Positions 1-64,000 of a DNA stretch of 64,000 nucleotides are shown here, piece after piece. Source of the DNA: Escherichia phage ERS-1. The stretch lies in the sequence record PP337211. One strand, written 5' to 3'. A program made the position numbers and the translations under genes. The notes under the pieces are model-generated. The model did not search any database, had not been told where the DNA came from, and saw only the letters and a list, made by a program, of their open reading frames with translations. How positions within the stretch are numbered: the stretch's first letter is position 1; each line of letters opens with the position of its first letter.

Positions 1-1752
1 GCGATCGACCGGGAGACGCTGACGCGCTCCCAGCCCGCTCCGTCCGAGGCGATTGCGAAGCAGGGGCGCGGGCGTCCCGGGCGTTCAGCTTCAGCTCGAA
101 GGCTCCGTTGTTCCCGAAGGATGGGTGGAGGCCAGACGGCCCGCGGTGACGCGGTACTGTTGGGGTGGAAGCCTTCAGTCACCTCCGTCTCGCGGGGCCG
201 CGGCCCCTGGATTCCCCGATCAGCGCGACCGGACCGGCGGCGTTGAGCTGGGCGTTGAATTGCCGCTCCGTCTCCGCCTTGTTCTCCGGCTCATCGCCGA
301 AGCAGACCCCGGCCCCGTCGGGCCGTAGGGGTGGGCTCCTCTGTCGTCGGGGTAAGTGGCATTTCGCGACGTCTCCCGGTTCGATCCGCAGGACCTTCCG
401 CCGGCCGGCTAGCCGAACCGGGTCGTGTCCGCCCGGGAGCGGCTGAACTCGCTGTGGATGCGGTCGAAGTCGGACGGGTGGACGGGGCGGATCGGTAGAT
501 TCATGAAGGGTCGCGGTCGCCGGTTGGGTTGCTCCAGGCATTCCCCGGCGTCGAAGTCGTGGACCTGTAATGGAGGATCTGGGGTCGCTGTCCGGTGATC
601 GTCTCCCCATGCCCGGGCTTCGCCGGCGGTGTGCGGCGTACTGGCTTTATGGGGGTTAACGGAATTCGAACAGGGCCTGCGTCGGGTTGGCTTCGCCTCC
701 GTGCCGGGTCCGAAGCCGCCGGACGGCCCGCTTCGCCTGGTCGATCGAGTTCGTCACTGTTCCGTGGTTCTCGGGTGTTGGAATAAGGTCGTTCTGGCGC
801 TCCCGCTCCGCCTCCGTCTGTTGGTGCGGCCGGGCGCGGGGCGTCCGCGGCGGTCGCGGACCTCCCATTCACCGGCCGCCTTCCTCCGGGTAGCTGGAGC
901 CGGCGGGCCGCTCGCCTTCGCGGGCGAGGGTTCCCGGTAGGTGACCTGATGAGGCAGGGGATGCCCGCCGCGGTCCTCGAACCTGGAGTGTCAGCCTCCC
1001 CCGGATCGCCGGAGCCGGTACCCGGTGACGGTTCGGCTCCGTCGTCGGCAGTCGTGGCGGTGATCCTTCGCCCGGCGGACCTGTAGCCGTCGCGGGTCGT
1101 GCCCGGAGGAGGTGGATGGCGCGGCGGTCGGCGGGGCGTTCGGCGTGTCGTTGCCTCGCCCTCCTTCGCCGGGGTTCGGGGCCGCGTGGCCTTCCCCCTC
1201 TGGGCGGCCTTCAGGGCCGCGCGGACTTCGCCCGGGACCTCGTCGAGCAGCTGGATCGCGTCGGCGTCCAGGGGCTCGCGCCCCGTTGAACTTCGGCAGG
1301 GCCTCCTCGAACCGCCAGCGGCCCGGGCGAGGGTCGCCTGAGCGTCGCCGGTCCGGGAACCTCCTGAAGTGACGGAAGATGTCCGCGGCGAGGCGGGCCG
1401 CTCCTTCCCTCACTTGGACAGGCCTTGGTCACCGTGATCTGGAGGGCAGCCCGGGCGTCTCCGCCGCAGAACCCGCTGGCTGGTAGCCTTCCCGGGGGCG
1501 GTTGATCGGTTTGGTGCCGCTTCTTTACCTCCCGGGGCGTTGCTGGGCTTCGTCCGCTCGCGGCGGTCGATGGTCTGCCCATCTCCTCCTGTTGTCCGCG
1601 GCGAGTTCGAGGAGGGACGCCCGGGCGCGGGCTTCCGATCCGCCCTGGGTCGTTCGCGTTCCGCGGTCGCGGAGGTCGTTGAGGGTGTTCTCCCGGGTTG
1701 GTAGTTGTTGGCCGGCGGTTGGGTTCTCCTTCAGAAGGATGATCTGCTTGAC

Positions 1753-2532
1753 TTACCTTTGCCTGGTGCGGTCGAAGTCGCGGTGAAGTGGGTGATCTTC
1801 GGCTGGACTTGTTTGGTGGCACAGGCCCTCCGGGGTCGCGATTTGGCGTAGTGGATGGAGTGGACCTGGTTCCGGCCGGGTTGCCGGGTTCCTGACTTCC
1901 GCGCGGGCGAAGGACTGGAATTGGTAGCTGTCGGACTTGATCGTGAGGCGGCCTTGAAGTTGCCCAGGGACAGGACGCGGCGGGCGGTCAGGTCCTGGCG
2001 ACCTTGGTCGATGGTCTCCTCCAGGAGGACGGCCTTGGTGGCGTTGGCGGATTTGGTTTTGCTCTTCTTTTCTGGGAAGTTCGGCGGATCGGCTCCGCCC
2101 CGGGTTGGTGTATTGGTTGATGGCGGCGATGATTTCCTGCCTCCGGGTGGTCGAAGGCGAGTTGCGTGGCTTGTAGAAGGTTCCGCTCCAAGTCCTCGCG
2201 CTGGGGTACTTCTGGTAGGGCGTTGAAGCGGCCTGTGATTGGCTGCGGCGTCTCCGCTGACCTCGCCCGAGTAGCCGTTGGTGTCCTGCTGTTGGCTTCC
2301 GGTTCTCAAATTGCCGGGGGCGGGTATTGCGCGCTGTTGGACCTGCCGGCATGTACCCTGTACGCGCCGTCGTACTCCTCCGGGGCCCTTCTGGAGGTGG
2401 CTGGCAGGCCCTTCCCACCGGAGGAAGCCGCGCCAAGAAGGTCGGGAGGATTTGGAGGCGCTGTCGTCGTTGTCGATGCGGGTGGCGGTGATCTTGCTCG
2501 TGTGAGTTCTCCAGTTCCGTTGTGGCCGGCAC
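1753..2532 (-). CDS. Hypothetical protein (frameshifted)
   Basis: Minus-strand stretches with high third-position GC and protein-like composition (e.g. TKAVLLEETIDQGRQDLTARRVLSLGNFKAA) spread across three frames, downstream of motif copy 1. Confidence 0.3.
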   Translation of the reverse strand: MPATTELENSHEQDHRHPHRQRRQRLQILPTFLARLPPVGRACQPPPEGPRRSTTARTGYMPAGPTARNTRPRQFENRKPTAGHQRLLGRGQRRRRSQSQAASTPYQKYPSARTWSGTFYKPRNSPSTTRRQEIIAAINQYTNPGRSRSAELPRKEEQNQIRQRHQGRPPGGDHRPRSPGPDRPPRPVPGQLQGRLTIKSDSYQFQSFARAEVRNPATRPEPGPLHPLRQIATPEGLCHQTSPAEDHPLHRDFDRTRQR

Positions 2533-2544
2533 CGTCCCGACCTG

Positions 2545-2582
2545 AAAGAAGTATAGTGGGGGCCTCCGAAGAAGTAAAGCCC
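2545..2582 (-). promoter_or_regulatory. Bipartite conserved motif, copy 1 (sigma70-like -35/-10 on minus strand)
   Basis: Plus strand reads gaaagaagtatag-N-ccgaagaagtaaagcccc. On the minus strand this is TTTACT (2573-2578), an exact 17 nt spacer, then TATACT (2550-2555). Same orientation as flanking minus-strand genes. Confidence 0.5.
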
Positions 2583-2908
2583 CGGAGGTCGATCGGTTGA
2601 CGGGCGGTAGGGGTCGGAGTCCTCGCGCGGCGAAGGCCGGACCGCTCCCGCCTCGCCTTGTCGTGGATTGTTCGCCGTCCGCCTCCGCCGTCGGTCCCGG
2701 TCCCGAAGCTGAAGCCCGGGATCGTCGCGCGGAGGACCGCGAGCCGTTGGGCGAGACGTTCGGGCGATCCCCGTTGCGAACTCATCGCCCGGCGGAGTTC
2801 CCCGGCTGGCCTGAAGGATTGGCGAGGGCGTCCGCGGGACCTGGAGGGCTTGATCGCCGGCGCGGTGGCCCTGTTGTCGTTGATTCGTTTCCTGCGAGTC
2901 GGGACGGG

Positions 2909-3616
2909 TCAGGGCGACGGCCCGGGCCTCCCCGAGGGCTCCGGTGAAGGCCCTGCGGTTGAGGACCCCGGTGAGGGGTCCTGGTAGGTGGCGGCGCAGG
3001 CCCCGCCCTCAGCTTGCCGCGGAGGGCTTCGAGGAGGTTTGGGCGCTTCCGGCTGGTTTTTCGGGTTGCCGATCCGCTGGAGGTCGGTCTGGGCCTGGCC
3101 GCGCACTTCCGCGTGCTCCTCGGCGGTGGCCTTGATCTTCGGCTCCTCGCCTTCCTCCGCGTAGAAGGCCCCGGACTTCGAGCAGGCAGGCCCCGGTCGC
3201 GCGGTCGATTGTTGTGACGACGTGGACCGTCTCGATGCCGTAGCCGTTCCTGGCGTCCCGGTGAAGGTGTAGCGGTGGCGGCGGTTGCGTCTGAAGGCGG
3301 CGTGCGCTTCTTCGGCTCGCCCGCTGTTGGGCTTCGGCTTCGGCGGGCGAGTGCGGGACCCGGCGGGCGACCTCCTGGGCGGCTGCGTTTCCCCTTCCTC
3401 GAAGTCCGGGAGGGGCGTCGATGCCCGCTGCCGATGCAGCCCGCGGGGCCTCGTGGAACTCCTTGCCCGCGTAGGGTCCGAAGGCGAACTTGCCGCCCGA
3501 TGGCTGGCGCTTCTCCTCCTCCTCCGCGGCCCGTTCCGCGGCCCTGCGGTCCTCGCGTCTTCCGCTCGCGCTCCCGGCGCTCGGCTCGCGGCGTCGGCGC
3601 GGTGAATCGCGTTCAT
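2909..3616 (-). CDS. Hypothetical protein (frameshifted)
   Basis: ATG at 3616 preceded by GGGGAGG; protein-like segments (AFYAEEGEEPKIKATAEEHAEVRGQAQTDLQRIGNPK) in shifting frames. Confidence 0.4.
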   Translation of the reverse strand: MNAIHRADAASRAPGARAEDARTAGPRNGPRRRRRSASHRAASSPSDPTRARSSTRPRGLHRQRASTPLPDFEEGETQPPRRSPAGSRTRPPKPKPNSGRAEEAHAAFRRNRRHRYTFTGTPGTATASRRSTSSQQSTARPGPACSKSGAFYAEEGEEPKIKATAEEHAEVRGQAQTDLQRIGNPKNQPEAPKPPRSPPRQAEGGACAATYQDPSPGSSTAGPSPEPSGRPGPSP

Positions 3617-4227
3617 TTCCTCCCCGGAGGGAGTCGCGGGAGGTCGTGAGCTTCAGGCCCTTGCGCCTGGTGCTTCCCTGGGCCTTCTCGAAGGCTTCGT
3701 CGGGTCCTGGCCTGGCTCTTGACGTGGTAGCTGCGGACCTCGAAGGAGCCCTGAGGCTGCCTTCACCGTTGCGTTGCCCGGGCCGGGACCCGGGACGGCG
3801 TGGGTACGTCTCGCGGAGGGTGAAGAAGCTGTGCTCCCCCGACTCCGATGAAGGGTGGGGACGAAGGTGGAGGGGTTCTGGGTGCGGTTGTCGATGTGGT
3901 AGGCGGTCGAGCTCCTTTCTTGGGTGGGGAGGGCCTGAGCCCTCCCGTTCGATTGGCTGGCCGAACTTCCGGGGGCCCCGCGGCCTCCGCGAGGTCCGAA
4001 GCCGATGGCTCCTGTTGCCGTCGGCGCGGAGGACCTTTGTCGACCTGGCGGATCGCGCGATCGCCGGTGAAGGTCCGGGCGGCGCTGGCCTTGGCTTCGC
4101 GGGTGCCGGGAACTTTTGCGCGGCCCCGACTTCGCCCTGGGAGGTGGTGCCCTGTCGACGGTTCGCGGGCGGCGTGGGTCTGGCGGGAGGATGGTTCGAT
4201 CGGTTCTCCGCTTCTCAGGTTGTTAAC

Positions 4228-4273
4228 GTGAAGAAGCAGACCTGCCGCCGTTTGCCCGAAGAAGTAAAGCCCC
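4228..4273 (-). promoter_or_regulatory. Bipartite conserved motif, copy 2 (degenerate distal half)
   Basis: gtgaagaagcag ... cccgaagaagtaaagcccc; proximal 15-mer intact, distal half and spacing altered. Confidence 0.4.
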
Positions 4274-4299
4274 TGGTGGCCTCTTTTTCGACCCGCGAG

Positions 4300-4950
4300 G
4301 AGGGAGGGCCGAGCCTCCCGCTTCGTCTCGCCTTGCCTTCGGCTTCCCGGCCTTCGCCTCCGCGGCGGCGATGATGATAGACGGGGCAGGGTGCCGTTTG
4401 GTAGTAGAAGGCCCGGAGGAAGGTGGTGCCGTGCTGGCTTGTTCGTAGTGGACGTTGGCGTGGACCGGGAGCCCGCCGAAGATGTCGTGGAGGCGGAGGG
4501 CGTTGTTGTACTGCTCCTGCGCTCCTTCCGTCGCGGATGGACTTGGTTGCGGCTTCGACCTTGGCGTTGTCGCTGGCGCGTTCGATCTTCACCCTTGCCA
4601 GCGGCCTTGATAGCGGCGCGGACGGCTCCGAGGGCTTCGATCTGGGCGACGGTCGCGGCGGTCTGCGGGTCGCGGAGGGCGAGGGCGGAGTGCTTGGCCT
4701 TCCGTTGTGGGGTAGTCGGCCAGGTTTGGGCGCGGTCCGACCGCGGTGCGGGCGTCGTGCTGATGTCCGGTACCCTGCCGGCGACGTCGCGCTTCTGGCT
4801 CGAAGGCGCTGTTGAGGTCGCGGAGGGCTTCTCGTCGAGCGGCCTTGGAGGTGAAAGCCGGCCTCGAAGCGGGCGGTGGCGCGGTCGATGTAGAAGGAAG
4901 CGGTGCGGGCCGATGTTCTCCCGTTTCTGTGGTTGCCGTTCTCGTTGAAC
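4300..4950 (-). CDS. Hypothetical protein between motif copies 3 and 2
   Basis: Protein-like minus-strand segments (TAATVAQIEALGAVRAAIKAAGK, IERASDNAKVEAATKSIRDG) with frame breaks; leader GAAACGGGAGAACATCGG resembles the copy 8 leader but lacks ATG. Confidence 0.3.
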
Positions 4951-4992
4951 GTGAAGAAAGTATAGTGGGGGCCTCCGAAGAAGTAAAGCCCC
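4951..4992 (-). promoter_or_regulatory. Bipartite conserved motif, copy 3
   Basis: gtgaagaaagtatagtgggggcctccgaagaagtaaagcc, nearly identical to copy 1; minus strand TTTACT-17 nt-TATACT. Confidence 0.5.
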
Positions 4993-7900
4993 CCCCGCGC
5001 GGTTCTTTTGATTCGGTGGGCCCGTGGTGGTCCCGAGCTGGCCGGCCCCCTCCCTCCGCTCCTCCGCTCCTTTCGCCCTGTTGGCCCCCGGCTCCCCGGC
5101 GGCATCTTCGCCGCGGCCTCCGCCATCCGGGCGCCTCGCGGTCCGTGTCGTGGAGGATGCGGCCAGTTGCCGAGTCGATTTGCTGCGGGTCCCTTGGGTT
5201 CTCCTTCTGGGTCGCCCCGGAGGACGTTGGGTGCTCGGAGGAGGGATCTGGCGGGGTGGTCTTTCCTGGCCGGCGTGGACGGCTTGCGCGCCTTCCGGCT
5301 TCGACCTGCCCCGCTCCTTCGCCCGTGCGCGGTGCGGGTGTCCCGCGGCGGAGATCCCCGGGATCGGCACGCCCGCCCGGCGATAGTAACCTCGGCAACG
5401 GCGATGTTGGGCTACGGCCCCTGGCCGGGTCGCTTCGCGTCGGGTACCGCCCAACCCTGCGGGCCAGGTCGGTCTGCGCGGAGCGCATTGCCTTCGGCGG
5501 GCGCTTGGGCTGGAGCCGCCCTGGTCCCGCCCGGCAACTGGACCGTGGAGGGTTCCACCCCGCCGCCGGGTAGGCGCCTGGAGGTTGCGTCGCCCTCGAG
5601 GTGTCTGGCTTCGCCGGATCCGGTTCGGCCGTCGAACGGGATCGCCCCGACCTGAATGACCCCGGCGTCGGCCGGTCGCCGCTTCGTTTTCCTGCCGATC
5701 GGCGCTGCCGGTTCGCGTTGTCGTCGTGATCACCTTCCTCCTCTTTGTTTGATCTCGCTTTGAAATCCCGGGGCCTTTGTTGCGGCATCCCGGACCACTC
5801 GCCGCCCTCCGCCTTTTTAGGGGCGGGCCTCCGTCCGGTTGAAGGGGTGAGCGGCGGTGGTCCGCTGGTCCCGGTGTGCGACTCCCAGTCGCGGGAACCG
5901 ATAGGCCCCCGGCGGGGGTTGATGAAGTAGCGTGGGGCGACCGCCTCCGAAGCGGTGCGGAACCGATAGGCCCCTGTGCCCTGCCACTCCCCGCGGCGGG
6001 GTTTCCTCCGGCTCGTCCGCCTCCCGGCGGCGGGCGCTTCGCCTTCCCCTTCTTGACCTTGCGGACGCGGGCCTTGCCGACCGGGCTGTTCGAGAAGGCG
6101 AGGTGGAGGGCGTAGCGCGGTGACCGTCCGCTGGCCGTCGATTGGCTGAGTTCTCCGGCTTTGGGTTCGGAAGAAGTCCGGCTCCTTTGGCTCGCCCGGG
6201 GGGCGGTCGCGTCCGCTCCGGCAACCTGACCATCCTGCAGGGCTGACGCGGCGGCGGGTGAACCTGTGAGCCCAGGGGGGTGAATCTGGATCTTGTGCCC
6301 TGCTGCGCTGGGATCCCTGTGACGTTCTGGAAGGACTGGGCCGTGGTCTGGAAGGACCTTCACCCCCGGGCCGTCTGCCCGTGGAAGGGTGTAGGCCCGG
6401 TGGGCGACTCCGGCCCCAGGTGGTCGCCCGGGAGGTCCGGATGAAGTCCTTTGCCCCGCTTCCCCGTCGTTTGTGGCGGGTTCGGTGGTTTCTCCGGTAG
6501 GGGTTGTTGGTCGAAGCCCGGGGCGGTCCTGTCCCGGGCCCGTGATCGGTCCCGACTCCGGCGGCGGGGCGGCGGGCGTCCGCCTGAACCTGCTCCGCCT
6601 GCCGGCCGCCGCGAACCGGGTTGCCCTTTGGCCTGGCGGGTTGAAACGGAGGTCTTGGCCTCCTGGCGTGGGCGTAGCCGTTCCCTTCTTGGTTTGAAGG
6701 GAACCTCCCGGGATGTACCCGGCCCTCGGTCCCGGTTCTCCTTCAGTTCTGGCCCTCCTCTCGTCGTCCGTTCCTTGCCCGTGCCGCTCCGCTCCTCCCT
6801 GAGGTCGCCGCGAGCCGTCGCCGGTCGGACGCCCGGGCCTTCTGCGCTGTTCCTCACAGCCTCCACCTGCCGACGGAAGGGCGAAGGCGAGAAGGCGGAG
6901 GCCCCCGTGGATCGCCGCGTCGGAAGGTTTGCCGGCGGCCGCTCCGCCTTGGGCTTGTACGTCCCGTGGGGCGCTTGTTCGGGGTCTTGGTTTGGTGCTG
7001 GCCCTCCTTCGGGTGCCGATGAATCTGGTGCCAAGCGGTCCGGGTCGCGCTCCTCGCGGATCGCCTCCCGGTGCCCGCCCTCGATCCGTGCTCCCGTGCC
7101 AAGCCCCTGGCTCGCCCTGGAAGGCGAGCTGGTGCGCTTCCCCGGTCGGCGCCCGCTCCGGGTAGGTGAGCTGGGCGGCAGTCCTTGCCACGTTCTTCCT
7201 GCCCGTGCCCGTCCGTGGAGTTCGCTGAAGTCGCCCGAGGCTTCGACTTGGCAACGGTACGCGGCCCGTCCTCGAAGGCCCCGCGGGCGGTTTGGCGTTG
7301 AATCTCCGCGAAGTGGCGACGGAAGCGGGCCGCGCGGAACTGGAGTTGGTGGGCGACGGACGGGCCGCCGAGGACCTCGTCCGCGGTGTGATGCCCTGCC
7401 CGCTGTCCGTAGTCGCGGACCTCCTCCGGCTTCGCGGAGGGTACGGCGGCGGCGATTGCCTCGAAGGCGACGGCCGGGTAGCCTTGCGCGCTGCCTCCTC
7501 GCCCTTCTTCGGGCGTAGGTTCCGAAGAAGCGATGGCCGGGTTGTTCGTCTTGATCCGTGTTCGTCTCCGTGTCGATCCGGGGTTTGTCGTCGTCCGGCT
7601 TCGGGAGGAGGGCGATGGCGCCCGCTTCGCGGAGTTCCTTCGGTGGAGCGGTCGCGGTCCCGGGATCGCCAGGCCGGTGAGCCAACCGATGAGCCGGCGT
7701 GTCGGTGGCGGCGGGTCGGCTTCCCTGGAGTCTTGGGCAAACACTCCCGGCGCTGGACCCGGTGCACCTGCTCCGAGGCGAGGACGCCCCGGGCGATGAC
7801 CTGAACCCTCCCGTCCGTGAGGGAGGCGTTGCCGGCACTCCTCGGCTGGGTACGGCCGGGCTGCTTCGTCCGTTCGTCCCTGCCGGCCCTCCGTGGAGTT

Positions 7901-9814
7901 CCCCGAGGCGCTGATCTGCCTGCGCCACTTCCCCGTGGCTTCTCTGGCGGTTTGAGGTAGCGAAGGCGGCGCGCTGCTCCTGGTTTTCGTTCTGCTGCCT
8001 TCGCCCGTTGGCTTCGAGGCGCTTCTGCTTCTCCGGTACGTCGCGGCGAGTTCCGCCGAGCGGCCCCTCCCCGAAGGCCCGGACCGCATCCTGGGAGGCC
8101 ACCCGGGTCGATGTTGTCGCCGTACTTCTCCCCCTGGTACTCCGCGGCGGCTCCCGCCGTCCCGATCGGTCTGGAGGAGGCGCTGCTGGCTCGTGGCTGG
8201 CTGGTCGATGTCCGTGGAGGACTTCGCTGGCGGACTGGCGATGCGATCGGACCGTGACCTGGTACTTGCGGGGGTCCTCCGGGTTGCGCCCGAGGCGGGC
8301 CTGGCACGCCTGGATGGTAGTGGTTGTGCTGGTTCTCCTTCGGCGGTGGGGGTTGGCTTTCCGAGGTGGCCGCGGCCCGTAGACGTTCGCTGTCCTGGCC
8401 CTCGAAGAAGCCCCCGGCCTGGAAGGTCGGCCACCGTCCTTCGGCTCCGGCGGCGACCCCCTCCGCGGACTGGTCCGTTGGGGCGGCGTCCGCGGACTCG
8501 AAGCCCCGGCGGTGAAGAAGTGGCCGGAGTCGCTGAGGATGTAGAACTTGTCCGGTTGTCCCAGCGCGCTCCCCGGCTCCGGAGGTTATCGCGTGCTGGA
8601 CTTTCTTCCGCACGGGCTCCGGTCCGTTGCGGCGGCGGTTCACCCCCATCTGGAAGCTTCGCCGGCCCCCGAAGGTCGTTGCTTCTCCGCGACCTGGGCG
8701 AGGGTGATGAAGATGTTTGCGGGTCCTTTGCAGTTCCTGGACCTGGCTCTGGTCCAGTGTCTCGACCGGGACGGCGGCGACCGTGGCGAGGCCAGTGACC
8801 TGCTCCGCCACCTCGCCCGGTCGGCGGCGACTTCCGCCGGGCGCTTCGCCGAAGGCGTCGTCTGCCCTGCGGGTGATCGATTCTTGGGTTTCGTCGCTCG
8901 TTTGGTTCTCCGAGGTTCGGGGTACGGTTGCCCTGGGGTCGGGCGGGATCGTGCCTGTCCTGCCGCTCGAAGCGGGCCGGGTCCGGCTTCGCCCCACCTC
9001 CGCCGGGAGGACCCGGACGGAGGGGCGAGGCGTGGGGAATTGCTGCCGATCTGCGGCTCGCCGGACCGTCTCCTGGCGTTATAGGGGCCGGTCCTCCGGT
9101 GCCGCCTGCGTGGCGAGGTGGGCCAGGGCGAAGATCCTGCGGTTTCGGTCGGGCTCTGCGCTTCGAGGTGGTCGGTGGACTGGAGGAGGTCGCCGGGGAG
9201 GGGCGGGCGTCCTCCGCCTCGCGCTTGCTCCTGGAAGGCGTGCCGTGGGTTGTCGGAACAGCTCGTGTCCTGTCTTCCCCGCCCTGCTCCTCCTTCGGCA
9301 GGTCCGCGGTGTCGGCGGGAGGCTGCCCTGCCCCGGCTCGTTCCGCTCCTGGGCGTCCCGCCCGAGTTCGTTCCTGTCGCTCCTGGAACTCGCGTTCGGC
9401 CCTCGCCTTCTGGGCGTGGGCTTGTTGGTGGATGCCGTGGACGGCCCGGCGGCGGTCGGGCGTCTCCGGTGAGACGGATGGTGGTCTTGCGGCTCAGGCG
9501 GTTCTCCGGTGATCTGTTCGCCCGGAAGGGAGGCGATGGTGTCGGCTTGGTTCTGCGGTGCGGGTTTCAGTCGCACCTGGCCGGTGGCGGAGGTGGATGA
9601 CCCTCAACGGCGTCCGGCCTGTCCGGTCCCCGGAGGTGCGCTTGCTGATGTAGATTTTGCCCGCTGCCCGGCCTGGACCTCCTCGCCCTGAGCCGCCAGG
9701 ATGATCGGGTACTCCTGGACGGCGAAGCCCTGCTGCTTGCAGAAGCCGCGGCCTTCTCCGCCGGTCCGTTCCGCTTGCCGGCGGTTGGGTCGCCTCCTCG
9801 CGGAGCTGGTCCCT

Positions 9815-10560
9815 TTACCCGGCTGCGAAGCCTTCGGCGCGGAGCGGGGGCGAGGAGTCGAAGCTGCGGGCGAGTTCGGAGACGGTCGCCAGGAAGGGCT
9901 TGGACGGCTCCACGCCCTCGAACTCCGCCTTCGCCGAAGGTCGCCTTGGGCGCGGTGACGGCCTTCTTGACGGGGGAGCCGTTGCGACTTGCAGAAGCCC
10001 GCGACGGGACGGCGGCGCTGATGTCCCCTTACCCTTGATGGCCCGATCTTCCCGTGTTCGGCCTTCTTCTGGATGTTGTAGGTGAACTGCGAGGGGTTGT
10101 CCTGCCGGTAGGCTTGTACGCCCTGGCAGACGAAGTGGGACGGGCCGGGATGGATGTGGACGGCCTCGTGGCGCTCCTGGGTCGCTGGCAGGATGATGTC
10201 GGAGCGGAGGCCGGTGTCCCGGCCCCCGCCCGGGACCCGGTTGCGGTTTCGTCCGCGGCGACTTCCGGGACCTCGCTGGCCTCGAGCCTCGCCCCGTTCG
10301 TCCTTCGTGTTGCAGTGGCTCGCGGAAGGCTTGCCCACTTTTCCCTGCTCCGCCGACCTCCGTGGTGAAGCCCGGACGGCGGTTGTTCGCTTCGCTACCG
10401 TTGAAGTCGGTTGACCGGACGTGATCCCGCTTGATGCCGAACTCCGGCTTGCGCTTCCCGGCGTGAATGGTGATGTCGTGGCCCTCGCGGAGGAGGATGG
10501 CGATGGCGCAACTGAGGCCGGTCCCGAAGAAGCCGATGGCCCCGGGGGTTCTCCTTCCAG
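9815..10560 (-). CDS. NAD(P)-binding Rossmann-fold dehydrogenase-like protein
   Basis: N-terminal beta-alpha-beta dinucleotide-binding motif AIGFFGTGLSCAIAILLREGHDITIH with high third-position GC; AAGGAGAA upstream; frame is lost after about 70 codons. Confidence 0.4.
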
Positions 10561-10871
10561 CTGACCCCGAAGGTGGTGATGGACTTGGGGTCAAATGATG
10601 CCCTTGTTGCGGAAGATTATCCGTTGTGACTCCTCTTGGGTTGTTGAAGGGACCTTACTCCTCCCCTTGCCGGCGGTCCGGCAGGGCTCTGTCGATCTGG
10701 GGAGCCGTCCGCGTTGCCCCGCCCCTCCGGTTGTAGCTGATATGAACCTCCGGGCGGTCCGGTAGTCTGGAGACCCTGCTGGTGCCCCGGTGGTGACGGC
10801 GAAGGCGCAGCGGAGCCTGCCGGCGTGGTCGTGCCCCGCCGGCGTCCCTTGCAGGCCGAAGGCGATTGACT

Positions 10872-10978
10872 TCAACGAATCGCAACGGCTTTGCCTGGTC
10901 CTCGCGCCGACTTCTTGCGGTTTTGCGCCGCGCGGGATCGGGTGCCCGTGTATGCGGCGGAAGGCTTCTTGTAGTTCA
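10872..10978 (-). CDS. Small basic protein
   Basis: GGAAAGGAG, 9 nt, then ATG at 10978; translation MNYKKPSAAYTGTRSRAAQNRKK...; about 65 nt downstream of motif copy 4. Confidence 0.4.
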
Positions 10979-11044
10979 TGATGGGCTGCTCCTTTCCAAT
11001 CTTGAATCGCGGGTGCTGGTCTGGGGTTGGTTGTTTGGACTCGT

Positions 11045-11082
11045 GTGAAGAAGTATAGTGGTTGTCCGAAGAAGTAAAGCGG
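11045..11082 (-). promoter_or_regulatory. Bipartite conserved motif, copy 4, about 65 nt upstream of an RBS and ATG
   Basis: gtgaagaagtatagtggttgtccgaagaagtaaagcgg with a 15 nt spacer; followed on the minus strand by GGAAAGGAG and the ATG at 10978. Confidence 0.5.
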
Positions 11083-11094
11083 TTTGGTGGTTTG

Positions 11095-12990
11095 GCGCGC
11101 GGCGGATTTCCCGCCGGACCTGAAGGCGGGCGTTGAGGGCCGCGCGGTGGTCGGAGGAAGTCCGCGGCACGTGCACCTGGGGCTCCCCCCTCGGTGAAGC
11201 GGACCTTGCAGCGTCCTGGCCTGCTCCTCCGTGTAGGCCATCCCGCCCCCTCGGCTCCCGCTTCGTCGCTTCCGCGTGTCGCTCGGCGGGGGTGCTCCTC
11301 GGGAACGGCGGCTTGTCCGACTTCGGGCTGTCCTTCTGTAGGCTCCTGGGTCGGTCGACCTTGGGCGAATCGAACGGGCTGCCGGGTCTTGTCCCTGTGC
11401 GCCCGGACCTGCTCCGCGGCGGGAGGTGGGCGCAGGCGCGCTCTCGATCGTGCGCCTCGAAGCCGTTCGTTGGTTGGAATTTCCGCCAGTTTCTGCTCCG
11501 ACTGCGGCCTGCTGTCCGGGAAGGCCCGGTGAGCGCTTGCCGAAGCCGGTGCGGCTGGCGTGGAGTTCGGCCTGGTCGCGGAGGTCGTTGGCGTAGTCGT
11601 CCGTGGGTCCTTCACCACCTTGCCGCTCCGCCTGTCCTGGTCGGTCTTGAGGCGGCCCTCCCCTGGCTCCTGGCCTTCCCTTTGGGTTTCCGGTGAGCGC
11701 CGTCACTTCTGGTCCTGCAGGGCGCGGGTCTCGGGGGGACTGGCGAACCTCGAAGGTGCTTGTGCCGGGTGAGGAGGAAGTGGAGGCCTGTGTTGGGCCC
11801 CTGTTGTCCGGTTGTCCTTGATGCGCTTGAAATAGGCGTGGTCCTGCTTGTGGCCCTCGCCCCTTTCGTGACCGAGAACCGGCGCCTTCCGGGCCCCGTA
11901 CCTTCCCGGACCCTTCGTTCGAGGCGAGGACCTGGTGGAGGTGCTTCGGCCGCTTCCCGTCCGCCCTTGCCCTCGATCCCTGGTGTTCGGTCATCAGGGT
12001 CGAACCTGCTTTCGTGCTTCTTGTCTCCGGCGAAGAAAGCCATCACCGAACAGCAGGACTAACCAGATCGCGGAGGTGGGCGTTGAAGGAGCCCACCAGG
12101 CGCTTCGAGTCGCTGACTTGGAGGTAGTGACGCCCAACATCGTGCCCGTGACCTTGGCGAAGAAGGACTTGCCGGTGCCGCGGCGACCGCGGAGGACCAC
12201 GGCCCTCGCCCGGGCCGTCCGGGGTGCTGGACCTCCGCGCCCCTCCCGACAGGTAGCGGCAGTGCTCCGGGTTCCCTGAGCCTGGACGTCGTCGCGGATG
12301 TGGTCGGGAAGGGCGCGCTCTCGCCCGGGAGGGAGTCGCCAACCCGCGCCTGGGTCGTAGGCTTCTTCCACCTCCTGGCCGGGGGTGGTGATGGGCTCGT
12401 GTTGGCGGCGCTGGGCGATCCGTTTGTAGGCTCCCGCGGCCTTCTCGATGGGCTTGCCCTCCTCCAGCGCCCAACCACTTCACCTTGATGTGGCGGTAGC
12501 GGTTGCGGAAGTCCTCGAAGGACTGCTCGCTGATTTGGTCCGCTTCATCGCTGGGTCCCGAACCTCGCTGACGATGCGGCACTTCTTCTGCCGATGTCCG
12601 CGACTGACGGCGTGCTTCTCGTTGAAGCTTGCGCGGCCAGGGTCCACCGCCTCCCCGCGGGCGTTCGATCTGCCGTGGGCGTAGCCTTCCCGTTCGGCTT
12701 GTCTCTGACGCTCGCGGCGATTTCGTCGGAGCCGGTGATCACCGCGAAGACGTTTGGGGACCTCCGCCGCCAGGTTGGTGCCTCCAACCTGGCTTCCCGA
12801 CCGGCAGAGGGGTACTGGTCGGGTCCGTGGGTCCTGCCCGGTGCCCTGCCCTGCGTGGTCGCTGATAGCCTTCCCGCGCCGGCCGGGCTCCGGCTCCTCC
12901 GTCCCGATGTCCGGGACGTTGCCCGTGATCTTGCCTTTGCACGGCCCCCCGGCCTGGCCCTGCTCCGCCTTTGGACTCGAACCGCGGGGG
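11095..12990 (-). CDS. SF3/P4-D5-type helicase-like P-loop NTPase (left copy)
   Basis: Walker A GTGKSFFAKV and Walker B LVLLFGDGF in ORF 11994..12371; collinear with the right-arm copy, which also shows a sensor-like ASNEDW...RR segment. Start codon apparently degraded (CAAAGG where the right copy has CAGATGG). Confidence 0.4.
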
Positions 12991-13022
12991 CGAATTGTTC
13001 GATGGGGCAGCTGGCCTCGTCG

Positions 13023-13611
13023 CTACGAGACGGCGAGGGTCGGCTGGCGACCCTTCTTGACCTTCTTCGCGGTGGGCGTCGATCGTGCCCGGGAGGCGGG
13101 CGATGCGAGCTCCGTTGTGGCGGTCCGCCTGAAGCACCTTCTCCGGCTGGATGTTGTACGCTTCCGCTCTGAGCCTTCGCCGCCGATCCGGCGATGTCCG
13201 CTTGTCGGACGGGTTTGGCTGCCAAGCCCTGCATAGCCCCCGCCCGAGTCGATGATGACCGTGGGCTTGGCGTGTAGGACTGGAGGCTTCGGCGCCGCGC
13301 CCGCTCCTCCTCGAAAGCCTCCCCGGCTCGCGGTCGATGTCCCGTGAAGCCTGGCGAGGCGGGCCAGTTGTCCTCCTTCGAGGCTTTCACGTTTGATTCG
13401 CCGGCGGACCGGGTTGGCGTGGAAGGCGTTGCGCTTGCCCTGATGCCCTTCGATCGCTCTGCGGCCTTCTGCCTGTGGTTGGGCGGAATGCCACCGTCTC
13501 CGTTTTCCCGTCCGGGATGATGGCCGTTGGGTACCACGGCCTCCCGGTCCCTTTCCTCCTTCAAGAAGTCGATCGCGTCCTTGGTCTTGTGTTTTGGTGT
13601 TTTCTGCCCAT
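13023..13611 (-). CDS. Hypothetical protein, gene X (about 196 aa)
   Basis: ATG at 13611 preceded by GGGGGA; ends ...AKKVKKGRQPTLAVS at 13023; right-arm paralogue at 61277..61868 has the same start context and C-terminus. Confidence 0.45.
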
Positions 13612-14428
13612 TTGATCCCCCGGCTGAAGGATATTCCCGAAGGCGCTGGCCGCGCTTTCCCCCGTCCTCCTTTGGATGACCGGAGGCGTGTGCCGGAGGC
13701 GGCGGCGATTTCGCGCTGGCGTTTTGCCCGCCCGGCGGCGGATGGGAACCGGCGTGGGCTTCGGCTCGTCCGAGGTGCTGGCGCGGTCTGATCGTCCGGC
13801 GGCGGTCCGCTTCCCGTCGCAGCGGTCCGGGCGCCTGTCCTTCGCGGCTTCGATCGGTTGAGGCCCTTGCGGCGGCGGTGTAGGCTTTCGCCTTGGTTGG
13901 TGCGGCAGGCCGGGCAGGACTCCTTGGTTCTTGGAAGGCGTGTCCGCTTGTGCGGCCCCTGCCCGTTGTCGTTCCCGCGAACCTGGCCCTGGTGCCGGCT
14001 ACCGTCCTTCCAAATAGACGCCGTCTCGTTCCCCCGACCTTCGGCGAGGAAGGCCCGGCCCCCGGCCTTGCGGCGACGGGCAGCGTGTCCTCGCTGGCGG
14101 TGAAGTGGTCCGCTCAAGCGGTCCGCCCCTGGGCGGCCTGTGTTGGTGAATTTCAATTTGGTTGCTGGTTGTAGTTCACGTCCGGGTCCCGGCAATGGGC
14201 TTCTCCTCGCCGGTCCGGTTGGCGACCGGATGACGGGGCGGAGGGAGTCCGCGTTGCGGCTTTGCTGGTTGCCCTCCTTCCACGTCGTAACGGCGGGCGA
14301 CTTCCGGCCTTTGACGCGCCGATTCCCTTCCTGCCCCCTCCCCCGGATCGCGGCCCGAGTAGTCGATGCCCGGGAAGGCGACCCGCTTCGCCTGCCTTCC
14401 CCGCGGCCTCCAGGCTGTTGGACCTGGG

Positions 14429-14451
14429 GAAGAAGTATAGAGCGTGAAGCC
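14429..14451 (-). promoter_or_regulatory. Conserved motif half-site (TATACT-type), copy 5
   Basis: gaagaagtatagagcgtgaagcc; shares the CTTCACGC-TATACT arrangement with the copy at 57884. Confidence 0.35.
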
Positions 14452-15094
14452 GTTGTGAGCCGCAAAAAGTTGAGCGCGATTTGACCTCTGCGCAGGCTAC
14501 GTGCCGGCAATTCGTACCGCGGTCCGGGTGCAGGGCTCGGCGAGTTGTTCGTGCCCGGGCGGAAGCCGTTGAACCCGGTCGAAGCCCGCTGTCGTTGGGC
14601 CTGGAACCGTGACGGCTCCGACCTTCGTGGAGGGTCCTTGTCCTGCCCGCGACGTGTTGGGCCTGCCGAGGCGGCGGTCCCTGGTGGTTGCGGTCCTGCG
14701 ACGTTCCCGAGGAAATAACCGCTGGAGCCGTCAAGGACTCTGCCCCTTCTCGCGGCCTAGGGCCTGGCGATACCGTTGCTGCCCGCAAACTTTGGCAGGA
14801 CGGTGCCGTGATGTCGCTGCGCGGCCCTCGATCCTTCCGGTGACGGTCGGGGGTTGCCCGCGCGGCCCTTCTTCTCGACCGCGCGGACCTGGTCCGGTTC
14901 CCCCCTCACCCGCTGTGGTCGATGAGGTATGCCTTGTCTGTCTCGCGCTCGATGACCCTTCCGAGGTCCGGTGTTGTCGTTGCTGCGGCGGTGTTGTTCT
15001 CTGGGGGTTCGCCCCGGACTTCCTCCGGGCGGCGGCCCTTTGCGCGTGTGTTGGTGGGTGAGCAAGTGACCTGCGCGTCTGTTGATAGGGACTT

Positions 15095-17611
15095 TCACGG
15101 CGGAATTCCCTGTCCTGCCCGGAAATACCCTGCTCTGCCAAATTTTGCCGCTGCCTTTGACGGGAGTTCCAGCGGCGTGCGCCTCACGTGGGCGGCTTCC
15201 GCGGCCTCCTTCGTCGTGTACGCTGAAGGCGATCTCGTCGTGGACCTGGATGATGATGTCCGTCTGGCTTCCTGTGCCTCTACGCCGTCCTTGGTCTGGT
15301 CTCGCGGAGGAGCCCTGAATCTGCGGTTGGTCCCTTGTGGTTCTTGCCCGTTCTCCCGTCCTCGTCCTTCGGGAAGTGGTGCGGCGACCGCTCGGTGTCG
15401 TGACGTAGCCGGCGGCCTTCGCCCGGGCTTCGGCCTTTGCCGCTTCTCGATGCAAACGGCCTTGTGGTCGAAGGTGTCCGGGAGGGCCTGACCCTCCGGC
15501 CCCGCGGCCTCGAACCTCCGCGCCCCTTCCGCGACCTGGCGCTGACCCTCCGGGCTGTTCGTGAACGGCCGGAAGCGGGGGCGTGCGGGCGGCCATCGGT
15601 CGGGAGCCCGAGCTTGCGCTCCTCCCCTCGCCCGCCTGTCCCGGTAGGACCTGCCGGTAGATTTCCTTGGCGTCCTTGCGCTTGATCCCCGCCTGTCCGC
15701 CATCATCCGGTGGTTGTCGGTGTTCGGGTCGTTGCGGACTGTCCCGGGCTTCGATTGTGGACCTGCCCTGCTGGTGCCCGTTTGGTCTTTGCCGGGTGGC
15801 GTAGTGGACCGCCTTGCGCGGCTCCTGCTGGCTGTAGTCGTTGGACGCCCTGTGTTGGCCTTCCTCCGGGAGGTAGATGGCCCGCCGCGGCGGCGAACTC
15901 TTCCCCAGCCGGTCGCTGCTGGAGGTTCGGGTGTTCGCTGGACTGTCGCCCGTAGGCAGGCGCCGCGGTCCCGTCGCTTTCGTCTCTTCCCTTCCGGCGG
16001 CGGAGCTGGTCGAACGTCCCGTGGAGGCGCCGTTCGCCATGTGGTCCGGGACGGACTGGCGAAGGTCGTGCGCCTTGTTTGCCTTCCGGCGCGTTCGAGG
16101 AGGCTCTGCCTCGGGTGGCTGATTGAGCCCTGGCTCCTTGTCGATGTTGGGCTTGCCCTGGGAGGTTGTTCGGCTTGATGCCGATGTGTTCGAGGGCGGG
16201 GGCGATCACCTCTGGCTTCCCGGTACGCTGCGGTGATCCGGTGGCCGGTGATCGACCGGACTTGGGCGTGGGCCTCCGTCTCCTTCTCCGCGCCGGGCTG
16301 GTCGGTTGTCCTGGCGGTCGCGTCGATTGCACGCCCCGGCGGCGAAGGCCCGTGAGGATCGGGGCAGGCCGGACTCCCTGGTGCAGGTTGCCCCGGGTCC
16401 TGCCGGACCTCCCGCTCCTGACGGCGGAGGATGTTGGGTGCGCGTGTCCTCCTCCGCGCACTTCCCGAGGCCTTGGCCGGAGGTCCCGGTTGCCCTTCTT
16501 CGGGCAATCCTGTACCACCGCGGCGGCGCGTGCTTCGTCCTTGCCGTGGAAGCCCCACCGCTCCGCGATAGCTTGCATGCTGTAGCCGTCGTGGAGTTTG
16601 GCAGTTGCGGGTCTGCGATCTGGATGTCACGGAAGTAGCGGACCCGCTCCAACTCGAGTGCCGTCCCCGGCGAGGAAGTCCGTTGGTGCCAGGTTGGCCT
16701 CCCAGGTCGCCGGTGAGCACCTTTGCCGGGCGCGGAGGTAGGCCGGTACGCCCTCCGGCCGGTAGGTTGCCCCCGCCTTCGCGTCCGATGGGGAGTACCC
16801 GCCCGGGCCGTCCTCGATTGCGAAGCTGATGCCGGTGATGTAGCTGTTCGGCGACGGCCCGCCCCGGCCCCGAGCTCTCGAGGTCCGGTCCCCGCGTTCC
16901 TGCCGATGGCGACCCGCTCGGCCCTCCCACCAGGGAGGGTGCTGAGGTCCGGGGCCTCCCTGTCGCTGGAGACGGTCGTGAACAGGGTGGTTGGAGGTAT
17001 GAGGCTTGGCTCCCACCTCCGCAATCATCTTGCGCGAGGTTCAGGTGCCGCGGTCTGGCTCCGGGTCGGACTCCCGGAAGGTGAGGATGTGGACCGCTTC
17101 GGCTCCGTCCTCCGTCCTGCCCGTTCGCGGCGGCGAAGGCGTCCGGCATGACGACGGGGCGGAGCGGGGCGAGGACCCCGTTGCGGGCGCCGGACCCTCT
17201 CCCGTAGTGGATCGCCTTCTCGGAGGTCCTGGCGCGGGTCCTCGTGCTCTTGCGGTTGCGGGTCGCGCACTGGTCGCGCGGCCTTCGGTGTAGCGGAGGC
17301 CGTTGGTTCCTCCCAGCTCCTGTGTTGGACGGGCGAGCGGCAGCGCTCATCCGTCCTTGCTTTTCGTTTTGTCCTAACTCTCTTCCTTTGGTTTTGCAGC
17401 CGGAGCGTCTGCTGGCGGTAGTAATACCGGGAACCCCGCCTCCCCGTCGGTGTTGTATGGACCTTGCGGAGGTGCGCGAGTTCTTCCGTGTCGAAGGCGT
17501 AGAACTTCTGCTGCGGGCTCCTGCCGGTTGCTGGCCTCTCCAGTTGTTCGCGCACCACCTCCTCGAGAAGTCCGAGAGACGGCGATGCGGCTGGCGCTTC
17601 GCTGCCCGCAA
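15095..17611 (-). CDS. Family A DNA polymerase with 3'-5' exonuclease domain
   Basis: Minus-strand motifs in correct order: Exo I FYAFDTEE (about 17480-17505), PNLQ box GRQSSEHPNLQQ, motif A DYSQQEPR (15801-15818), GYVTT...GRR, motif C IIIQVHDEIAF (15225-15248), stop about 45 codons later. Frames break repeatedly; N-terminus may extend to the ATG at 18084. Confidence 0.6.
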   Translation of the reverse strand: MRAAKRQPHRRLSDFSRRWCANNWRGQQPAGARSRSSTPSTRKNSRTSARSIQHRRGGGVPGITTASRRSGCKTKGRELGQNEKQGRMSAAARPSNTGAGRNQRPPLHRRPRDQCATRNRKSTRTRARTSEKAIHYGRGSGARNGVLAPLRPVVMPDAFAAANGQDGGRSRSGPHPHLPGVRPGARPRHLNLAQDDCGGGSQASYLQPPCSRPSPATGRPRTSAPSLVGGPSGSPSAGTRGPDLESSGPGRAVAEQLHHRHQLRNRGRPGRVLPIGREGGGNLPAGGRTGLPPRPAKVLTGDLGGQPGTNGLPRRGRHSSWSGSATSVTSRSQTRNCQTPRRLQHASYRGAVGLPRQGRSTRRRGGTGLPEEGQPGPPAKASGSARRRTRAPNILRRQEREVRQDPGQPAPGSPACPDPHGPSPPGRAIDATARTTDQPGAEKETEAHAQVRSITGHRITAAYREARGDRPRPRTHRHQAEQPPRASPTSTRSQGSISHPRQSLLERAGRQTRRTTFASPSRTTWRTAPPRDVRPAPPPEGKRRKRRDRGACLRATVQRTPEPPAATGWGRVRRRGGPSTSRRKANTGRPTTTASRSRARRSTTPPGKDQTGTSRAGPQSKPGTVRNDPNTDNHRMMADRRGSSARTPRKSTGRSYRDRRARGGAQARAPDRWPPARPRFRPFTNSPEGQRQVAEGARRFEAAGPEGQALPDTFDHKAVCIEKRQRPKPGRRPPATSRHRAVAAPLPEGRGRENGQEPQGTNRRFRAPPRDQTKDGVEAQEARRTSSSRSTTRSPSAYTTKEAAEAAHVRRTPLELPSKAAAKFGRAGYFRAGQGIPP

Positions 17612-18080
17612 GGGCGCACGGGTTCGGACTTCGGCCCCGCTCTCCCGTCACCGTCTTGCCTCTCCGGACGGCGCGACCGCTTCGTTGCCCGTGCTCCTCC
17701 CGGCGCTGCCCTGGTCGAGGGCGTCCGCGGCCTTTGCTGTCCTCCTCGTCGGGAGAAGGCCCGGGAGGTGCCTGGTCGCCTGTCGCGGCGTTCCGCGGCC
17801 TCCGTGCCCTTCCCCAGTTCGGGTGGTTCGCTCTCGCCGGGGCCGGCAATGTCGCCTGGCGGAACGCTCCGCGCAGTCGTGCCGCTTGGACCGCCTTGAC
17901 AGGTTCGGCGACGGGTGCGGGTGGAAGGAGGCTCGACGCCGTAGCTGCGCTGGGCGATGTTGTACTGACCGTGGTGCGGGACGATGTGGTCCGGTGGACC
18001 GTCCCGGCCTCCCGGGTCGCGGCGATCCGGGCGGAGCGGCGGACGGCGCGGCGGTTGGCTCCTCCGCCTCGCGCTCCTCG

Positions 18081-18650
18081 TCATGAATCTTGCTTCCCTG
18101 GCTTCCCTTCGTCCGCGTCTCCTCCCTGCCGCGCCGTCGTCATTGCCTGGGCCTCGCGGGCCTCGAAGGCGGCGCGGCGGCGTTGATCCGTTTCCTTCCC
18201 CGGCCGTCTTCCCGTCGGTGGCGGCGACGTTCTCCGCTCGCCCCGGGCGGCGTCGAAGCGGAGGGGTTGGACGCTTGAAAGCCTTGTGGGCCTTGAGGTT
18301 GGGATTGCTCGCGGCGGAAGAAGGGTTGCGGAAGCCGTCGGCGTCCGGCTCGCCGGTGCCCGGCTCCTGGTCGCCTTCCTGCCGGTCCGTGGAGGCTTGA
18401 AGCGGAAGGGCTCCGCGATCCCGGCGGCGTAGGGGTCGGGCGTTCCTTCCCGGGGTGTTGGGTTGGCGGCGAGGTCCGCGAGCGGGCGACCTTGCCCAGT
18501 ACCCTCATCGGCGTGGAAGTTGGCGCTGACTTGGCGGTAGATGCCTTGTTGGCCCGAGGTCCGGCGACGTCGGCGGAGGTAGCTGAAGTGGACCGCGTTG
18601 GCCCCTGTAGGCTCCCCGGGTCCCGTCGTCGGAGCGGTTGGTGCGGTCAT
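18081..18650 (-). CDS. Hypothetical protein
   Basis: ORF with moderately protein-like N-terminus (MTAPTAPTTGPGEPTGANAVHFSYL...); its TGA stop overlaps the next ATG (ATGA at 18081-18084). Confidence 0.3.
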   Translation of the reverse strand: MTAPTAPTTGPGEPTGANAVHFSYLRRRRRTSGQQGIYRQVSANFHADEGTGQGRPLADLAANPTPREGTPDPYAAGIAEPFRFKPPRTGRKATRSRAPASRTPTASATLLPPRAIPTSRPTRLSSVQPLRFDAARGERRTSPPPTGRRPGKETDQRRRAAFEAREAQAMTTARQGGDADEGKPGKQDS

Positions 18651-19025
18651 GTCCGGCCGACCGTCGTGATCTGGAAGATGGCCTGAAGGTTGGCAGGGGA
18701 GGTCCTTGCCTTGGCGGCCTGGTCCGCGTCCGCGCTCCTGTCCAGGACCTGGCGGTGGTCATCGCGGTTCGCCTTCGGGCGGCGATGATCTTGGGCAGTG
18801 GTCCTCGAAGAAGTGCTGGCGCCCTGCGGAAGCCGTAGGCCCCGTGGAAGGTCCTGCCGTCGTCCAGTAGCTGCGCTTGCGACCGGCGAAGCGGGGCGCG
18901 CATTCCGCGTCATTGCGTCTGCCCAGCATCCAGAGGCTTTCCATCAGGTGGAAGAAGGGGTTGGCGTCCCGTTCTGCCCGGCGCGCTCCGCCGGCGGAGG
19001 CGCCGGTGGCGACGGGTTCCGGGCG

Positions 19026-21245
19026 TCAAGCGGGGCCGTTGCGCGAGTCGCGGCGGACGCCCTCGAAGGACCTGTCGAGAGGGCCTCCCGGGAGGGCCTG
19101 TTGTACGTTGCGGGCTTTGATGACTTTGTCTGTTAATTTGAAGATGACGTTGCCGGTCCGGCGAAGGACGCGGAAGCGGTTTGCGGGTGGTGCCCCGTTA
19201 AGCCGGCGTTCGGTTCGCGGATCGGGGGCGATAGCCCGGGACGGCGATTTTAACCGCGAAGGGGCGGGCGAACTGCTCCGCCTCGGCCCGGTTTCATTGT
19301 TTCTGACCGTGGTGACGGAGTTCGTGACGGCCTCCGCGGAGGACTTCGCCTTGGACTTCTCCGCGTCCGCTCGTCCCGGGCCTCTTCTAGGTGTCGGTGG
19401 TGGCTGTGGGCGCTTGGCGTGGTGTACCGGCGTTGTACTCGTGGGACTTGGCGATGCGGCGGCGCTCCCCGAGGTCGCGCGTGCGAAGCGTTGGCCCTCG
19501 AACTGGACCTTGACGTCGCCGTGGTCGGCAAGAAGCCGTCCGGCGCCTGCCCTTCCCGCTTGCGGAGCGGTTCCGGGTAGATGTCGTTGTACACGGCGTC
19601 CCCAGGGTGAACTTCTCCGCCTCCCTGGGCTTTTTTCGCGGGCCTCGAAGGCGTGCTGAGGACCCCTTGCCGCTCGCGGATGTAATTGGACCCGGCACCT
19701 GCCCGAACCTGGCCTCCAGTTCGTCGATGCCGCCGGAATGGTCCGGCGGCGAGGTTTCGATCCGGCGAGGGTGGTTGCCTTGCGCCGTGGTGCTCCAGCG
19801 GGTTTCTTGCCTTCGTCGGTGGTGCGCTTGCTCGTCGAACTTGGCGTGTGTTCGATGTCCCGGGCCTCGAACCGCGGCCCCCGCGCGGGCTCCCGAGCTG
19901 CGGCGGTCCGAAGGTTTCGTCGAAGCCCCGGGCGTCCGTGTTGGCTTGGCTTCGGCTCGATCAGTTTCCGCGTTCGTCTGCTCCGGGCGGGGCTTCGCGG
20001 CGAGGTCGTGCCCTGCTGGCGGTCGAGCCCGCGGATCGCCCCGGCAGGGCGTTGGCCGGTTCCGTGACGTCCTGGGCGTCGTGGTAGCGGGTGTGGCGGA
20101 GGTCGGTCACCGTTGCCCGGACGGCCCCCGCCGACCAGCGGTGCTGCTGGAATTTGGCCCTGCGCTTTCGAGGGTCGGAACCCGCGGAACCTTGGGGCTG
20201 CACTTGGCGGGCTCCGCGTCGCGCGCCCGTTCCTCGCGGTCCTCCCGGTACGGCCCGGCAATCTCCGCGATGTAGCGGTGCTTGGTCCGCTGTACCCTCC
20301 TTGGAGGGGTCGGACTCCGCGCGGATCGTGAGGCTCCGGGCGCCGCCTTGTTGCCCGCGGCGGCGTAGTCCTCCGGCGCTTCGCCGCTTCGCGGGCTCGA
20401 GTCCTCCCCTTTGCCGGGTTCCCGGCTCCGCCTTGTCCTGGAGAGCGGAGGGTGTCGGCTGTTGATGTAGCGGGCGATGGTGAGGGCGGGTCTTGTAAGG
20501 TGCGGGTGGTCCGCGTAGGGCTTGCGGATGTTCTCCTGGTCCTGGTCGTCCCGGGTTGGCTTCGCGGCAAGATGTTAGGGTACTGCCGCCCTCGCGAACC
20601 GGGTCCGCGGTCCGGGGCCGGGCTTCCCGGCCTTGCGGTCGGTAGACGTCGTGCCGGGCCCTTGAAGGCGGCGATGTCGTCGACGCGTGGGTGGTCGGTT
20701 CGGGGTCCTGGTCGGGCTCTCGATGACGGCCTTGATGTCCTTCGGGGCCGTCTCCCTGTGGATGTCGCGGACCGTCTCGCCGTCCGCCGTGGCCTCTCGC
20801 CGGACCCGGGCGATGGTGCGGTGCTTGTCGGCCTCTGGTTCTCCTCGACGGGCTTCCCGCCGTCGCGCTCCTGGATGTGCTTTGGGCTTCCAGCGGCGTG
20901 TCCTGAAGGCCGGGTTGTTCCGCCGTTCGCCTTCGACCCCTGCGCGTATGTAGATGGGCACTGACACCTCGCGCCCTCCAGCCCTACCGCCTTCACGTCC
21001 GGGCCCCGCCAACCAGCTCCGCGACGGCCTTGGCCGCGGCTTGGGTCTTGATCCGGTCCGGACCGGCGGTGGTCGCTCCGGCGGCGGCGGGGGTAGTCCC
21101 CGATGATGGCGATGCCGCCCGGCGCGTCGCCGGGATCGGCTTGTGGTCCGGGACGATGACGTCGATGACGTGGCCTGCGGATCGCGGTCCTGGCTGCGGG
21201 TGTGGTCTTGCCGGAGCCGTTACTGCCCTGCGTGATGTACTTCAT
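19026..21245 (-). CDS. P-loop NTPase (kinase-like N-terminal Walker A); may be more than one gene
   Basis: GGAGAA, 6 nt, ATG at 21245; N-terminus MKYITQGSNGSGKTT; protein-like C-terminal end GNVIFKLTDKVIKARNVQQAL... stopping at 19026; intervening frames broken. Confidence 0.4.
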   Translation of the reverse strand: MKYITQGSNGSGKTTPAARTAIRRPRHRRHRPGPQADPGDAPGGIAIIGDYPRRRRSDHRRSGPDQDPSRGQGRRGAGWRGPDVKAVGLEGARCQCPSTYAQGSKANGGTTRPSGHAAGSPKHIQERDGGKPVEENQRPTSTAPSPGSGERPRRTARRSATSTGRRPRRTSRPSSRARPGPRTDHPRVDDIAAFKGPARRLPTARPGSPAPDRGPGSRGRQYPNILPRSQPGTTRTRRTSASPTRTTRTLQDPPSPSPATSTADTLRSPGQGGAGNPAKGRTRAREAAKRRRTTPPRATRRRPEPHDPRGVRPLQGGYSGPSTATSRRLPGRTGRTARNGRATRSPPSAAPRFRGFRPSKAQGQIPAAPLVGGGRPGNGDRPPPHPLPRRPGRHGTGQRPAGAIRGLDRQQGTTSPRSPARSRRTRKLIEPKPSQHGRPGLRRNLRTAAAREPARGPRFEARDIEHTPSSTSKRTTDEGKKPAGAPRRKATTLAGSKPRRRTIPAASTNWRPGSGRCRVQLHPRAARGPQHAFEAREKSPGRRRSSPWGRRVQRHLPGTAPQAGRAGAGRLLADHGDVKVQFEGQRFARATSGSAAASPSPTSTTPVHHAKRPQPPPTPRRGPGRADAEKSKAKSSAEAVTNSVTTVRNNETGPRRSSSPAPSRLKSPSRAIAPDPRTERRLNGAPPANRFRVLRRTGNVIFKLTDKVIKARNVQQALPGGPLDRSFEGVRRDSRNGPA

Positions 21246-21556
21246 CTTGGGTTCTCCACCGGTTGAAAACGGCGGAGCCGGAGCCCCGCCTGGTTGCTGT
21301 TGGTTGCGTGATCGGGATGATCTTGCGCTCGCCGCCGTCCTCCTCCGGCGGGTCTGGTTCCACGATCTTCTTGAAGTCGGGCGAGCGGCCTTCGCCGCTC
21401 CGGCTGGTTCCGAACCGGCGGGCTTGCCCTTCGTCCGCTGTCCGCGCGGTGGAGACCTGCCGGTGGGGCGCGTCCCTTGACCTCCTGGAAGGGCTGGCCC
21501 GTCGGTCCGGTGAAGGTTCGGCACGCGCTGGCCGTGGCCGGTCTGCGGTGATCATT

Positions 21557-22688
21557 TCACGCCTTCCAAAGCCAGTGCCGGCTCCGCCGGCTCCGGGCTT
21601 CCCGCGGCGGGTCCAGGCGTCGCGTAGGTCGGTTGCCGTGCTCGTCGCCAGTTCCGGTACCTGGCCGGTGGGCTTCGACCCGGCACGGCTCCGCGATGGT
21701 CTTTTCGGGCTCCGGCCTGGTTCTCCGCGGGCTGTCGGCCAAGGCTTTGGTACGCTCCGGTCCGAACCGCTTTGGAGGCGTTCGATCATTGCCGGGGCCC
21801 GCTGTAGCCCGCCTCCCGAATTTTCGGCGATTGTGGTCGTTGCCGACCGCGGCCTGGTGCTCCAGCGTGTGGCGGATGTCGTCGTGGGTGACGATCCCCG
21901 GGATCTGCGGATTGACCTGAATGGAGGTGTAGATGCCCTGACGGCGCTCGGCCATTTCGTCAGATGGTCCTGAAGGCTGATGGCCCCGGCAGGCCGTGCC
22001 GTTGTGGTCGTTGCCGGTGTTCTGTGACTTCTGGGCGTAGCTGTAGGGGTTCCGCTTCGGGTGCCCATGGCCCGTGACGGTAGCCGAGACGGCTGGAAAG
22101 AAGATGGTGCCGGGCTCCCGAAGGCTTCCGCCCCCGCCGGGCGTTATGGGCGCCGTCCCGGTTGGGAAGGGGTCCGTGAAGCTGGAGAAGTAGCCCGCGG
22201 CGGAGGTCCGGGACTTCGAGAGGGTTTGCGGACCTGCTCGCCGGAGTTCGCCGGGACGCCGATGAGGCCGGTGCCGCGGTAGCCCCGGAACCCGCTGTCG
22301 ACGTAGCAGGCGCGTGCCGCCTGTAGCCCTGGAGGTTCGTTGATCGCCTCGCTGAAGGGGCGGGCGCGGGAGCCTCGCTCGTCGTTGCGCTTGTCCTGGT
22401 ACCTGCCCTGAAGGGGCTTGGCGTTCGGGATGCGGATGTGCGGGAGGTAGGTGACGTCGTTTGAAGCGGCAGGCCCTCCACCTCCTTCTTGTCGTCGTCC
22501 TTCGCGTCGCGGACCTTCCCCTCTGCCCTTGCCGGAACTTCGCGCGGCTGGTCCTGTGGGTTTCCTTCTCCCCCATCGGGTCCTGGAACTCCCGTTGGTT
22601 CGGTCCGGCGGGCGAAGACTTGTAAGCCTCCTGCAGCGGCTTCGCCGGTTCTTCTGTCCTTGCCGCGTGGTCGGTGCCATTCTCCTTC
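21557..22688 (-). CDS. Hypothetical protein
   Basis: High third-position GC segments ([27 protein letters not shown]; [42 protein letters not shown]); starts just downstream of motif copy 6. Function not assignable. Confidence 0.35.
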
Positions 22689-22690
22689 AA

Positions 22691-22729
22691 CTGTGAAAGT
22701 CAGCGCCTTACCCGGAAGAAGTAAAGCGG
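22691..22729 (-). promoter_or_regulatory. Bipartite conserved motif, copy 6 (proximal half intact)
   Basis: ctgtgaaagtcag...ccggaagaagtaaagcgg immediately upstream of the minus-strand gene starting near 22688. Confidence 0.4.
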
Positions 22730-25671
22730 CGTTAATTCGGCCCGGCTCGCCCGTCGCTTCCGGGCGGCTCCCCTGGCCTTCGTCTCCTCCGAACGCCGGC
22801 GACCGGCGAACTGCCCGGAACCGTGCGGCGACCCTTCCGCGTCGGGTCGTCTGGTTGTCCTTTTGGGACCCGAGGGTGAACGCTTGGGGTTGACGGTGGC
22901 GGTCGGTCGCTGTGAACCTGGCGTCACCGCTGTCGGGGATCGGCAATTGTTCGAAGGGCTCGAGGATAGCCGATTCCTGCCGCTTGTAGTCGATGTTGGC
23001 GTGTACCGTGCTGAAGTACCTGGAGCAGGTCGGGTCCTGTGCTCCCGTCTCCGGGTCCTCCTTACAGCGGGCGTTTAGGTGAGCCGGTCCGTCACGGTTA
23101 CCGATGTTCGGGCGATGGGGCGTGGATGGACGGAAGCCTGTCGAGCGGGTCGCTGCGTTTCGGCTTTTGGGACGGTAACGGGTTGGGGAACGGGGCGGAG
23201 GCGTCCCGGGCCGCGTCCGCGTACCCGTAGCCCTCGTCCGGATGGGTCGATCCGGTTGCCCGGTCCGGCCCGCGGCCTTCTCGATGTACTCCCGGCTGGC
23301 GTCCTGGCTCCGCAGATCCGCTTGTGGAGGATGACGTCGTAGTTGCGGAGGCTCGCCTCCTCCAAGCCCTCGAGTGCCCGGCGGCGACCGTCCCCCGAGC
23401 CGACACCGATGACCGGGTCCCGGCAGTCCGGGAGGTGCGGGGCGGTGCGGACGGCCTCCGCGGCGTTCTCCGTGATCGACTCCGGGAGCTTGGGGCGTTG
23501 GCTGTAGCTGTCGTGGTAGTTCTCCTGGTGCTCTGGCCGGACGGGCGATCGCGGAGCGGCCCGCCGGGATGTCCAGGTCCGCCCCGAGCTGGCGAGCGTG
23601 CTGCTGTTGGACGCGCGGGCGTCCGCGGCCCCGTCGCGCTTGAAGCGGGGCCCGTAGTTCGCTTGCACCCGTTCCCCAGCTGCTGGCGTAGGCGACCGCC
23701 CTGCCCGCCTTCGAGCGGCACGTGTCCGGCTGCCGATGGTGGTTCTTCTGCTGGTCTCGATATGGGCGAGGCCCCGTGAATCTCGCTGAAGGACGGACCC
23801 GGAGCGCCCTGCTCTCCCGCTTCAGGATCGGCACCCCGTCAGCTGGTGTTCGACCGGGGCGTCGTTGACGATTGTTGCTGCTCTTGGGCGTGGTCGAGGA
23901 AGGCCCGTGCGGCGGAGGCGGCCTGCCTCGGTCGAGCCCGCCGTCGATTTCCCGGATGTCGTTCCGGGTGGGAGCTGGCCCTTCGCGGGATTTTCCGGTT
24001 TGCCGCCGCACCGTCTCCACCTTCTGGATGTTCGGCGGGCGGTTGCCGGGTGGGGCGAGGTCCGCGAACTGCCGGTTTGTAAGTCCGCGACCCTGGGCGA
24101 TCGCCTCGCGCTTGGGCTTCGCGTTCTCCGGGTACTCGTGAGCCTCGCGCCGCTCCGCCGTCGCGGCCTTCTCCGGTCCTTGAAGCGAAGACGGCGGCGT
24201 TGTCCGAGTCCGCCGGCATCTCGACCGGTTCCGGCTTGTCGCGATCTTGAAGCTGATCGGGACTGAAGCCGTTGTGCTCCTGGGCGCGGGCGGAGACGGT
24301 GCGGAAGGGGCGCTCCTCCTCCGTCGCCCGGGCTCCCCGGTGGGTGCCCCGCCTCCCGGGCGGTCGCCGAGCGGGCCTGGAGGGAGGTCCCGCAGTCGGC
24401 GGTGCGACCCTGGCCTGTAGCGGCGGCGCTCGCGTCCCCGGAGGCCTGTGACCCCCGGCGGGCGTCTCCTCCTCGTGGTGGGCCGCGACGTCCCTTTGCG
24501 GAACCTCGCCCTCCTTCTCCAGGAAGGAGGCGACCCCGGCGTGGAGTAGCTCCAGGTTGAGGCTAGCCTGTGGGCGGGTGGAGAAGTCCCCCGCCTGCCC
24601 GCGCCGAACCAGGGCCGTGCACACGGGGTCGGATCGCGGTGGTGATCCGGTGTCGGCCGGGAACGTCTCGATGTCCGGTTGGGGCAAGTTTCTGCCGTGT
24701 CTTTTCTCTGGTATGCGTGACCGATTTTCCCGCTCGTGTCCTTGCACATGTCCGGTTGGGTAATTGGCGACTGAAGGAAGGCTCCGTGCGGACTTCTTCG
24801 TTGACGTGAATACGGGATGGACCGTCTGCCCTTGCCGTCGCCGTCCTCCGTGATCCGGGTGAATCCCGCAGGTAGCTTGAGGGCTCCCTTCTGTATCCCC
24901 GCTCCGCCGGGCACCTCCGGCGGAGGGTAGCCGCGTGCGCTCCGAGGCTCCCAGTGGCCTTGCCCTGCTTGGGCTGGCGGGCTACCGGCGGGCGTCCTGC
25001 CTTCGGCGGACTTCTGCGGCTCGTGGGCCGGGATCGCGTGGCCTTCCGGGACCTCACGTGGAACCGCTTGTGCCGTCCGCGGCGAAGGCGGAGCGGCACC
25101 CGCAGCCCTTCCGCTTCATGTCCTGCTGAAGCCGGAGGGCGTGGCTCGGTCCGGGCTTGTTGCTGCCCGGGCTTCGACCTGTTCCTGCCTTGGTCGTCCG
25201 TTTCGGGGCGGGATCCTGTATGTCGGGAGACGCCCGCTCCAGCCCTCGCGGCGGGGATCGGGGCGTGGCCCGGGCGGCCGTGTCGGCGCCGCGCGGGGCG
25301 CGGGCCTTCTTCTCCTCCGCGGACTTCGGAGCCTTCTGGGCCTTCGGAGGCGACGGGGCGGGGGTTGCGGTTTGTTTGCGGTTTCGACCTTCTGGGTTCG
25401 GCCTGCTCTGCCGCTCAAACTTCCGGGTGCGCTTCGGCATAACGCGCCAGGCATCTTCTGGTGTGGGGCAATGGCGGTGGTCTTGTTGGCGAAGCGGCGC
25501 ACGTTCGGACGGACTTGCCGTTGCGGAAGGTGCCGATGACTTCGTCGGACCTGCTCGACCAGGGCTGGGCCGGAGGGCTCGCTGGGAGGCTTCGGTGTAG
25601 GCGACGTTGTCGAAGTTGATGGTGTTGGCGGTAGGCTCCTTTTCTGGGGTTGAGGTGCGATCTTGTTCGAC

Positions 25672-25713
25672 CGTGAGAGAATCTTAACCCTGGCCCCCGA
25701 AGAAGTAAAGTGG
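25672..25713 (-). promoter_or_regulatory. Bipartite conserved motif, copy 7
   Basis: cccgaagaagtaaagtgg; minus strand TTTACT, 17 nt, TAAGAT; followed by an AAAAGGAG leader. Confidence 0.4.
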
Positions 25714-25729
25714 TTTGACTAACTTTTTC

Positions 25730-28002
25730 AGGTTCTCGGTCCGAAGGCCGGGTGCCCGTTGGACGGCGGAGGGCGAACCGTTGAGGCCTTCTTCCCTGAA
25801 GGCCCGGGCGGCGTCCCTCGTGCCCTGGTTCTCCTGTACCGGCTGGTTGCGCCCCGAGGTGTGCGGTACCCTGGCGACCTCGAAGCCCTGCGACGTCCTG
25901 GCAAACCCTTGCCGGTGGAAGTCCTGGCGCTGGGCCGGATAGCCGAAAGCCTCTGCGACGTCTCCGCCGGGTCAGGAGGATGACGTGCCGACCGCCGGTG
26001 GTGGGCCTCCACCGCGGCCGCGGGCACCCCGCGTCCCGGGCGGGCCGCTTGTCGTCCCGCTTCCGGCGCCCCGGGAAGGTGTGGAGGGTGTCGGCGCGGT
26101 CGAAGGTCTTGAGGTAGTCCTTGGCGATAGGCCCGCCTGCTTCGCCCTACGCCCTCCCGCGGAGGACCGCGGAGGGGAGCCAGGGGCCGGTCGGGTCCGT
26201 GTTAGGTCCGGCGCTGGCCGATGAGTAGGGGCTTGTTCGGTTCTTCGGGCTCCTCGCTTTCTTCTGGTGACGTTTGGTTTGAGGGCTCGCTCTGTACCGG
26301 GATGGCCCTTTGGGGTGTCCTGGTTGCGCGAAGGAGGAACCCGGCCGGTGAATCTGGGTACCGCCTTCTGTCTGTCCTTTGCACCCTCTCCGTCCGGTGG
26401 CCGGGTCGACGCGGTCCGGCTCGCCGGCTCCTCCGCCGGGGCGTCCGCTTCGGGCTCGCCGCCGTCTCTTCCTTTGCCAGGATGCCCACCGCTTCCCGCC
26501 GGGCGGAAGGTCGTGTGCCCTTCGCCCCGCCTTCCCTGGTGCTGGCTGTGTCCCAGTCTTCCCGCTGATGTCGGAGCTGCCGCCGCTCCGCTCGCCGCGG
26601 AACGACCCGCTGGGCGGCGACGGGCGGGGCGGCGACGTGTTCCTGGACGGTGACGCGGGAGGGGCCTTGCCGCGGACCCGAACGCGGTCCGTAGTCCCCC
26701 GCCTTCGCCTCGCGGGCCGCCTGAACTCGACGGCGGTGCGGTCGAAGCTGTAGGCGAGTTCGGCCGGACCGGAGCTGACGTTGTCGGGCGTGCCGACGGT
26801 CCCGGTCGGGGCGATGGAAGTGAGGTGGGAGTTGCGGATGCCGTATTTGGCGATGGCGTCCTGCGTCCTCGCGGAGGGTCTTGATGAACTGGCCCTGAAG
26901 GTACTTGTCCTTGTCGAACTTCGGGAAGGAGCCCTTGACCTTGGCGATGTGGGCGCTGCCTGGTAGGCTGCGCGTGCGCGTGTCGGTACCCTGCCTCGAA
27001 GGCGAGGAAGGCGGGCGAACCGTACGCGGCCTGGCTTCGCGCGTTGCCCTGCCGGCGATCCCGAGGCCCTTGCGGCGCTTGTCCTTGGCTTCCTGCTTCT
27101 GCTGCGGCGGGTACATCGCGCCATCAACCCGTTGCCATCGCGCGGACCACCTGCGGATGTCCTCGCGGACTGGTCCCGTCGAAGGCGTAGCGGCCCGCCC
27201 CGTCCTCTAAGATGTACTTGACCTGTTGAAGGAGCCCAGGAGGCAGGCACCGTAGGGCGGCAGGGGTTGCTCGCCGGTGGGGTTCGTGGCGGCGATGGTC
27301 TGGCGTCCTGGCGCTCGTTTGCGGTTGATCGCGTCGATTAATGGCGTACCCGGCTCCGCCTGTCCCGTTCGTGCGATCGCGTCCTGGCGCCTGGGCGTCG
27401 CTTCGCGGGCAGGTCTGGCCCTCGAAGGTGAGGGGAACGGCTCGCCGGAGGCGATGCGGCGCTGCCTTGTCGGTGATGGCGACGGAGACGTTGAAGCTGG
27501 TTGCTTTGGGTCTGCCGAAGGAGACGGGCCGCCGCTTCTGGGCTCCCTCCGGGAGTTGGTCCAGGTCCGGCGGCTGAACGTCCTTCCCGGGTTGCTTGGC
27601 GTGAATGAACTCCTCGATGTCGGGATGGTCCGCGGATCGTTGTCCGGGCTCCGCGGCGATGGCCGGCAGGAGGCGACGGCTGGCAATCGCGTCGAAGATG
27701 TGGGTGAAGCTGATGGGGCCGGAGGAGTGGGACTGGAGCTTGCGGATCGGTCGCCGCGAGGACGGAGGGTGCTGAAGTCAGGCCGATCCCCGCCGCCCTT
27801 CCCCGGTATCGCGTGGCCGCGGCTTCCGCGGCCCGGATCGCTTGACGGAGCCTTCGCCGTCCCAAGCTGTCGTTGATCGTCCCGGAGACGTAGGTTGTAT
27901 GGCGTGACCTGGCGAGTGGAGCCCGTTTGCGGACTGGATGCGGCCCGCCGGGAGGAAGCTGCGCCTGGAGGGCGTCCCGGAAGTCCGCGAAGTGCTGGTC
28001 AT
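25730..28002 (-). CDS. Ribonucleotide reductase, class II-like large subunit
   Basis: Minus-strand segment ATNPTGEQPLPPYGACLLGSFN (about 27225-27290) matches the RNR NPCGE...CNLGS active-site region, but with T for the radical Cys and L for Asn. Gene size between the helicase and motif copy 7 fits an RNR. Start at 28002 is tentative. Confidence 0.45.
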
Positions 28003-28049
28003 TGTTCCTTCAGGGCCGCGGCGATCCGGTTCGATGGCCTCGCGGAAGG

Positions 28050-29306
28050 ACTCGCCGCTGCCGCGGTACTTCTGGGCGTGTAGTTCTTGTGAGTAGGGTA
28101 CTTGAGGACCTGTTGTGAGTCTCCTGAAGGGTTGAGGGCTTTCTATCGTGTTGTTGCTCCTGTTCTTGGGTAGGCTGGTGAACGAGGTCGATGTGTTCCG
28201 CGGCCCGGGTAATGGCGGTGTATGCCCCTTTCCTTCCGGTCCTTCCCGTACCCCTGTCCGGGCCTGGCGGACGTTGTTCCTTCGGGAGCCCTGCGACTTG
28301 TGGACGGTGAGCGGCTGCCCGTCGAACTCCTCCGCGTCCTCCGCTCCCAAGATTCGCTTGTTGCCGTGGAAGTAGTGGGGGTGGGCGCTGACTTCGACCT
28401 TCGCGCCGTCCTCGCCTTCGATGTCCTTTACGGTCGCCGCTGTCGAAGATCGTGTCGCGGCGGACCTTCCGGCTGGCCGTTGAGGCCTGCCCGTGGTTGT
28501 TGCGGAGGTGCCGCTCGTCGCCTTCCTGGGTGGGCGTCTGTCCGCCCGAGGAGTTCCCGGGTACGTCCGTTGCTCGTGATTCTCGTGGCGTCCTGCCGGG
28601 TCAGGAGCCCTTGGCGGTGGAGGTACCATGTCCCGCAGTTCTTCGCGCTGTGGTGGCGGTGGGAATTTGTGGCTGGTCCGTAGTCGCCGGGGCGGAGGCG
28701 CGGCCCTCGCGGACCTCCTTGGAGGTCCGGAACGATCGGGTTGTCCTGGGCCTGGCGGTGAATCTCCGTGAGGATGTCGGGCTTGTTCTTGAAGAAAGGG
28801 CGCTGCCCGGCGGGAGCTGTCCGGGATCGCCTGGTGAGGATCGGTGCCGAAGCCAGGCCCTCCTCCCGCCGTCGGTTGCGGAGATTTGCGAGCGTGGCCT
28901 CGAACCAGGGGCGACTCCGCGTTGAGCTGGAAGGTCGGGCGGGCGAGGTCGATCTGCTCCGCCTTGATCGCCGCAATCGACCTTCGCGAGGGTTTCCGGG
29001 ACGGGCTTGTGAAGTGAAGAGCCGCGCCCGCTCCGCTTGGAGTTCCTTCTGGTGCTGCTGCGACTTGTCCTTGGGCGTGTAGATGAGCTTGTGAATGGGT
29101 TCCGTTGGTCGCCCCGGACTTCGTGAGGACGTGAGCGGCCTTGCCGGTGTAGGCGGCGAAGTGCCGGACCGTCGACGGTCGCGGCGAGGTGTTTGGCCGG
29201 GTGGTCTTGCCGGTTCCGGCGTACCCGGCGAGCTGGAAGGCGGGCTTGTCCCGGGTCTTGAGCGATGCTGCCCGGTTGGCGCGGTCCGCCGTTGCGGACT
29301 CCGTCA
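28050..29306 (-). CDS. RecD/Dda-like SF1B DNA helicase
   Basis: GGAG, 7 nt, ATG at 29306; Walker A AGYAGTGKTT, motif Ia AYTGKAAHVL, TIHKLIYTPK (reached only after a +1 shift at a CCC run), ILTEIHRQ, LTVHKSQGS, AYTAITRAAEHIDLV; at least three frame changes. Confidence 0.6.
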
Positions 29307-29324
29307 TGACCGTTCTCCGTTTCT

Positions 29325-29357
29325 GATGAAAAGAAGGGGGGCCCTTGAAGGCCCCCT
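29325..29357 (-). terminator. Rho-independent terminator-like hairpin just upstream of the helicase RBS
   Basis: Minus strand GGGGGCC-ttcaag-GGCCCCC followed by TTCTTTTCATC, then GGAGAACGGTCATG. Confidence 0.45.
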
Positions 29358-29360
29358 GAA

Positions 29361-30690
29361 GGTACGGCCCGAGGGCGGGCCGTCCGGGCTGGTCCTCCCG
29401 GTGGAATCGGGTCCGGCTTGCCGCCGCCTGCGCCTGGGCTTCTTCGTCCGCGAGCCCGGAGCCTGCGAACGGGCGCGCGGGCCTCGCCCTGCTCGATCGT
29501 CGATTCGATGTTCGGCGGATGGAACCTGCGGTTGTGGGCAGGAGGTGAGCCTGCTGGGCGTTCTCGCCGTCGAAGGCGATGGCGTCCCGTTGAAGAACTG
29601 GCCCTTGTCGTTCTCGCTTGCGGTCTTGAGGCGGTAGCGGTGGGCGAACCTGCGGAGCCGGAATGCGGCGACCGTCCGGCGGAATCTGGATGGCTTGGCC
29701 TTGGTCCTTCCTGCCCTTGCACTTCTTGATCTTCGTGGAGCTGAAGGCCGGTGACCGCTTCCAGGCGTTGCCGTGGTCGTTGCGCGATGCCGGCTGGCGC
29801 AAGGTTTCGATCCTGGCTCGTCGCCGTCCGGGGTGCTGCAGCTGCCGTGCCCCGAGGACGCGGCCTTGGCGGGTTCACCAGGTCGCCGTCGACTTCGTGG
29901 ATGCCCGCAAACCGCCGCCCGCATCGCGTGGGCTTCCACGCCACGTACACGTGCCGGGTGGTCGCCGGGACGAGTGGACGCCCTTGGCCGTCCCGGCTTC
30001 GCCGGTCCCGGTGTTGGATCATGCCCTGGTGGTGCTGTCGTTCTCCTGGAGCTGCGGGCTGAGGGCCTGAGAATCTGGAGGAACGGGATGCTGTAGTCAT
30101 TGCTGGTCTGGCTCTCGAAAACCCGCGCGCCCGCGTAGTGGTGCGTGCCTGGCCTCTGCGGTTGCGGTGTTCTGTTCCTTCAGCCCGAGGTCGGTGGTCT
30201 TGCTATCGGTCTTCTGGCGGTTACAGGCTCCTTCGGTTCGATGTGAGCGGGTCGATTGGGCCCCCGGTCGAATAGCCCTGCCGTTCCTGCCGGTGTACCC
30301 GCGTCCCGCGGGGCGGTTCGGCTCGGGAGGAAGGCCCGGGGCCGTCCTCCTTCCTGGTTTGTTCTTCGATCTTGGACGTGCTGACGATGGACCCAGGTGT
30401 CGGGGGACTTCCTCGCCTTGCGTGGCCCTCGCGGACGAAAGCGGTAGGGTTGAAGGATGGACGCTGGCGTTGTCGCCGCCTCGAACTCGTCCGCGAGACG
30501 CTGGCGGTTCGCTGCCTTCTGCCCCTCGCCCTTGCCGAAGGCGACGGTGACCCGCGCTCGATCATCGCGGCGCGGCCGTTCTGCTCGAGCCGGCGAAGGC
30601 GAGCGGGGCCTTGGCCTTCGGGATGCTGGCGCGGATCGTCTCGTCGGGTTTGATCTTCTGGCGGTGGTGGTCTTGAGCTGCCAAGTTGCG
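29361..30690 (-). CDS. Hypothetical protein(s)
   Basis: Protein-like minus-strand segments (VTVAFGKGEGQKAANRQRLADEFEAATTPASILQPY; AHRYRLKTASENDKGQFF) in alternating frames; boundaries unresolved. Confidence 0.3.
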
Positions 30691-30702
30691 CCGATCTGGT
30701 CC

Positions 30703-30887
30703 TTAGTTTGTACCCTGGCGCTCCGCGATGTCGCGGAGTTCTTCGCGGGCCTTGTCGAGTTGGGCTTCGAGGTCTGCGACCTTCGACTGGGCGCCTGTTG
30801 TTCGGCCTGCTGAGCGAGTTGGTCCTGGCTTGTCGCCGGCGGTCTGAGGTTGGACATAGTCCAGGTATGCGTTTTCACTTGAGGCAT
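30703..30887 (-). CDS. Small coiled-coil-like protein (about 61 aa)
   Basis: Motif copy 8, leader, GGAGAA, then ATG at 30887; MPQVKTHTWTMSNLRPPATSQDQLAQQAEQQ...QSKVADLEAQLDKAREELRDIAERQGTN ending at TAA 30703; length implies one indel. Confidence 0.45.
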
Positions 30888-30925
30888 GTGGTTCTCCGTT
30901 TCTTCGGTAGAGGGGTATCCCAATT

Positions 30926-30966
30926 GCTGAAGAAGTATAGCCGGTTGTTCGGAAGAAGTAAAGAGG
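30926..30966 (-). promoter_or_regulatory. Bipartite conserved motif, copy 8, with promoter-leader-RBS-ATG arrangement
   Basis: gctgaagaagtatagccggttgttcggaagaagtaaagagg; minus strand TTTACT (30957-30962), exact 17 nt spacer, TATACT (30934-30939), then about 40 nt leader, GGAGAA (30892-30897) and ATG at 30887. Confidence 0.55.
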
Positions 30967-32947
30967 CCCAGGCGTCCACCGCGATGTAGCGTTGGTCCTT
31001 GCCGCTCCCTTAGCAGGGACGTCCCGTCGTTGGCGTCCGCGGCGATGGCGACGGCGAACCGATTGGGTACCGGATCGCCCGAGGCGAGGTGGTCCCCCGG
31101 CCCGAAGTCGGCCCGCTTTCTCCTCGGGCCGGTCATTCGGCTCCGGGCGGAAGGGGCCGCGGTCGGGCGGCGGGCACCGGCCTTCCCCAACTCCTCCGCC
31201 GGCGAGGTTGAATTTGGGCTCGAACCGCTGCTCGTCGCGGTCCCTGCGGTGTTGGTCTGTACAAATACACGGCTCGGGGTAGTCGTCACAACCTGTCTTT
31301 GAGGCGGTCGCCGGTGATCTGGCTCGCCCGTCCAATTCGTTTCGGCTTTCCCCTTCCCTTCCCCGGAGTCCTGCGCCCAGGTCGATGCACCTGCCCGTTG
31401 TTGGTCTGTCCGATCCGGTGGGCGCGGTCCTCCGACTGGAGGCGGTCGTTTGGCTTGAAGCTGTTGGAATAATAAAATGACCTGCTCTGGCTGTGGTCGG
31501 GTGCCGGTGCTGCGTCGCCCCCGCCGCGGGGTTGCCCTTTAGCCTCGCGGGCCCGCTCCTCCGGCGGACGGCCTCGCGCCCTGGACCCTGCCCGTTGTGG
31601 GCAGCGGGCGCTCGCCCTGGAACCGGGCCTCGGCGTCCGCCCGCTCGTCGTTCGTTTCCTGCCCTGCGGCGGACCGCGCCGACGCCGCGCTCGCGGAGGG
31701 CGTCCATTTGGTGATGTCCGCTTCTGGAACCGGGCCCGGTCATCGCCTTGCGCCGGACTCCGACGGTTCCGGGGTGTCGGTGACGGCTCGGCCCCGGGAT
31801 TGTGTACCCGGGTTCCGCTTCGTCGTCGGTCGGGAGGTAGCTGGCGTGATCTGCTGGAGGCGGAGGAGCCGGGTGATGGCGAGGGCGGCGATGACCGGGG
31901 CGGTGCCCTCCGCGCCCTGTCGGGGCGTCTCCTGGTCGGTGGGTAGACGAAGCCGTTGAAATTTTTTACCGCCGTTTGCCCGGTGCCGGGCGTCCGGCGA
32001 CGGCTCCGCGGCGACCGCTTCCGCGTCCCGAAACCCGGCCCGTTCCGCCCTGTCGATGACCTGTTGGTGCTGGTGAGAACCTGCTTGCCCTGCTCCGGTC
32101 GTCGGGAGAACCGCTTGCTGGACCTGCTTCGGCGGGAGGTCGAGCACCCTTCCTTCGTGACCTGGGAGGAGACGGGCTGGAGGAGGCTGTTCGGGTGTCC
32201 AGGCGGCGATAGCCCTCTGCGTCGGGTCTGTTGCCGTCGTTCTTCTTGGTCTTGGGGTTGAAGGCGGTCGGGTTCTGCTTCTTCCAGATGCCGAAGTGCT
32301 GCTTGAACTCCGTGAGGTCCCTGCTGGTCTCGTTCCGTAGTTGTTGGTTTAAAACTCCATCTGGCTGTAGGCGTCGAAGGGTCCCGAGGGTTCCGCAGTC
32401 CCGGTCGGTGATCGCCCTGAATGGCGCGTACTTCGCGGAGCGGAGGATGGACTTGGGGTGCGCTCCGCGGTCGGGGTCTTGATGCAGTGCGCCTGTCCCG
32501 GACGTAGGAGGCGGCGCTTGTCGAAGAAGTTGGTTGGCGCCCGCTTCCCGGAGGTGGTGGTGAAGGCTTCAGGCGATGGTGGAGCCTGGCGAAGCCCTTG
32601 TGCTCGATGACGGCCTTGACCGCCTGGCTTGTGCCGCTTGGTGTCGGCCTTCGGGCTCTGGTAGTGGAAGGCCCGGGACGTGCTTGATCGCCTGCTTCGG
32701 GTACGTGGTCCGGGATTCCCTTCTGTCCCTGTTGCGGTGCACGCCTGTTCGGGGCGACACCAGCACGCCGTCCGATGAGCCCGCGGAGCCTGGCCAGCAG
32801 TGCGGTGTCGATGGCTGCTTGGACTTGCCGGTGCCCTGTTCCCGGAAGATCGCGCGGGCTTCTTCTTCGCGGAGCGTGCCGCCCTCGCGCTGGTGGTTGA
32901 AGGGTTCGGCTTGAAGGGGTATTCGGGGCGGCTCCGCTTCGGTGATG

Positions 32948-33060
32948 CCCGGAAGTATAGCCCGCTGGGCGGCGAAGGCGAGCGGAGAATCGGGTGCGCT
33001 TGGGACGGGGCCCTGGCGCTCACTTCGTGTGCTGAAGAAGTATGAAGTGGAGTAAGCGTG
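32948..33060 (-). promoter_or_regulatory. Cluster of degenerate motif copies at the left edge of the 33 kb hub
   Basis: ggaagtatag (32951-32960) and gaagaagtatgaagtggagtaagc (33035-33058). Confidence 0.3.
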
Positions 33061-33287
33061 GAAGCCCTGCGGGCTGGGGGTTTATATTCTTCTTCTTCTT
33101 CTCTTAACTCACTCAACTACTTACCTTAAACCCCGCACGGCCTCCGAAACCTAGCAAACGGTCGTGTCGCCTCCCTGGTGGGGTCCCGGCGATTTATCGG
33201 GCGAAGTAGAACTGAACTGGAGAAGTGAAGTAACCTAGCGGGAGGGTCGGAGCTGTTACGGCGCTGGGCTTTCCATGGCGCTTGGGG

Positions 33288-33316
33288 TCTACTTCTTCGG
33301 GCGTGAAGGTAATATT
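33288..33316 (+). promoter_or_regulatory. Motif-like element in opposite orientation (possible rightward promoter)
   Basis: tctacttcttcgggcgtgaaggtaatat: TCTACT, about 16 nt, TAATAT on the plus strand. Confidence 0.3.
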
Positions 33317-36300
33317 GGCAGCGGTCACCTATTTGTGGAACCCCTTGAGGCCTGAAGGACGGGGAGACCTGGCTGCAGAAGAAGATGCCCTGGTGGCGTC
33401 CCCTTCCGCTTCTGCCTCCCCTGACTCGCGCCCGGCGGAGGTGTTGGAAGTCCCTCTGCGGCGACGGTCGGACGTGTCCGCCCGAGCTGGACTGTGTTCG
33501 CTTCACCGCTCGGCACACGTCGTTGGCTCCGAGTGGACATGGATTGCCGTTTCCGCGGCTCGCTTCGCCGCGTCCTCCGGCAGAGTTTCGCCGCCCGGGT
33601 CGTGCCGGGACGGCGATGTCTTCGACTTGCTCCGGGCGGGGGTGTTCGGGGCCTCGAATTAAGATGATCGGCTGGATTTCTACGAGTTGGAGGGCCTTAA
33701 CTTTAGATGGCTGCCTGTTGTGTCTCCCTGCGAGCCCGTGGACGTGTTCGGCTTGCCGGGTGGTGTCGAGTATTGGCCCCCGATCCGAGGCGGCGCTCGC
33801 CGCCGGGCGGTTCGCGGTCGTGCCGTAGCCGCGGAGGAACTTCCCGCGCCGCCGTTGGTGCCGGTAGGCGCCGTCGGCACCTCGGCGGACGGCCCTGCCC
33901 TTCTTCGGCGAGATTCGCGCCGTCGCCGCGCTCGAATAGCGCGCGATCCGTTGGCCCTGACCTGTTCGCGCCGGTCGGGCTCGCCGGCGCCACGTTGCTC
34001 CGCGGGCGAAGCCGGTTGGGCGGTCGTGGTCGCGGACTTCGCGTGGCCTGCAAGGCCGTCGTCACTGGGCGGAGGAAAGACTTTGCAATTGGTCGCAGGC
34101 GCTGGTCCCTGCTGGCGCCTTGCCTTCACGCCGGTCGGCTGTTACCGATAGCCGTGGACCTTCGGGACAGTTTCCAAACTCGTTCCCGAGTCTGCTGATC
34201 CGGTTCCAGTCGTGGGATCGGTAGCTGTCCGGCCGTCGCGGACCGCCGTGACCTTGATCCGGTTCCGGCCCGCGGCGTTCTCCGTCGCCTCGTCGGTCCG
34301 TTGCTAGCGCCGGTTGGCCGGCTCCGACTTCGGAGCGTGCCGCCGTCGGCCGCGTAGATGTCCGCGGCAGGTTACCCGGCTCCGGCCGATGTTCGCCGCG
34401 GCGTGGTCGATGATCGGATGGACCCCGCCGGGTCCGGGTCCGCGGTGCGCCGGGTAGAGGCTTGTGACCTCCGAGGATAGCCGAAGGATACTGGAGACTG
34501 TTCGCCGGAAGTTCCCGGGAGCGTAGGCGCGCGAAACGGCTCGCGCCTCCGAGCTCCTCCGGGGGCGGAGGTGCCGGACGCCGACCCCGGACTGGCCCTG
34601 GCCCTTCGCGGCGATGGTCTCGCCGCTGTCAGACGGAGACGGTCGTGCGCGGGCGTCCTCCGCGAACCGGGTAACCGCGCCCCGGCTGCGCGTTCCGGCG
34701 CGCATGAATCCAGTTGACGGCCCGCTGGCGATCCCGTTCGGCCCCAGTGTCCCGGCGATTTCGTTGTCGGTTGCGGGTTGCTCGTGGGGGTCGGTGCGGG
34801 AGGGCCTGTTGGGCCGGATGGAGGTCTGTATGGGCGTGATCGCGTTCGTCCGGCGTAGCGTGCGCCGCGGGTCGCCGGTGGCCGCGTATGCGTAGGACCC
34901 GCCCGTGGCTTGTCCTGGTCGGGCTCTGGAGGTACTGGCGGGCTCGCCCCTTCCCTGCCGATCGGTAAGGCGGAGGCGTTGTCCGGCGCCTGGACTCGCC
35001 CGAGGGTGCTGTTCGCCTTGGCAGTTCGCCTCCTCCGGAACGGCGGAGGGCGAACGGGTTGGGCGCTTGACCGGTCCTCCCCTGCCCGAGCCCTGGTTGC
35101 CCGTAGGTGGAGGACGGAAGGCCAAGCGGTTCTGAACCGTTCACCCAGATTTCGTCCCCACCTCCGCTGCTGGCGGCTCCGCCCAGCTTGCCCGAGGACG
35201 CGGAGCCACGTCCACAGGCTGGTGCTGGTCCCAGGAGAAGCGGTACGCCCCCCAGGGTCAGGTTCCATGCGTTCCGGTTCACCCGGATGCGGATGCGTGC
35301 GAAGGGGGTGGACTTCTCGGCGGAGGTCGCGGACGCCGTTTCGCCGCGTTCGCCGCGGTGTCGATCCCGGAGAGTTCGCCGTCTGGCCGTCACGCCCGTT
35401 GGGCCTGGATCGCCGCGAGGTCCTGCACGGTTGCGGAACCCGTCCTGCGGAGCCTTGCGGACGGTAGGTGACCTCTTATTCCGTTAGCACTCGCGTAGCC
35501 CGGGCGCTCGAGGACTCCTGCGGATCGCGTCGGACTGTCGGACCTGCGGAGGCTTCGCCGCCAGTAGCCCTGCGCGGTACTGCTTTGCCCTGAACTTACC
35601 GGTTGTCGGGTTGCGTGTAGGAGGTCCGTTGCTGTGGTGGCCTGTTGTACACACGAAGGACTGATGGAGCTCCTGCTCGGTCGACGGTTGAGACGCCGGC
35701 CTTCCGCGCGTGAAGGGTGTCCGCGGCGCGAAGGCGGCGCTGTCGGGCGTTGATCGGGCACCCGTCCTGTCCGGGTTCGCTCTGTGTTCTGCAATGACGT
35801 GGCGGGGTTCGCCAGCCGTTGACGTCCGCCTTCTCCGGAGAACCGGCCTTGCCCGGAGGCGCTTCGCCTTTGGTGCCTGGCCTTCCGGCAGGCGGCGGTC
35901 GGTGCCCTTCCGGAAGAACCTGCGAAAGGACGCCCCGGAAGGCCGGGACGGCGGTGCCGATTTTTGATTGGAGGTAACTGTTGCGGCCCTGGTTCGATTC
36001 CCCCCCACGTCCGTAGCCCTGGACACCCCTCCTCCTCGCCGCCGAGGCTCCGGGCTGTCGATGTAGATTTGCTGCGAGGCCGTCACGTCTCCGCTCCGGC
36101 GGTCCGGTTGCCCGGGCATTTCTGGACGGAATCACTGGCCCGTGAGGGGTTGCCAGGTGGGCGCCAGACAACTTGTACCCAATCGTTACGACAGATTTGC
36201 TGCCCGGCCTTCTGCGACTTGTAGCGCCGTGGTCGCCGGTCGCCTCCGCTCCTCCGCCGGCATGCCCTCGTGGACGTGCTGCGGTCCCTGCCCGTGTCGG

Positions 36301-38211
36301 GCGGCGAAGGTGCGCGCCGCGGAGGCAGCCGGAGGCGCGGGCGCGTTCGACCTGGACCGCCGGCTTGTCGTCGGCTCGCCGCCGTCCGTTTGACGGGACT
36401 GCTGGCCAACCTGTACCGGCGTCGTTCGGCCTTCGGCAACGGTCCCGAAGGTGGTCCGGATCGGTCGCCCGGGCTCCGCGGTTGGAAATTGGAGTCTTCG
36501 GTCAAGCGGGTTTGGGGGTGGCCTGCTTCGGCGAGGGCCGCCGCCGCGTACGCCCGCGACATGAAGATGATCCGGTACACCTGCCCCCTTTACGGGTCCT
36601 CCTCGGTAGATTCGGCGCCGTTGTTGGGTTCTTCTTCGGGCAGAACGGCTGACCCCCGAAGTTGTCCGTTGTTGAACTTGTTGTGGCACGTACCGGGGTG
36701 TGGTCGTCCTGGGATAGGCCCGGACGTCGCGTTGGCGGGTATCCTGTCGGTCGGGGAGGTTGAGCGTGATCGCCTGCCCCGCGCGCGATGATGAACCGCC
36801 GTTCCGGATCCTGCGCTTCCTGGGTCCCGCAGCCCCCGGCGAAGTAGCGTTGTGAAGGAGGAGAAGGCCGGTGACCTGAGGTCCCGCCCCGAGACGCCCG
36901 TGAGGGTCGCGCCGCCCGGAGTTCGCGGAGGACTTCCCGCCGGCCCGAAGGACGTGGGGGCAGGTCGGGTCCGGCGGAGGGTCGGCGGCGGTGAGCCGGG
37001 CCTGCCGGCCTGTACCCTCGGCCTCGCGCTCGCGGATTCGACGACCCCGCCGGGGACGGCGAGCTGGCCGTCGCCCCGTGATACCGCTGGATGGTGAGCT
37101 GGACGATGTCGGTGGGCGGCGAACCGCGGAACTGGAGGAAGTGACCGCCCTTACCCTTTGCCGGTGCCTGGTTGCTCCGGAGTTTCTGGTCTGCTGAAGG
37201 CCCCGCGCTTGATCTGGACGGAGTTGTACCTCCCTTCACCCTTGCTCCTCCGCTGAGGTGTAGTGCCTGGGCATCGCGCGCCCCGGGCGGTGGGTGCTCG
37301 ACCGGTAGGCTTTGGCTGCTTCGCCGCGTGCGCTGCGTTGGCGGTTGAATCTCCCTTTGCGGACCGGTACATTCAAGGTACCCGGTTGGAGTTCCCACGA
37401 AGTTACCCGATCCGCGTCCTGGTGCTTTGTGCTGAAGCCGATTGGCGGATGCGACTGGCGTTGATGTTGATCGGGGCGTCCTGGGCCGATCACCGCCGTG
37501 TCCGTCCCTGAGGCCGTCGCCGGTTGATTGTCCTGGGGCTGCGTTCCGTCTGTCCGTGAGGATGCCGATGTGGGTGCGCTCCGGCGGGGTCGCGGTAGTT
37601 GTTGGCGTGCCCCTGACGCTCTGGGCGGCTCGCCGGTCTGGGCGATCCGCGGTCGCTCTGAAGGTCGGAACCCGGAACGGTGCGCGGCCCGCGCGCCGGT
37701 GAAGGAACTTGCGGAGTTCGTGACGTCCTGGAGTCCTGGAAGTAACGGTAGGGGCGTCGGGTTCGGCGCGTAGGTCGGGTGATAGAAGCTGGCCCCCGCC
37801 GCGGTCCCTGTAGTCGGCGGTTGCCCCGGGCTCGAAGGCTGTCCGTGGCGCCTCGCCGTTCGCGCCTGCGGAGATGTTCAGGTGCCGAGGAACCGCGTGG
37901 GGGCCGCGGCGGGTCCGTCGATGTTGTCGCTGAACCTGGTGCCATTTCGGTGAACCGTTGTAGCCCGAGGTTGCCCGCGAGACGTTGCCAGGATCCGCCG
38001 AGGCGGCGGGCCGATCCAGGGGTTGGCGAAGGTTTGGCCTGGTCGGTTTGGTGCGGAAGTCCCGGCGGAAACGATACCCGTGCCGCGGTCGCGCTCTGCG
38101 GTTGGACTCCTCCGGATGCGACGGGCGCGCTGTCCCGGTAGTCGGAGGCGGTCGTGTCGATGTTGATCCGGTCGTGCCCGCCTGGTGGTTCCCACCTGTT
38201 GGGCCTTGGGT

Positions 38212-38859
38212 CTAGGGGTGACGGCCCTGGTATGGCGAGTTGGTCGGCCCTGGTCCTCCGCCCGGGCCATTTTCCGGTACGGGATCGGATAGGTGACGTT
38301 GAAGGACTGGCGGGGCTTCTTGCGCGTTCCCGCTGCTCCGACCGTCGTTGGTCGTGAGGTATGTTTGTTTTCCATTCAGGACCTCCTTGGCGGGGCCTCG
38401 AAGATGTACGGCGGCGACCATGCGCGAGCCCAGGTTGCGGAAGTTGGCGTTGCGTCGCTGTCCGTTCCTGTCGAAGCGGAAGATGGCGTTGATGTCCGGC
38501 GGGCCGTCCGTGGTGATGGTCTGCTGATAGGTCTGGTCTCCGGCTGCCCGTGTCGCGGGCGGGACGGCCTCCTGGTGGACGCCGCCGCCGTTCTGACCTG
38601 GACGTTCCCTGAAGGTATCGGTTGTTGAAAAAGCCGTTCCTGTCCCTCGATTGCGAACTGCTGCTCGCCACAGGTTGCCCGTTTGTTCGAGGGGCGGATG
38701 TGGATGCGGTTGTAGCAGTCGTCCGGAAGCTAATGCCCCTGCCTGTGACGGGAAGTTGTACCGGGCTCGCCGATGGGGGAGGTTGTCGGTCTGCGGACGG
38801 TGTAACGTCGCGGCAGACTTCGGTAGTGGCGGAGGCAGGACTTTGGCTGGCAGGACCAA
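38212..38859 (-). CDS. Hypothetical structural-like protein
   Basis: High third-position GC frame: TITTDGPPDINAIFRFDRNGQRRNANFRNLGSRMVAAVHLRGPAKEVLNGKQTYLTTNDG. Confidence 0.3.
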   Translation of the reverse strand: MVLPAKVLPPPLPKSAATLHRPQTDNLPHRRARYNFPSQAGALASGRLLQPHPHPPLEQTGNLWRAAVRNRGTGTAFSTTDTFRERPGQNGGGVHQEAVPPATRAAGDQTYQQTITTDGPPDINAIFRFDRNGQRRNANFRNLGSRMVAAVHLRGPAKEVLNGKQTYLTTNDGRSSGNAQEAPPVLQRHLSDPVPENGPGGGPGPTNSPYQGRHP

Positions 38860-39367
38860 GGAGTCCTGCTGTTCCGACCTGTTCGTGACGGCCCCCAGGG
38901 TGCATCCCCGTCAAGGCGCGTAAGTGGTAATCACCGCCGGTCCGGTTTGCCCTTTCGTAAGCGACATTCCCGTTGCCTGCTCGTCCGCCTTTCTGGTACC
39001 GGGAAGCCTTCCCGACCCTGGTCGGGGCTGAACTCCTCCCCCGGCCGGCAGGGTTATGTTGTGCACCCGTATCCGGGACGATGCCCACCGGGACTCTAAC
39101 TCGTCGTTGCGATTCGGCGAGAGGCGTTCGGCAAGGAGAAGCCCGACCCCGTCTGGGGGTTGGCGACAGTCCGGCACTCCACCGTGAACCCCCGCCTTGG
39201 CAAGCCTGGAACGGTAGGTGTTCGCTGCCGACCGCGCCGACCCACACCAATTGTCGAAGGAATCGAACTGAGCGCGGCAAGGAGCTGCCGTACCGTCGTT
39301 GGTCGTGGTATAGTCCGCGGCCCTGAAGGGACCTCCTCCAGCGTTGTAGTTACCGTTGTCAATTTTG

Positions 39368-39800
39368 TCATTCCTGCCCCTGGCCCACCCCTGGTGGAGG
39401 CGGATGTTCCCCGCCCGTAGCGTAGAAGAACCGCCCGCCGCCCGGAGCCGCCGGGTCGAACAAGTTGCCAGCCGAAGCCCTGGCGCTGGAAGATGGTGGA
39501 TGCGACCCGGCTCCGGTAGATGGTCTTGCTGTCCGGTGGTAGAGCGGCAGGACGGGAACGGCCCCGACAGATGGGTGAGTGTTAGCGTGCCCTGGTCGCC
39601 GTTCGTGGAGGAGGTGCGCGGGTAGCCGGGCTGGCGATCCCGCGGAGCCCCCGGCGTAGCCGTCCGAGCCGCTGACCGCGATCCCGGACTCGCCGGATTG
39701 CGAGGAACCGTTGATGACTATGGTTTCGTTTTCGGTAGCTGTGCAGTCAAATAGGCCGTACCCTTGCTGAAGAGGGTAAGTCCTGCCCGGGAGCCGGTGC
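39368..39800 (-). CDS. Gly/Ser-rich fibre-like protein (partial)
   Basis: TYPLQQGYGLFDCTATENETIVINGSSQSGESGIAVSGSDGYAGGSAGSP on the minus strand. Confidence 0.3.
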
Positions 39801-42800
39801 CGTTGCGGTTGGCGGTTCTGCCTGGGCCGCGGCGAAGTCGCGCGCGATGATTGCCGGTTGTTTGGTCCGGTCGCGGCACCTGGTTTCATAAGCCTTTGAT
39901 CAGTTCTCCGTGGTACAAGGCCCTGAACTCGTGGACTGAGTTCCGGTATGCTTGCTGGATGCCCGTGGGCCCCTGCCGTTATAGGTTGTCGTGTTCTCCG
40001 CGGCGTTCTGATACCCGCTGACGCTGAAGGTCCCCTCGGCTCCCGACCTCCCAGCCAAGGGAGCCCGCTGGAGCAGGACGGTGGGCTAAAGGACCACCCG
40101 CCGCCGGTGTCGCAGGTACGGGAGCTTGCCTGCGGTCGCTTTGGTCGTTGGCGGGGCCGTGCGCGCGCCCGCCGCTGGACGGCGAGAAGGGGATGCTGTA
40201 GGATTGTGTTCGGACCGTAGATGCCTTCGGGCGGGCTGCTCGCCACGTTAGGGCGATTGGGCAACAACCCGCTCGTCCGGATCGCCTCGGAACAAAGCGT
40301 TGCCCGGAACGGCCTTCGCCCGTTTGGCGTAGCCTGTTGCCGGGGCCAGCGGGCTTGCCCGTGCGGTTCGCGTAGGAATAGCGCCGCTCCCGGGAACGGA
40401 GGGCGTCCTGCGGGACCGGAAGGACCCCCCACCGCCTGTGGGTAGGGGAACTGGTTGGGCGTAGGTGCGAGGGGACGAACCCCGTAAGCAGCCCCCTCAG
40501 GCTGGTCGAGACCTTCGGCGAACTGAAAGGAGCGGCCCGAGGCCGCGAGTTAAGAGGGTACCGCGGCGTTCCGCGGGATGGTTCGGGACGGCGAGCGGGC
40601 ATTGAGCCCCGAACTGGTAGGCGCGCCCGGCTGGTCGTGAACGGGCGTCCGGTTTGGTGTCAGGGCCGTGTACCCGTTCGGTAACCCTGTTGTACCTGCC
40701 TGCGGCGCCGTCGTACTTGACCTGATTCCCAGGTAGATTTTGTTGGGTTGCAGTTGCCCGTGCCTTCCTGGATGACCTCCGAGCCGAAGTGGTTGGCCAC
40801 GGTTCTGTCCGCCTCCTGCAGGAGGAGTTCGGACCAGGAAATGGACGTTGTTCCGGTTTGGACGGTCCTGGGATTGCCGGGTGAAGACCAGCCCCGGGAG
40901 TTCCGGGAACCGCGAAGGACCGCTGCTCCCCGAGGGAAAAGGCGGGCGTGTTCGTTATGGTCAAGGCGGTAGTCCAGGAAGTCCCGTTGTCCGAGTATTG
41001 GAGGCGGAAGGACCGCGGGGGGAGGTCCGTTGTACGTGCCGTTTGTCGGATGTGACTTGATGGTGTCTTGACTTCGCGGGCCGTCCAGTTTTTCCTCTCA
41101 ATCGAAGCTGACCCCTCGCAGAGGTTCGAGGCGTAGAAAGCGGCCCCTGCGCTACGATCGGCGGGGTTGTTCGTGTTTGGTTTTCGCGTTGTGCTGAAAC
41201 GCGTGGACGCTTCCGCGAGGTGGCGGGGAGGGTCCGTTGTTACCGGTATGGGTGGCGATGTTGTCCCGGCGGACGCGCGCCTGCCGGCCGCCTGACCCGC
41301 CGCCGGGTCGCGTTCGCGGGTAAGAAAGGCGACGATCTTGCTGAGAAGTCCTCGGAAGTTCGTCGCGGTTCCGATTTCGTTTGCCTTGCCCCCTTCCCCT
41401 GCCGTCGTTGTCGGGCCTGGCGGACCGCGCCGCGTTGCGTTGGATTGTTTGCAGGACCCGCTCGCCCGAGGAGCTGGTCGGTAGTCCTGGCCGTGTTGGG
41501 GCTCGATTGTTCAACCCGGATCGCGGACCATCCGCCCTGCTGCCCCTCGCCACCGCCTGACGCGCTTCGTCCGCTCCTGGGTCGGAGTACGGATGGGGCT
41601 TCCCGTTTGCCGGCGTAGGCGGAAGGCGACCTGCTGCGAGTCGTGCCGCCTGCTCCGCCCGGCGGTGGTCGCCGCCAAGGCAAAGCCCGGCGTCTGGGCG
41701 ATGATCTGGGCGACGTTCGCGCCGCCACCCGCGCCGGTCGCCGCCGCGAGGGCGTAGTTGGCCGGGGCGGAGCGGAGGCGAGGGCCTTCTGAACCGCCAG
41801 CACGCGCGTCGGATGGTCGCCGTGGCGATAGCCGCCGCCTTGCCGATTGCCGCCTGCTTCGCTCCCGACCGGGACTGCCCGGAGGGTGGAGAAGAAGTTG
41901 CGCTGGGTGGAGGGTTCTGCCTGTGATCTGGGCCTGAACCCGAGCCTTCAATTGCTGGGCGGTCTGCTCGCCGACCAGGTCGGCTTGCCTGTTGCCGTTG
42001 CGCGTTGCCTGCCGCCAGGCATTGCCTGCTGGGCTTCGACCGTACCGGCGAGAAGGTCCGCGTTGGATCTTCGCCCTAACTGGTTTGCCTGGGCCTGAGC
42101 GATCGCCCCCGCGGCCTGGCTCGTTGATCGCCGTGAGCTGGGCGGTGAACTCCTGCTGGGGTCCGAGGATAGCCTGAGGACCTGGTTGCGGGTTTCCGCC
42201 GCCCGGGTTTCCGCCGAACGGTGCCGCTTCTCCCGCGGAGTCGCTTCGGCCCCTGGTCCCCGAGGACGACGCCTTGATAGCGGCGTCTGTCCCATGTAGC
42301 GGGGCTGCTGTTCGACCTCGCGCTGCTCCGAGGCGAGGCGGTGGCTCGCGCCTCCTCCTCCGGCTGGCGGTTGATCGCGCCCTTCGGGTTCGGGTGTCCT
42401 TCTGCTGCTCCTCGATCGGTGCCGTGACCTGGGCCTTGCGCTCCGCGGTGATCCGCTGGCGCTCCGCTTTGCCGAGGTGCGCAGGGCGTTGGCGTACTCC
42501 GCTGAGCCGCCCGGTGCGGCGCGCCTACCCCTACCCGTTGGTTGAGTTCGTCCTGGAGTTTTCTCGAGGGCCTTGGCCGCCTCCTCATCGCCTTTCCCGG
42601 AGGTCCGGCGACCTCTTCCCCTTCCCCTGGTTCGGCGTCTCGACTCTGAGCCGCGGCGACCCGCTCCTTGGAAATGTCGCGGCGCGTCGATCCGCTGTCC
42701 AGGTATCGCCTCGGCCGCTTTCGGATCGGGCGAGGACTTCCTGGCGGAAGCCTTCCTCGGGTTCGTGCCGATGTTGGCGCCCGGCCTTCCAACCTTTGAT

Positions 42801-45404
42801 GTTGCTGGTCGCCGCGGCCTTCGGTCTGTCCGTTGCAGGTTTGGTCGCGTGGCCTTCGCGCGTTCCCGAGCTGGCGGAAGTTGTTCAGGGCGTCGATGAC
42901 GGAGCCGGCGAGTTGAGGACCCCGCGGTTACGCCCCGCATCGTCCCGCCGATCATGTCGAACACCTGAAGGACGGTGCGGCCAGCTTCTGCCCAAGGCTT
43001 CCTGGTTCTGTACGCTGGCCCCGGCCTGGTCGGTTGTTCGCGCCGTCGCCGCGAGCCGGCTGCCGTCGAAGAACTCCCCGACCGTATTGGCGAGGCCGGT
43101 GATGATCGGCCGATGTCCTCCCTGGCGGTGCGGTGCGGTTCGCCCGGCTGGGTCGTGTCTGTCAAATTCTGGTCGATCTTCGTCCGGAAGGGTTGGTGGC
43201 GGTGATCGGCGGAGGCGAGGACGATCCTGAATGCGCCCGGGTGGGGTTCGCGGCGATGGCGGCGTCGAGGGCGACCGCCGCGGTGCGGACCGCGTTGAAC
43301 GTGCCGCGCCCCCGGCGACGATAGCGAAGCCCGCGCCCCGAGGAGGACCTTGGCGAGGGTGTCCGTTATTGCTGATGAAGCGATCGCCTTGGACCTGGCT
43401 CGCTCGCGCCGGTCGCCTCATCGACTTGCCAACCAGGTCCACCACGTTGTTCTGAAGGACTTGGAAGGACTGGCCGATGGTGGGGACGGACTTGGGCCTG
43501 CTTCCTCCGGCTCCGTCCTGGGCGTTCTTGAAGGCGTCGAAGATGATGTCGGCGCTGATTTTGCCCTTCTGACCCCTTGCCGGAGTTCGCCGCGGGTTAC
43601 GTTCTGCCGCTTGGCGATCACGTCTGCGACGGTCGGGCTGTTCCGGATGGAGTTTGGTTCATCGCTGCGGAGGACGCCCGAGGCGAGGCCCTGGCCTGCT
43701 GGATCGGTGCCGCTGAGCCTCGCCCGCGCTCGCGCCTGGAGGTGGGCGATGGCTTGGTTCTGTGACTTCGCGAAGTCGATGGTCCTGCCGCGAGCTGCCC
43801 GTGCCCTTCGCGCTGTCGGCCTGTCGGCCGCACGTCTCCGCCGTACCCTCCGGGACTGGCGGTGGAGTTCGAGATGTTGGTGACCGATAGCATCCGCCCC
43901 AGGTTCTGGGCTTCAGGCCGTCGCCCGGAGTCGGTTCTGTAGGTTGGTGTAGGTGTCCTGGCGGTGCCAGTTCGCGCGGTGTACGCGCCCTGGAGGTGGT
44001 GTGTGCTCTCGAGGAAGCCGCCCGTCCGCCTGCTCCTCGCCCGGACTCGCCCATGTCCTCCGCGTTTCGCTGAACGCTCGCCAGCCTCGTTCTGTGATGA
44101 TGATGTCGGTTGTGCTCCTCGGACCTTTGCCGGCTCCCCGGTCCCCGTCAGAGTGCCCTTCCCAACTGTAGGGCCTGGACGGCTCTCGAGCACCCTGTTT
44201 GAAGTTCGCCGGGGCTTGGGCGGAATACCCTGTCCGTTGTTGGATGTACGGGAGGTTGTTGGTGATGTGAATCTCCTCCCCAAATCGTACCCGCGAATGA
44301 CCGATTGGCTTGGTCGATAGCGGCCTGAGCGTCGGCGGCTTCGGCGCTGCCTGCCTCGCCGGCGAGAGGCGTTGAATTGCGGGAGGAGGGGGCGGAGCGG
44401 TCGCGGTGATCCGGTTGGATCGGGCGCGGCCCGTGTCCGGGCGTCCCGGAGGTCGCGGCTCGATCCGCGGCGAGGGCGACCTTGCGAGTGAGAGCGTCAG
44501 CGCCCTCCGCGACCTTCGGCCCCGGAGGGTAATGCGTCGGCTGAAGTTCGCTGAGACTTGGCGGCTGCGCCTCCTTGTAGACACTTCTGGCGGGTCGCTG
44601 GATGAACGGGTTTTCTCCTGCTGCTCGCCCTCGATCCCGTGATCCGGGCGTTCCCTGTATGGCGGGTGGCGGACAGGTCCGGCCTGTGCCCATTCGCCGA
44701 GCGATGTTGTTCGGTAAAAAACCGATGTAGCACGGCTCGAACAAGGGTCAACTCGGGGCGTTTGTATGCGGTCGGGTGGTCCGAACCCGGTACCGCTCGA
44801 TGATCTTCGCGCTCGACTGGGCCTTGCTCGAAGCCGTAGGAGGACTTCCCGGCTTCCCGTCGTCTCCCGTACCTCGTCGCGGAGGCGCTGCGTTGGCGGA
44901 CTGCTCGCGGAGGTCCGCGAACAGGTCCGGGTGCTCGAGGCTTTGGACGTTCTCCTTGTCGAAGTCGGCTTCGGCTGGCCGTCCGGGCCTTCCCGTTCAT
45001 CGGTTGGGACGCCGTCTCCGCGAACAAGTTTCGGCACCTGCGGTCCGCGGTCTGTTGTCCGGGTCCGGTTGGACGGCCTTCTGTACGGGCGGGTGGCCTT
45101 CGCGCCTTCGAGAAGGCGACGTTCGCGGCCCCCGGCGCGTGATCTTGATGCGGATCGAGCTTGTGTCCGCCGTTGGCCGTACTCCTGCGGAATGCTGTCC
45201 GTTTCCGTGCTTCTCGTTGGTCGGGCCGTTCCAACCTGCCTCTCCGTTTCTCGCCAGGGTGAGGGAAGGGAGGGCCGCAGCCCTCCCCGGGCTCTGTTGA
45301 TCATACGTCCGCCGCGTTCGGAAGGTAAGGGAATTCGTTGAGCAGGGGTGTAACCCGCCGCGCTTTCCGCCGTGTCCGACAGGGCAGGGTGATCGGCTGG
45401 CCCT

Positions 45405-46000
45405 TCACGTTTGGGCGTCCGTCGCCCAGGGTGAGCAGCGGGATGTCCCTGCCGGACCGGCGTTGTTCTTCGCCAAGGCGAAGTCCGGTGTTACGTTTGA
45501 GTCCGTCGTGCAATTCGCTGGACCGCCGCGATGTCCGCGAAGTAGGCCGTGACGTTGCCCTGCCCCTGGAAGGTGCCCGCGGAAACGTCGAAGGCCCCGA
45601 GGAGGGTGACTGCCTTGTCGGGCGAGACGTTGTCGTCGATCGTCAGCGTCAGCTCCGTGAGGAAGGCGAACAGCGCGGCGGGGTTCGACTCGCCCGTGGT
45701 CTGGTGCCCTTCCCCCGATCCGGCTGAAGTCCGAGGAGGTGTTGAAGGCCGGTGCGTCCAGGTCGGGACGGGCGCCCGACTTCACGCCGCGCAGCCGTCG
45801 CGCTGTTCGTTGTCGGTCGCCACGAAGCCGACGGCCGTGACCTTGTCGGCCTGGCGAATCTGGAGGCTCGGTTCGTTCGGGACCGCGCCCTCTGGACTCT
45901 GAGCGGTGCCGTTGGCGTCCTGGCCGGGGTACGTTCGAGCTGGTAGGCGCGGCGCTTGATCCCGTTGGCGTCCCGCTCGTTGATTGTTGCCGTAGGCTGC
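45405..46000 (-). CDS. Phage structural protein (possible major tail or capsid), partial
   Basis: ALFAFLTELTLTIDDNVSPDKAVTLLGAFDVSAGTFQGQGNVTAYF on the minus strand with high third-position GC. Confidence 0.3.
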
Positions 46001-47399
46001 TGGATGGTCTTGCCCGTGCCCGTCTCCGCCGCGGCGCCGGCGGTCTTGTGGGCCCCGATGTAGGTGGCCGCGACCGCCCGGACGCGGGCGAAGCCGTTGT
46101 TGGCGGCGTCGGTGAACTGGTCGCCGCCGCGTCCCCCGCCGATGAATCCCCGCCGCCCGTCAGGCTGGGTCGTCCGTTCTTCGCGCCCGAGCCGCGGACC
46201 AGGCGCGGATAGCTGCCCGACACGTCGATGTTCGGTTTGCGGAGCCCAACTGGAAACCGACCTTGACTGCTTCGCGGTCGCCGGGGCGTCTTCGTCGTTG
46301 CGGTTTGAGTTGCTGCGGTCGTGGCCGTGGAGCTGGCGACGTTCTTCTGCCGTTGTTCGAGGCCTGACCGAAGCCGGAGGCGAGGGCCAATTGCCGGTGA
46401 GGAACCGCGACCCCTCCGTGCCCGAGCCCTGGGTGTAGGTCTTGCCGGTGCCCGTTGCGCCGGAGAGGGCGGCGGTTCCGTTGGTCGGGATGTCGGCTGG
46501 CCTTCTGCGGATGTCCGCGAAGAAGAAGCCGGCTGCGGTTTGTTGTTCTGGGTTGTTCTCACCCGAAACCGCCCGAGGCGTCCGGTTCGTGGTCGCGCCC
46601 TCTCGCGCTGGCGGGACGGGTTGATGGGGTTCCGGCGACCGTGGCCTGCGATCCTCGGGCGTTGTAGCCGTTGGGCTCCGCGGAGACCCCGTCCGGTGAG
46701 GCCGTTCTCATCGCGTCCTCCTCCCAGGCGGAGGCCGGTGACGTTGAGTCAATCTTGTTAGCCCTTGTCCGCAACCCTCCGTTTGAAGTGGTGGGTTCAT
46801 TGGTTCGTCCGCCGACTCCACCACGTTCATCTGATACCCGCGCCGTCCGGGCCAATCTCTGGATGCGTGCGTCGCGAAACCAAACGCCGCTCGCGCGCCT
46901 CGCCCCTCGAAGGCGTCCCGGCGATCATCGCTTTTTTGGGTAGGCCCGGCCCCGGACCTGCGGGTAAAACTTGTACCGTGATCCTGTCCGGTACGGGTAA
47001 AGCGGCGACCGCCGGGGTCCGAAGGTCGCCTGCCGCGAAGTCGTGTGGGGGGCGTGATCGGGGGCATAGGGCTTGTCCGCGGGCGGAGGGTCGCCCGCGT
47101 CCACCTGGGCTGCTCCACGCGGATCGGAGCCCCGCCGTGAGGGCCGGGGTGTCCGTGGTCACTTGGTGTTGAACTGCCGGGCGATTCCGTCGCGGGCGCT
47201 GTCGAAGGTCGGGAGGGTCGTTTGCCTGGCCCTGGGTCGGTGCGATTGCTCGCCCGTTCGGGTCTGCGGTTTCACGGCGATGACCTTCCGGTCTCCCAGC
47301 CGGGCCTTTCCACCTCCGGCGGAGCCGTCTGGCCCTCCGCTGGGCGAAGTCGCGCTGGTCGCCCTTGCGGATCGTCTGGCCGTCGACGTAGCGTTGCCG

Positions 47400-48800
47400 G
47401 TCCTGGAAGATCGCTTTAACGGCTGGTCCGCCGCGACGTTGCCGCCCGGCTTCCCGGCTTCGCCGGATCGGGAGCGGCCCCGGCGGTGAAGCCCCGGCAG
47501 GGTGGCGGCCTGGCCGTTCTCTTGACTGCTTCTTGGCCTGCGCGATAGCGGAGTCGGGCCGTGCCCGGACCGCCCCGGCTCGTGCCGCCGGAGCGGAGAA
47601 GGCCCGCGCGGACCCGCTTCTGGTCCGCCGCCGGGCAATTCGGGTCCGGAAGACGGCCTGCTGCCCGAAGGTGACGGACTCGCCGACGGGTCCGACCGCT
47701 TCCGACTTCGAGGACTGCCTCGCCCGAGGCGTTCCGCTCCGGGTCGGGGTTTTGGCTCCGCGGCGAGGGTGCGCGGCGTACCCGCGCGCTTCCGACCCTG
47801 CGCGGGATGTCGTCGATGTAGCAGCGGTTGCGGTCCTGGCGTCGTCCGGGGCCCTTCCCGTGGTCTGGTCGCGGCCCTGCCCTTGCCCTTGAAGTTGAAC
47901 CGCTGGTCCGGTAGTCGGTCGCGCGGATGACCGCGGCCTCGGTACCCTGGGGGTCCGTGGAGCCCGCGAAGGAGTTGCCCCGGTCGGTGTGGTAGGTTTG
48001 AACTCCTCCGCTGACGTAGGTGTTCGCCCCGGCGACGCCCTCCCGCGTCGTCTTGGACGACGGGTGCCTTCGCGTTTCCGGGCTTGACATCGGCCTGGCG
48101 GATCGTCCTGATGTTCTGCGCGGCTCCGGTTGATCTTGGTCGGCTCGGTTTCCGTAGCCCGGGCTGAGGGACGCGGGACTTGAGGCTGGTGCGTTCTGAC
48201 GTGCCGGGTCGGGTCGGCCCGGGTCGTCCGCGGGCGTCGAGGCGGTGATCCTGTAGGACGCCCGCCGCCCCGCCGTTGTAGCTGGAGGACGAAGGCCCGT
48301 CCGTGACCGTCGCGCCCGGGTTCGCGGCGATCCTCGCCCTGTTCTCGTCCAGTTTCGATGGCCGTGAGCTGGAAGCCCGGGTCAGGCGGTTCTCCCGTCG
48401 ATCGCGGGAGGGAGGCGTGGGCGCCGCGCTCCTCGAACTCGTTTGAACCGTTCGGAGCCGTCCGGCGATAGGCGACCGTGACCTGACCGAAGCCGAAGCC
48501 GGTATTTGCGATGAGGGCGCGCCTCGCCCGCGGGTTCTGGCGGAGTGCGTGAGGCTGAGACCGCTTTCCTGCTCCGATCCTGGCCGCGAGGGTCCGGGCT
48601 CCGGGCTTGCGGCCGGACCGCCCCTGCGGCTCGACCTGGGCCGGCGCATACACCTTCGCCCCCGAAGGGACGAAGGTGCGGGCGTCCTGGGCGAGGGCGA
48701 CGGAGCCGAAGGCCCAGTAAGGGACCGCGAAGGCGAAGTGAATCAGGCTCTTGCCGGCACCAATCCCAGGAAGGTGAAGGGATGGTTGGGGCGACGGCGA
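47400..48800 (-). CDS. Hypothetical structural-like protein(s)
   Basis: GIGAGKSLIHFAFAVPYWAFGSVALAQDARTFVPSGAKVYAPAQVEP and NTYVSGGVQTYHTDRGNSFAGSTDPQGTEAAVIRATDYRT on the minus strand. Confidence 0.25.
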
Positions 48801-51800
48801 GGACCTTGAGGCCCCGTCCTGCCCGAGCTCTCCCGGGCGGTGCGAGCCATTCCCAGGTCCGCCCTGGGCAGTACTGCGGGTGATCCGGGCGGTGATCCCT
48901 GCCTGCGCGAGGGCGCTGTCCGTTGCGCGAGGGTAAGGTTGCCATGGCGGGTCGATCCGGTGCGGGACGATGCTGGCGATGGTACCCGCGCGAGGTCGAA
49001 GAAGGGGCGAGGGCGCTTGCGGTCGGGGAGGAAGCGGGTGACGGCGATGTTGGTTGTTGGTTCTCCGGTTGCGGGAGGGTGCGGCCGGACGGCGGACCGC
49101 GCCCGGCTGAAGGGCGGTTGTTTTCCTGATGGCCCGGTCGCCGTCTGCGGCGATTCCCCGGTAGCCGCCGAAGTCTCTGGTGGGGTCGGCGTCCTGGCTC
49201 CCGGCTCCGCCGGCGGACTTGCTGGTCCGGATCGGGCTGGGACGGTAGGAGACTTGGAGGCGCCTGCCGCTGATTGCCTGGTCCTGGGGTCCGGGAGTGC
49301 GCCGTCCCGCGCCCGGGCGTCCGCTCGCCGTTGGGCGAACTCCGCCCGGAGGTCTGCGACGCTGTCGGCGGGCTTTCCCGTTCACGGTTCTGTCGTTGGC
49401 CTCAGCCAGGAGGCGTCTCCTGCTCCCGTTCCCGGGCGCGGACCTCCTCCTCGGATTCGTCGATGGCCTCCGCCGCCTCCGCGGTCGCGTCCGCCTTCCC
49501 GGAGCCGTAGCCGAAGCCGTAGCCCGCGAGGGTGATCAGGCGACGGTGAGGACGCCCGCCGCGGCCCGGGCCTTGGAGGAGGGGAAGCCGAACCGGCCGG
49601 ACCTCGCCCTTGTCCCTTGCCCTTGATCGGCGGCGGGGCCGGAAGGAGCCGGAGCGGACTTGCCGCCCCCATTGTCCTTCCAGTTCTGGCCGTGACGGTC
49701 GCCCGAACTTTCAGGGTTGACCATCTTCGAGGCGGTTGCCTTGGTGGTGCCGGATTTCGCCGGATGCTTCTCCTTCGGAGTTGGTTGGGTTACTGAGCGG
49801 CCTTCGCCTCGTCGCGGGTATGGCCCGGGGCGACGGCTTCCCGTGGCGCGGGTGATGCCGGGGAGCCTGCTTCTCCCGGTGGTCATCGCGGGCTTCCCGT
49901 CCTTGGTCGGTGGGTGTCGTCCGCCGGGTCCTGCCCAGGACCGCCTTCTGGAGCTTGGTGTTGGCTCGGCGGTCGGCTCCTTCGCCGGATCGGTCGGGAC
50001 TGCCGGTCGCCCGTCCCCTTTGGATATACCCGGCTCGCCCGGCTTCGGCTTCGTACCTCTGCCGCGACAGGCGCCGCGTCCCGGTTTTGGCCTGCCCCCG
50101 TTGGGCTGAACGTCGCCGTGTACCGGCTGTTGGCCGTCCGGCTGGCAGCCTTCTTGAAGATCCCGCTGGCCCTTCGGGCACCTCTTCAGTGCGGGTGTCC
50201 TTCCGGGTAAGCCTGCCGTTGCGTTCGAGGAAGCGGGCGTGGGGCGACCTCCTCCGCCGGAGCGGTGATGGTCTGGGCGGCCCTTCTCGAAGGCGTAGGG
50301 CTGACTGCCCCAGCGGATCGCGCGACCCGCGAGGGTTCCGGCGGAGAGGGGCGTTCGTTTGGATGATGGTGGTCCGGTACGGTTCTCCGGTAGATTAAGG
50401 GAAGGGCGGACCGATCCCGCGATGGTGAGGGTGTTACGGTGCGGCCCGCCCTTCGGGTACGCGGGCGGGGCGCCCGCCCCGTCGCGGGGCGAGCCCTTAG
50501 TTCCCGAGGATGCCGTCTGCGGTGGTCGAGCCCTCCCGCCGTCGCCGTCGAACTTCGTGGTGGTCGCTGGCCGTCGGAAGCCGGCGAGGTCGCCGGCGGC
50601 CCCGCGCTGTGCCCTGTTCGTGGCCGGACTTGTCCGCGTGCCGGTCACGGCTTCTCCGCTCGTTTGGAGTCCTCCGACCGGCCGCCCTTCGGGTACGACG
50701 GGGGCCTCCCCCGGAGGGCGGGACCGCCTGGATGCCCGCGGCCCTGAGTCGCGGTCGGGTCCTCGGCCATGCCGTGGTGGCCACGCCTGCGCGCGCAACC
50801 GTTGTCTGCGTACCCGCGAAGATCGTGGTGGTGTCGGCGCCGGTGCCCTTGGTCTGGTTGGTCGGGATGTAGTCGTTGCGGAAGATCGGGGTGCCCGAGT
50901 AGGCCGGACCTCCGCGCCGCTGGCTCGACAACCCTGTTGATGGACGGACCCTGGTGGTGCGGAGCAGCGCCTTGTAGCTGTGGTGTACGCGCGGGCGGCC
51001 ATGTAGTTCGCCTGGCTGCCCTTGTCGGCCAGGTCCTTTGCTTGTTCTTTCCAGTGATGGCGAAGCTGACGTCGGAGCCGTTCGCGCCGGTGGTCGCTTT
51101 CTGACCGGAGGCGCACAGCTGGATCAGGCCCGCGAACTCGTTGCCCGCGCCGGTGCCGTTGATCCGCTGGTCCTGGCAACTTGCGGCTGGCGGACTTCGC
51201 CTTGGAGGCGATCTGGACCTGCGGTCTGGTCGTCGCCGTCGCCGGAGCGGGTAGCCTGGATCCTGGCTGTTCGCTTTGGCGTTGCCCGGATGGTGGTGAG
51301 GTTGGAGTTGACCTTGGCGAGGTTGGCGGCCTTACCGGTGCCCGCGCTGGAGAAGGTCGTGCCGAGCCGGCCTCACGACGTTGCCGGGTGACGTTCTCGC
51401 GGTTGTACGCGAGGCCGTCGCCTTCGATGGAGCTCGAAGGGCCGTCGAACCTTTGCCGGTTGACGGTGATGATGTTCTCGATCCCTTGCCCGTGCCCGTT
51501 CGTCCTGGGCCGCTTGGCGCTTTCGGGGGGAAGCCTAGCCTTGACGGCTTCCTTCCGGAGTCGATGAATTGTAGCGGTTTCTGCCGTGCCGGATTGCCCG
51601 GTGTTCCGTCGCGGCCCGCGGAATGCCCCGTGGGCCTTCGCCTCTGGTGATATGTCGGAGCGGATGCCAGAGTACGGTTGCGAAAAGGGAAGCCCCCTGG
51701 CCGGGCCCCGGGGCCTCCCCATCCGTGTCGCCCGACCGCGGCCCGCCTTGAACTGACCCTTGGCGAGGCCTGGGCGATCTTCTCGTTGGCGGTGGTGACC

Positions 51801-54800
51801 TCGCCCTGCTGGCGCGGAGGCGTTGACCGCCGCGCCGGAGGGTTGCCGCCGCCCGCCGGGGCTTCCGACTCCAACCTGTGGCCTGGCTTCTCGTTGGCCT
51901 TCCATTTGCTGACCGGCTCGCGGATGGTCCTTGGGCTGGCCGGTTGTCGCCTGAGAATGCTGGACCCCTGGGTCGACCCGAGCCCTTGAATTCGCCGTCC
52001 TGCTCCACCCCTTGACCTGGTCTTGATGAAATGGTGAGTTCCGGGATGCCCTTCGGCCTTGGCGGCTGGTGGTGGTGCTTCTCTCTACCTGGAGCCTGGT
52101 GCCGGTTCTGGAGGGCTTCGGCGCGGGCTCCGGCCCTTCTGTCCTTCGCGCGTGGCGGTGGCCCTGGTGAACCTTGTCCGTTTGCTTGGCTTCGCCGCCC
52201 TGCCCTGTTGTTCTGGAGTTCGGTCGGCTTCGCGGCGATGTTGGCCTTGATCTCCCTCCTGGCGTCGTCGAAGCCTGCCCGGGGCGGTTTGGCGAGGTCT
52301 TGGCCTTCGCCTCGGCGCGAGCGGCCTTGAGGGAGCGGTTCCTGCTGGTCGTTGGTTTGCCATCCCCTTGTGGGCTTCGTCCGGCACGGTCTGCCCTTCA
52401 TTGCCTGCTGTAGATTCCCCGGCAACTGTTCCGGGACCTTGTCGATGGAATCGACCGGAGTGAATTGAAGTTGGGAATCTGTACCCCTGTTGCTGGTGGA
52501 TCCCGCCTGTGTTGTGCCTTGCGGTTTGGTGTTGTAGCCTCTGGCCTTGTGCGGGTGCCTGCCTTGCGGAAGGCGTCCGGCTTGCGCTCCGCGAGTTGAG
52601 AGGGCTGCTCGTTGCCGGCCGATCCTGGACCGGTCCCGTTCTGCCTGCCCTCCCGGGCTGCTTGGCCTCGGTCTTGCCCGTGACCCTTCCTGGAAGGAGG
52701 CGGGCTGCGCTTCAAGAAGTCCTGACACGCGGTCGCCGCCGGAACCCGGCCCCGTTCTCCGCGGCCCGGCCTTCCCGACGTCCTGGATCGGCTGCCCTGC
52801 CCCTCCTTCGCCTTCCGGCGGAAGTCGATTTCGCTTGGCGCGGGTCCGGGATCCGTTGCGGTCGGCGATTGCCCTGGAGGCCCTCGCCGTCGATGTAGGC
52901 GACCGGCCGACTGGTGAAGTGGGCCGGGGCTTCGCGTCCTTGGGCTGGAGGTGGGGATGTCCGCGGGGCTTGTCGCTTGCCTCGGGGCTCCCGTGGCCGT
53001 CCCGGGCGGGGTGCCTGCCGTGGTCCGACCGTCCGGCGTGTCCCCCGGCCTTCGCCGTGATGATGTCGCTGTTGGCGTCCCGGGCGCAGCCCCGCGCGGT
53101 GTTGGACGCGGTTGACCGCGGTGCGGACGATCCCCGGGCGTCCCGCCGGGTCATCGACGATGCCGTCCGGGCGGCGCTCTGCGCGTCCCGACCCCGCTGC
53201 GATGTCGTCAATGGGTTCCCCCGTTCGTCGTCCGAGCTGAAGGGCCGTGGCTGCTGCTGCTGGCTCAGCCGCCTCCGGTGCTGAACCTGTCCCGGCAGGA
53301 ACCGGCCCTGGAACGGGCGGAGGTGGCGATGGCCCGGAGCTGGTCCGCGTTCGGTTGCCTTGAAGCTCGTCGTAATCGTGATGGAGGACCTGTAGGCCGT
53401 CGATTTCGGCCTGGCCTTCGAGGACGGCGAGCTGCCCGAGTCGCCTGGCGGGTCTTGTACTCCGCGAGGGCCGCGGCCGGGCTCCGCGGATGTCCGTGGG
53501 TGGCCTTCCTGCGTTCGCCGGTGAAGTCCGTGCACGGCCCTTGAAGCGGGCGAGCCGGGTGCGCGTGTTCGGTCGTGTCGCGGTCCGCCTCCTCCGGGAG
53601 CCGGGCGACCCGCTGGCGACGCCCGCGGTGTAGCGGTGGTGTCGATCCTGGTGACGCGCGGCGTCCCTGTAGTTCTTCGTTAAATGTTGCGGTTTCTGCC
53701 CTTCTGGATTGTGTCGGTCGGTAGCCGGTCTTCCTGGGCTGCTTTGATTGAAGGAGAGGCCTCCCGTCGGGCGTGACTGGGCGAGCCGGGCGAGCTCCCC
53801 GCTTCGCTTTCCGCCTTCGCCGCGTCTCCGGCGATCTACCGACCCCGGACCGCTCCGAGAAGCGTTGCTTGGCGTCCTCCTTCCCTCGACCTGGACGGCC
53901 TGCCGCGGCGCTCCCGGACTCCGGCGGCTTGTGATAGCCGGGCGCGCCTTCGCCCCTTTCGGTTGCTTGTAGCCGTTCGGCTTCCTGGTCCCGAAGGCTT
54001 GAATGGCCCTTTGTTCGGCTGGGTGTAGTCCCGTTGTTCCGTGATTGCGGCGTTTGGTTGCGCCTGGCCCGGCAACTGTTCGGGCGTGGTGGAAGGGCCT
54101 CCCCGGCACTTCTCCCGCTTCAGCGGCCCGCCTCGGCGTACCGGTCCTTGAACCGGCCTGAGCCGTCTGGGTCGTGATGCCCAGAGGCTTTCCCGTTGGG
54201 GAAGGACCCGGGGGCCTGTCCCTGCGTTTCCTCCTCCGGCTCTGGTCGGTCCGTTTGCTGAAGTGGATACGCCTGATCGGAACGGGCCAGGACGATGCCT
54301 GGAGGAGCGAAGCCGGCAAGTGCTGGTTGTCGGCGGTTTACGCCTCCCGCATTTCCGCGCTTCGCCGCCTTCGCCGCCCTCGCCTTCGCCTTCGCCCTCC
54401 TCCCCTTCGGGCGGGTTCTTCTGGCCGGGTCCGTTAGGCTGCGCGGCCCATCGCCTTGCCCATTCCTCCGGCTCCTCCCGTCCTCGTCCGTCCAAGTCCT
54501 CCGGCAGGACCCGCGCGGAGGCCGTTCGGGGCGCCTCCGCCGGCGACGTCGCGCTTCTCGCGTGCGACTTGGAGGGCCTGAAGGCCCGGGCGTCCGTTCT
54601 CCGTCGGCCCGGGCGCGGCGCCGCCGTTCGGCCCGAGGCGGTAGCCGTTCCGCGGCGACGTCCGGGCCTGGGCCGGGCGTCCTCGCACCTGCCCCGTCGT
54701 CGCGCTCGCGTCGCCGGTCGCCTCCGCGCTGTCCGCGCCCGGCGGTCGCCGTCTGCCCGCCGGTCTGCGCTTCGGGAAAACCCCGCGCCAGGCCCGCCCC

Positions 54801-57513
54801 GCGCCTCGGGTGCCCTTGAGGTCCGTGCGGCCCGCGGCGATGGCTGGCCGTGTGCTCCAAGTAGAACCGGCCCGCCGGTCCGGGTTGGAGGCCCTCGCTC
54901 CGGCCGATACCCTCCGGTCCCAGTCCTCCCCGCACGCCCCCAGGCGAGGATCGGGAAGCGGGAGACGGTGAGGATGTGGCGTTGGTCGGAGGCGGACTGC
55001 CCGTGCGCCGTTGAGGTGAGCCGTGCCGGGAGTGGGGGGCTTGCCCTTTAAGCCTTGGCGGTCCGCGTAGAAGGTGACCTGCGGGGACGTAGTTCTGGGC
55101 CCCGTCGCCCTTCTCCCCTTGCCCTTGCCTCCTTCCTGGGCGTTGGACTTCTTCGCCGGCTCCCGGCCTGGAGGCCCGGCTCCGGGACGCGGATGTGGCG
55201 CTTGGCGACCTCCGCGAAGCCTGCCCTGCTCGGCGAGTGTTCGATGATGCGGACGTGCTGGAGGACTTCCACCCCGTCGATCGACCTCTGACCGGGCGAA
55301 CCTGGGGCACCCTCGGCCCATCAGTTCCCTGTACTGGGCGCAGGCCCTCCCGGTGACCCTTGCCGGGTCTGGGGTTGGCCGCCTCCGCGGGGCCTGGGGC
55401 GGGGGCGTCGATGAGGACGTGGGCAGGGCCTTGGCCCTGCCTTCGCGAACGGAAACTGACGGGCGTACCGTCGTTCCCCGCAGGTCCGTTGGTGATCGTC
55501 TCCTCAATTGCCTTGGGACGTTCTCTCGTCCAGCTTGATCGGCTCGCTGAAGGGCTTGCCGCTTGGGTGTCCGTGTCTGTTCGACCCTTGCTCAGGAGGA
55601 CGGCGGAGGCCTGGGCGCTCCTGATAGCCCTTGTCCGTCTCCTCCTGGGTGGCGGGGTACGCCCCTGCCCGCCTCGCGCATTGTTTGCCCCCTGCCCTGG
55701 GCGTCTCGATGACGTGCCTGCGCGGAGCCGGTTGCGCCCCGCTGGTCGTGGCGGGGCTCTTCGGGCTCTTTGTTGGCCGGCGGTCGGTTCTCCCTGGTTC
55801 GCGGAATCTCGCCCGAAGGCGAGGACCCGGGTCAGTTGCATGCGCCTGCTCTGACGCGCGCTCGTGCGCGGCAGCGGTTGCGTCGCCGTGGTCCTCCGCC
55901 TCCGTGTTCGCTGTCCTGTTGTCGTTGTGGGGCCTACCTGCACTGTCTCGATGGTCTGTGATGCTTCCGTCGAAGATGGGGACCTGCCCTGGACCTCGCG
56001 CGGTCCCCCGCCCGCCGGAGGGGCAACCCCCTCGAGGCTGGCGGATTCGCTCCTGCCCTGCTCGCGCGAGCCTGGGCCTCGTCCGCGGGCGTCCGGTGAC
56101 GCCTCCTCCCCGTCGGCGATGCCGTCGCCGTTCTCCCGCTCAAGATGGAGGAGCTGCGGGGCCGGGCTGACCCGACCTTCCGGTCGCCCCTCCCCTCCCT
56201 CCCCTCCCTTGGGCGACCTCTGAGGCGAGCGGCACGCCCTCGTTGCGCGTTCCGTTCCTGCTGGCACCGCTCCTGGACGGGCGAGATTGCCCCTGCCTTT
56301 CCCGGCCTCGCGGCCGGTTCCCTTCCCCCAACGGCTCCCCTTCCCACTCCGCCCGGCGACGGCGAAGGGCTTGCAGCTGCCCCGTGAAGCCGCGGGACTT
56401 TTCGCTTCGGGATCACCGAGGGCGGACGGAGGACGACGTGCACGTCCCCCGCGGTAGATGTCGTCAAACATTCCTCACCCGCGATGATGTCCCGGGAGCC
56501 GTGGAGCCAGGCGGCGAGTTCGGAGGGGTTCCGGGCCGCGGCTCGAATCTTGCCGATGTACTCCGGGTCAGCGTGGAAGGTGATTTGGTCTCGGGCATGG
56601 ACCGTGGATGGCGACCCGGGGCGGTTCGCGCTCGCCGTCTCGCGTCCGTGATTCCCGACTGCCGGTGGGGAGGCGGAAGCGGGCCTTGACCCGTCGTGGC
56701 CGGGGCCTAGGGGTCGGCGGTCGCCCGGTAGCAGTGGGATCCGGCTTCGCGGAGTGGCAGGGTCCGTTAATGGCGAGCTCTGCCATCGGCCGAGTTGGTA
56801 AGTTCTTCCCTGCCAATCCACGGATAGGCGTGGCCGTGGTAGTTCCAGATCCTCCGGCGACTTCGCGTGACGCGAAGCTGCTCCTCGCCGTCCGGAAGGT
56901 CCGACTTGTGCTCCACCTTGTTCGGTACTCGGCCCCCGGGAGATGTGCTTGTCCCTTGGTGGTCTGTCATTGTCTGATGGCTGGGGTAGGTCGTGAAAGC
57001 CTATGCCCTGCCTCTCGACCCGTAGCCCTTCCCCCGGTGCCGGAGGAAGTCCATCAGCAGGCAGCTCGGTCTGCCCGGGCCGCGCGTCCCCTCAGACAGC
57101 ACCTCGAAGATCGGGTGCGCCTTTAAGGAAGGCGAGCTGCGACCTGTACTGCGGGGCCTGTCGCCTCCGACTCCTTCCCCGTCTCCGGTCCGGCAGCAGC
57201 CCTGGCTCGCTGGGCTCCGCCTCGCGCCGCTTCGGACCAAGAAGGTCCGGGCGGGCGGCGATGGCGACCGCCTTGTCGTTTTTCGGTTCGAGCGGGCTTT
57301 GCCGCCCTCCCCGGGTCGGACGGCCCGGCGTCCCGCGGGCGAGGTCCCGGGCTGGTTCTGCCGGTCGTTGATCGTGGCCTGGAGCCCCCGGACGAATTAC
57401 CCTGCCGGTGCCCGAGGCGGGCGGCTGGCCGCGTCCTTCCCGTTCCTCGAACCTCCTGCGGTGGGCGCGGAGGCATGGCGCGAGCGAATCGCTGGCACCC
57501 CGCCTTCGTGCGG

Positions 57514-57846
57514 TCACTCCGTCCTTGAACTTCCCGCCATGATCGGGCGCTCCTCGCCGCCCGCGCCCGCTTCAGGGCTGTGCTGGAACCTGTGCCGTCG
57601 CTTGGCGGGCGTCCTCCGGCCTGGGAACTCTTGGGTCCCTTGAGGCGATAGTCGATGGTGGAGCCCGGCACGCCGCGGCAGTTGCGCGTGTATTCCGCCC
57701 TCCTGTTGGGACGCGTGCGGTAGGTTCCGTACCTGCCCTCGCGGTCCGAGGCGAAGGGTCGGCTTTGGCTCCGGTTTTGGTTCTTGGTTGGGGCGGGTTG
57801 CTCCCCCTTCGGCGTGACTGTTCGTCGGTTGCGGTTGCGTGGCCAT
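57514..57846 (-). CDS. Hypothetical protein, first gene of the leftward block
   Basis: ATG at 57846 about 40 nt downstream of the motif half-site at 57884-57901; MATQPQPTNSHAEGG... Confidence 0.3.
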   Translation of the reverse strand: MATQPQPTNSHAEGGATRPNQEPKPEPKPTLRLGPRGQVRNLPHASQQEGGIHAQLPRRAGLHHRLSPQGTQEFPGRRTPAKRRHRFQHSPEAGAGGEERPIMAGSSRTE

Positions 57847-57883
57847 CCGAACCCGGCCTCAGGTTGGAGGAGTTTCCCTCGCC

Positions 57884-57901
57884 GCGAGTATAGCGTGAAG
57901 C
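57884..57901 (-). promoter_or_regulatory. Conserved motif half-site at the right end of the leftward gene block
   Basis: gcgagtatagcgtgaagc, same CTTCACGC-TATACT arrangement as copy 5; lies between the AT-rich island and the first minus-strand ATG at 57846. Confidence 0.4.
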
Positions 57902-58282
57902 TTGCAGTTAGGCGGGTCGCGCGCGGGGAGAGGTCAGGAGCGTGTGGCGAGGTGCTGTCTCAGGGACAAACCAAATGATGTTTAACCTTAGCAGACCACC
58001 CGGTCCCAAGTAGACTACACATAACCATCGCTAAGGTTAACCTGGTAACCTGCACACAATACTCTCAGCACCTCTATCCGCTTTTTATTTAAAAACTCTT
58101 GGTTTCTTTTAAACGTTTGGCCCGATGATTTTTTGTTGCAAAGAGGTTTCCTTATTTTCTGTTGTTTCTTTTGATTCCCCTTTAACCAGTGAATTTCTAG
58201 GTGCTGGGAACTCTGTGTCCCAACTTACCAGGTTAACCTTAGCAATACGTAACTGAACCAAGTAGATGCTAGCAAGTCAATT

Positions 58283-58510
58283 GCTAAGGTTAACAGACGA
58301 CTACAAACGGAATCTACAGCGTCAATTGCGTAGTGAAGTAAGAAAGTTGAAAAAATCAGTTTACATTGACGATGATTTTGATTACAATACTTCTCAACCA
58401 GTTTAAGTTTAAATTAATCTTTTGAGGTTTGTCGGAACAATTTATATTAAACTGGTTCTTTTTAAACAGGTGCTGTCGATTCCGTTTGTAGTCGTCTGTT
58501 TAACCTTAGC
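58283..58510. repeat. About 38 bp inverted repeat flanking a 151 bp AT-rich spacer
   Basis: Left arm 58283-58320 gctaaggttaacagacgactacaaacggaatctacagc; right arm 58472-58510 is its reverse complement with one indel and one mismatch. Confidence 0.7.
58360..58388 (+). promoter_or_regulatory. Near-consensus sigma70-like promoter facing right
   Basis: TTTACA (58360-58365), 17 nt, TACAAT (58383-58388), inside the IR spacer; downstream AAGGA (58551-58555) and ATG at 58565. Confidence 0.5.
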
Positions 58511-58564
58511 ATATGTCTAATGTCGAAGCCACACACCACCGCCAGAGTTAAAGGATCGACTCCC

Positions 58565-59701
58565 ATGGAACACCAGCACCTTCGGCATCAAGCTGAGCAA
58601 GATCTTCCCGTGGCTGGTTCAGGAAGGAGCTGCCGGGATCAATCGACTTCCCGTGGCGGACCTCCTCAACGCGCCCGGAAGGTGAACAGGCCTGCGCATG
58701 ACCTTCGCCCAGCTCCGTCCAGGATGACCTGGCGGTGAACGGTCGCCTTGGCGGGACGTTCAACCTGCTTCGCCGCCGGAAGGATGACGAAAGCGACGGG
58801 ACCGCGGGCGCCGCCGCACGGGCGACTGTCCGTGAATGCCCGAACCTCCCTGGCCGGCTCGGCATGAGTTCGCCCTTCACGTGGTGGGGCCTTCCACCTC
58901 CCGGAGGAAGGCCGGGCGTCTGGGCGTCCGGACGATGTCACCTGCCTGGAGCTGCGGCGGCGGCTCGTCACGCCTGCTCGGCGAAGGACCTGATTGGTGG
59001 GGCCTGGCTGTCTGGGTTGAAGCCCGGGACAGGTACTGTACGAACACCGAGCATCCGAGGACCCTCCGGTGATGGTGGACATGGCGGGGATCAAGCGCAA
59101 GGACGCCAAAGGAAACTACCTGGGCCGTCCTACGGGATGGGCGGGGCGAAGATGTGCCTGGGCTCGGGCTCCCGACGATGATGGCCGTGCGCGGCCCCCG
59201 CTTCCGCTGTTCGACGCGGCACCTGCCCGGAGGGTCGGCGCCTGGTCGCGGAAGGGGCGCGGAGGTTCGAGGCCGCGGGGCCGGAGGGTCAGGCCCTCCT
59301 GGACACCCTCCACCCGGGTGCCCGTTCGCATCGGAGAAGCTGGCGAAGGCTTGCGAAGCCCGGGCGAAGGCCGTGGGCGGCGTCACATGACCTGAGCGGT
59401 CGCCGCTGCCGCTTCCCGAAGGAGGGGACGGGAACTACGACTGGGACCCGGCGACCAACCGGCTGATCGGGCTCCTCCCGCGGACCGGGTCAAGATGGCG
59501 ATGGTGGCCTGCGCGGAAGCCGGACTGGGGCGTCCCGGGGCCGGCGATGAGATCGCCTTCGGCTAGGCGAGGCGGAGGAGGCCGCGGAAGCTGCCTGGTT
59601 GCGGACGTGTACGCCGCCCCAACTCCCGTCAAGGTGGACGTGGAGATTGGGCAGGCTGGGGTCATCGCTTGGGCTGGACGGGAGCCGCCTTTGCGGTTCC
59701 G
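58565..59701 (+). CDS. 5'-truncated family A DNA polymerase paralogue (polymerase domain only; possibly a pseudogene)
   Basis: Collinear inverted homologue of minus-strand 16230-15095: PNL box TVRECPNLP, motif A-like D.VTCLELR, SAKDLIGG, FEAAGPEGQAL, EKLAKACEARAKAVGGVT, motif C-like GDEIAF, C-terminus VKVDVEIGQAG...RFRYG, TGA at 59699-59701. Contains a 50 bp stretch identical to the reverse complement of 15481-15530. No exonuclease region. Confidence 0.5.
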
Positions 59702-59799
59702 CTACGGGTGACGTGGGTGTCGGCTCACTCGTTTGCGGATCGCTGCGGGTGTACCCGCTCGACCCCGCAGGAAGTCCGGGCGAACCCCTGGAGAACGAT

Positions 59800-60100
59800 A
59801 TGCGCCGTGGCAACGACAGCGTCCGTGGACCTCGAAGTGTTGGCGAGCGTGAGAAAGGGGGCCCTGGTCGACGGCGGCGGTGAGGAGGAAGTCTGGATGC
59901 CGGGTTGGTGTCCGCGCGGTCGAGAAGAAGGGCCTGCGGCCACCTGGACCGTCACCGAATGGATCGCCGGGTCAGAAGGGGCTGATATGAATGATCGCTG
60001 TGCGCTGGGAAGTTCTGGGCGGCGATGATCTGGGAGGCGGTCCTGGTCTGGCTCCTGGTAGGCGGTTGCCGGTGGACGCCTTCGAGTCCTTGACCTGGCC
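59800..60100 (+). CDS. Small hypothetical protein (paralogue of the gene downstream of the left polymerase)
   Basis: GGAGAA, 4 nt, ATG at 59800; homologous left copy reads VIERETDKAYLIDHSG but has ACC in place of the ATG. Confidence 0.3.
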
Positions 60101-60159
60101 TCCTGCTGGGCGGCACTTCCTCGGAACGTTGCCCGGTTTCCGCTGAAGGAGGAGGTGAA

Positions 60160-60378
60160 ATGAGCGAACGTCAAGACCGCCTGGGACCGCCGCGATGTTG
60201 GGCTGGCCGGTCGTCGCGGGCTGGAAGGGGTGATCAAGGTCGGAGCCGTCCTGGTCGGCCGGGCGGTGGCGCGGCTTCGACCGGGTTCAACGGCTTCCCG
60301 CCCGGTGCGATGACTCGCCGGAGCTGTACGCTGACCGCGGTGTACCTGCCGTCGGTGGCGGAGGCGTTGGCTCTTTAG
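60160..60378 (+). CDS. Small hypothetical protein
   Basis: Strong RBS AAGGAGGAGG, 5 nt, ATG at 60160; MSERQDRLGPP...; ORF as given in the track. Confidence 0.4.
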   Translation: MSERQDRLGPPRCWAGRSSRAGRGDQGRSRPGRPGGGAASTGFNGFPPGAMTRRSCTLTAVYLPSVAEALAL

Positions 60379-60387
60379 GCTCGCCTG

Positions 60388-60410
60388 CGACGGCTTCGCT
60401 CTACATTCTT
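60388..60410 (+). promoter_or_regulatory. Degenerate plus-orientation paralogue of copy 5 (right arm of the duplication)
   Basis: cggcttcgctctacattctttccc aligns with the minus-strand reading of copy 5 (cggcttcacgctctatacttcttcccc); flanking sequence is collinear. Confidence 0.35.
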
Positions 60411-61276
60411 TCCCTGCTGTCCGAACTGTATGGAGGCCGCGGGGAAGGCGGGCGTGAAGCGGGTCGCCTTCCCGGTCGACTACGGGCTGCGATCCGGGGT
60501 GGGTTGCTGAGTGGAATTCGACGGTTGATGAGGCTTTGGAAGTCGCCCGCCGTTAGGGGTTGAAGCGAGGTGGGTAGATGTCTGAAGCCGGGCGCGGGAC
60601 TCCCTCCGCCCCGTCATCCGGTCGCTGGACCCGGTGCGCGTGGAGAACCCCTTTCGCGCCCGGGACCCCGGATGTGAACTATGCCGGGCTGGATTGAATT
60701 GAAGTTCGCTGAACGCTGGCCGCCCTGGGCGGACCGCTTCCGAGTGGACCGACTCCACCTGCCCAGCACCTGGCTCACCCGTCGCCGGGTGCCGGGGCCG
60801 GGCCTTCCTCCTGCTGAAGGTCGGGAGACGGAGTGGTTGCTGATTCGATGGAGCGGTGGCCGCTGCGACGCCGGGCCGGGTTCCGCGAGAACGCCTGTAT
60901 GAGGTCTGCGCTGCCGTTGGATGCCTTCCAGAAATGAGGAGATTTGTAAATGTCGCCGCGGTGAGGCGGGCGGAAGGTGAAAGCCCACCGCTACACCGCC
61001 GCTGGCAGGGTTGAACCAAATTGAGGCCGCGAAGGAGTACGGGGTCCTTGCACCGCTACCGTGATGGGAAGCGGACCGCCGCCTGGACGATGAACCGTGC
61101 CTGTCCCGGCGAGGTCCGAGCCCGAGGTCTGCTTGCTGTTCCGCCGCCGCTCGGGCAAGACCTGCGCGAAATCGCCGCCGCTCTGGGCTGACTCGCCTCG
61201 GGTTGTCCAGATGGCAGGACGGAAAGCGCCGGTTGAGCGCCTTCGTGAATATTGGGGCTTTTGAGGGGGATCGGAA

Positions 61277-61868
61277 ATGGCGGAACTGCCGAAGTGGAGA
61301 CGAGGATGGTTGACTTCCTGAAGAAGCGGTGCCGGAGGGGCCGTGGGTCCTGACGGCCATCGTCCGGACGGGAAAACGGAGACGGTACCGTCTTGTTGCC
61401 CACTGCTTAAGGCCGCGGAGTGGATCGAGGGCATCAGGGCAAGCGGGCCCCGGATACTTCCTCGCCAACCCGGCTCCGCCGGGCGATGGACGTGAAAGCC
61501 TCGAAGGAGGGATGGCCCGCCTCGCCTGGCTTCGCGTCCACCCCGCGAGCCGGGAGGACTTCGAGGAGGAGCGGGCGCGGGCGCTCAGCTGCTCCGGTCT
61601 GACCGCCGGAGCCGGCGGTCATCGTTGACTCGGGCGGGGGCTATCCGGGCTTTTGGCGTCGAACCCGTCCGAGGCCTGGAGATTGCTGGATCGGCGGCGA
61701 AGGCTGGAGCTGGAAGCGTAGGTGTTCGGCTGGAGAAGGTGTTTCAGGCGGACCAGTTGCCGGCCACGTGGACCGCATCATGCGCCTCCCGGGCGATCAA
61801 CATGCCCCGCGAAGAAGGTGGAGAAGGGTCGCCTGCCGACCCTCGCCCGTCTGCGTGGAGTGGAATGA
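61277..61868 (+). CDS. Gene X paralogue (about 197 aa)
   Basis: GAGGGGGA, 5 nt, ATG at 61277; shares blocks (acggccatcgtccggacgggaaaacggagacggt; cgtgaaagcctcgaaggagg; gtcatcgttgactcgggcgggggctat) with minus-strand 13611-13023; C-terminus AKKVEKGRLPTLARLRGVE. Confidence 0.45.
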
Positions 61869-61911
61869 GGCCGCTACCCCATCGAGGTTTACCCCCGCGG
61901 TTCGAGTCCAG

Positions 61912-63783
61912 ATGGCGGAGCAGGGCCTGGCCGGGGGCCGTCCGAAGGTGAGATTGGGGCACGTCCGGAGGTTCGGGGACGGAGGAGCTGCGGAGCGGGC
62001 CCTTTAGGCGCAAGGCCATCCGTTACCCGCGCTGGCGCTGATCGCTACTGGGCAGGGACCCGCCGGACCGACCAAGTACCCCTCCCGGTCGGAAGCCCTG
62101 TTCGGGTGCTCGCTGCGACCTCGTGCGGGCGGAGGTCCCTGATGAACGACTTCGCGGGTGATCGCCGGCTTCGGCGAAATCGCCGCGCAGCCTGTCCGGT
62201 AGGGCCCAACTGGGAAGGCTACGCCTGCGGGGGTTCGAACGTGCCCTTGAGGAGGCGGTGCACCCTCGGCCTGGGCGGACCAGAAAGCTCGCCGTCGGTG
62301 GAGGTTGGCGGAAGTGCCGGGCGGTGAGGTCTGGGACCCGGCGATGAAGCGGTACGGGTCTGGGGGTCCTTCGAGGACTTCCGGCACGCTACCGCCGGAG
62401 GTAGTGGTTGGTCGGAGGAGGGGGTAGCCGTTGAGAAGGCCGCGGGAGCCTTCTGGATCGATCACCCGTGCTGCCCGGCACGAGACGGTTGGTTCGCCCC
62501 CGGCCTGAGGTCGAAGAAGCCTATGCCTCTGGCGCGGGTTCGCGCGCGATCCTCCCGGCGAGAGCTGCGCCCTCCCGGCACCTTCGTGAGGGCGCCGCCG
62601 GGGAACCCGGCTACCACGGTCACCTGGTCGGGTGGATGGCGCGGATGGTCCCGTTGCACGGCCCGGCGAGTGGCCGTGGTCCTCCGCGGTCGCCGCGGGC
62701 CGGGTTCTCTTCCTTCGCCGGTAGTCCTGGCGCGATGTTCGGGGGCGTCACGACTTCCGGCTTGCGACGAGCTGGTGGGCTCCTCAAACGCTTACCTTTG
62801 CATACCGTCCTGCTGTTCGGTGATGAGGCTTTCTTCGCCGGGAGGAGGCGAAAGCGTGCCGAGACCTCGCGACCGAAGAACGCCTGGTGATCGAGGGTAA
62901 GGGCGTGGACGCGGAAGCGGCCCCAACCATGTCCCTGGTCCTCGCCTCGAACGAAGATTGGGCGGTGCCCGCGGGTCTGGATGAACGCCGGTCTTCGTTG
63001 GTGGAGGTGGCGAGGGCCCGGTGACCCCGCCTGATTTCAGCGGTTGGGTGATGATCTGGAGGGCGCAGGACGCAGCCCGCCCCAGCCTTTCTCCCACCTA
63101 TGACCTGAGCGCCTTCGAGGTTCGCCAGTTAACCGGGCGCTGCAGGACCAGAAGATCATGAGCATGTCGCCGGAAACCTGTGGATGTATGAGAAGCTGTG
63201 GGAGGGCCGGTCGCTCAAAGACCGACCAGGACTGGCGAAGCAAGGTGGTGAAGGACAGCTGCTGCCGCATGACGACGACGCAACGACCTCCGCGACCAGG
63301 GCCGGAACTTCCGCATGAGCCGCACCCGGCTTCGGCGGCTGGCTGCCCGGGCCTTCCCGGACGGCTGGCCGCGAAGTGAAATGGCGGAGATCGCTTGGAC
63401 GGGTCAAGGTTGGCTTCGAGGTGATGATCGAAGAAGCGCGTGGCCACCACCCGCCGCCGGAGGTGTCCGGCGCCTGGGAGAACTTTGGCGGCCCGTTCGA
63501 GTGGCCCGGGGTCCAACCTACCAGGAGCCTCTGAGGACGGCCCGAAGTCGGAGGCCGTCCCTTCCCAGGATGCCCCCATGAGTGAGCACGCTGTAAGCGA
63601 CGAAGCGGGAGCTGGAGGGGGCGGGGATCGCCTACACGGTGGAGCTGGCCGGAGAGGTCAGGAGGCCGCTTCGCCGTGAGGGGGAAAGCCCCGATGGTGA
63701 CGTGCTCGCGGACTTCCTCCACGTCGCGTGGCCCTCGGTCGCTCGCCTTCGCGTCTGGTGGAAGACCGCCGCGCGCTGGAATT
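61912..63783 (+). CDS. SF3/P4-D5-type helicase-like P-loop NTPase (right copy)
   Basis: ATG at 61912; Walker A region VVLRGRRGPG(K)SF..., Walker B TVLLFGDEAFFAG (62810-62836), sensor-like LVLASNEDWAVPAGLDERR (about 62940-63000); several frame breaks; ends just before the plus-oriented motif at 63794. Confidence 0.45.
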
Positions 63784-63793
63784 GACCTGAACC

Positions 63794-63823
63794 GCTTTAC
63801 TTCTTCGGACTCTATCACTTCTT
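63794..63823 (+). promoter_or_regulatory. Bipartite conserved motif in plus orientation (right-arm counterpart of copy 4)
   Basis: gctttacttcttcggactctatcacttctt on the plus strand, followed by GGAAAGGAG as at copy 4; spacer is shortened. Confidence 0.45.
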
Positions 63824-64000
63824 TGCCAGTTTGAGAAATGAACTGGTCCGGCCAGGTCGCGATTCGAGATTGGAAAGGAGCTGACCCTTAAATTAGGAAG
63901 AAGCCTTCCGCTGGTGCGGCTTCCCGATCCCGCGCGGTGGGGGTCCTGGTAAGTTGGGCGAGGACTCGCTGCGCGAAGCCCGTTGCGATTCGAGTTTGAA

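Follow-up and report, generated by a model that had tools for sequence, protein, structure and literature searches.

What is the short bipartite sequence that recurs throughout this 64,000-nucleotide stretch of DNA (the window), and what does it do? Read on the gene strand, it consists of C-TTTACTTCTTC-GG, a variable spacer and then C-TATACTT. The plus-strand 15-mer CCGAAGAAGTAAAGC is found exactly at 2566, 4256, 4975 and 11,066, with one mismatch at 22,713 and 25,697 and with two at 30,950, and exactly on the minus strand at 63,794. With up to two mismatches allowed there are 10 matches where 0.10 are expected, a number reached by none of 100 shuffles. A sequence-only reading of the window had listed this recurrence, which stands far beyond chance, although its coordinates were off by 0–4 nt. 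The second half, GTGAAGAAGTATAG, is exact solely at 11,045, with one-mismatch copies at 14,427 and 30,927; the remaining copies hold variants such as TGAAAGAAGTATAG and GTGAAGAAAGTATAG. The core common to both halves, TACTTCTTC, has 39 matches at up to one mismatch against 4.2 expected. The two halves give TTTACT-N17-TATACT, as that reading had it, at three copies, those with −35 boxes beginning at 2578, 4987 and 30,962. We consider the motif very probably to be a phage-specific promoter with sigma70 geometry (TTTACT-17-TATACT) of the Yuavirus phages, the YuA/M6 group of Pseudomonas aeruginosa siphoviruses.

The window consists of an Oxford Nanopore read that is chimeric and rich in errors, and the phage is a Pseudomonas Yuavirus of the YuA/M6 group. 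Its first 57.6 kb are collinear with the genome of phage Clover, and it is about 82% identical to its references, a raw-like nanopore read with systematic errors. These errors cluster where G follows T (82%), in keeping with the known thymidine hypermodification. Since the TG errors destroy ATG codons, the reading frames in the window are broken, and gene calling based on GC3 was unsuccessful; the motif, free of TG dinucleotides on its gene strand, therefore stays intact even in so noisy a read. The idea that the promoter avoids TG in order to escape hypermodification is weakened by mapped YuA promoters that have TG-containing −35 sequences (TTGACC, TTGTCT and TTGCC).

Between 57,950 and 58,525 (no strand assigned) lies a technical junction, not phage sequence, that joins two reads. 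It contains native-barcode flanks, the barcodes NB03 and NB02 and adapter sequence, which we take to be those of Oxford Nanopore kits on the basis of a string search, together with some 100 bp that come from a T4-like phage. Beyond it, the so-called right arm (58,624–63,937, plus strand) repeats in inverted orientation, at about 75% identity, the replication-gene region at 10,928–16,139, which was read a second time. The copy at 63,794–63,832 (plus strand), taken earlier for an independent, right-facing one, shows the genomic site of the copy at 11,044–11,080 read again from the other strand and joined on through the adapter and barcode sequence; its −10 box is corrupted at CA sites. Wrap-around of a circular genome is ruled out as its source, since it sits in the inverted re-read. 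The window sequence holds no divergent right arm of genes; that arm is an artefact of the chimeric read. The proposal that the motif follows the direction in which genes are transcribed falls with it, as the argument rests on the chimeric read; all Yuavirus genes lie on one strand and the 63,794 copy is a re-read, so orientation is not independent evidence. Windows cut from raw long reads can thus hold chimeras joined by adapters, as well as base-calling errors caused by DNA modification, which look like genome architecture and divergence, and a tool-free reading can nevertheless detect a genuine regulatory signal in a very noisy read.

Given the raw-like state of the window, its low identity to the references and its systematic errors, the motif itself might be suspected of being a sequencing or base-calling artefact. 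However, it is identical in the finished YuA and Clover genomes, in a further contig and in dozens of metagenomic relatives; the copies in Clover and YuA already refute this explanation, and we give it practically no chance. All seven left-arm copies match homologous sites in the clean Clover genome, upstream of a ribosome-binding site and an ATG. These gene-upstream positions, on the gene strand, correspond to the annotated YuA repeat_regions, and the sequence is likewise that of the YuA-type promoter repeat: CTTTACTTCTTCGG, a variable spacer, CTATACTT, and TTTACT-N17-TATACT. The window and YuA agree in CTTTACTTCTTCGG-N-CTATACTT, in the 17-nt spacer, in strand and in the intergenic sites upstream of the gp04, gp08, gp12, gp28, gp42 and gp45 homologues. 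As regards the repeat, nothing of substance sets the window phage apart from YuA beyond two features that it has in common with Clover: an additional copy in front of the gene that follows gp42, and a TAAGAT −10 box at the gp08 copy; apparent spacing differences between the window and YuA are due to read errors. The spacer is 17 nt at every full copy in YuA (six copies) and Clover (seven), all on the gene strand, and the 21–23 bp variation in spacing described earlier is a read-error artefact.

In a set of 46 distinct copies, taken from YuA, Clover and relatives in IMG/VR whose nucleotide identity goes down to about 76–85%, CTTTACTTCTTCGG and CTATACTT are kept at 90% or more, whereas the spacer sequence varies freely. 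The near-invariant bases extend beyond the hexamers, as C-TTTACT-TCTTCGG and C-TATACT-T(C)TTC, and make up a direct repeat of T(T/A)TACTTC with a 23-bp period. More distant relatives have a spacer of 17 or 18 nt, and a looser exact scan of IMG/VR added nothing beyond single chance-like matches. In annotated relatives the copies are intergenic or sit at the last codons of the upstream gene, as a promoter reading had led one to expect, and lie 25–70 nt from the start codon of the downstream gene, which encodes a DNA-metabolism, hypermodification or host-interaction function.

The left-arm copies all lie on the minus strand of the window. Upstream of the homologue of gp45, an antirestriction protein in YuA that is annotated as endonuclease VII in Clover, the copy at 2542–2580 has its −35 box TTTACT at 2578–2573 and, after a 17-nt spacer, its −10 box TATACT at 2555–2550, and transcription is predicted to start at A 2543; it is homologous to Clover 41,116 and to the YuA repeat_region 31098–31125, where the start P013 is mapped at 31134. 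The copy at 4226–4270, upstream of the homologue of Clover CDS 39428–39691, has TTTACT at 4268–4263 and a spacer and −10 box that are unreadable in the read; Clover carries GGGAGCCCCCACTATACTTTCTTCACG there. Upstream of the gp42 homologue (4951–4989), the −35 box at 4987–4982 and the −10 box at 4964–4959 are again separated by 17 nt, with a predicted start at A 4952. A GC-rich hairpin, GGGGGC...GCCCCC (−18.6 kcal/mol), has the −35 box of this copy in its loop, and in the YuA counterpart (repeat_region 29058–29085) transcription starts at 29094 (P012) and a termination site has been mapped at 29082 (T013). The copy upstream of the gp28 homologue (11,044–11,080; −35 at 11,078–11,073, −10 at 11,057–11,052) has an apparent spacer of 15 nt because two bases are missing at a TG site, its real length being 17 nt, and the YuA repeat_region 22639–22666 precedes the start P010 at 22676.

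The homologue of gp12, a radical-SAM enzyme, is the first gene of the hypermodification operon, and the copy upstream of it (22,690–22,727; −35 at 22,725–22,720) has in the clean genomes a −10 variant, TAGACT, followed by TTTTTC. In YuA this copy (repeat_region 10500–10527) forms a hairpin with a U-run, resembling an intrinsic terminator (−15.6 kcal/mol, z −3.8). The copy upstream of the gp08 homologue (25,673–25,711) has its −35 box at 25,709–25,704, a 17-nt spacer and a differing −10 box, TAAGAT, at 25,686–25,681, the same as in Clover; in YuA (repeat_region 7722–7749) the start P008 is at 7758. Upstream of the gp04 homologue (30,926–30,964), boxes at 30,962–30,957 and 30,939–30,934 flank a 17-nt spacer, and the −35 box overlaps the final six codons of the gp03 homologue, which ends in ...LFTSSD; the YuA start here is P006, at 2914.

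Is this element new? In the YuA record, NC_010116, five copies are labelled 'putative sigma70 promoter requiring phage-encoded cofactor', and the YuA 'phage promoter' repeat annotated there was reportedly described by Ceyssens et al. in 2008. Text searches for the motif string in the literature returned unrelated primers only. ONT-cappable-seq in YuA, and so not in the phage of the window, placed transcript starts at five copies, 7–8 nt beyond TATACT (Putzeys et al., 2024, Microlife 5:uqae002, Fig. 3D and Table S3; PMC10914365). The mapped positions, 2914, 7758, 22676, 29094 and 31134, follow directly after the copies (PMC10914365; bioRxiv 10.1101/2023.10.13.562163, Table S3), and nine YuA promoter regions were reported to share the motif (MEME E = 2.7e-26; Putzeys et al., 2024, PMC10914365). 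It counts against the promoter reading that the gp12-upstream copy is without a start in Table S3 (Putzeys et al., 2024; PMC10914365). The motif, which had gone unrecognised in the sequence-only reading, has therefore been in GenBank since 2008 with its starts mapped in 2024, and the present finding is a rediscovery. That reading's view of a sigma70-like promoter repeated before genes agrees with both the YuA annotation and the starts mapped at homologous sites, and its expectation that transcripts begin about 7 nt after TATACT is borne out in YuA.

Each copy is laid out like a sigma70 promoter, with a −35-like TTTACT, exactly 17 nt and the −10 box TATACT; in YuA, transcription begins 7–8 nt beyond that box, mostly at the A of TTCA. 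From the motif, its conservation and positions and these YuA starts, we infer how the promoters would be used. The host RNA polymerase, presumably with sigma70, would use them, because these phages encode no RNA polymerase of their own. A phage-induced factor would probably also be needed, as the near-invariant bases outside the hexamers and the published inactivity in uninfected cells suggest. Four copies gave no activity in a promoter trap of 2008 carried out in uninfected cells (Putzeys et al., 2024; PMC10914365), and the dependence on a phage-encoded cofactor was deduced in the published work from that negative result.

One difficulty for this reading is that TTTACT-17-TATACT should, on paper, suffice for sigma70 alone. 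As in bacterial sigma70 (RpoD) promoters, the hexamers match TTGACA and TATAAT at 4/6 and 5/6 positions, the spacer is the optimal 17 nt (within the 16–18 nt range) and the start lies 7–8 nt after the −10 box; the YuA copies score 9/12 in a generic sigma70 scan. The copies might then be ordinary host promoters that work without any phage factor, the additional bases tuning strength and the negative trap being a technical miss. Other YuA promoters, including the trap-active P014, have the CTATACT −10 box too (Putzeys et al., 2024; PMC10914365), which fits one polymerase working with different −35 solutions. The transcripts from these starts extend for 118–124 nt to the next mapped termination site (Table S3, PMC10914365); this could silence a reporter, and short transcripts rather than a missing cofactor may be the cause of the negative trap. 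Hairpins at three YuA copies could have a second role and confound reporter assays. In contrast to RpoD promoters, however, the Yuavirus motif has invariant bases after both hexamers, and contacts by sigma70 leave the near-invariance of TCTTCGG and T(C)TTC across 46 diverged copies unexplained; four copies were also inactive in uninfected P. aeruginosa in both published studies. We therefore regard a plain host promoter as possible but rather unlikely.

Which protein might act as the cofactor? Among 40 YuA proteins in the gp01–gp49 early region, Pfam scans (E ≤ 0.01) gave no sigma, MotA or AsiA family protein above the cut-off, a result that speaks for a plain host promoter. The sole sigma-family match was a sub-threshold Sigma70_r4 in gp25 (E = 0.0086), and the only DNA-binding-like proteins were gp25, with two tandem helix-turn-helix motifs, and gp08, with a borderline DUF3489. 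Phage T4 middle promoters combine a MotA box with a sigma70 −10 box and depend on sigma appropriation by AsiA. They share with the Yuavirus motif a normal −10 box next to a phage-specific conserved box of about 11 nt (−36 to −26), and for both a phage factor acting on the host polymerase has been proposed. The sequence of the Yuavirus box is different, though, and the Pfam scans of YuA revealed no MotA or AsiA homologue, so that the likeness would be one of mechanism alone. Identifying a factor that reads the conserved bases beyond the hexamers would explain the timing of middle genes, including the DNA-hypermodification operon, in a Pseudomonas phage that has no polymerase.

The two TACTTCTTC half-sites could alternatively form a direct-repeat operator for a phage DNA-binding protein, with no promoter at all. 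T(T/A)TACTTC(TTC) is indeed repeated with a fixed 23-bp period, gp25 has its tandem helix-turn-helix motifs, and lone half-sites are present at 14,427–14,440 and 33,286–33,300 of the window. One of these, however, lies inside the dCMP deaminase gene and the other is part of a terminator hairpin. At the gp08 copy of Clover and the window, TAAGAT, another −10-like hexamer, replaces the second half-site at the same spacing, which indicates that −10 function and not the repeat has been kept. With transcript starts directly after five YuA copies, an exclusive operator for a dimeric regulator, as once suggested, is not needed and is most improbable. It is possible that an activator uses the repeated TACTTCTTC within a promoter. 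The cII-dependent promoters of lambda, in which a direct repeat, TTGC-N6-TTGC, straddles the −35 region, likewise embed direct-repeat half-sites in an activator-dependent promoter. The Yuavirus repeat differs in its 23-bp period, which spans both the −35 and the −10 regions, and no cII-like protein was identified.

A further explanation is suggested by the folding of some copies, which might primarily be intrinsic terminators, or terminator–promoter modules, that insulate neighbouring transcription units. The gp42, gp45 and gp12 copies of YuA fold with −15.6 to −18.6 kcal/mol (z −3.0 to −3.8) and have a U-rich tail; T013 maps to the base of the gp42 hairpin, 12 nt ahead of the start P012, and the stem arms vary among copies yet stay complementary (mean stem score 12.2 against a null of 10.8 ± 0.4). 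Terminator features are thus seen at three of the six YuA copies, one with a mapped termination site. On the other hand, the gp28, gp08 and gp04 copies have no significant hairpin, the conserved bases are in the loop and tail and not in the stem, and a generic terminator scan of YuA 20,000–34,000 flagged none of the copies. A single hairpin in a fixed register for all copies is rejected, as the register differs and half have no stem, and Rfam covariance models at the gathering score gave no match in the window or in YuA 1–34,000. As a primary role, termination is very unlikely; it can be only an added function at a subset of copies.

The promoter reading raises the question of whether the motif extends beyond Yuavirus. 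An element with the same layout, C-TTTACTTCTTC, a spacer of 16–17 nt and C-TATACTTC, is present in ViI-like Ackermannviridae, which are unrelated to Yuavirus in phage family, host and GC content and have an AT-rich spacer. Both groups carry 5-hmdU hypermodification genes, and thymidine-hypermodification genes are all that Yuavirus shares with these phages. A common regulator was sought with tblastn and phmmer, which gave only nucleotide-metabolism and hypermodification proteins and a DUF4326 protein. The idea that such promoters form a class linked to the 5-hmdU kinase module was also rejected, the motif being absent within 10 kb on either side of kinase homologues (5-HMUDK genes) in the other phage groups sampled. 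The ViI-like records examined have no promoter annotation of the element, no transcript data were found, and a literature search on ViI-like phage promoters yielded nothing useful. That T(T/A)TACTTC at its 23-bp period is read by a specificity determinant, either a phage-induced protein or the 5-hydroxymethyl-dU-containing state of replicating phage DNA, possibly shared with the ViI-like Ackermannviridae, is in our estimate a long shot. If true, the shared determinant would unite promoters from different phage families in one class associated with hypermodified DNA. In the ViI-like phages, of which Salmonella phage maane is an example, the same box occurs about six times per genome, and the six gene-upstream copies all lie on the gene strand.

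The recurring two-part motif of the window is a known element, already annotated and with experimentally mapped transcript starts in the Pseudomonas phage YuA. The YuA record (NC_010116) labels five copies (7722–7749, 10500–10527, 22639–22666, 29058–29085 and 31098–31125) as 'putative sigma70 promoter requiring phage-encoded cofactor', and ONT-cappable-seq of cells infected with YuA, with time points pooled, has located primary 5′ ends (Putzeys et al., 2024; PMC10914365). The published starts at the motif are P006 (2914), P008 (7758), P010 (22676), P012 (29094) and P013 (31134) (Table S3, PMC10914365); placed on the genome, they lie 7–8 nt past TATACT, usually on the A of TTCA. The sequence-only reading had proposed a sigma70-like promoter with transcripts beginning about 7 nt downstream of TATACT. 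The annotation and the mapped starts show that this interpretation was right, and in YuA the predicted start position is confirmed.

In the window, exact copies of CCGAAGAAGTAAAGC lie on the plus strand at 2566, 4256, 4975 and 11066; those at 22713 and 25697 each carry one mismatch and that at 30950 two, and the minus strand has an exact copy at 63794. At up to two mismatches there are 10 matches against 0.10 expected, which bears out the recurrence that had been noticed. The second half, GTGAAGAAGTATAG, matches exactly only at 11045, with close variants elsewhere, and the core common to both halves, TACTTCTTC, has 39 matches at up to one mismatch (4.2 expected). On the minus strand the copies read GCTTTACTTCTTCGG, about 8–10 nt, CTATACTTCTTCAC, and three of them contain the exact TTTACT-N17-TATACT previously described. 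The possibility that the motif is a noise artefact of the read is ruled out, as the finished genome of the Yuavirus Clover (OQ992553) has an identical motif aligned with each of the seven left-arm copies. There are six full copies in YuA and seven in Clover, all on the gene strand and every one with a spacer of exactly 17 nt. The range of 21–23 bp earlier given for the distance between half-sites reflects mostly read errors, the period being fixed at 23 bp in the clean genomes, and the loss of bases at a TG site shortened the spacer at 11,078 to 15 nt. The motif survives in so noisy a read because its gene strand lacks TG. At 4,226–4,262 the spacer and −10 box depart from Clover beyond TG-context errors (GGGCAAACGGCGGCAGGTCTGC vs GGGAGCCCCCACTATACTTTC), which reflects a burst of errors confined to this stretch or else a genuine difference in the window phage.

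The window is 69% G+C with an extreme deficit of A on the plus strand, and about 60 Pseudomonas phages of the genus Yuavirus (YuA, M6, MP1412, PAE1, Clover and others) match it at a uniform ~82% identity from end to end, with positions 1–57,578 collinear with a nearly complete Clover genome. This identity level is not divergence. On the minus strand, T before G is wrong at 82% of positions relative to Clover, compared with 10% for T before C and 7% for C overall; in the right-hand part, where the phage orientation is opposite, the errors shift to A after C on the plus strand (71%), that is, to TG on the minus strand. Since the errors follow the sequenced strand and not the gene strand, they are technical. 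They destroy most of the ATG start codons, and therefore no long reading frames are found in the window.

Between 57,950 and 58,525 lies a junction of technical sequence, identified by string match. It contains the Oxford Nanopore native-barcode flanks AAGGTTAA and CAGCACCT, together with barcodes and adapter: NB02 at 58,476–58,499 (exact) and 58,293–58,316 (one mismatch), NB03 at 58,041–58,064 and 58,208–58,232 (4–5 edits), and adapter at 58,241–58,268. A piece of 44 bp (58,468–58,511) matches positions 23–66 of the Bacillus phage FI_KG-Lek record at 100% identity, suggesting that adapter remains in that deposited sequence. A fragment of ~100 bp (58,320–58,417), with NB02 on either side, shares 93–97% identity with T4-like phages, in which the match falls within a DUF5499 or hypothetical gene. 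It seems to be a short read that came from a different sample sequenced in the same run, and it includes a sequence resembling a T4 early promoter, GTTTAC...TACAAT. Beyond the junction, 58,624–63,937 is an inverted, ~75%-identical copy of 10,928–16,139, the region of primase, polymerase and dCMP deaminase. As barcode and adapter sequence joins separate reads, and as the copy is inverted across this junction, the window is a chimeric, unpolished nanopore read, and its right arm is a second, opposite-strand read of the replication genes rather than a second gene arm. Stretches garbled in the copy at 11,066 are intact in that at 63,794 and vice versa, and the two combined give the Clover sequence. 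The claim that the right-facing copy at 63,794 tracks transcription thus fails: it is the 11,066 copy reread through the chimera.

In Clover the copies occupy gaps ahead of genes, namely the coding sequences at 11234–11779, 16691–17374, 19443–20885, 32315–32680, 38696–39304, 39428–39691 and 41194–41604; at the first of these the −35 box overlaps the final six codons of the preceding gene. By the NC_010116 annotation the YuA copies lie upstream of gp04, gp08, gp12, gp28, gp42 and gp45. Of these, gp08 and gp12 head the thymidine-hypermodification cluster, in which Pfam identifies an amino-acid:DNA transferase, a PLP enzyme, a radical-SAM enzyme, a 5-hmdU DNA kinase with its helical partner, and Nmad5. 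Two lone half-sites were rejected as promoters: that at 14,427–14,440 is inside the dCMP deaminase gene, and that at 33,286–33,300 (a TACTTCTTC match; YuA 454, minus strand) is an arm of a long hairpin after gp01. The hairpin, GCGCTTGGGG...CCCAAGCGC (window 33,256–33,330; YuA 411–471), includes this antisense half-site, and with termination sites mapped on each strand at this place it acts as a bidirectional terminator.

Three of the six YuA copies, those of gp42 (29044–29094; window 4951–5000), gp45 (31084–31134; window 2542–2590) and gp12 (10486–10537; window 22690–22740), fold into a GC-rich hairpin that has the −35 box in its loop and a U-rich tail after it, with folding energies of −15.6 to −18.6 kcal/mol (z −3.0 to −3.8). 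The stems covary, their sequences differing among copies while complementarity is kept, and the published termination site T013 (29082) falls at the base of the gp42 hairpin, with the start P012 (29094) following 12 nt later. These copies appear to be overlapping terminator–promoter modules, closing one transcription unit and opening the next. Fold analysis of the six copies revealed no comparable hairpin at gp28, gp08 or gp04.

Yuaviruses encode no RNA polymerase (PMC10914365), so the host enzyme must be used. As judged from sequence, its geometry is that of sigma70: the YuA copies score 9/12 with a spacer of 17 in a generic sigma70 scan, and the CTATACT −10 box also occurs in other YuA promoters, including the trap-active P014. 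An alternative raised earlier was a direct-repeat site for a dimeric regulator. In both Clover and the window the gp08 copy has TAAGAT in place of TATACT at unchanged spacing, and it is therefore the −10 function, not the repeat per se, that is conserved there. Over 46 distinct copies, taken from relatives whose identity goes as low as about 76–85%, CTTTACTTCTTCGG and CTATACTT are at least 90% conserved while the spacer drifts. Contacts made by sigma70 do not account for the invariant TCTTCGG that follows the −35 box or the invariant T(C)TTC that follows the −10 box. These extended conserved bases, with the reported silence in uninfected cells, point to a promoter that may be activator-assisted, for which the T4 middle promoter and the lambda cII-dependent promoter would be analogues. 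A Pfam search of 40 YuA early-region proteins gave no homologue of MotA, AsiA or a sigma factor; DNA-binding-like features were confined to gp08, a borderline DUF3489 match, and gp25, a 108-residue protein (19624–19950; window homologue near 13.9 kb) whose two helix-turn-helix motifs stand in tandem and which is internally repeated (LLLHRRRKNLNQIEAAKEY... and FLLRRRAGKTQREVAAALG...). Among early-region proteins gp25 alone is, from its sequence, a clear candidate for binding DNA. A simpler rival explanation is that these promoters may need no factor at all: transcripts from the motif starts stop only 118–124 nt on, at termination sites mapped at YuA 22800 and 29212, which could account for the silence of the reporter fragments.

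Besides this possible cofactor, the remaining point of interest is a parallel in another phage family. An exact scan of IMG/VR with CTTTACTTCTTC-N12-TATACTT matched Yuavirus-like contigs and, unexpectedly, contigs of 152–161 kb with 45–51% G+C, which are ViI-like Ackermannviridae. In these, a nearly identical box, TTTACTTCTTCAATA...TATACTTC, occurs about six times upstream of genes and is conserved across the family. Salmonella phage maane (MT074480) has six sites (27190, 36919, 74296, 88746, 99984 and 153093) against 0.6 expected when TTTACTTCTTC is allowed two mismatches, the spacer 16–18 nt and TATACT one mismatch; all are on the gene strand, ~75–95 nt upstream of a gene start. The element resembles the Yuavirus motif in box, position and strand, and none of the records listed annotates it as a promoter. 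One Ackermannviridae copy precedes the 5-hmdU kinase gene by ~1.1 kb. A motif travelling with the hypermodification module was considered around 78 homologues of this kinase and rejected, as it was present only at Yuavirus-like loci, where the kinase is at least 71% identical, and at one weak Kuttervirus site, and absent from all other kinase-bearing phage groups. The two groups share no regulator, the common proteins being confined to nucleotide metabolism and hypermodification. The most economical way to read the resemblance is as convergence on a strong promoter.

The error context bears on the hypermodification itself. In M6 roughly 30% of thymidine is reported to be replaced by 5-(2-aminoethyl)-dU, close to the share of T that precedes G in YuA and Clover (32–33%), and a TG/TC preference has been proposed from restriction data (Flodman et al., 2019; PMC6449724). 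The error spectrum of this single read backs TpG as the hypermodification context. Finally, in the gp01–gp02 gap (window 33,085–33,135; YuA ~612–670, minus strand) a run of TTC repeats is followed by TTAAC/TTACT repeats; in YuA the whole run is directly upstream of the mapped antisense start P002 (612, minus strand).

Follow-up and report, generated by a model that had tools for sequence, protein, structure and literature searches.

We have analysed here a window of 64,000 nucleotides in which several genes behind a repeated promoter-like motif seemed to lack start codons, and we find that the missing codons are a sequencing artefact and not biology. The window is raw, unsplit (in silico chimeric) Oxford Nanopore (ONT) sequence from a multiplexed phage library, in which the T of TG dinucleotides is miscalled, very probably through hypermodification, with the consequent loss of starts and stops.

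Composition of the window

The first read fragment (positions 1–57,949, minus-strand genes) comprises one full-length Yuavirus genome unit with raw-read error. It is collinear with a circularly permuted form of vB_Pa-PAC9 (PV426651.1), our accurate reference, running from reference position 35,343 to 61,675 and then from 1 to approximately 35,340–35,389 with 76–88% identity, and very probably represents a whole Yuavirus genome from physical end to physical end in one read. The 61.7 kb PAC9 genome is covered entirely and in order by the window, and its phage is, as judged from these alignments, a Yuavirus of the Pseudomonas phage M6/YuA group. Over its whole length the window is collinear with genomes of this genus at ~81% identity. 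The second fragment, or 'right arm' (58,578–64,000, genes on the plus strand), is an independent read that runs from reference position 53,776 to 48,105, and covers the same locus as window positions ~10,900–16,050 on the opposite strand.

Between the fragments, at 57,950–58,577, lie library adapters, four different native barcodes (08, 03, 02, and 07) within 630 nt, and two tiny foreign inserts, and adapter and barcode constructs are confined to this segment. Fragment 1 ends in an ONT native-barcode construct, GGTGCTG-BC08-TTAACCTTAGCA (57,950–57,993, plus strand), matched by blastn-short at 89% over 45 nt (E = 1.7e-4) and also recognized by direct reading. A short molecule with BC03 at both ends follows (58,030–58,263, plus strand), in which the BC03 reverse complement matches 58,030–58,049 at 100%, BC03 plus adapter matches 58,225–58,263 at 97% over 39 nt (blastn-short, E = 3e-15), and the terminal adapter string is AGCAATACGTAACTGAAC(C)AAGT; its 116-nt T-rich insert (58,074–58,189) had no match when compared with phages. 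A second short molecule (58,280–58,511, plus strand), also found by blastn-short, has BC02 at both ends (reverse complement at 58,280–58,320, 95% over 42 nt; BC02 at 58,468–58,511, 100% over 44 nt, E = 1e-20) and a T4-like phage insert 94% identical to Tequatrovirus genomes, with an exact 79-nt block at 58,320–58,398. The BC07 reverse complement and CAGCACCT flank at the start of fragment 2 (58,548–58,577, plus strand) were identified by eye only and missed by the blastn-short scan; the site reads aaaggatcgactcccatggaacac-cagcacct, compared with the expected AAGGATTCATTCCCACGGTAACAC-CAGCACCT. We take the barcode and adapter sequences to be those of the ONT and Porechop lists, and an exact match of 44 nt is unlikely to arise by chance.

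The presence of library adapters inside the record (BC08, BC03 and BC02 twice each, and the adapter string) identifies it as raw-read sequence. Unsplit ONT reads with internal adapters run consecutive, differently barcoded molecules together in a single record whose junctions are marked by adapter and barcode strings, and the window is built likewise, with nothing out of the ordinary. Fragment 1 is followed by adapter and barcode strings, two tiny molecules with other barcodes, and then part of a second Yuavirus molecule on the opposite strand. The left copy and right-arm twin of the first-pass annotation are not paralogues but two independent noisy reads of one locus separated by sequencing adapters.

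Error profile of the two reads

Each part of the window is about 81% identical to PAC9, with 7.5 indel columns per 100. Deletions far outnumber insertions (0.015 insertions per aligned base), and an indel occurs about every 13 bases irrespective of codons, a deletion excess that ignores reading frames and is the profile of single-read error. Of the 5,440 reference positions shared by the two reads, 3,749 are called as in the reference by both, 1,502 deviate in one read alone, and 189 deviate in both, with the same wrong call in the two reads at only 72. The reads behave as independent, with errors at different positions and agreement with the reference (~99%) where they concur. Because they err at different positions, the underlying DNA is approximately 99% identical to PAC9 in the doubly read 5.4 kb, with a true divergence of about 1% or less.

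The errors are bound to one strand and to one dinucleotide. They follow the window strand and not the gene strand, and a reference A in window orientation is kept only 58% of the time in the left fragment and 67% in the right arm, whatever the gene orientation. On the minus strand, T before G is miscalled at 81% (left) and 71% (right arm), or ~80% overall, compared with 13%, 7%, and ~12% for TC, and TG on the plus strand is miscalled at only 23% (left) and 19% (right arm). Error at TA and TT is also raised (25–30%), and TG is perhaps not the sole affected context; the wider sequence around TG was examined and had no effect on error. Accuracy outside the TG-affected dinucleotides is ~0.88.

A modified base on the strand in the pore would lead a base caller trained on normal DNA to miscall or delete that base, and often its neighbour too. 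The minus strand would be the strand read, with the T of its 5'-TG-3' called wrongly at the ~80% given above; as a consequence, in the left 57.9 kb, indels break up the reading frames, the G+C content is raised from 65% to 68%, and a strong A/T skew arises.

The most durable of the alternatives, although an improbable one, is a raw nanopore read in which the plus strand was read and the affected base is the adenine of 5'-CA-3'. The adapter and barcode architecture is symmetric, with an orientation that is not fixed by sequence, and the bottom-strand adapter at 58,241–58,263 is complete and well called in the plus orientation. However, if the window is taken in the minus orientation, good calls fall on the 5' (start) adapters and garbled ones on the 3' (end) adapters, which is the usual pattern of ONT reads and argues, weakly, for the minus strand. 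TG accounts for 33% of all thymines, matching the measured replacement of ~30%, and we know of no adenine modification in Yuaviruses. By contrast, a hypermodification of thymidine that favours TG has been documented (PMC5889632, PMC6449724).

Slightly less probable again is a generically poor read with errors unrelated to base modification. The overall accuracy of ~81%, and ~88% outside TG, is what older pores and base callers usually deliver, but an error rate of 80% that is limited to one dinucleotide and one strand, with TC at 12%, is no generic profile, and the same signature is common to two separate molecules, fragments 1 and 2. Moreover, unmodified DNA within the same read (the T4-like insert and the barcodes) is exact through TG and CA, with correct calls at 10 TG and 6 CA, in blocks that were picked for their exact match and so provide a biased control.

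We give next to no credence to real decay, in which a defective or hypermutated phage genome would carry a diverged inverted duplication and have lost its start codons without selection. The 'arms' are only about 70–75% alike, and starts and stops are missing from nearly all genes, as decay would have it; however, the indels fall with no regard for codons, synthetic adapters and barcodes stand between the arms, the arms are equidistant from the reference and differ from it at independent positions, with ~99% reference identity where they concur, and the error tracks the strand of the window rather than gene orientation. The first-pass annotation had held 'sequence error or decay' to be the likelier cause of the missing codons; the internal adapters and barcodes and the indel density bear out error, and decay is not supported.

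Start codons, motif and leader context

On the reading that we prefer, a raw read with miscalled TG, nearly all minus-strand starts and most stops vanish because ATG, GTG, TTG, and TGA all contain TG. Only 4 of the 75 annotated starts aligned in the left 57.9 kb are kept, together with 9 of 64 TGA stops, compared with 6 of 8 starts and 6 of 8 TGA stops in the opposite-strand read; with stops lost, the 1,744-residue open reading frame at 3,763–8,997 spans 14 reference genes. The four surviving left starts are at 30,887, 10,979, 13,611, and 21,245, the last two being the ATG of the primase/helicase gene (NrS-1-like, 'SF3-like'; 13,609–13,611, minus strand) and that of a nucleoside triphosphate hydrolase gene (21,243–21,245, minus strand, reference position 59,183). 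The opposite-strand read at 61,232–61,300 matches the reference perfectly over 62 nt that span the primase start. Loss had been thought to be limited to several copies of a cassette, but 71 of the 75 starts are gone, and three of the ATGs cited as intact are among the only four that survive. As a separate observation, the near-universality of the error, its TG specificity, and the nature of the arms as separate reads had all been missed.

The promoter-like motif CTTTACTTCTTC...CTATACTTCTTC has 11 matches compared with 0.09 expected, and recognizable copies number seven in fragment 1 and one in fragment 2. PAC9 carries eight copies on the coding strand, each in an intergenic region ahead of a gene, and a single -10-like half on the opposite strand; the eight have the form TTTACT-17/18-TATACT, which in a simple scan matches the sigma-70 consensus at 9/12 positions. 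A repeated intergenic motif upstream of coding-strand genes is the arrangement of YuA-type promoters, and nine transcription start sites with a conserved motif are reported for YuA in PMC10914365, which cites Ceyssens et al. 2008. The motif here is probably identical to the published one, although that paper describes the YuA motif as unlike bacterial promoters, in contrast to the sigma-70 resemblance of the copies here.

The motif copies and the starts behind them illustrate the pattern of loss. Two of the minus-strand copies, at 11,045–11,079 (reference 48,327) and 30,927–30,963 (reference 7,162), are followed by starts that survived, ATG at 10,979–10,977 and at 30,887–30,885. Behind the others, as had been noticed for several of them, the expected ATG is absent. 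The start downstream of the copy at 2,543–2,579 (reference 38,648) is called ACG (~2,501–2,499); that of 4,228–4,269 (reference 40,399), whose -10 part is garbled, has ATGAGCCTGATC called as ATC-GAACC-ATC (~4,201); that of 4,951–4,988 (reference 41,144) has ATCATGACC called as ATC--GGCC (~4,915); behind 22,693–22,726 (reference 60,737) the ATG is deleted in the call; and behind 25,673–25,710 (reference 1,711) it is called GCC (25,629–25,627), all five copies being on the minus strand. The plus-strand copy at 63,795–63,827 is the same as that at 11,045–11,079, read from the other strand, and its start region (63,885–63,905) is garbled, with CATCATGAGCTAC called as CTTAAATTAGG.

The leader elements that had been reported upstream of intact starts can be found on the minus strand, with GGAGAA at 30,897–30,892 before the ATG at 30,887–30,885 and at 21,257–21,252 before that at 21,245–21,243, and GGAAAGGAG before the ATG at 10,979–10,977. 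ACGGAGAAC is likewise present before an ATG at 29,307–29,305, cited one base off, but this is a pseudo-ATG, and the true start lies 3 nt further downstream. The shared leader is real in so far as it concerns GGAGAA, but this is the general Shine-Dalgarno context of the phage, which precedes 23 of 87 genes and is not specific to the cassettes, and the ACGGAGAAC form is partly artefact, PAC9 having AAATGGAGAAC at several sites. All four ATGGAGAAC copies are lost in the window. Both the motif and the GGAGAA context genuinely belong to the phage, and owe their survival to the scarcity of TG within them.

Initiation at ACG, ATC, or similar codons, which the first-pass annotation had also entertained, has a negligible probability: it has in its favour only that ATG is missing behind a Shine-Dalgarno sequence that is itself intact, whereas every motif copy of PAC9 is followed by ATG, ATG is retained in the opposite-strand read, and indels disrupt the frames downstream, such that neither an intact downstream frame nor a reproducible non-ATG codon is seen. 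The suggestion that an accurate sequence might restore the ATGs is in effect borne out by PAC9, together with the better retention of starts in the opposite-strand read.

Thymidine hypermodification in M6-type phages

In phage M6, 5-(2-aminoethyl)uridine (5-NedU) takes the place of about 30% of T (PMC5889632). The modified context has been inferred to be TG or TC ('TS'), and the M6 5hmdU kinase is reported to modify TG (PMC6449724); restriction resistance and kinase assays led to the proposal of TG as the target (PMC5889632, PMC6449724, PMC8989533). Yuaviruses exchange about one third of their thymidines for a bulky, charged derivative such as that of M6, made post-replicatively from 5-hydroxymethyl-dU in a pathway whose first enzyme is a DNA kinase with a preference for T ahead of G. 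PAC9 has an annotated modification gene cluster (dU hydroxymethylase, 5-hmdU DNA kinase, amino acid:DNA transferase, PLP enzyme, and radical SAM enzyme) at reference positions 55,843–61,675 and 1–663, and this region aligns to window positions ~18,000–24,700, with the 5-hmdU DNA kinase, amino acid:DNA transferase, PLP, and radical SAM genes corresponding to ~19,200–24,700; errors leave the window's own copies untranslatable. The window shares with the M6 5-NedU system the same genus-level genome, and the ~30% of T replaced in M6 compares with the 33% of T that is in TG in the window. The two differ in context, in that TG or TC is published for M6-type phages, whereas in the window, given the assumed read orientation, TC behaves as unmodified (12% error) and TG is miscalled at ~80%.

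A non-canonical base in a short context is expected to produce strand-specific, motif-bound miscalls in nanopore reads of phages, which can be read as a modification motif, and the window is alike in this respect. The title of PMC11780129 refers to phages that 'carry DNA modifications', and the dPreQ0 'GA' motif of Pseudomonas phage iggy (PMC10484667) is an example of modification-induced base-calling error; the window differs from iggy in that the affected base is T in TG, presumably a 5-hmdU-derived thymidine hypermodification. We found no report of a nanopore signature of the TG type for Yuaviruses in the literature searched. On balance we lean towards regarding the error pattern as a single-molecule map of Yuavirus thymidine hypermodification, which would occupy essentially every 5'-TG-3' on both strands, with no wider context, and not TC.

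As biology, the original finding dissolves, and there is no start-codon loss, inverted duplication, giant open reading frame, or unusual G+C content or skew in the phage. When modified phage DNA is represented by nanopore reads that were neither corrected nor trimmed, sequence-only scans yield many false 'findings', including missing starts and stops, long open reading frames, diverged 'paralogous arms', and odd composition, and such records can be quickly recognized from internal adapter strings and from strand- and dinucleotide-bound disagreement with relatives. The artefact is nonetheless informative, and favours TG alone over 'TG or TC' as the site at which thymidine is hypermodified in the genus Yuavirus. 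If this is true, the published 'TG or TC' would narrow to TG alone, the replacement of ~30% of T would be explained quantitatively, and every ATG, GTG, and TTG start and every TGA stop would carry a hypermodified base on the DNA.

Composition of the window

A 7.9-kb piece of the window matches 88 phage records at about 81% identity, mostly Pseudomonas phages of the genus Yuavirus (M6/YuA group), and, once circular permutation is allowed for, the complete genome of an accurate relative, vB_Pa-PAC9 (PV426651.1), runs collinear with window 1-57,578; the comparison was made at the DNA level as the coding sequence of the window is too corrupted for protein-level work. A second block, the right arm (window 58,582-64,000), follows PAC9 in reverse from 53,776 to 48,105, which is the same locus as window ~10,900-16,050, and this double coverage of one locus explains the long 'inverted repeats' of 70-94% identity in the window. 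The first block begins (window position 1) at PAC9 35,343 and finishes (~57,950) at PAC9 ~35,340-35,389, so that it is one whole genome unit, end to end. These alignments suggest that the block is an entire virion chromosome, with window 1 and ~57,950 marking the physical genome ends. On the reference the small terminase gene and ORF43 flank this point, and the two ends may overlap by up to ~45 nt.

Direct reading of window 57,940-58,580 reveals Oxford Nanopore native-barcode constructs together with the adapter string AGCAATACGTAACTGAAC(C)AAGT. Searching with the native-barcode sequences by blastn-short, we located BC08 at 57,950-57,993 (89% over 45 nt), the reverse complement of BC03 at 58,030-58,049 (100%), BC03 with adapter at 58,225-58,263 (97% over 39 nt), the reverse complement of BC02 at 58,280-58,320 (95% over 42 nt), and BC02 at 58,468-58,511 (100% over 44 nt, E 1e-20). 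BC07 with its flank (58,548-58,577) was seen by eye only, and was not recovered when the window was scanned for barcodes with blastn-short. Four different barcodes (08, 03, 02 and 07) are clustered within window 57,950-58,577. The BC02 ends enclose a 147-nt insert (58,320-58,467) with 94% identity to T4-like (Tequatrovirus) phages, called without error over its first 79 nt and garbled thereafter, and the BC03 ends enclose a T-rich insert of 116 nt (58,074-58,189) that matches nothing in the phage collection and could be either junk signal or DNA that is heavily modified or unknown. The presence of barcodes, adapters, and foreign inserts at the junction shows that the window is not a genome but a run of molecules from a multiplexed phage library that were left unsplit.

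Identity to PAC9 is ~81% in each of the Yuavirus blocks, there are 7.5 indel columns per 100, and deletions are in large excess, an error level that no reading frame could survive. The independence of the two was tested at the 5,440 reference positions that the blocks share. Neither block departs from the reference at 3,749 of these, one block alone differs at 1,502, and both differ at 189 (in 72 of which the blocks agree with each other); because some 160 double errors are expected given independent error rates of 17%, real divergence from PAC9 is ~1% or less. On this comparison of sequences, each 'arm' is a separate noisy read, and the DNA behind the two is nearly identical. We also considered the inverted repeat (10,983-16,030 and 58,744-63,886) as a diverged duplication or as two adjacent prophages, and rejected both because of the adapters between the arms and the independent errors in each. 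The read is locally very poor at window ~9,100-9,200 (minus strand).

Strand and context of the miscalls

Reference A, in window orientation, is kept at only 58% of left-block positions and 67% of right-block positions, and the same loss is seen in both blocks despite their genes lying on opposite strands. Context analysis places the loss almost wholly at the A of plus-strand CA, equivalent to the T of minus-strand TG. On the minus strand the T of TG is miscalled at 80.4% of sites (n=3,620), and the corresponding values are 11.9% for TC, 25% for TA, and 30% for TT. There is no wider context effect on TG, with all 16 NTGN contexts lying between 68% and 88%. Minus-strand TG is miscalled at 81% in the left block and 71% in the right, whereas plus-strand TG is miscalled at only 23% and 19% respectively. 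An expectation that modified thymines would hit both strands equally was dropped, as the A loss on the plus strand is at CA and corresponds to TG on the minus strand. The 79-nt exact T4-like block contains six TG and five CA, and the 44-nt exact BC02 construct four TG and one CA, all of which are called exactly, with the proviso that both were picked for their exact match and the control is biased thereby. A literature search on nanopore sequencing and Yuavirus found no paper describing a TG-bound error signature.

Start codons, stop codons, and leaders

Because ATG, GTG, TTG, and TGA all contain TG, start and stop codons are hit by these miscalls. When the 87 annotated PAC9 genes were mapped onto the window, the left block (1-57,578), in which the coding strand is the window minus strand, had kept 4 of 75 starts and 13 of 73 stops (9 of 64 for TGA), whereas the right arm (58,582-64,000), with its coding strand on window plus, had kept six of eight of each. 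The first-pass annotation reported start codons missing behind several copies of a promoter-like motif, and the ATG is indeed absent at ~2,501 (ACG), ~4,201 (ATC-GAACC), ~4,915 (ATC--GG), and ~25,629 (GCC), and in a garbled stretch at 63,885-63,905. An ATG stands behind every motif copy in PAC9, and this, together with the unequal survival of starts in the two blocks, supports the sequence error that the annotation preferred. The loss of start codons is a sequencing artefact, and neither non-ATG initiation nor decay, which it also proposed, is supported. At the primase start the opposite-strand read equals PAC9 perfectly over 62 nt, whereas every TG there is miscalled in the left read. The surviving left-block starts are at 30,887, 10,979, 13,611, and 21,245; three of the four ATGs cited as intact are among these, but that at 29,306 lies 3 nt upstream of where the gene truly starts and is a pseudo-ATG. 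The ribosome binding site (RBS) contexts and ATGs cited are present, although one is misplaced by a single base.

The loss of TGA stops also accounts for a 1,744-aa ORF (window 3,763-8,997, minus strand) that spans 14 reference genes, and many of the 316 window ORFs of 80 aa or more are probably artefacts of the same kind. Also traceable to TG miscalls are the strong A/T skew of the window and its G+C content, which is 68% compared with 65% for the reference.

The motif itself has the form CTTTACTTCTTCGG-N8-10-CTATACTT(T)CTTCAC, and is strongly over-represented on the minus strand (CTTTACTTCTTC...CTATACTTCTTC, the first half having 11 matches against 0.09 expected). PAC9 has eight coding-strand sites (TTTACT-17/18-TATACT then CTTC), and these probably correspond to the conserved motif that PMC10914365 reports at nine transcription start sites of YuA. 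At window ~9,150 neither the copy at PAC9 46,296 nor the start of the gene behind it can be recognised. An isolated CTATACTTCTTC (the -10-like half) is present in the primase/repressor region at window 14,429-14,440 (minus strand) without a -35-like partner, and a scan of the reference for this isolated half at up to one mismatch gave no match in the minus-strand counterpart of that region. A single CTATACTTCTTC half-motif at PAC9 9,584 (plus strand) adjoins ORF12, the only plus-strand gene, which is divergently oriented, and may be its promoter.

The leader described as shared among motif copies is real, but is the ordinary Shine-Dalgarno context of the phage, 23 of the 87 genes having GGAGAA in the 25 nt upstream. 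The reported ACGGAGAAC results at several places from miscalling of AAATGGAGAAC, and none of the four ATGGAGAAC copies in the reference survives in the window. G+C-rich, terminator-like hairpins followed by T runs lie at window 21,262-21,290 and 29,325-29,360 (minus strand), immediately upstream of two cited RBSs, which sit behind terminators and not behind promoter-motif copies.

Thymidine hypermodification as the likely cause

About 30% of thymidine is replaced by 5-(2-aminoethyl)uridine (5-NedU) in M6-type phages (PMC5889632). Restriction-resistance analysis suggests TG/TC as the modified context, and the M6 5-hmdU DNA kinase is reported to be active on TG (PMC6449724). Of all T in PAC9, 33% precede G, a share close to the replacement published for M6. 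From the T replacement in M6, the TG/TC context, and the TG share of T in PAC9, we infer that the window minus strand would be the strand that passed through the pore, and that the base caller would be unable to read hypermodified T in TG. The affected base could instead be a modified A in CA, as the adapter architecture is symmetric and gives no proof of orientation, although the start adapters are better called in the minus orientation, which lends weak support to a minus-strand read, and we regard a modified A as improbable. The T4-like insert was checked for errors at modified C as a cue to orientation, but was uninformative since its 79 error-free nt are followed by garbled sequence.

With hypermodified T on the minus strand as the favored explanation, the miscalls suggest that TG is the only target of hypermodification and is modified at most of its sites. 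The sole point of wider interest is a by-product: the artefact would indicate that TG, and not TC, is the context of thymidine hypermodification in the genus Yuavirus.

Follow-up and report, generated by a model that had tools for sequence, protein, structure and literature searches.

Organization and affiliation of the window

The helicase gene at positions 28,171-29,304 (minus strand) lies within a nearly complete phage chromosome that occupies most of the window, by which we mean the whole 64,000-nt stretch of DNA analysed here. When the region 27-31 kb was used as a megablast query, 64 phage records were matched, nearly all of them Pseudomonas YuA/PAE1-like siphophages (Yuavirus); 52 full-length Yuavirus records aligned at 85-87% identity, with the reference spans exceeding the query by 110-160 nt per 4 kb. 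Pseudomonas phage PAE1 (RefSeq NC_028980; 62,181 bp, all genes on one strand) served as the main reference, and positions 1-57,925 of the window are colinear with the reverse complement of PAE1 61,391 to 4. The window is rich in G+C (68-70%) and its plus strand has 11% A vs. 21% T. The window is made up of the following segments:

1-57,949, genes on the minus strand: Yuavirus chromosome, nearly complete (PAE1/YuA/M6-like); barcode-08 molecule, read here as one uncorrected nanopore read
57,950-57,993, no strand: native-barcode structure at the left physical end of the phage, consisting of AGGTGCTG, barcode 08 (with errors) and TTAACCTTAGCA
58,030-58,267, no strand: barcode-03 molecule; in order AAGGTTAA, reverse-complement barcode 03, CAGCACCT, a 125-nt insert (58,074-58,198), AGGTGCTG, barcode 03, TTAACCTT and the ligation adapter (58,241-58,264; 23/24 bases)
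58,283-58,511, no strand: barcode-02 molecule, with barcodes matching at 22/22 and 24/24 bases around a 147-nt insert (58,321-58,467)
58,545-58,581, no strand: barcode-07-like structure before the second phage fragment, with a AAGGTTAA-like flank, reverse-complement barcode 07 with errors, and CAGCACCT
58,582-64,000, plus strand: second Yuavirus molecule, inverted; PAE1 45,949-51,924 (polymerase to primase), the reverse complement of ~10,876-16,184

The window shares with PAE1 and other Yuavirus members (YuA, M6, AN14, Pa-L, BL8 and Chuck; Mesyanzhinovviridae) its gene order, its structural and replication modules and an M6-type thymidine hypermodification cluster, and similarity and synteny extend genome-wide, which places the phage within Yuavirus at a level where read errors prevent the use of formal species or genus thresholds. 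The phage is an ordinary member of this group, with a true divergence from PAE1 of about 3-6%. It differs from PAE1 in having another, Pa-L-like right-end region and in having no counterpart of four PAE1 genes, i.e., Orf3 (HNH), Orf45 (endonuclease), Orf50 (HNH) and Orf62 (putative endonuclease), the sites without these genes being at ~55,773-55,889, ~22,740-23,185, ~19,704-19,844 and ~13,610-13,632. Such differences are the usual presence/absence polymorphism of mobile endonucleases, and the differences from PAE1 beyond the missing endonucleases and the right-end region are read errors. The homing endonuclease Orf6 is present in the window phage.

Comparison with Pa-L showed that 708 nt of genome are absent before position 1 (right end, ~0.7 kb); hence, the sequence from which the window was taken is longer still. 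We also considered position 1 as the right physical end of the chromosome and rejected it, given these missing 708 nt and the lack of a match between the first 800 nt and the right end of PAE1. Positions 1-796 and 2,079-4,912 could not be aligned to PAE1 but match Pa-L, Pa-S, Clover and BL8 at ~80%, and they represent a variable early or right-end region with mosaic relationships within Yuavirus.

Disrupted reading frames and lost stop codons

All of the genes tested are interrupted in the window, including the helicase and its neighbours, and very long open reading frames (ORFs) overlie some of them:

28,171-29,304, minus strand: Dda-like helicase (PAE1 Orf37 homologue), 41 frame-changing indels
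26,380-28,149, minus strand: ribonucleotide reductase (PAE1 Orf38 homologue), 68 frame-changing indels
15,095-17,005, minus strand: DNA polymerase (PAE1 Orf57 homologue), 74 frame-changing indels
11,299-13,610, minus strand: primase (PAE1 Orf63 homologue), 96 frame-changing indels
3,763-8,997, minus strand: spurious 1,744-aa ORF overlying at least 12 small PAE1 genes (Orf68-80), whose remnants lie in three frames

A tblastn search with the PAE1 Dda-like helicase (398 aa) recovered its conserved blocks in order over 28,181-29,301, with AGYAGTGKTT and DIEGEDGAKVEVSAHPHYFHGNK in frame -2, IHKLIYTPKDKSQQ and TEIHRQAQDNPI in frame -3, and GDPGQLPP and YTAITRAAE.IDLV in frame -1, which bears out the original prediction that the helicase motifs occur in the right order yet in three different frames. 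The detail given there for one block needs correcting, however: what had been reported as TIHKLIYTPK is encoded in the window as PIHKLIYTPK, and the shift attributed to a CCC run is caused by the lost T of a GTG together with a second 1-nt deletion, the latter being what creates the apparent run. A nucleotide-guided codon walk covered 346 of the 397 helicase codons ungapped, and the PAE1 residue was encoded in 83% of those. The match to PAE1 is far beyond chance and a coherent protein can be recovered, as opposed to the motifs being chance matches from which no protein could be reconstructed.

The same breakage had been noted in the polymerase, the ribonucleotide reductase and the structural genes, and frame-changing indels were indeed found in all 16 genes that we tested, a set that includes the terminase, portal, capsid, tape measure, two helicases, ribonucleotide reductase, polymerase, primase and modification enzymes. 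That frames are broken throughout is thus correct, but the proposed spacing of every few tens of codons was too generous, the frame-changing indels in fact being 6.8-11.9 codons apart on average in the individual genes (8.4 overall). Deletions exceed insertions by about 4:1, most indels are 1-2 nt long, and substitutions are distributed evenly over the three codon positions (11.4%, 12.3% and 12.3%).

Stop codons are lost selectively. TGA makes up about 90% of the stop triplets in this GC-rich genome, and the gene strand of PAE1 has 1,035 TGA, 81 TAA and 33 TAG triplets vs. 194, 78 and 41, respectively, in the window, such that on the gene strand, and there alone, the density of stops drops from 1.85% to 0.54% per codon. 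The errors at TG described below erase TGA stops and therefore generate very long false ORFs on the minus strand. The 1,744-aa ORF is a clear example: its product consists of R, P, G and A to 52%, and the remnants of Orf68-80 lie beneath it in all three frames, in agreement with the earlier view that the longest ORFs are wrong-frame artefacts.

Nanopore adapters and barcodes embedded at 57,950-58,581

The stretch at 57,950-58,581 is not phage DNA; a scan by blastn-short found Oxford Nanopore adapter and native-barcode sequences in it, with the adapter, flank and barcode sequences of the Oxford Nanopore kits as references. The ligation adapter TACTTCGTTCAGTTACGTATTGCT matches at 23 of 24 bases at 58,241-58,264, and degenerate copies of it occur at the other junctions. 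The complete architecture, i.e., AAGGTTAA, barcode, CAGCACCT, insert, AGGTGCTG, barcode and TTAACCTTAGCAAT, was found, with two full pairs of barcodes flanking an insert (barcodes 03 and 02) and two single structures adjoining the phage molecules (barcodes 08 and 07). Barcode assignment was unambiguous (best score 15-24 vs. 7 or less for the next barcode). Hence, four library molecules from four differently barcoded samples (08, 03, 02 and 07) are joined head to tail. Overall, about 86% of the adapter and barcode bases are correct, and some of the synthetic DNA beside the phage molecules is poorly called.

The 147-nt, AT-rich insert of the barcode-02 molecule is 94% identical over 97 nt to records of Tequatrovirus (T4-like coliphages) and derives from an unrelated phage of the same multiplexed run. 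The 125-nt, T-rich, low-complexity insert of the barcode-03 molecule (58,074-58,198) had no match among phage records and may be a junk basecall or a short fragment.

Errors follow the strand that was read

In the plus-strand orientation of the window, A of the PAE1 reference is matched at only 58% of positions, with 14% deleted and 15.5% called as G, whereas G is matched at 91%. The inverted segment at 58,582-64,000, which we used as an internal control, repeats this plus-strand A bias, and thus the bias follows the strand of the window and not the coding strand of the phage. The errors are confined to one strand and are equally asymmetric whichever way the phage DNA is oriented.

The locus present twice allowed a more direct comparison, in which copy 1, copy 2 and PAE1 were aligned three ways. 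Each copy has private differences from PAE1, amounting to about 14% of positions, but these fall on complementary bases: the private differences of copy 1 affect T (31%) and G (15%), and those of copy 2 affect A (24%) and C (17%). Differences common to both copies amount to about 3%, with a 496-nt endonuclease gene absent from both set aside. Between the two copies, about 28% of positions are discordant, and they are only about 70% identical as a result of these complementary read errors. Real mutations cannot depend on the strand that is read, and the complementarity of the private errors shows that they follow the read strand, not the phage. The 5.4-kb 'inverted repeat' is not a genomic repeat but another library molecule (barcode 07), which was read in the opposite orientation. 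A strand-aware, reference-free merge of the two copies (MAFFT) raised the identity to PAE1 from 0.76 to 0.785 and did not restore long ORFs; two noisy reads aligned in this way are insufficient for repair.

Errors concentrate at the T of 5'-TG-3'

How often a minus-strand T differs from the reference depends strongly on the base that follows it:

TG: 81% in the main molecule, 72% in the second molecule
TC: 13.5% in the main molecule, 9% in the second molecule
TA: 26% in the main molecule, 17% in the second molecule
TT: 31% in the main molecule, 32% in the second molecule

The TG pattern is thus reproduced in a second molecule that carries its own barcode and represents the other strand of the phage. 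The bases before and after TG matter little (76-85% error in every case), and around isolated TG sites the error forms a sharp peak (0.24 at -2, 0.30 at -1, 0.83 at 0, 0.33 at +1 and 0.15 at +2), the width of which is that of a nanopore k-mer. The T of TG is called as C in 28% of cases, deleted in 27%, called as A in 16% and as G in 10%. As a control, the same strand includes synthetic adapter and barcode DNA, in which the T of TG is right in 20 of 21 cases.

More than 5 nt away from any TG, 8.0% of T, 5.7% of C and 6.1% of G differ from PAE1. In a second control, the clean genome of Pa-L differs from PAE1 by 5-6% in each dinucleotide context; away from TG, the window is therefore about as near to its relatives as clean Yuavirus genomes are to each other. 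Read-strand A more than 5 nt from TG (positions 1-57,925, minus strand) is different in 14% of cases, mostly A to G, about twice the rate for C, G and T. This excess could reflect a bias of the basecaller or a modification on the complementary strand that acts on the motor.

Homopolymers, where the indels had been suspected to cluster, play a minor part. Only C runs show a clear effect of length, with deletion per base climbing from 3% to 11%, and they account for a small share of the total errors; a singleton T, by comparison, is deleted in 16% of cases. Deletion-biased short indels and a homopolymer effect are both present in the window, but we rejected homopolymers as the main explanation, since the T of 5'-TG-3', 81% of which is miscalled or deleted, dominates.

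Thymidine hypermodification genes and the probable cause of the errors

The chromosome in the window carries the genes of a pathway that alters thymidine. Functions were assigned by Pfam on the PAE1 proteins, and the window DNA is colinear with each gene:

18,123-24,698, minus strand: M6-type thymidine hypermodification cluster
18,123-19,128, minus strand: homologue of the TS-like dUMP hydroxymethylase (PAE1 Orf53)
19,198-19,704, minus strand: Nmad5 (PAE1 Orf51)
19,844-20,698, minus strand: 5-hmdU DNA kinase (PAE1 Orf49)
21,298-22,675, minus strand: radical SAM enzyme (PAE1 Orf46)
23,185-23,873, minus strand: PLP enzyme (PAE1 Orf44)
23,875-24,698, minus strand: amino acid:DNA transferase, AADT (PAE1 Orf43)

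The gene set of the 5-(2-aminoethyl)uridine (5-NedU) pathway is thus present by way of the PAE1 orthologues, the window's own ORFs being too damaged to score directly. In phage M6, 5-NedU replaces 30% of T, and the same modification has been predicted for PAE1, YuA and AN14, these being relatives with PLP and radical-SAM genes (Lee et al. 2018, PMC5889632). A preference for TG/TC has been inferred from restriction resistance and attributed to the kinase (Flodman et al. 2019, PMC6449724).

TG accounts for 37% of T on the minus strand of the window (~33% over both strands), and 0.37 x 0.81 = 0.30; hence, the numbers agree with a modification that is targeted to TG and has a high occupancy. The window resembles the M6-type pathway (Lee et al. 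2018, 2021; Flodman et al. 2019) in that the gene set matches and the ~30% replacement of T fits the product of TG share and miscall rate. It departs from the published 'TS' suggestion in that the footprint here, seen through errors rather than chemistry, is at TG only, with TC near background. The TG miscalls probably arise because this phage family chemically modifies thymidine, and TG-targeted 5-(2-aminoethyl)uridine is their likely cause, judging from gene content and error pattern. We lean, by a narrow measure, toward the more specific view that 5-NedU, or the precursor step of the 5-hmdU DNA kinase, targets 5'-TG-3' almost exclusively, with ~80% occupancy on both strands and other T unmodified, in which case the footprint would be a single-molecule map of the modification. 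Less probably, the basecaller could have failed at TG in this DNA for a reason other than modification.

There is a precedent for reading modification from such errors. In Pseudomonas phage iggy, a GA motif for dPreQ0 was mapped via modification-induced nanopore miscalls (PMC10484667), and in both phages a phage-encoded, sequence-specific modification would leave a motif-specific footprint in native nanopore data. The window differs in that the base is thymidine, the apparent motif is TG, and the footprint is known from basecalls and not at the signal level. The literature that we searched contained no paper linking Yuavirus or 5-NedU to nanopore miscalls.

A related record with similar damage

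The best database match of the window is EKU1 (GenBank PV844354; 87.3% by megablast), for which no paper was found in the literature searched. In its annotation, the genes for polymerase, ribonucleotide reductase, helicase, portal, terminase and thymidylate synthase are split into fragments, and it shares the TG excess, with 23% and 21% on the two strands vs. 6% at TC, a 3- to 4-fold higher frequency of differences from PAE1. EKU1 is an assembly in which the bias is milder and present on both strands, whereas the window, as a raw read of one strand, has a bias about four times as strong. We consider EKU1 to be probably a nanopore-derived consensus with the same modification-induced artefact, and it probably ranks first among the matches because of shared errors. 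Differences in the window and in EKU1 co-occur per site with odds ratios of 3-4 for all four bases; since these are similar for all bases, they reflect shared true divergence and carry little information on errors. The EKU1 record is 57,133 bp long, vs. 61-62 kb for its relatives, and is labelled a complete genome.

Proposed origin of the window and alternative explanations

Taken together, we favor, with a probability of roughly 0.9, the interpretation that the window is a slice of raw Oxford Nanopore sequence in which four molecules appear as one, with single-strand miscalls mostly at TG that are likely due to thymidine modification. The broken frames are a sequencing artefact and not biology. 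The two explanations originally offered for them thus fare differently: uncorrected long reads are demonstrated by the Oxford Nanopore barcodes and adapters within the sequence, along with errors that go with the strand read, while decay of the whole element is refuted by two 5.4-kb copies that disagree complementarily and by a bias that stays with the window strand where the phage DNA inverts. Under the interpretation that we favor, the source would be a multiplexed native-barcoding run on several phages, the sequence of which was left untrimmed, unsplit and unpolished. The molecules in series would be a near full-length Yuavirus virion chromosome (barcode 08), two very short inserts (barcode 03, and barcode 02 with T4-like DNA) and a second Yuavirus fragment in the opposite orientation (barcode 07). 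About 30% of thymidine would be replaced by 5-(2-aminoethyl)uridine, and a basecaller trained on ordinary DNA would misread the modified base. The errors would have been made on a single DNA strand, the window's minus strand, where the T of 5'-TG-3' is wrong or missing in about 80% of cases and the adjoining 1-2 bases on both sides are disturbed as well; stops, rich in TGA, are thereby lost, leaving the very long false ORFs.

Ordinary raw long-read noise without any modification, e.g., from an old chemistry or a fast basecalling model with ~15-20% uneven errors, could account for adapter and barcode DNA that is only ~86% correct, for the classic length-dependent deletions in C homopolymers and for the excess of deletions over insertions. 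It is nonetheless improbable, because the errors are specific to TG (81% vs. 8% for T elsewhere), the same TG sequence is called correctly in 20 of 21 cases in synthetic DNA, the T4-like insert is 94% identical to its references, C and G remote from TG are only ~6% different from PAE1, a value equal to the divergence among clean Yuavirus genomes, and EKU1, of the same genus, has a TG excess on both strands. A different chemical reading of the same errors is that the plus strand was read and that the disturbed base is a modified adenine in 5'-CA-3' (e.g., a Mom-like N6 adduct). The architecture of adapters and barcodes is palindromic and hence the read direction is not provable from sequence; whether the sites are described as A of CA (plus strand) or T of TG (minus strand), the positions are identical. 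We regard modified adenine as less probable still than ordinary noise: the window carries 5-hmdU kinase, AADT, PLP and radical-SAM genes, the numbers fit 30% of T, and on the minus strand the adapter at 58,241-58,264 resembles a well-called 5' leader, with the 3' adapter of the molecule before it truncated, the usual nanopore pattern, which argues weakly in the same direction. In addition, it is hypermodification of thymidine, not of adenine, for which this genus is experimentally known (PMC5889632).

Two further explanations can be given hardly any weight. If the frameshifts were real, in a decaying, pseudogenised prophage or defective element, all genes would be interrupted with no excess of third-position substitutions, as observed, and neutral decay predicts the same. 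However, lesions would then be identical whichever strand or copy is read, and instead the copies of one locus are ~28% different, at complementary bases; the bias tracks the window strand in both orientations of the phage DNA, adapters and barcodes of four samples are embedded, and the phage ends adjoin barcodes and not host DNA. To our knowledge, no biological process removes the T of TG from one strand only. The other explanation, a simulated or deliberately corrupted sequence made by injecting errors into a reference genome, is equally remote; nothing specific supports it, and it fits poorly with realistic details that would be difficult to fake, such as a T4-like mini-insert, a series of different barcodes, degenerate 5' leaders and truncated 3' adapters, error footprints around TG with the shape of k-mers, and the same bias in an independent GenBank record.

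Implications for Yuavirus genomes

For genome scanning, nothing in the window should be taken as biology, be it frameshifts, giant ORFs, the AT-rich island at 58 kb or the 'inverted repeat' at 58.6-64 kb. The record did not undergo demultiplexing, splitting or trimming, and assemblies or annotations derived from it would be chimeric. More generally, native nanopore data of Yuavirus phages, often considered for Pseudomonas phage therapy, fail specifically at TG, and such genomes need polishing by amplified DNA or short reads; EKU1 appears to be damaged likewise. If TG is indeed the target, nanopore-only Yuavirus assemblies such as EKU1 would be systematically corrupted at TG/CA, the published 'TG/TC' suggestion would sharpen to a defined dinucleotide, and the ~30% replacement would be explained arithmetically. 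The by-product of the failure is probably a single-molecule footprint of TG-specific thymidine hypermodification, that is, a cheap readout of hypermodification sites that points to TG specificity.

Finally, at 57,915-57,949 (minus strand, starting CGCCACACGCTCCTGACC...) the barcode is ligated straight onto the left physical end of the phage, and the sequence there matches roughly the final 30 nt of the PAE1 record, followed directly by the first bases of that record. A physical terminus of the chromosome thus lies ~30 nt off the start of the PAE1 record, and a phage end abutted by a barcode in this way helps to define the termini of Yuavirus.

Follow-up and report, generated by a model that had tools for sequence, protein, structure and literature searches.

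The gp01-gp02 intergenic control region of Yuavirus, with probable face-to-face promoters, in an error-rich 64,000-nt window

The intergenic region and the read that carries it

The region at positions 32,948-33,320 of the window (the whole 64,000-nt stretch of DNA that was analysed) is the gp01-gp02 intergenic control region of Yuavirus, a non-coding interval of about 400 bp, hereafter called the hub. It is homologous over its full length to positions 413-839 of phage YuA, and all blocks align. On either side of the gap lie gp01, with which the tail block closes, and the gp02 helicase gene, and every gene is on the minus strand; the tail genes and gp01 extend to about 33,330, and the SNF2-type helicase, the first gene of the replication module, begins at about 32,925 on the minus strand. 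By alignment, the stop codon of the gp01 homologue (Orf32 of PAE1), the last gene before the hub, is located approximately at 33,329-33,331 (minus strand). The helicase start codon position is 32,923-32,927 (minus strand), and the codon itself is deleted in the read, in which CCATAGGG has become C---GGGG when compared with PAE1 and Churro. The annotations of PAE1, Churro and YuA contain the same gap, with a small gene followed by a DNA helicase. An earlier sequence-only reading of the window had placed a region of lower GC between the replication and the structural gene blocks. Its position was confirmed from homologue annotation and synteny, and its composition was borne out as well, with GC values of 0.50-0.59 over 33,000-33,400 against about 0.68 for the window.

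By its sequence, the window is a nanopore read, noisy and chimeric, of a Yuavirus, a Pseudomonas phage similar to YuA, M6 and PAE1. The phage records that match the window number 62, including 52 from Pseudomonas phages, at about 82% identity. YuA is collinear with the entire window, while identity to every isolate is about 80-82% and the reading frames are disrupted. The DNA is heavily modified, and the read is unpolished and contains adapter sequence, with nanopore barcode/adapter sequence at 57,949-58,520. Within the hub, 94 of about 430 aligned nucleotides depart from the consensus of the relatives and only 7 of these 94 are shared with any relative, while the mean mutual identity of 12 relatives over the same nucleotides is 96%. 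The departures are mostly unique to the read, and the sequence in this region is about 20% erroneous. When aligned to YuA, the window copy is damaged at the helicase (gp02) start codon, at one GCGCTTAGG box and in half of a hairpin.

Here, we need to ask whether the hub is real at all or is a patch whose low GC arose by chance or through sequencing, since this raw chimeric read has an error rate of about 20%, an inverted repeat claimed for the hub is at the chance level, and one hexamer pair is an error product. However, the region is 96% conserved among the 12 independent relatives and is syntenic in three phage genera, and promoters and transcript ends have been mapped experimentally in YuA. 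This explanation is already refuted and we give it virtually no chance. For the window itself, the main value of the analysis is negative and practical, in that several apparent signals are artefacts. The same is true of an 'island' at 58 kb that had been proposed for comparison; it consists of nanopore barcode and adapter with short inserts of other DNA, and it is not a paralogue. GC skew was likewise rejected as an indicator of a replication origin, being dominated by strand-specific read errors and by the orientation of the genes on one strand.

The coding potential of YuA 413-839 is limited to ORFs of 41 amino acids or fewer and to spurious overlapping ORFs. Some records annotate a 37-aa antisense ORF in the gap, which is regarded as over-calling. 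No Rfam family was found at the gathering threshold in the window or the PAE1 locus, or at E <= 1 in YuA 300-950, and no tRNA or tmRNA was found. An adjoining small regulator gene had also been named as something to look for, and gp01 was examined as the candidate. It carries no DNA-binding signature, belongs to a PHROG of unknown function, and has a weak sub-threshold Phasin match and a C-terminal hydrophobic segment; it looks like a membrane-anchored protein and not a regulator. The proposal that the hub is an internal regulatory region has fared better, since it is non-coding and YuA transcripts start on both strands in the homologous region. The sequence-only reading would have been contradicted by ordinary coding sequence with neither a strand switch nor a transcript start; the genes indeed do not switch strand here, but the interval is non-coding and contains the YuA starts.

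The YuA gp01-gp02 region, described by Putzeys et al. 2024 (PMC10914365; bioRxiv 10.1101/2023.10.13.562163, Tables S3-S5), is the homologous locus, with the same gap, the same order of elements and a base-by-base alignment, and all of its parts are transferable. YuA feature coordinates were carried to the window by this alignment; the window represents another isolate with about 20% errors, and the transcript maps are those of YuA. The hub is thus an already known control region and not a new element.

Promoters, hairpin and boxes of the region

The helicase gene is preceded by a P003-type 'phage promoter' at 32,946-32,982 on the minus strand, with a predicted start at 32,946, about 26 nt before the helicase ATG. 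Its -10 box, TATACTTC, is present without a mismatch at 32,952-32,959 (minus strand), with TATACT at 32,954-32,959, and a degenerate -35 lies near 32,977-32,982. YuA P003 starts at 814(+) and is listed as a 'phage promoter' in Table S3 (bioRxiv 10.1101/2023.10.13.562163), and the LKO4 record, in which a promoter is annotated at 778-806, supports it. The YuA 'phage promoter' class has the form CTTTACTTCTTCGG ... CACTATACTTCTT, roughly TTTACT-N17-TATACT, with the -10 TATACT(TC) about 8-13 nt before the start and the -35 CTTTACTTCTTCGG 23 nt upstream of the -10. The -35 boxes of both P003 and the opposed promoter P002 are degenerate versions of CTTTACTTCTTCGG, and the class label of these two promoters is that of the authors' MEME grouping (bioRxiv 10.1101/2023.10.13.562163). 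When up to two mismatches were allowed, CTTTACTTCTTCGG had no copy inside 32,948-33,320 and six canonical copies elsewhere in the window. The nine YuA promoters that share the motif probably need a phage factor, according to the same preprint (bioRxiv 10.1101/2023.10.13.562163); infection time points were pooled in the YuA ONT-cappable-seq.

On the opposite strand, a P002-type antisense promoter was assigned to 33,103-33,140 (plus strand), with a predicted start at 33,140 that corresponds to the YuA start at 612(-). Its core, the reverse complement of GGTAAGTAAGTTAAGTAAGTTAAG, occupies 33,103-33,125 with two substitutions and one deletion in the read, and the -10-like box amounts to TAAAC(C) only, at 33,127-33,132 on the plus strand. 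An AT-rich tract, TATAT followed by a (TTC)n microsatellite, is located directly upstream of the core at 33,083-33,102 (plus strand), and the plus-strand TATATT with a TTC run that had been noticed earlier is indeed present there (33,083-33,100). In other lineages this site is occupied by (TATC)n, (TAA)n, (TA)n or (GTT)n. The element AAGTAAGTT is repeated about 2.5 times (2-3) and is followed by the microsatellite, so that direct repeats adjoin the most AT-rich tract. In YuA, P002 is a 'phage promoter' with antisense units 612->411 and 612->60 (bioRxiv 10.1101/2023.10.13.562163, Tables S3-S5). Its products are an antisense RNA of 201 nt, which ends at a hairpin, and a 552-nt RNA antisense to gp01. 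When the shorter transcript was folded as a 208-nt sequence, its overall structure was not unusually stable (z = -0.88); only its terminal hairpin is.

Facing P002, a sigma-70-type promoter was assigned to 33,211-33,240 on the minus strand, where it overlaps the GCGCTTAGG box and corresponds to a promoter at 489-568 in the YuA record. In the window, the -10 is TTCAGT at 33,211-33,216 (TTCAAT in YuA), and the -35 at 33,233-33,237 has lost one base (TTAGGT in YuA). The YuA GenBank record (NC_010116.1) describes this promoter as having 'medium activity (1000 MU)', with the -35 at 509-514 and the -10 at 532-537, and by the same record the 80-bp fragment has host promoter activity in a promoter trap. 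A sigma-70 scan (TTGACA-N16-18-TATAAT, at least 9 of 12 positions) gave nothing in window 32,500-33,800 and only P001 at 4-32 in YuA 1-1200, in which TTAGGT/TTCAAT falls below the threshold despite the recorded 1000 MU; scans for consensus sigma-70 promoters and for terminators were of little use at this locus. The ONT-cappable-seq tables of YuA infection report no start at the trap promoter (bioRxiv 10.1101/2023.10.13.562163), and its -10 is not conserved in Bordetella phage FP1. A distance of about 68 nt separates the predicted YuA starts of the two opposed promoters, about 544(+) for sigma-70 and 612(-) for P002. The sigma-70 -10 is closely followed by a conserved CGATAAATCG block at 33,190-33,199 (sense-strand sequence), which is kept as TTC(G/T)CCCGAyAAATCG in Yuavirus, in Bordetella and Stenotrophomonas phages and in IMG/VR relatives.

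Towards gp01, a long hairpin at 33,278-33,326 (both strands) is a putative two-way terminator. The YuA hairpin has a folding energy of -24.9 kcal/mol against -9.9 +/- 2.5 for shuffled sequences (z = -5.96), and none of 200 shuffles was as stable. It is flanked by the YuA transcript ends T004 at 471(+) and T003 at 411(-) (bioRxiv 10.1101/2023.10.13.562163, Tables S3-S5), so that the gp01 mRNA (window minus strand) and the shorter P002 antisense RNA (window plus strand) both stop at it in YuA. An intrinsic terminator scan did not call the hairpin, which has no T-run directly after the stem; the sequence after the stem is CATCGAAAGCC in the sense direction and ATTCTCATTTTT, in which T is enriched only in part, in the antisense direction. 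The hairpin contains the letters TCTACT (33,288-33,293) and TAATAT (33,310-33,315), which had been taken as a plus-strand motif pair. The letters are there, but the pair is a product of read errors: the 12 relatives read GGGGTCTATACTTCTTCAGGTGTGAAGGTAAGTAGCCCAAGCGC at this place, and TCTACT...TAATAT, inside the terminator hairpin, would be the erroneous form of TCTATACT...AAGTAGCCC.

Motif copies in both orientations, as claimed from the window, are real in the error-free relatives. The YuA 12-mer CTATACTTCTTC has 15 matches genome-wide at two or fewer mismatches, and on the minus strand it is confined to this hub (444, 660) and a paralogous hub (32,984). A GCGCTTGGG box is present at 32,996-33,004 on the plus strand, antisense to the genes and about 50-60 nt upstream of the P003 start, and in YuA it makes an inverted pair with the box at 416-426 (416-426 and 754-764, 11 nt, 100%). 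A -10-type ATACTTCTTCAG box at 33,032-33,043 on the minus (sense) strand has no mapped start, and its inverted partner lies inside the terminator hairpin; in YuA the two form the pair I2 at 442-453 and 715-726 (12 nt, 100%). In addition, a small GC hairpin or repeat, GCCCCGCTGGGCT in YuA, lies at 33,063-33,074 (unstranded), with its stem seen in a scan of the window, and the direct repeat D4 (YuA 683-695 and 789-801) is 100% identical, the second copy being the P003 spacer.

The imperfect inverted repeat proposed for 33,082-33,125 and 33,200-33,240 is a different matter. In the window its arms reach a local score of 13 against 12.3 +/- 2.6 for shuffled sequences, 766 of 2000 shuffles reach 13, and a general repeat search of the window did not return it. 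The same arms share 16 of 20 nt in YuA (43 of 2000 shuffles reach the score), and in distant relatives they are clear, with 24 nt at 92% separated by 86 nt and 32 nt at 81%; in three relatives (L065, L069 and L075) the arms measure 24-32 nt at 80-92%. The repeat is at the chance level in the read, weak in YuA and clear in distant relatives only. We suggest that it would consist of the two face-to-face promoters, P002 in its left arm and the sigma-70-type promoter in its right arm, which share TTACTT-type boxes.

The boxes might instead form an operator array for a phage DNA-binding regulator, with TGCGCTTGGGnTAC, CTATACTTCTTC/TTACTT and CGATAAATCG bound in both orientations, about 340 bp between the outer inverted pairs possibly looped, and the replication and packaging modules timed in this way. 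GCGCTTRGG occurs seven times in YuA and six of these copies lie in the two hubs, in both orientations, although about two copies of a 9-mer are expected in the genome by a rough estimate and the numbers are small. The exact long-range inverted pairs of YuA (11 and 12 nt) fit such an array. One box overlaps the sigma-70 -35 and another precedes the P003 start by about 50-60 nt, the boxes are common to Yuavirus and Vojvodinavirus, and a phage factor has been inferred for the promoter class (bioRxiv 10.1101/2023.10.13.562163). On the contrary, the neighbouring gp01 is devoid of a DNA-binding signature, and two of the four boxes form the stem of the terminator hairpin, for which RNA structure is a sufficient explanation. 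We consider an operator array possible but doubtful.

Proposed order of events at the hub

We judge it likely, with a probability of about three in four, that the hub is the Yuavirus control region with P003, the opposed P002, a hairpin stop, an early host promoter and a switch between them. Early in infection, the host sigma-70 polymerase would use the promoter found by the trap and transcribe the helicase gene behind a leader of about 295 nt. When the phage factor for the 'phage promoters' appears, P003 would take over the transcription of the helicase, and P002 would then fire head-on over the early promoter, its transcripts reaching gp01 and the last part of the late operon. Through transcriptional interference, this firing would shut off the early promoter and keep the two modules apart, with the hairpin as a stop in both directions. 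For P002, the AT-rich microsatellite may be an UP-like element or an easily melted tract. We infer the early-to-late switch and the interference step from the layout of these elements. Against this scheme stand the trap promoter, for which no start is listed in infected cells and whose hexamers depart from the consensus, the hairpin, which has no sense-side T-run, and the unit upstream of terS, which shows no antisense start in YuA.

A similar layout is known from coliphage 186, in which the promoters pR and pL stand face to face, tens of nucleotides apart, and transcriptional interference between them acts with a repressor in the choice between lysis and lysogeny. The hub resembles this system in its convergent promoters, about 68 nt apart, of which the firing of one would silence the other. 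It differs in that YuA-like phages are reported to be lytic, and interference would here have to be deduced from the arrangement. Face-to-face and back-to-back promoters with a two-way hairpin would make the hub a compact example of control by antisense transcription, and it is the place at which a one-directional, circularly permuted genome parts its late operon from its replication operon.

A second likeness is found in LUZ19 (Phikmvvirus), whose P001 is also an antisense phage-type promoter at a module boundary of an otherwise one-directional genome. For P001, the authors propose a block on read-through into the wrong module of the circularised genome (PMC10914365). In contrast to YuA-like phages, which encode no RNA polymerase and use the host polymerase with a factor, LUZ19 has its own single-subunit enzyme; moreover, LUZ19 P001 and YuA P002 have no sequence similarity, and LUZ19 is without a face-to-face host promoter. 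The published YuA work lists starts and ends, and in the part of it consulted (PMC10914365) no discussion was found of the face-to-face layout, the two-way hairpin, the terS paralogue or how deeply the core is conserved.

Recurrence of the core upstream of the helicase and terS genes

The core with its two to three AAGTAAGTT repeats and the AT-rich microsatellite is found upstream of both the helicase gene and the small terminase gene (terS) across distant phages, and this recurrence is the one new point of the analysis. Over 17-24 nt the core is letter-perfect across phages with GC contents of 0.35 to 0.66 and helicase identities of only 42-50%, although this apparent conservation is partly a matter of ascertainment, since an exact-match search selects conserved copies. 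The same layout precedes the helicase in Bordetella phage FP1, in Stenotrophomonas phage Sonora, whose core has diverged, and at about 40 IMG/VR loci. Between the core and the downstream start codon, spacings of 180-250 nt and 290-370 nt are maintained. For the paralogous terS unit, the YuA tables (bioRxiv 10.1101/2023.10.13.562163) list no antisense start. When the paralogous hub was sought in the window, positions 1-796 did not match and the first DNA molecule ended before the hub centre, which is why the window contains a single copy of the core. A literature search for the core sequence found no connection to phages.

Hybrid hubs exist, with a terS-type left arm before the helicase in L009 and an (AAG)n tract before terS in L033, and contig 3300043400_000014 still has the core, although its terS is unrelated to YuA terS. 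Together with the presence of the same core at two module starts per genome, these hubs would fit a recombination linker at module junctions, in which the core is kept as a homology patch for module exchange and for gene conversion between hubs, without a regulatory role. However, the mapped transcript start uses the core as a promoter, a patch of 24 nt is short for homologous exchange, and the conserved distance to the start codon suggests a positional function, and we regard the linker as highly improbable.

The same unit invites comparison with a T7-type replication origin. At the primary origin of T7, the promoters 1.1A and 1.1B are followed by an AT-rich region, and the phiOL and phiOR promoters offer a further resemblance. 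In the hub, a promoter has the most AT-rich tract within about 80 nt and lies near the replication genes of a PolA and primase-helicase replisome. An origin built from the promoter, the iteron-like AAGTAAGTT repeats (two to three) and the AT-rich tract would have transcription open the DNA and prime PolA/primase-helicase, the terS unit would be a second origin, and both could coexist with a transcriptional role. The unit (promoter, GC-rich spacer of about 70 nt, 9-nt direct repeats and microsatellite) is the lowest-GC spot of a genome with 64-68% GC and lies directly upstream of the helicase gene. A core that stays letter-perfect over such distances is sooner expected at a site used by a dedicated phage protein than at a promoter read by the host polymerase, and the freedom of the microsatellite unit to change suggests that composition matters rather than sequence. 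Moreover, one distant contig has the core at both sites in its usual position but turned around with respect to both genes. Unlike the T7 origin, however, the hub promoters are read by the host polymerase, and transcription from the mapped start next to the AT-rich tract runs away from it. The sole experimental signal at the core is a 5'-triphosphate start with defined products of 201 and 552 nt, which a promoter explains fully; GC skew is uninformative with one-strand genes and strand-biased errors, the core conservation owes something to the exact-match search, and the Sonora copy is diverged. We consider an origin rather unlikely.

The control-region reading given above, with P002 as a promoter, leaves room for a broader role of its core. 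With a likelihood that we would also place low, GGTAAGTAAGTTAAGTAAGTTAAG, the lineage-variable AT-rich microsatellite and an inverted TTACTT-type arm about 50-110 nt away would form a deeply conserved cis-element that marks the starts of the helicase and terS modules in YuA-like phages and far beyond. Such an element would be recognised by a conserved phage protein and would act as a transcription-activated origin or as a master switch for both modules, rather than as one more promoter. Only the letter-perfect 24-mer, which precedes both the helicase and the terminase genes across distant phages, may be worth pursuing. The inverted core of the distant contig counts against the control-region reading, since a DNA site that works in either orientation would explain it no less well than a promoter fixed in the antisense direction.

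Nature of the sequenced window and place of the hub

A 4-kb query around the hub (window 32,948-33,320) matched 62 phage records, 52 of which are Pseudomonas phages of the genus Yuavirus (YuA, M6, PAE1, LKO4 and others), and every one of the 62 showed about 82% identity over 99% of the query. Alignment revealed that YuA is collinear with the whole window. Window 797-57,578 covers the circular YuA map once, in reverse, so that the minus strand of the window equals the plus strand of YuA. Window 58,582-64,000 corresponds to YuA 17,375-22,861 in the orientation opposite to the rest; this block is a second DNA molecule attached to the first, which makes the window a chimera. The sequence-only reading had proposed the 51%-GC island at 58 kb, lying between the two blocks (57,949-58,520), as a comparison region for the hub. 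Instead, we take this island to be adapter-derived: it contains the flanks of Oxford Nanopore native barcodes (AGGTGCTG...TTAACCTTAGCAAT and AAGGTTAA...CAGCACCT), three or more different barcodes, among them TCGATTCCGTTTGTAGTCGTCTGT as an exact 24-mer, and adapter sequence (AGCAATACGTAACTGAAC...). Part of the island also has matches at 90-99% to hundreds of records of Escherichia phages and other T4-like phages.

The identity between the window and YuA was 77-83% with about one gap opening per 22 nt, and consequently all long reading frames in the window are broken. The differences were strongly strand-specific: a reference A was retained in 58% of cases, read as G in 16% and deleted in 13%, while changes to A were nearly absent across the window. 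Since this bias is equal in both orientation blocks, it tracks the sequenced strand and not the genes. It also depends on context, as A was retained in 19% of CA dinucleotides versus 87% of GA; on the opposite strand, T in 5'-TG-3' (about 35% of all T) was miscalled nearly always. M6-type phages contain 5-(2-aminoethyl)uridine, and TG/TC is over-represented at the restriction-resistant sites of M6 DNA (PMC6449724). The A losses in CA fit miscalling of a modified T in 5'-TG-3' on the strand read, a link to modification that we infer, and the error pattern is consistent with thymidine hypermodification specific to TG in this Yuavirus. We concluded that the window represents an unpolished nanopore read of chimeric origin. 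Within the hub, 94 positions of the read deviate from the consensus of relatives, and only 7 of these deviations recur in any relative; twelve relatives share a mean identity of 96% with one another, and several specific signals of the hub in the window are read artefacts.

The homologous gap measures about 427 bp in PAE1, Churro and YuA. It separates a small gene (PAE1 Orf32/YuA gp01), which comes after the tail genes, from the DNA helicase gene gp02, which opens the DNA-metabolism block. By alignment, gp01 stops at about window 33,330 and the helicase starts at about window 32,925, where the start is deleted in this read. All genes around the gap lie on one strand, and thus there is no gene strand switch. 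The gap is non-coding: in YuA 413-839 we found only ORFs of at most 41 aa or spurious overlaps typical of GC-rich DNA, and a 37-aa antisense ORF is annotated in one record. Its low GC content, already noticed from the sequence, is genuine (0.50-0.59 versus about 0.68 for the window). The gp01 gene has its own promoter with a good sigma-70 consensus (TTGCCA-17-TAAAAT; YuA 4-32 and 38-52), which is the published P001 with its start at 40; this makes gp01 a small transcription unit of its own. Its protein has a hydrophobic segment at the C-terminus and no known function.

Promoters and transcript ends in the homologous YuA region

The hub is already described for the type phage YuA. The YuA GenBank record contains a promoter-trap fragment (489-568) of "medium activity (1000 MU)", with a -35 element TTAGGT at 509-514 and a -10 element TTCAAT at 532-537. 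This trap promoter aligns with window 33,211-33,240 on the minus strand, which is the right arm of the proposed inverted repeat discussed below. The YuA transcript map was obtained by ONT-cappable-seq (Putzeys et al., PMC10914365; Tables S3-S5, bioRxiv version), and it places two starts of the class "phage promoter" in the gap: P002 at YuA 612 on the minus strand, and P003 at YuA 814 on the plus strand, 26 nt upstream of the helicase ATG. The P002 start maps to about window 33,140 on the plus strand, and the sequence that precedes it is TTTAAGGTAAGTAAGTTAAGTAAGTTAAGAAGAAG in reverse complement, that is, the left arm as it stands on the plus strand of the window. The -10 element of P003 maps to window 32,954-32,959 and its start to about 32,946, on the minus strand. 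One motif is common to nine YuA promoters, for which a phage-encoded factor is probably needed (PMC10914365).

Transcripts end in YuA at 471(+) (T004) and 411(-) (T003), and antisense units run from 612 to 411 (201 nt) and from 612 to 60 (552 nt, covering gp01) (PMC10914365); the longer RNA spans the gp01 transcription unit completely. Between the two ends, YuA 417-466 forms a hairpin (-24.9 kcal/mol, z = -5.96, 0 of 200 shuffles as stable), which we read as a two-way terminator. It corresponds to window 33,278-33,326, exactly where a plus-strand motif pair had been noted from the sequence alone. All letters quoted in the sequence-only reading are found in the window, but the TCTACT-16-TAATAT pair is absent from every relative, and twelve relatives carry GGGGTCTATACTTCTTCAGGTGTGAAGGTAAGTAGCCCAAGCGC there.

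The proposed regulatory hub is real and has promoters facing both ways. In the homologous region of YuA, there are promoters on both strands, transcripts terminate at the hairpin, and the right arm in isolation is active as a host promoter. We suggest that the right-arm promoter would provide an early, host-driven entry to the replication module and that P003, with a short leader, would take over later. P002 would then fire head-on across the early promoter and on through gp01 to the last part of the late operon; interference would thereby shut off the early promoter, and the modules would be insulated. A similar idea was proposed for an antisense promoter of LUZ19 (PMC10914365). The trap promoter is active in isolation, yet its start was not detected in infected cells by ONT-cappable-seq, which is compatible with silencing but is not proof of it.

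Inverted symmetry and motif boxes

The inverted repeat had been proposed between window 33,082-33,125 (left arm) and 33,200-33,240 (right arm). In the window it is at chance level: the arms score 13 versus 12.3 +/- 2.6 for shuffles, 766 of 2000 shuffles reach this score, and a repeat finder run on the window did not list the pair. The arms of error-free YuA share 16 of 20 nt, a score reached by 43 of 2000 shuffles. In more distant relatives, CTTGACTTACTTGACTTACTT faces AAGTAAGTTAAGTAAGTTAAG as a 24-nt inverted repeat at 92% with 86 nt between. Since the arms are clear there, the sequence-only reading caught a real ancestral symmetry, which is degenerate in Yuaviruses and further blurred by read errors.

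The canonical phage promoter consists of two related boxes 23 nt apart, CTTTACTTCTTC (-35 box) and CTATACTTCTTC (-10 box); its six copies in the window are all on the gene-sense strand, and none lies within the hub. The -35 box of the YuA phage-specific class, CTTTACTTCTTCGG, which is probably the repeated motif meant in the original claim, has six exact copies in the window, all on the gene-sense strand of their own molecule (2,566-2,579, 4,256-4,269, 4,975-4,988, 11,066-11,079 and 25,697-25,710 on the minus strand; 63,795-63,808 on the plus strand). Motif copies in both orientations nevertheless hold for the true sequence. Box-like 12-mers on the antisense strand are confined in YuA to the gp01-gp02 hub (444, 660) and to another hub (32,984), which precedes the small terminase gene terS, and six of the seven GCGCTTRGG copies fall in these two hubs, in both orientations. 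Exact long-range inverted pairs also surround the YuA hub (416-426 with 754-764; 442-453 with 715-726).

The conserved core and its copy upstream of terS

The gp01-gp02 unit is repeated in YuA at 33,014-33,230, upstream of terS (the paralogous copy is also given as 32,940-33,230), in the order trap promoter CTTAGGTTACTT..., CCCGAyAAATCG, GC-rich spacer and core GGTAAGTAAGTTAAGTAAGTTAAG; the core is followed by (TATC)n in this unit, whereas (AAG)n is found in the gp01-gp02 hub. The centre of the terS-upstream hub is absent from the window. The paralogous promoter/core/microsatellite unit also lies upstream of terS in L011 (5,634-5,963) and L036 (9,877-10,107), and the hub layout of Bordetella phage FP1 and Stenotrophomonas phage Sonora matches upstream of their own helicases. 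Exact searches of IMG/VR found the 24-mer core in 32 stretches and an 18-mer in 81, a picture of conservation biased by the preference of exact matching for conserved copies, and some low-GC 18-mer matches may be unrelated period-9 repeats. At about 40 IMG/VR loci (GC 0.35-0.66; terL identity down to 56%), the core lies on the sense strand 180-250 nt before the helicase start or 290-370 nt before the terS start, and the tract after it varies with lineage, being (AAG)n, (TATC)n, (TAA)n, (TA)n or (GTT)n. The 53-kb IMG/VR contig 3300043400_000014 has two near-identical units about 26.5 kb apart, and at each site the core is in the reverse orientation with respect to helicase and terS. The helicase of this contig shows 43% identity to gp02, and its terS has no relationship to the YuA gene.

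The strongest alternative is that the promoter and AT-rich repeat unit is, or is also, a putative T7-like replication origin or a putative binding array for a conserved phage protein. The perfectly conserved core, the free-running microsatellite and the core inversion in one contig point towards this alternative. The interest of the hub is modest and rests chiefly on the conserved core element, of which a literature search found no description.

Two IMG/VR hubs are hybrid, one with a terS-type left arm before the helicase (L009) and one with an (AAG)n tract before terS (L033), which suggests that the two hubs have undergone exchange or gene conversion. As separate observations, nothing in YuA (58.7 kb) matches window 1-796 at E<0.001; this stretch appears coding and presumably represents additional genes that lie, as in 61-62-kb Yuavirus isolates, between gp49 and the hub of terS. 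The first DNA molecule ends at window 57,948 (about YuA 33,399), within the terS-upstream hub. This point is about 100 nt short of terS, and 18 nt separate it from P014, a YuA start at 33,417. With a ligation library, such an end could be the genuine terminus of a packaged genome, close to a pac site, or a mere break.

Follow-up and report, generated by a model that had tools for sequence, protein, structure and literature searches.

The window, by which we mean the whole 64-kb stretch of DNA analysed, contains two arms with replication genes in opposite orientations. Aligned with itself, it shows inverted collinearity between the right arm (58,582-64,000) and the reverse complement of positions ~16,190-10,870. 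Self-BLAST of the window returned two long inverted HSPs, one pairing 10,928-14,625 with 63,937-60,236 (70.2% identity over 3,935 columns, E = 0), the other pairing 14,829-16,139 with 59,966-58,624 (71.0% over 1,392 columns, E = 5e-131). The similarity between the arms is far beyond chance, and the extended inverted collinearity proposed in the first-pass annotation is therefore real. So is the identical block reported at 59,250-59,300, which is slightly longer than described: the exact match has 56 nt (59,244-59,299 versus the reverse complement ending at 15,536). The identity of 80-90% estimated by eye was too high; we measured 64-70%, with more than 300 indels, mostly of 1-2 nt. The collinear segment had been drawn from ~58,530; the arm itself holds, but it begins at 58,582, and positions 58,530-58,581 are adapter and NB07 barcode. 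The features of the window are as follows.

1-57,948, minus strand: read A, a noisy single-molecule read of a nearly complete Yuavirus-like phage genome, with seven collinear HSPs against WP2
10,870-16,190, minus strand: left arm, inside read A, corresponding to WP2 28.6-34.4 kb; an ordinary single-copy replication module
57,950-58,032, plus strand: NB08 rear element, AGGTGCTG, NB08 (5 edits) and TTAACCTTAGC, then garbled ligation adapter
58,027-58,073, plus strand: NB03 front element, ATTGCT adapter tail, AAGGTTAA, reverse-complement NB03 and CAGCACCT; 41/47 identical
58,074-58,198, plus strand: T-rich insert of 125 nt with NB03 on both sides
58,199-58,263, plus strand: NB03 rear element, AGGTGCTG, NB03, TTAACCTTAGCAAT and ACGTAACTGAACGAAGT (adapter); 59/66 identical
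58,280-58,320, plus strand: NB02 front element, ATTGCT, AAGGTTAA, reverse-complement NB02 (1 edit) and CAGC; 40/42 identical
58,321-58,467, plus strand: NB02-flanked insert of 147 nt, a fragment of a T4-like (Tequatrovirus) Escherichia phage
58,468-58,528, plus strand: NB02 rear element, AGGTGCTG, NB02 (24/24), TTAACCTTAGC and adapter; 57/64 identical
58,544-58,581, plus strand: NB07 front element of read B, AAGGTTAA, reverse-complement NB07 (5 edits) and CAGCACCT; 33/40 identical
58,582-64,000, plus strand: read B, the right arm, matching the plus strand of WP2 28,660-34,331 at 82.4% identity; noisy, running off the window

Positions 1-57,948 alone span 61.2 of the 61.9 kb of WP2, the seven HSPs ranging from 76 to 90% identity. 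The minus strand of the window is collinear there with the plus strand of WP2, from reference position 47,091 to 61,928 and then from 8 to 46,363. The gaps of read A relative to WP2 correspond to mosaic HNH-endonuclease regions present in other Yuavirus phages, and its nucleotide collinearity with recognised members of that genus is genome-wide. The left arm lies within one unbroken HSP (6,029-22,727 versus WP2 39,502-21,698) and comprises the C-terminal two-thirds of the DNA polymerase gene, small ORFs, a dCMP deaminase and a primase-helicase. In a set of ~60 Yuavirus genomes, each arm is ~82% identical to one and the same DNA polymerase/dCMP deaminase/primase-helicase region, and the locus matched by both is single copy, being found at one place per record.

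The phage alignment stops at 57,948, and what follows up to 58,581 carries Oxford Nanopore ligation adapter and native barcodes, the barcode, flank and adapter sequences of which were confirmed in published sources (PMC9229804 Table 1; bioRxiv 10.1101/2021.06.06.447246; bioRxiv 10.1101/2022.07.07.499093). In order, this junction comprises the NB08 rear element, the 125-nt insert between two NB03 elements, the T4-like Escherichia coli phage fragment between two NB02 elements and the NB07 front element. All six native-barcode elements have canonical flanks, with alignment scores of 49-102 against null maxima of 26-32 (69 against 30 for NB03 front, 102 against 32 for NB03 rear, 49 against 26 for NB07 front), and the two NB02 copies match at 24/24 and 23/24 positions. 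The barcode search, a bit-vector edit-distance scan, gave no match with fewer than 6 edits in the window outside the junction, and the scan inside 1-57,948 (up to 5 edits) likewise gave none. The NB02 front and rear elements also appeared in the self-BLAST as an inverted repeat (58,282-58,320/58,511-58,472). The NB02-flanked insert is 93.9% identical to phage sequence over 97 nt (E = 3e-34), and the 743 phage records matched are mostly from Escherichia or Shigella phages. The NB03-flanked insert had no match in the phage collection. Searches of viral and metagenome contigs for exact 45-mers of the window likewise gave no hits.

Judging from its sequence, the garbled adapter after NB08 reads as the end adapter of one molecule followed by the start adapter of the next. 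Front and rear barcode structures are reverse complements of each other but for ~5 nt, and those nucleotides are garbled here. The junctions have start-adapter halves that fall short of the expected length and are garbled to a greater degree than anticipated, and a poly-T leader was not seen at any of them. The right arm follows directly on the barcode flank CAGCACCT, its first position falling near codon 288 of the DNA polymerase gene. Across the junction the map position jumps, as read A ends at WP2 47,091 on the minus strand and read B begins at 28,660 on the plus strand. Adapter and barcode sequences thus lie internally, between segments that map independently and contiguously to discontiguous or unrelated references, namely two loci of WP2 and a T4-like phage.

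We then compared the two arms with WP2 in a three-way alignment. Differences private to the left arm occupy 17.8% of the columns and those private to the right arm 15.2%, whereas only 3.1% of the columns hold a difference from WP2 common to both. Accordingly, the arm-to-arm identity in this alignment (0.64) is near the product of the two arm-to-reference identities (0.605). The error profile is alike in both arms if they are oriented by the window strand, not by the gene strand: reference A is reproduced in 57-68% of cases versus 94% for G, miscalls to A are almost absent, and deletions outnumber insertions ~3:1. Such an indel-rich, deletion-dominated and read-oriented profile is that of single-molecule sequencing, and the apparent divergence of the arms is independent basecalling error in each read. 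Strand-biased mutation or hypermutation, considered as the origin of the asymmetric arm-to-arm substitution matrix, was rejected after both arms had been compared with a reference, since in each arm the bias goes with the strand of the window and, in phage DNA, occurs at CA sites alone.

In phage DNA the errors centre on 5'-CA-3' (TG on the opposite strand), and they do so for both strands of the genome; the synthetic barcodes are spared. CA is reproduced in 18 of 21 cases in the barcodes versus 14% in phage DNA, while A distant from CA is called with 92.6% accuracy and accuracy at least 10 nt from CA sites is 92-93%. These figures led us to reject a general basecaller bias against A.

The genes named in the first-pass annotation, a polymerase and a primase with an NTPase domain, do match homologous reference genes, but neither copy contains them as intact ORFs. 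When reference proteins were aligned to the arms by tblastn, the hits were fragments that jumped from frame to frame, with 27-40% of amino acids identical. None of the long ORFs in the window gave a Pfam match, and no codon-position periodicity was detected in the window. On these grounds we rejected the idea that the arms are coding paralogs.

Taken together, the window is almost certainly an uncorrected Oxford Nanopore sequence that chains at least four separately barcoded molecules of a multiplexed phage run, and not a duplication. It is either a raw read or a contig made from such a read without polishing. In this reading, molecule 1 (NB08) is the nearly full-length genome of a Yuavirus-like Pseudomonas phage, and molecules 2 and 3 are short inserts, one with NB03 and one with NB02, the latter from a T4-like coliphage. 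Molecule 4 (NB07) derives from that Yuavirus genome or a very similar one, being a fragment read on the opposite strand from inside the DNA polymerase gene. Since molecule 4 covers part of molecule 1 a second time and in the opposite orientation, the window has the appearance of a diverged inverted duplication. Three things were observed directly: the adapters and barcodes at the junction, the star-like pattern of errors, and the fact that each arm maps by itself to one and the same locus. As complete sequencing adapters, not barcodes alone, separate the molecules, their joining most likely took place in silico, consecutive molecules of one pore having been left unsplit by the software. Four different barcodes in one chain are unusual and count against this explanation, as do the short, garbled start-adapter halves and the lack of a poly-T leader, though multiplexed runs are expected to yield in-silico chimeras across samples.

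The same artefact might instead have come from physical ligation during library preparation, or from an unpolished assembler or a read simulator downstream. We regard these origins as unlikely. Ligation libraries do yield ligated chimeras, and the adapters at the junction have no leader and do not reach the length of two full adapters. However, sequencing-adapter sequence, and not the barcode adapter alone, is present between all molecules, and ligation is not expected at the outer ends of the Y-adapter. Simulators such as Badread, for their part, would not confine errors to the CA sites of phage DNA while sparing barcodes.

A genuine diverged inverted duplication, giving the phage genome a second paralogous replication module, was the first option put forward, and 5.4 kb of extended inverted collinearity at 64-70% identity would agree with it. 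The content of the junction refutes it. Instead of a native junction, synthetic adapter, four barcodes and a foreign T4-like coliphage fragment separate the arms, and the boundary cuts the polymerase gene midway, right behind a barcode flank; the right arm is attached by a chimeric join. Moreover, relatives have one copy of the module, the left read by itself already equals the full genome length, the reading frames are intact in neither arm, and nearly all differences are private to one arm (15-18% versus 3.1% shared against WP2). We therefore consider a true duplication extremely improbable.

A foldback (2D or template-complement) read, where sequencing of the template continues into the complement strand of that molecule, would explain the inverted orientation and the origin of both parts from the same phage. 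It would, however, resume at reference position ~47,091, whereas the right arm starts at 28,660. The second arm is not the reverse complement of the sequence just before the junction, the arms are not symmetric about it, their barcodes differ (NB08 versus NB07), and two other barcoded molecules with unrelated inserts lie in between. Of the foldback assembly artefact suggested earlier, the artefact thus stands but the foldback mechanism does not, its probability being as slight as that of the duplication. Finally, long diverged inverted terminal repeats of a linear (e.g. protein-primed) replicon, also raised earlier, have practically no probability even though the right arm is cut off by the end of the window and the polymerase lies inside the repeat: the repeats do not occupy both physical ends, as the left copy is internal (10.9-16.2 kb) with collinear genome on both flanks, adapters mark the junction, the polymerase is that of a Yuavirus and belongs to the family-A type of phage polymerases, and for Yuavirus genomes circular permutation and headful packaging have been described (PMC11946847).

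With the chain of separately adapted molecules as the preferred reading, the main value of this analysis is a warning, as all 64 kb of the window are nanopore sequence, uncorrected and with adapters still in it. The following traits are technical in origin: the strong A/T skew between strands, the absence of stop codons from one strand, the 'giant ORFs' and the 'diverged duplication'. Other findings drawn from this window on the basis of ORFs, skew or divergence should be reconsidered with this in mind. Had the duplication been accepted, a phage would wrongly have been credited with two replication modules or with long inverted repeats.

The CA/TG error footprint may fit the thymidine hypermodification of M6-like phages, provided that the strand basecalled was the reverse complement of the window. 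We somewhat favour the view, based on the pattern of miscalls, that hypermodified T would be present at essentially every 5'-TG-3', on both strands and in any flanking context, and not at TC, TA or TT. If true, this would give the specificity of the 5-hmdU kinase or hypermodification pathway at single-molecule and dinucleotide resolution, where the prior hint was restriction resistance alone, with a 'TG, TC or TS' motif. The TG/CA footprint could then serve to map thymidine hypermodification from native nanopore reads.

In phage M6, ~30% of T is modified to 5-NedU, and the restriction-resistant sites of M6-like phages are enriched in TG and TC (Lee et al. 2018, PMC5889632; Flodman et al. 2019, PMC6449724). 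Unlike in that restriction pattern, TC (GA in the window orientation) is unaffected here. The likeness to 5-NedU modification of the M6 type would lie in the errors falling on one base of the CA/TG step, and in TG making up 32.6% of T in the reference genome, compared with ~30% of 5-NedU.

Among known phages, read A resembles the genus Yuavirus (Mesyanzhinovviridae, Rabinowitzvirinae; taxonomy in PMC11946847), whose members M6, YuA, WP2, PAC4-9 and LKO4 share its replication module and its promoter-like repeat. The mosaic HNH regions of read A are also common to other members. Basecalling errors limit the raw identity of read A to WP2 to 76-90%.

In-silico and ligated chimeras are both documented in Oxford Nanopore ligation libraries, at ~1% of reads. 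Compared with these, the present case stands out by the length of its chain, in which four molecules carry four different barcodes, and by a read of ~58 kb covering nearly a whole genome. In its other traits it resembles the chimeric nanopore reads described previously (White et al. 2017, PMC5600009; Wick et al., bioRxiv 10.1101/2021.02.21.432182): discontiguous pieces are joined with internal adapter or barcode sequence, each piece maps independently to a reference, and the barcodes are mixed.

The inverted collinearity between the left arm (about 10,870-16,190, minus strand) and the right arm (58,582-64,000, plus strand) reported in the first-pass annotation was confirmed. Comparison of the window with itself yielded two extended inverted matches at ~70% identity, 10,928-14,625 with 63,937-60,236 (E-value 0) and 14,829-16,139 with 59,966-58,624 (E-value 5e-131). 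The identical 50-mer noted earlier is an exact match of 56 nt, and the arm identity estimated by eye at 80-90% came down to 64-70% when measured. Aligned globally, the arms show >300 indels, most of them 1-2 nt long, and their substitution matrix is strongly asymmetric. The duplication itself is not real but an artefact.

We queried each arm separately against 50,697 phage records. Each matched the same region in ~60 Pseudomonas Yuavirus (M6/YuA-like) genomes, with 81-82% identity across 97-99% of arm length, and this locus is found in one place only per genome. In the reference phage WP2 (PP596840.1, 61,933 bp), the region codes in order for a DNA polymerase, two small ORFs, a dCMP deaminase, two small ORFs and an 803-aa primase-helicase. 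The 'polymerase', 'small gene', 'gene X' and 'SF3-like NTPase' taken as anchors of two module copies are genes of this locus, which each of these genomes has only once. Each arm is a copy of this one known locus. In both arms, reference proteins could be aligned only piecewise, in overlapping fragments that occupy several frames and are 27-40% identical.

A promoter-like motif of ~44 nt recurs in the window. Its gene-strand sequence is CTTTACTTCTTCGG-N8-CACTATACTTCTTCAC, alternatively GCTTTACTTCTTCGG-N8-CACTATACTTCTTCAC, and it resembles TTTACT-N17-TATACT.

Occurrences of the promoter-like motif in the window
2,540-2,583: motif copy
4,949-4,992: motif copy
~11,035-11,080: motif copy, with a right-arm twin at ~63,794-63,830
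~14,400-14,440: motif copy, with a right-arm twin at ~60,388

WP2 contains at least five copies, so Yuavirus genomes do carry this motif as a regulatory repeat, promoter-like by sequence. The annotation had rightly recognized a repeated element, but each right-arm 'twin' is one copy read twice.

Positions 1-57,948 (read A) are collinear with WP2 on the opposite strand, descending from reference 46,363 to 8 and then from 61,928 to 47,091, and the left arm falls within a single unbroken HSP. As 61.2 of the 61.9 kb of WP2 are covered in these first 58 kb, the whole genome is already there, and the right arm re-reads part of it. The right arm (read B) maps to reference 28,660-34,331 on the strand other than that of read A, and it opens at around codon 288 of the polymerase gene. 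Four stretches have no WP2 alignment (183-382, 22,728-23,100, 50,391-50,726 and 53,688-54,247). The second and fourth have matches in LKO4, PC1, Pa-L, SN1 and PAC4, in regions of these other Yuavirus phages that contain HNH endonucleases, which indicates that the sequenced strain is a mosaic relative of WP2 and not WP2 itself; the gaps appear to be mosaic HNH-endonuclease regions present in other Yuavirus genomes.

Read A stops at reference 47,091, a point ~166 bp upstream of the small terminase gene; position 1 of the window corresponds to reference 46,363, only ~730 bp away on the opposite side. The molecule is thus approximately one full genome length, with one end near the terminase genes. 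That end may be the packaging start, i.e. a pac-proximal first headful cut; circular permutation has been described for Yuavirus genomes (PMC11946847).

The junction between the two reads (57,950-58,581) is AT-rich synthetic DNA that parses completely into Oxford Nanopore native-barcoding (NB) and ligation-adapter sequence.

Elements of the junction, in order (rc, reverse complement)
Element 1: AGGTGCTG-NB08-TTAACCTTAGC, then garbled adapters
Element 2: ATTGCT-AAGGTTAA-NB03rc-CAGCACCT, 125-nt insert (58,074-58,198), AGGTGCTG-NB03-TTAACCTTAGCAATACGTAACTGAACGAAGT, adapters
Element 3: ATTGCT-AAGGTTAA-NB02rc-CAGC, 147-nt insert (58,321-58,467), AGGTGCTG-NB02 (24/24 exact)-TTAACCTTAGC, adapters
Element 4: AAGGTTAA-NB07rc-CAGCACCT, with phage sequence directly after, from 58,582

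Local alignments of five barcode elements scored 49-102, whereas 200 pieces drawn at random from the window gave null maxima of 26-32; a separate alignment was made for the NB08 element. A scan of the window beyond the junction found no barcode with <6 edits in either orientation. The BC01-BC11 barcode sequences agree with PMC9229804 Table 1, the AAGGTTAA-barcode-CAGCACCT structure is documented for NB01-04, 07 and 08 (bioRxiv 10.1101/2021.06.06.447246), and both ligation-adapter strands are published (bioRxiv 10.1101/2022.07.07.499093). A short inverted repeat, 58,282-58,320 / 58,511-58,472, corresponds to the two NB02 elements. Over 97 nt, the insert between them shares 94% identity with T4-like Escherichia/Shigella phages (E = 3e-34); by this similarity, it is a fragment of a T4-like (Tequatrovirus) Escherichia phage, foreign DNA that came from a different sample in the same multiplexed run. 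The NB03-flanked insert is T-rich and of low complexity and matched nothing in the phage collection; it could be junk signal or else a short piece of DNA from a different sample.

The sequence therefore strings together at least four molecules that were adapted separately in a multiplexed phage run and carry barcodes 08, 03, 02 and 07. Because full sequencing-adapter sequence lies between the molecules, the chain is most likely an in-silico chimera, formed when molecules that followed one another through the same pore were left unsplit. Such chimeras are documented alongside ligated ones among Oxford Nanopore reads (~1% of ligation-library reads). Ligation of the molecules, or their joining at a downstream step, would fit the junction adapters, which are shorter than they ideally would be and also more garbled, but we consider this improbable given the adapter sequence separating the molecules. 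The foldback assembly artefact proposed earlier was correct as to artefact, but foldback is excluded: read B does not pick up where read A stopped (reference 47,091), and its barcode is a different one. Biological duplication is rejected by the loss of ORFs throughout both copies, a boundary after a barcode flank and the coliphage fragment between the copies.

The apparent divergence of the arms is noise that arose independently in each. When the two arms and WP2 were aligned together, differences were confined to the left arm in 17.8% of columns and to the right arm in 15.2%, and both arms agree against WP2 in 3.1%. Arm-to-arm identity (0.64) is close to the product of both arm-to-reference identities (0.605). 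On the window strand the error profile has the same direction in both arms, though they represent opposite genome strands: reference A is reproduced at 57-68% and G at 94%, miscalls to A almost never occur, and deletions outnumber insertions ~3:1.

Several properties of the window are not those of a finished genome sequence. Its plus strand contains 11% A, 21% T, 36% G and 32% C, with an AT skew of ~-0.35 over 1-58,000. On the minus strand, all three frames are open over kilobases and stop codons are nearly absent, giving 'giant ORFs' (e.g. 3,763-8,997, 1,744 aa). No ORF of the window has codon-position periodicity, and ten of the longest (up to 1,744 aa, left-arm ORFs included) had no Pfam hit at E ≤ 0.01 and translate into low-complexity R/P/G/A strings. 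The A depletion, open minus strand and giant ORFs follow from CA-centred miscalls, and we rejected coding or replication biology as their source. Other findings from the window that rest on skew or ORFs are suspect.

The footprint of these miscalls was quantified on 10,800-16,300, 24,000-34,000 and 58,582-64,000 and assigned to the whole window. The reference dinucleotide CA (window orientation) is reproduced at only 12-20% in both reads and all 16 flanking contexts. Accuracy is lowest at the A of CA (0.20), recovers symmetrically over ~±5 nt and reaches 92-93% at ≥10 nt; A away from CA sites is called at 92.6%, equal to C and G. A basecaller quirk was rejected, as CA is reproduced in 18/21 cases in synthetic barcode elements vs 177/1,226 in phage DNA (Fisher p = 1e-12). 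The footprint suggests that the phage DNA is modified at CA/TG steps.

The modified base is probably a hypermodified T in TG. Should the window represent the reverse complement of the strand that was basecalled, the miscalls would fall on the T of 5'-TG-3', and TC, TA and TT would be essentially unaffected. The front and rear adapter structures are mutual reverse complements apart from ~5 garbled nt and hence have no power to settle read orientation, which we infer from known chemistry. In M6-like phages, ~30% of thymidines are replaced by 5-(2-aminoethyl)deoxyuridine (5-NedU), the other nucleosides being canonical (PMC5889632), and restriction-resistant sites of M6 are enriched in TG/TC (PMC6449724). 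A TG motif has also been inferred for another hypermodified Pseudomonas phage group, and TG accounts for 32.6% of all T in WP2, compared with the ~30% 5-NedU reported in M6.
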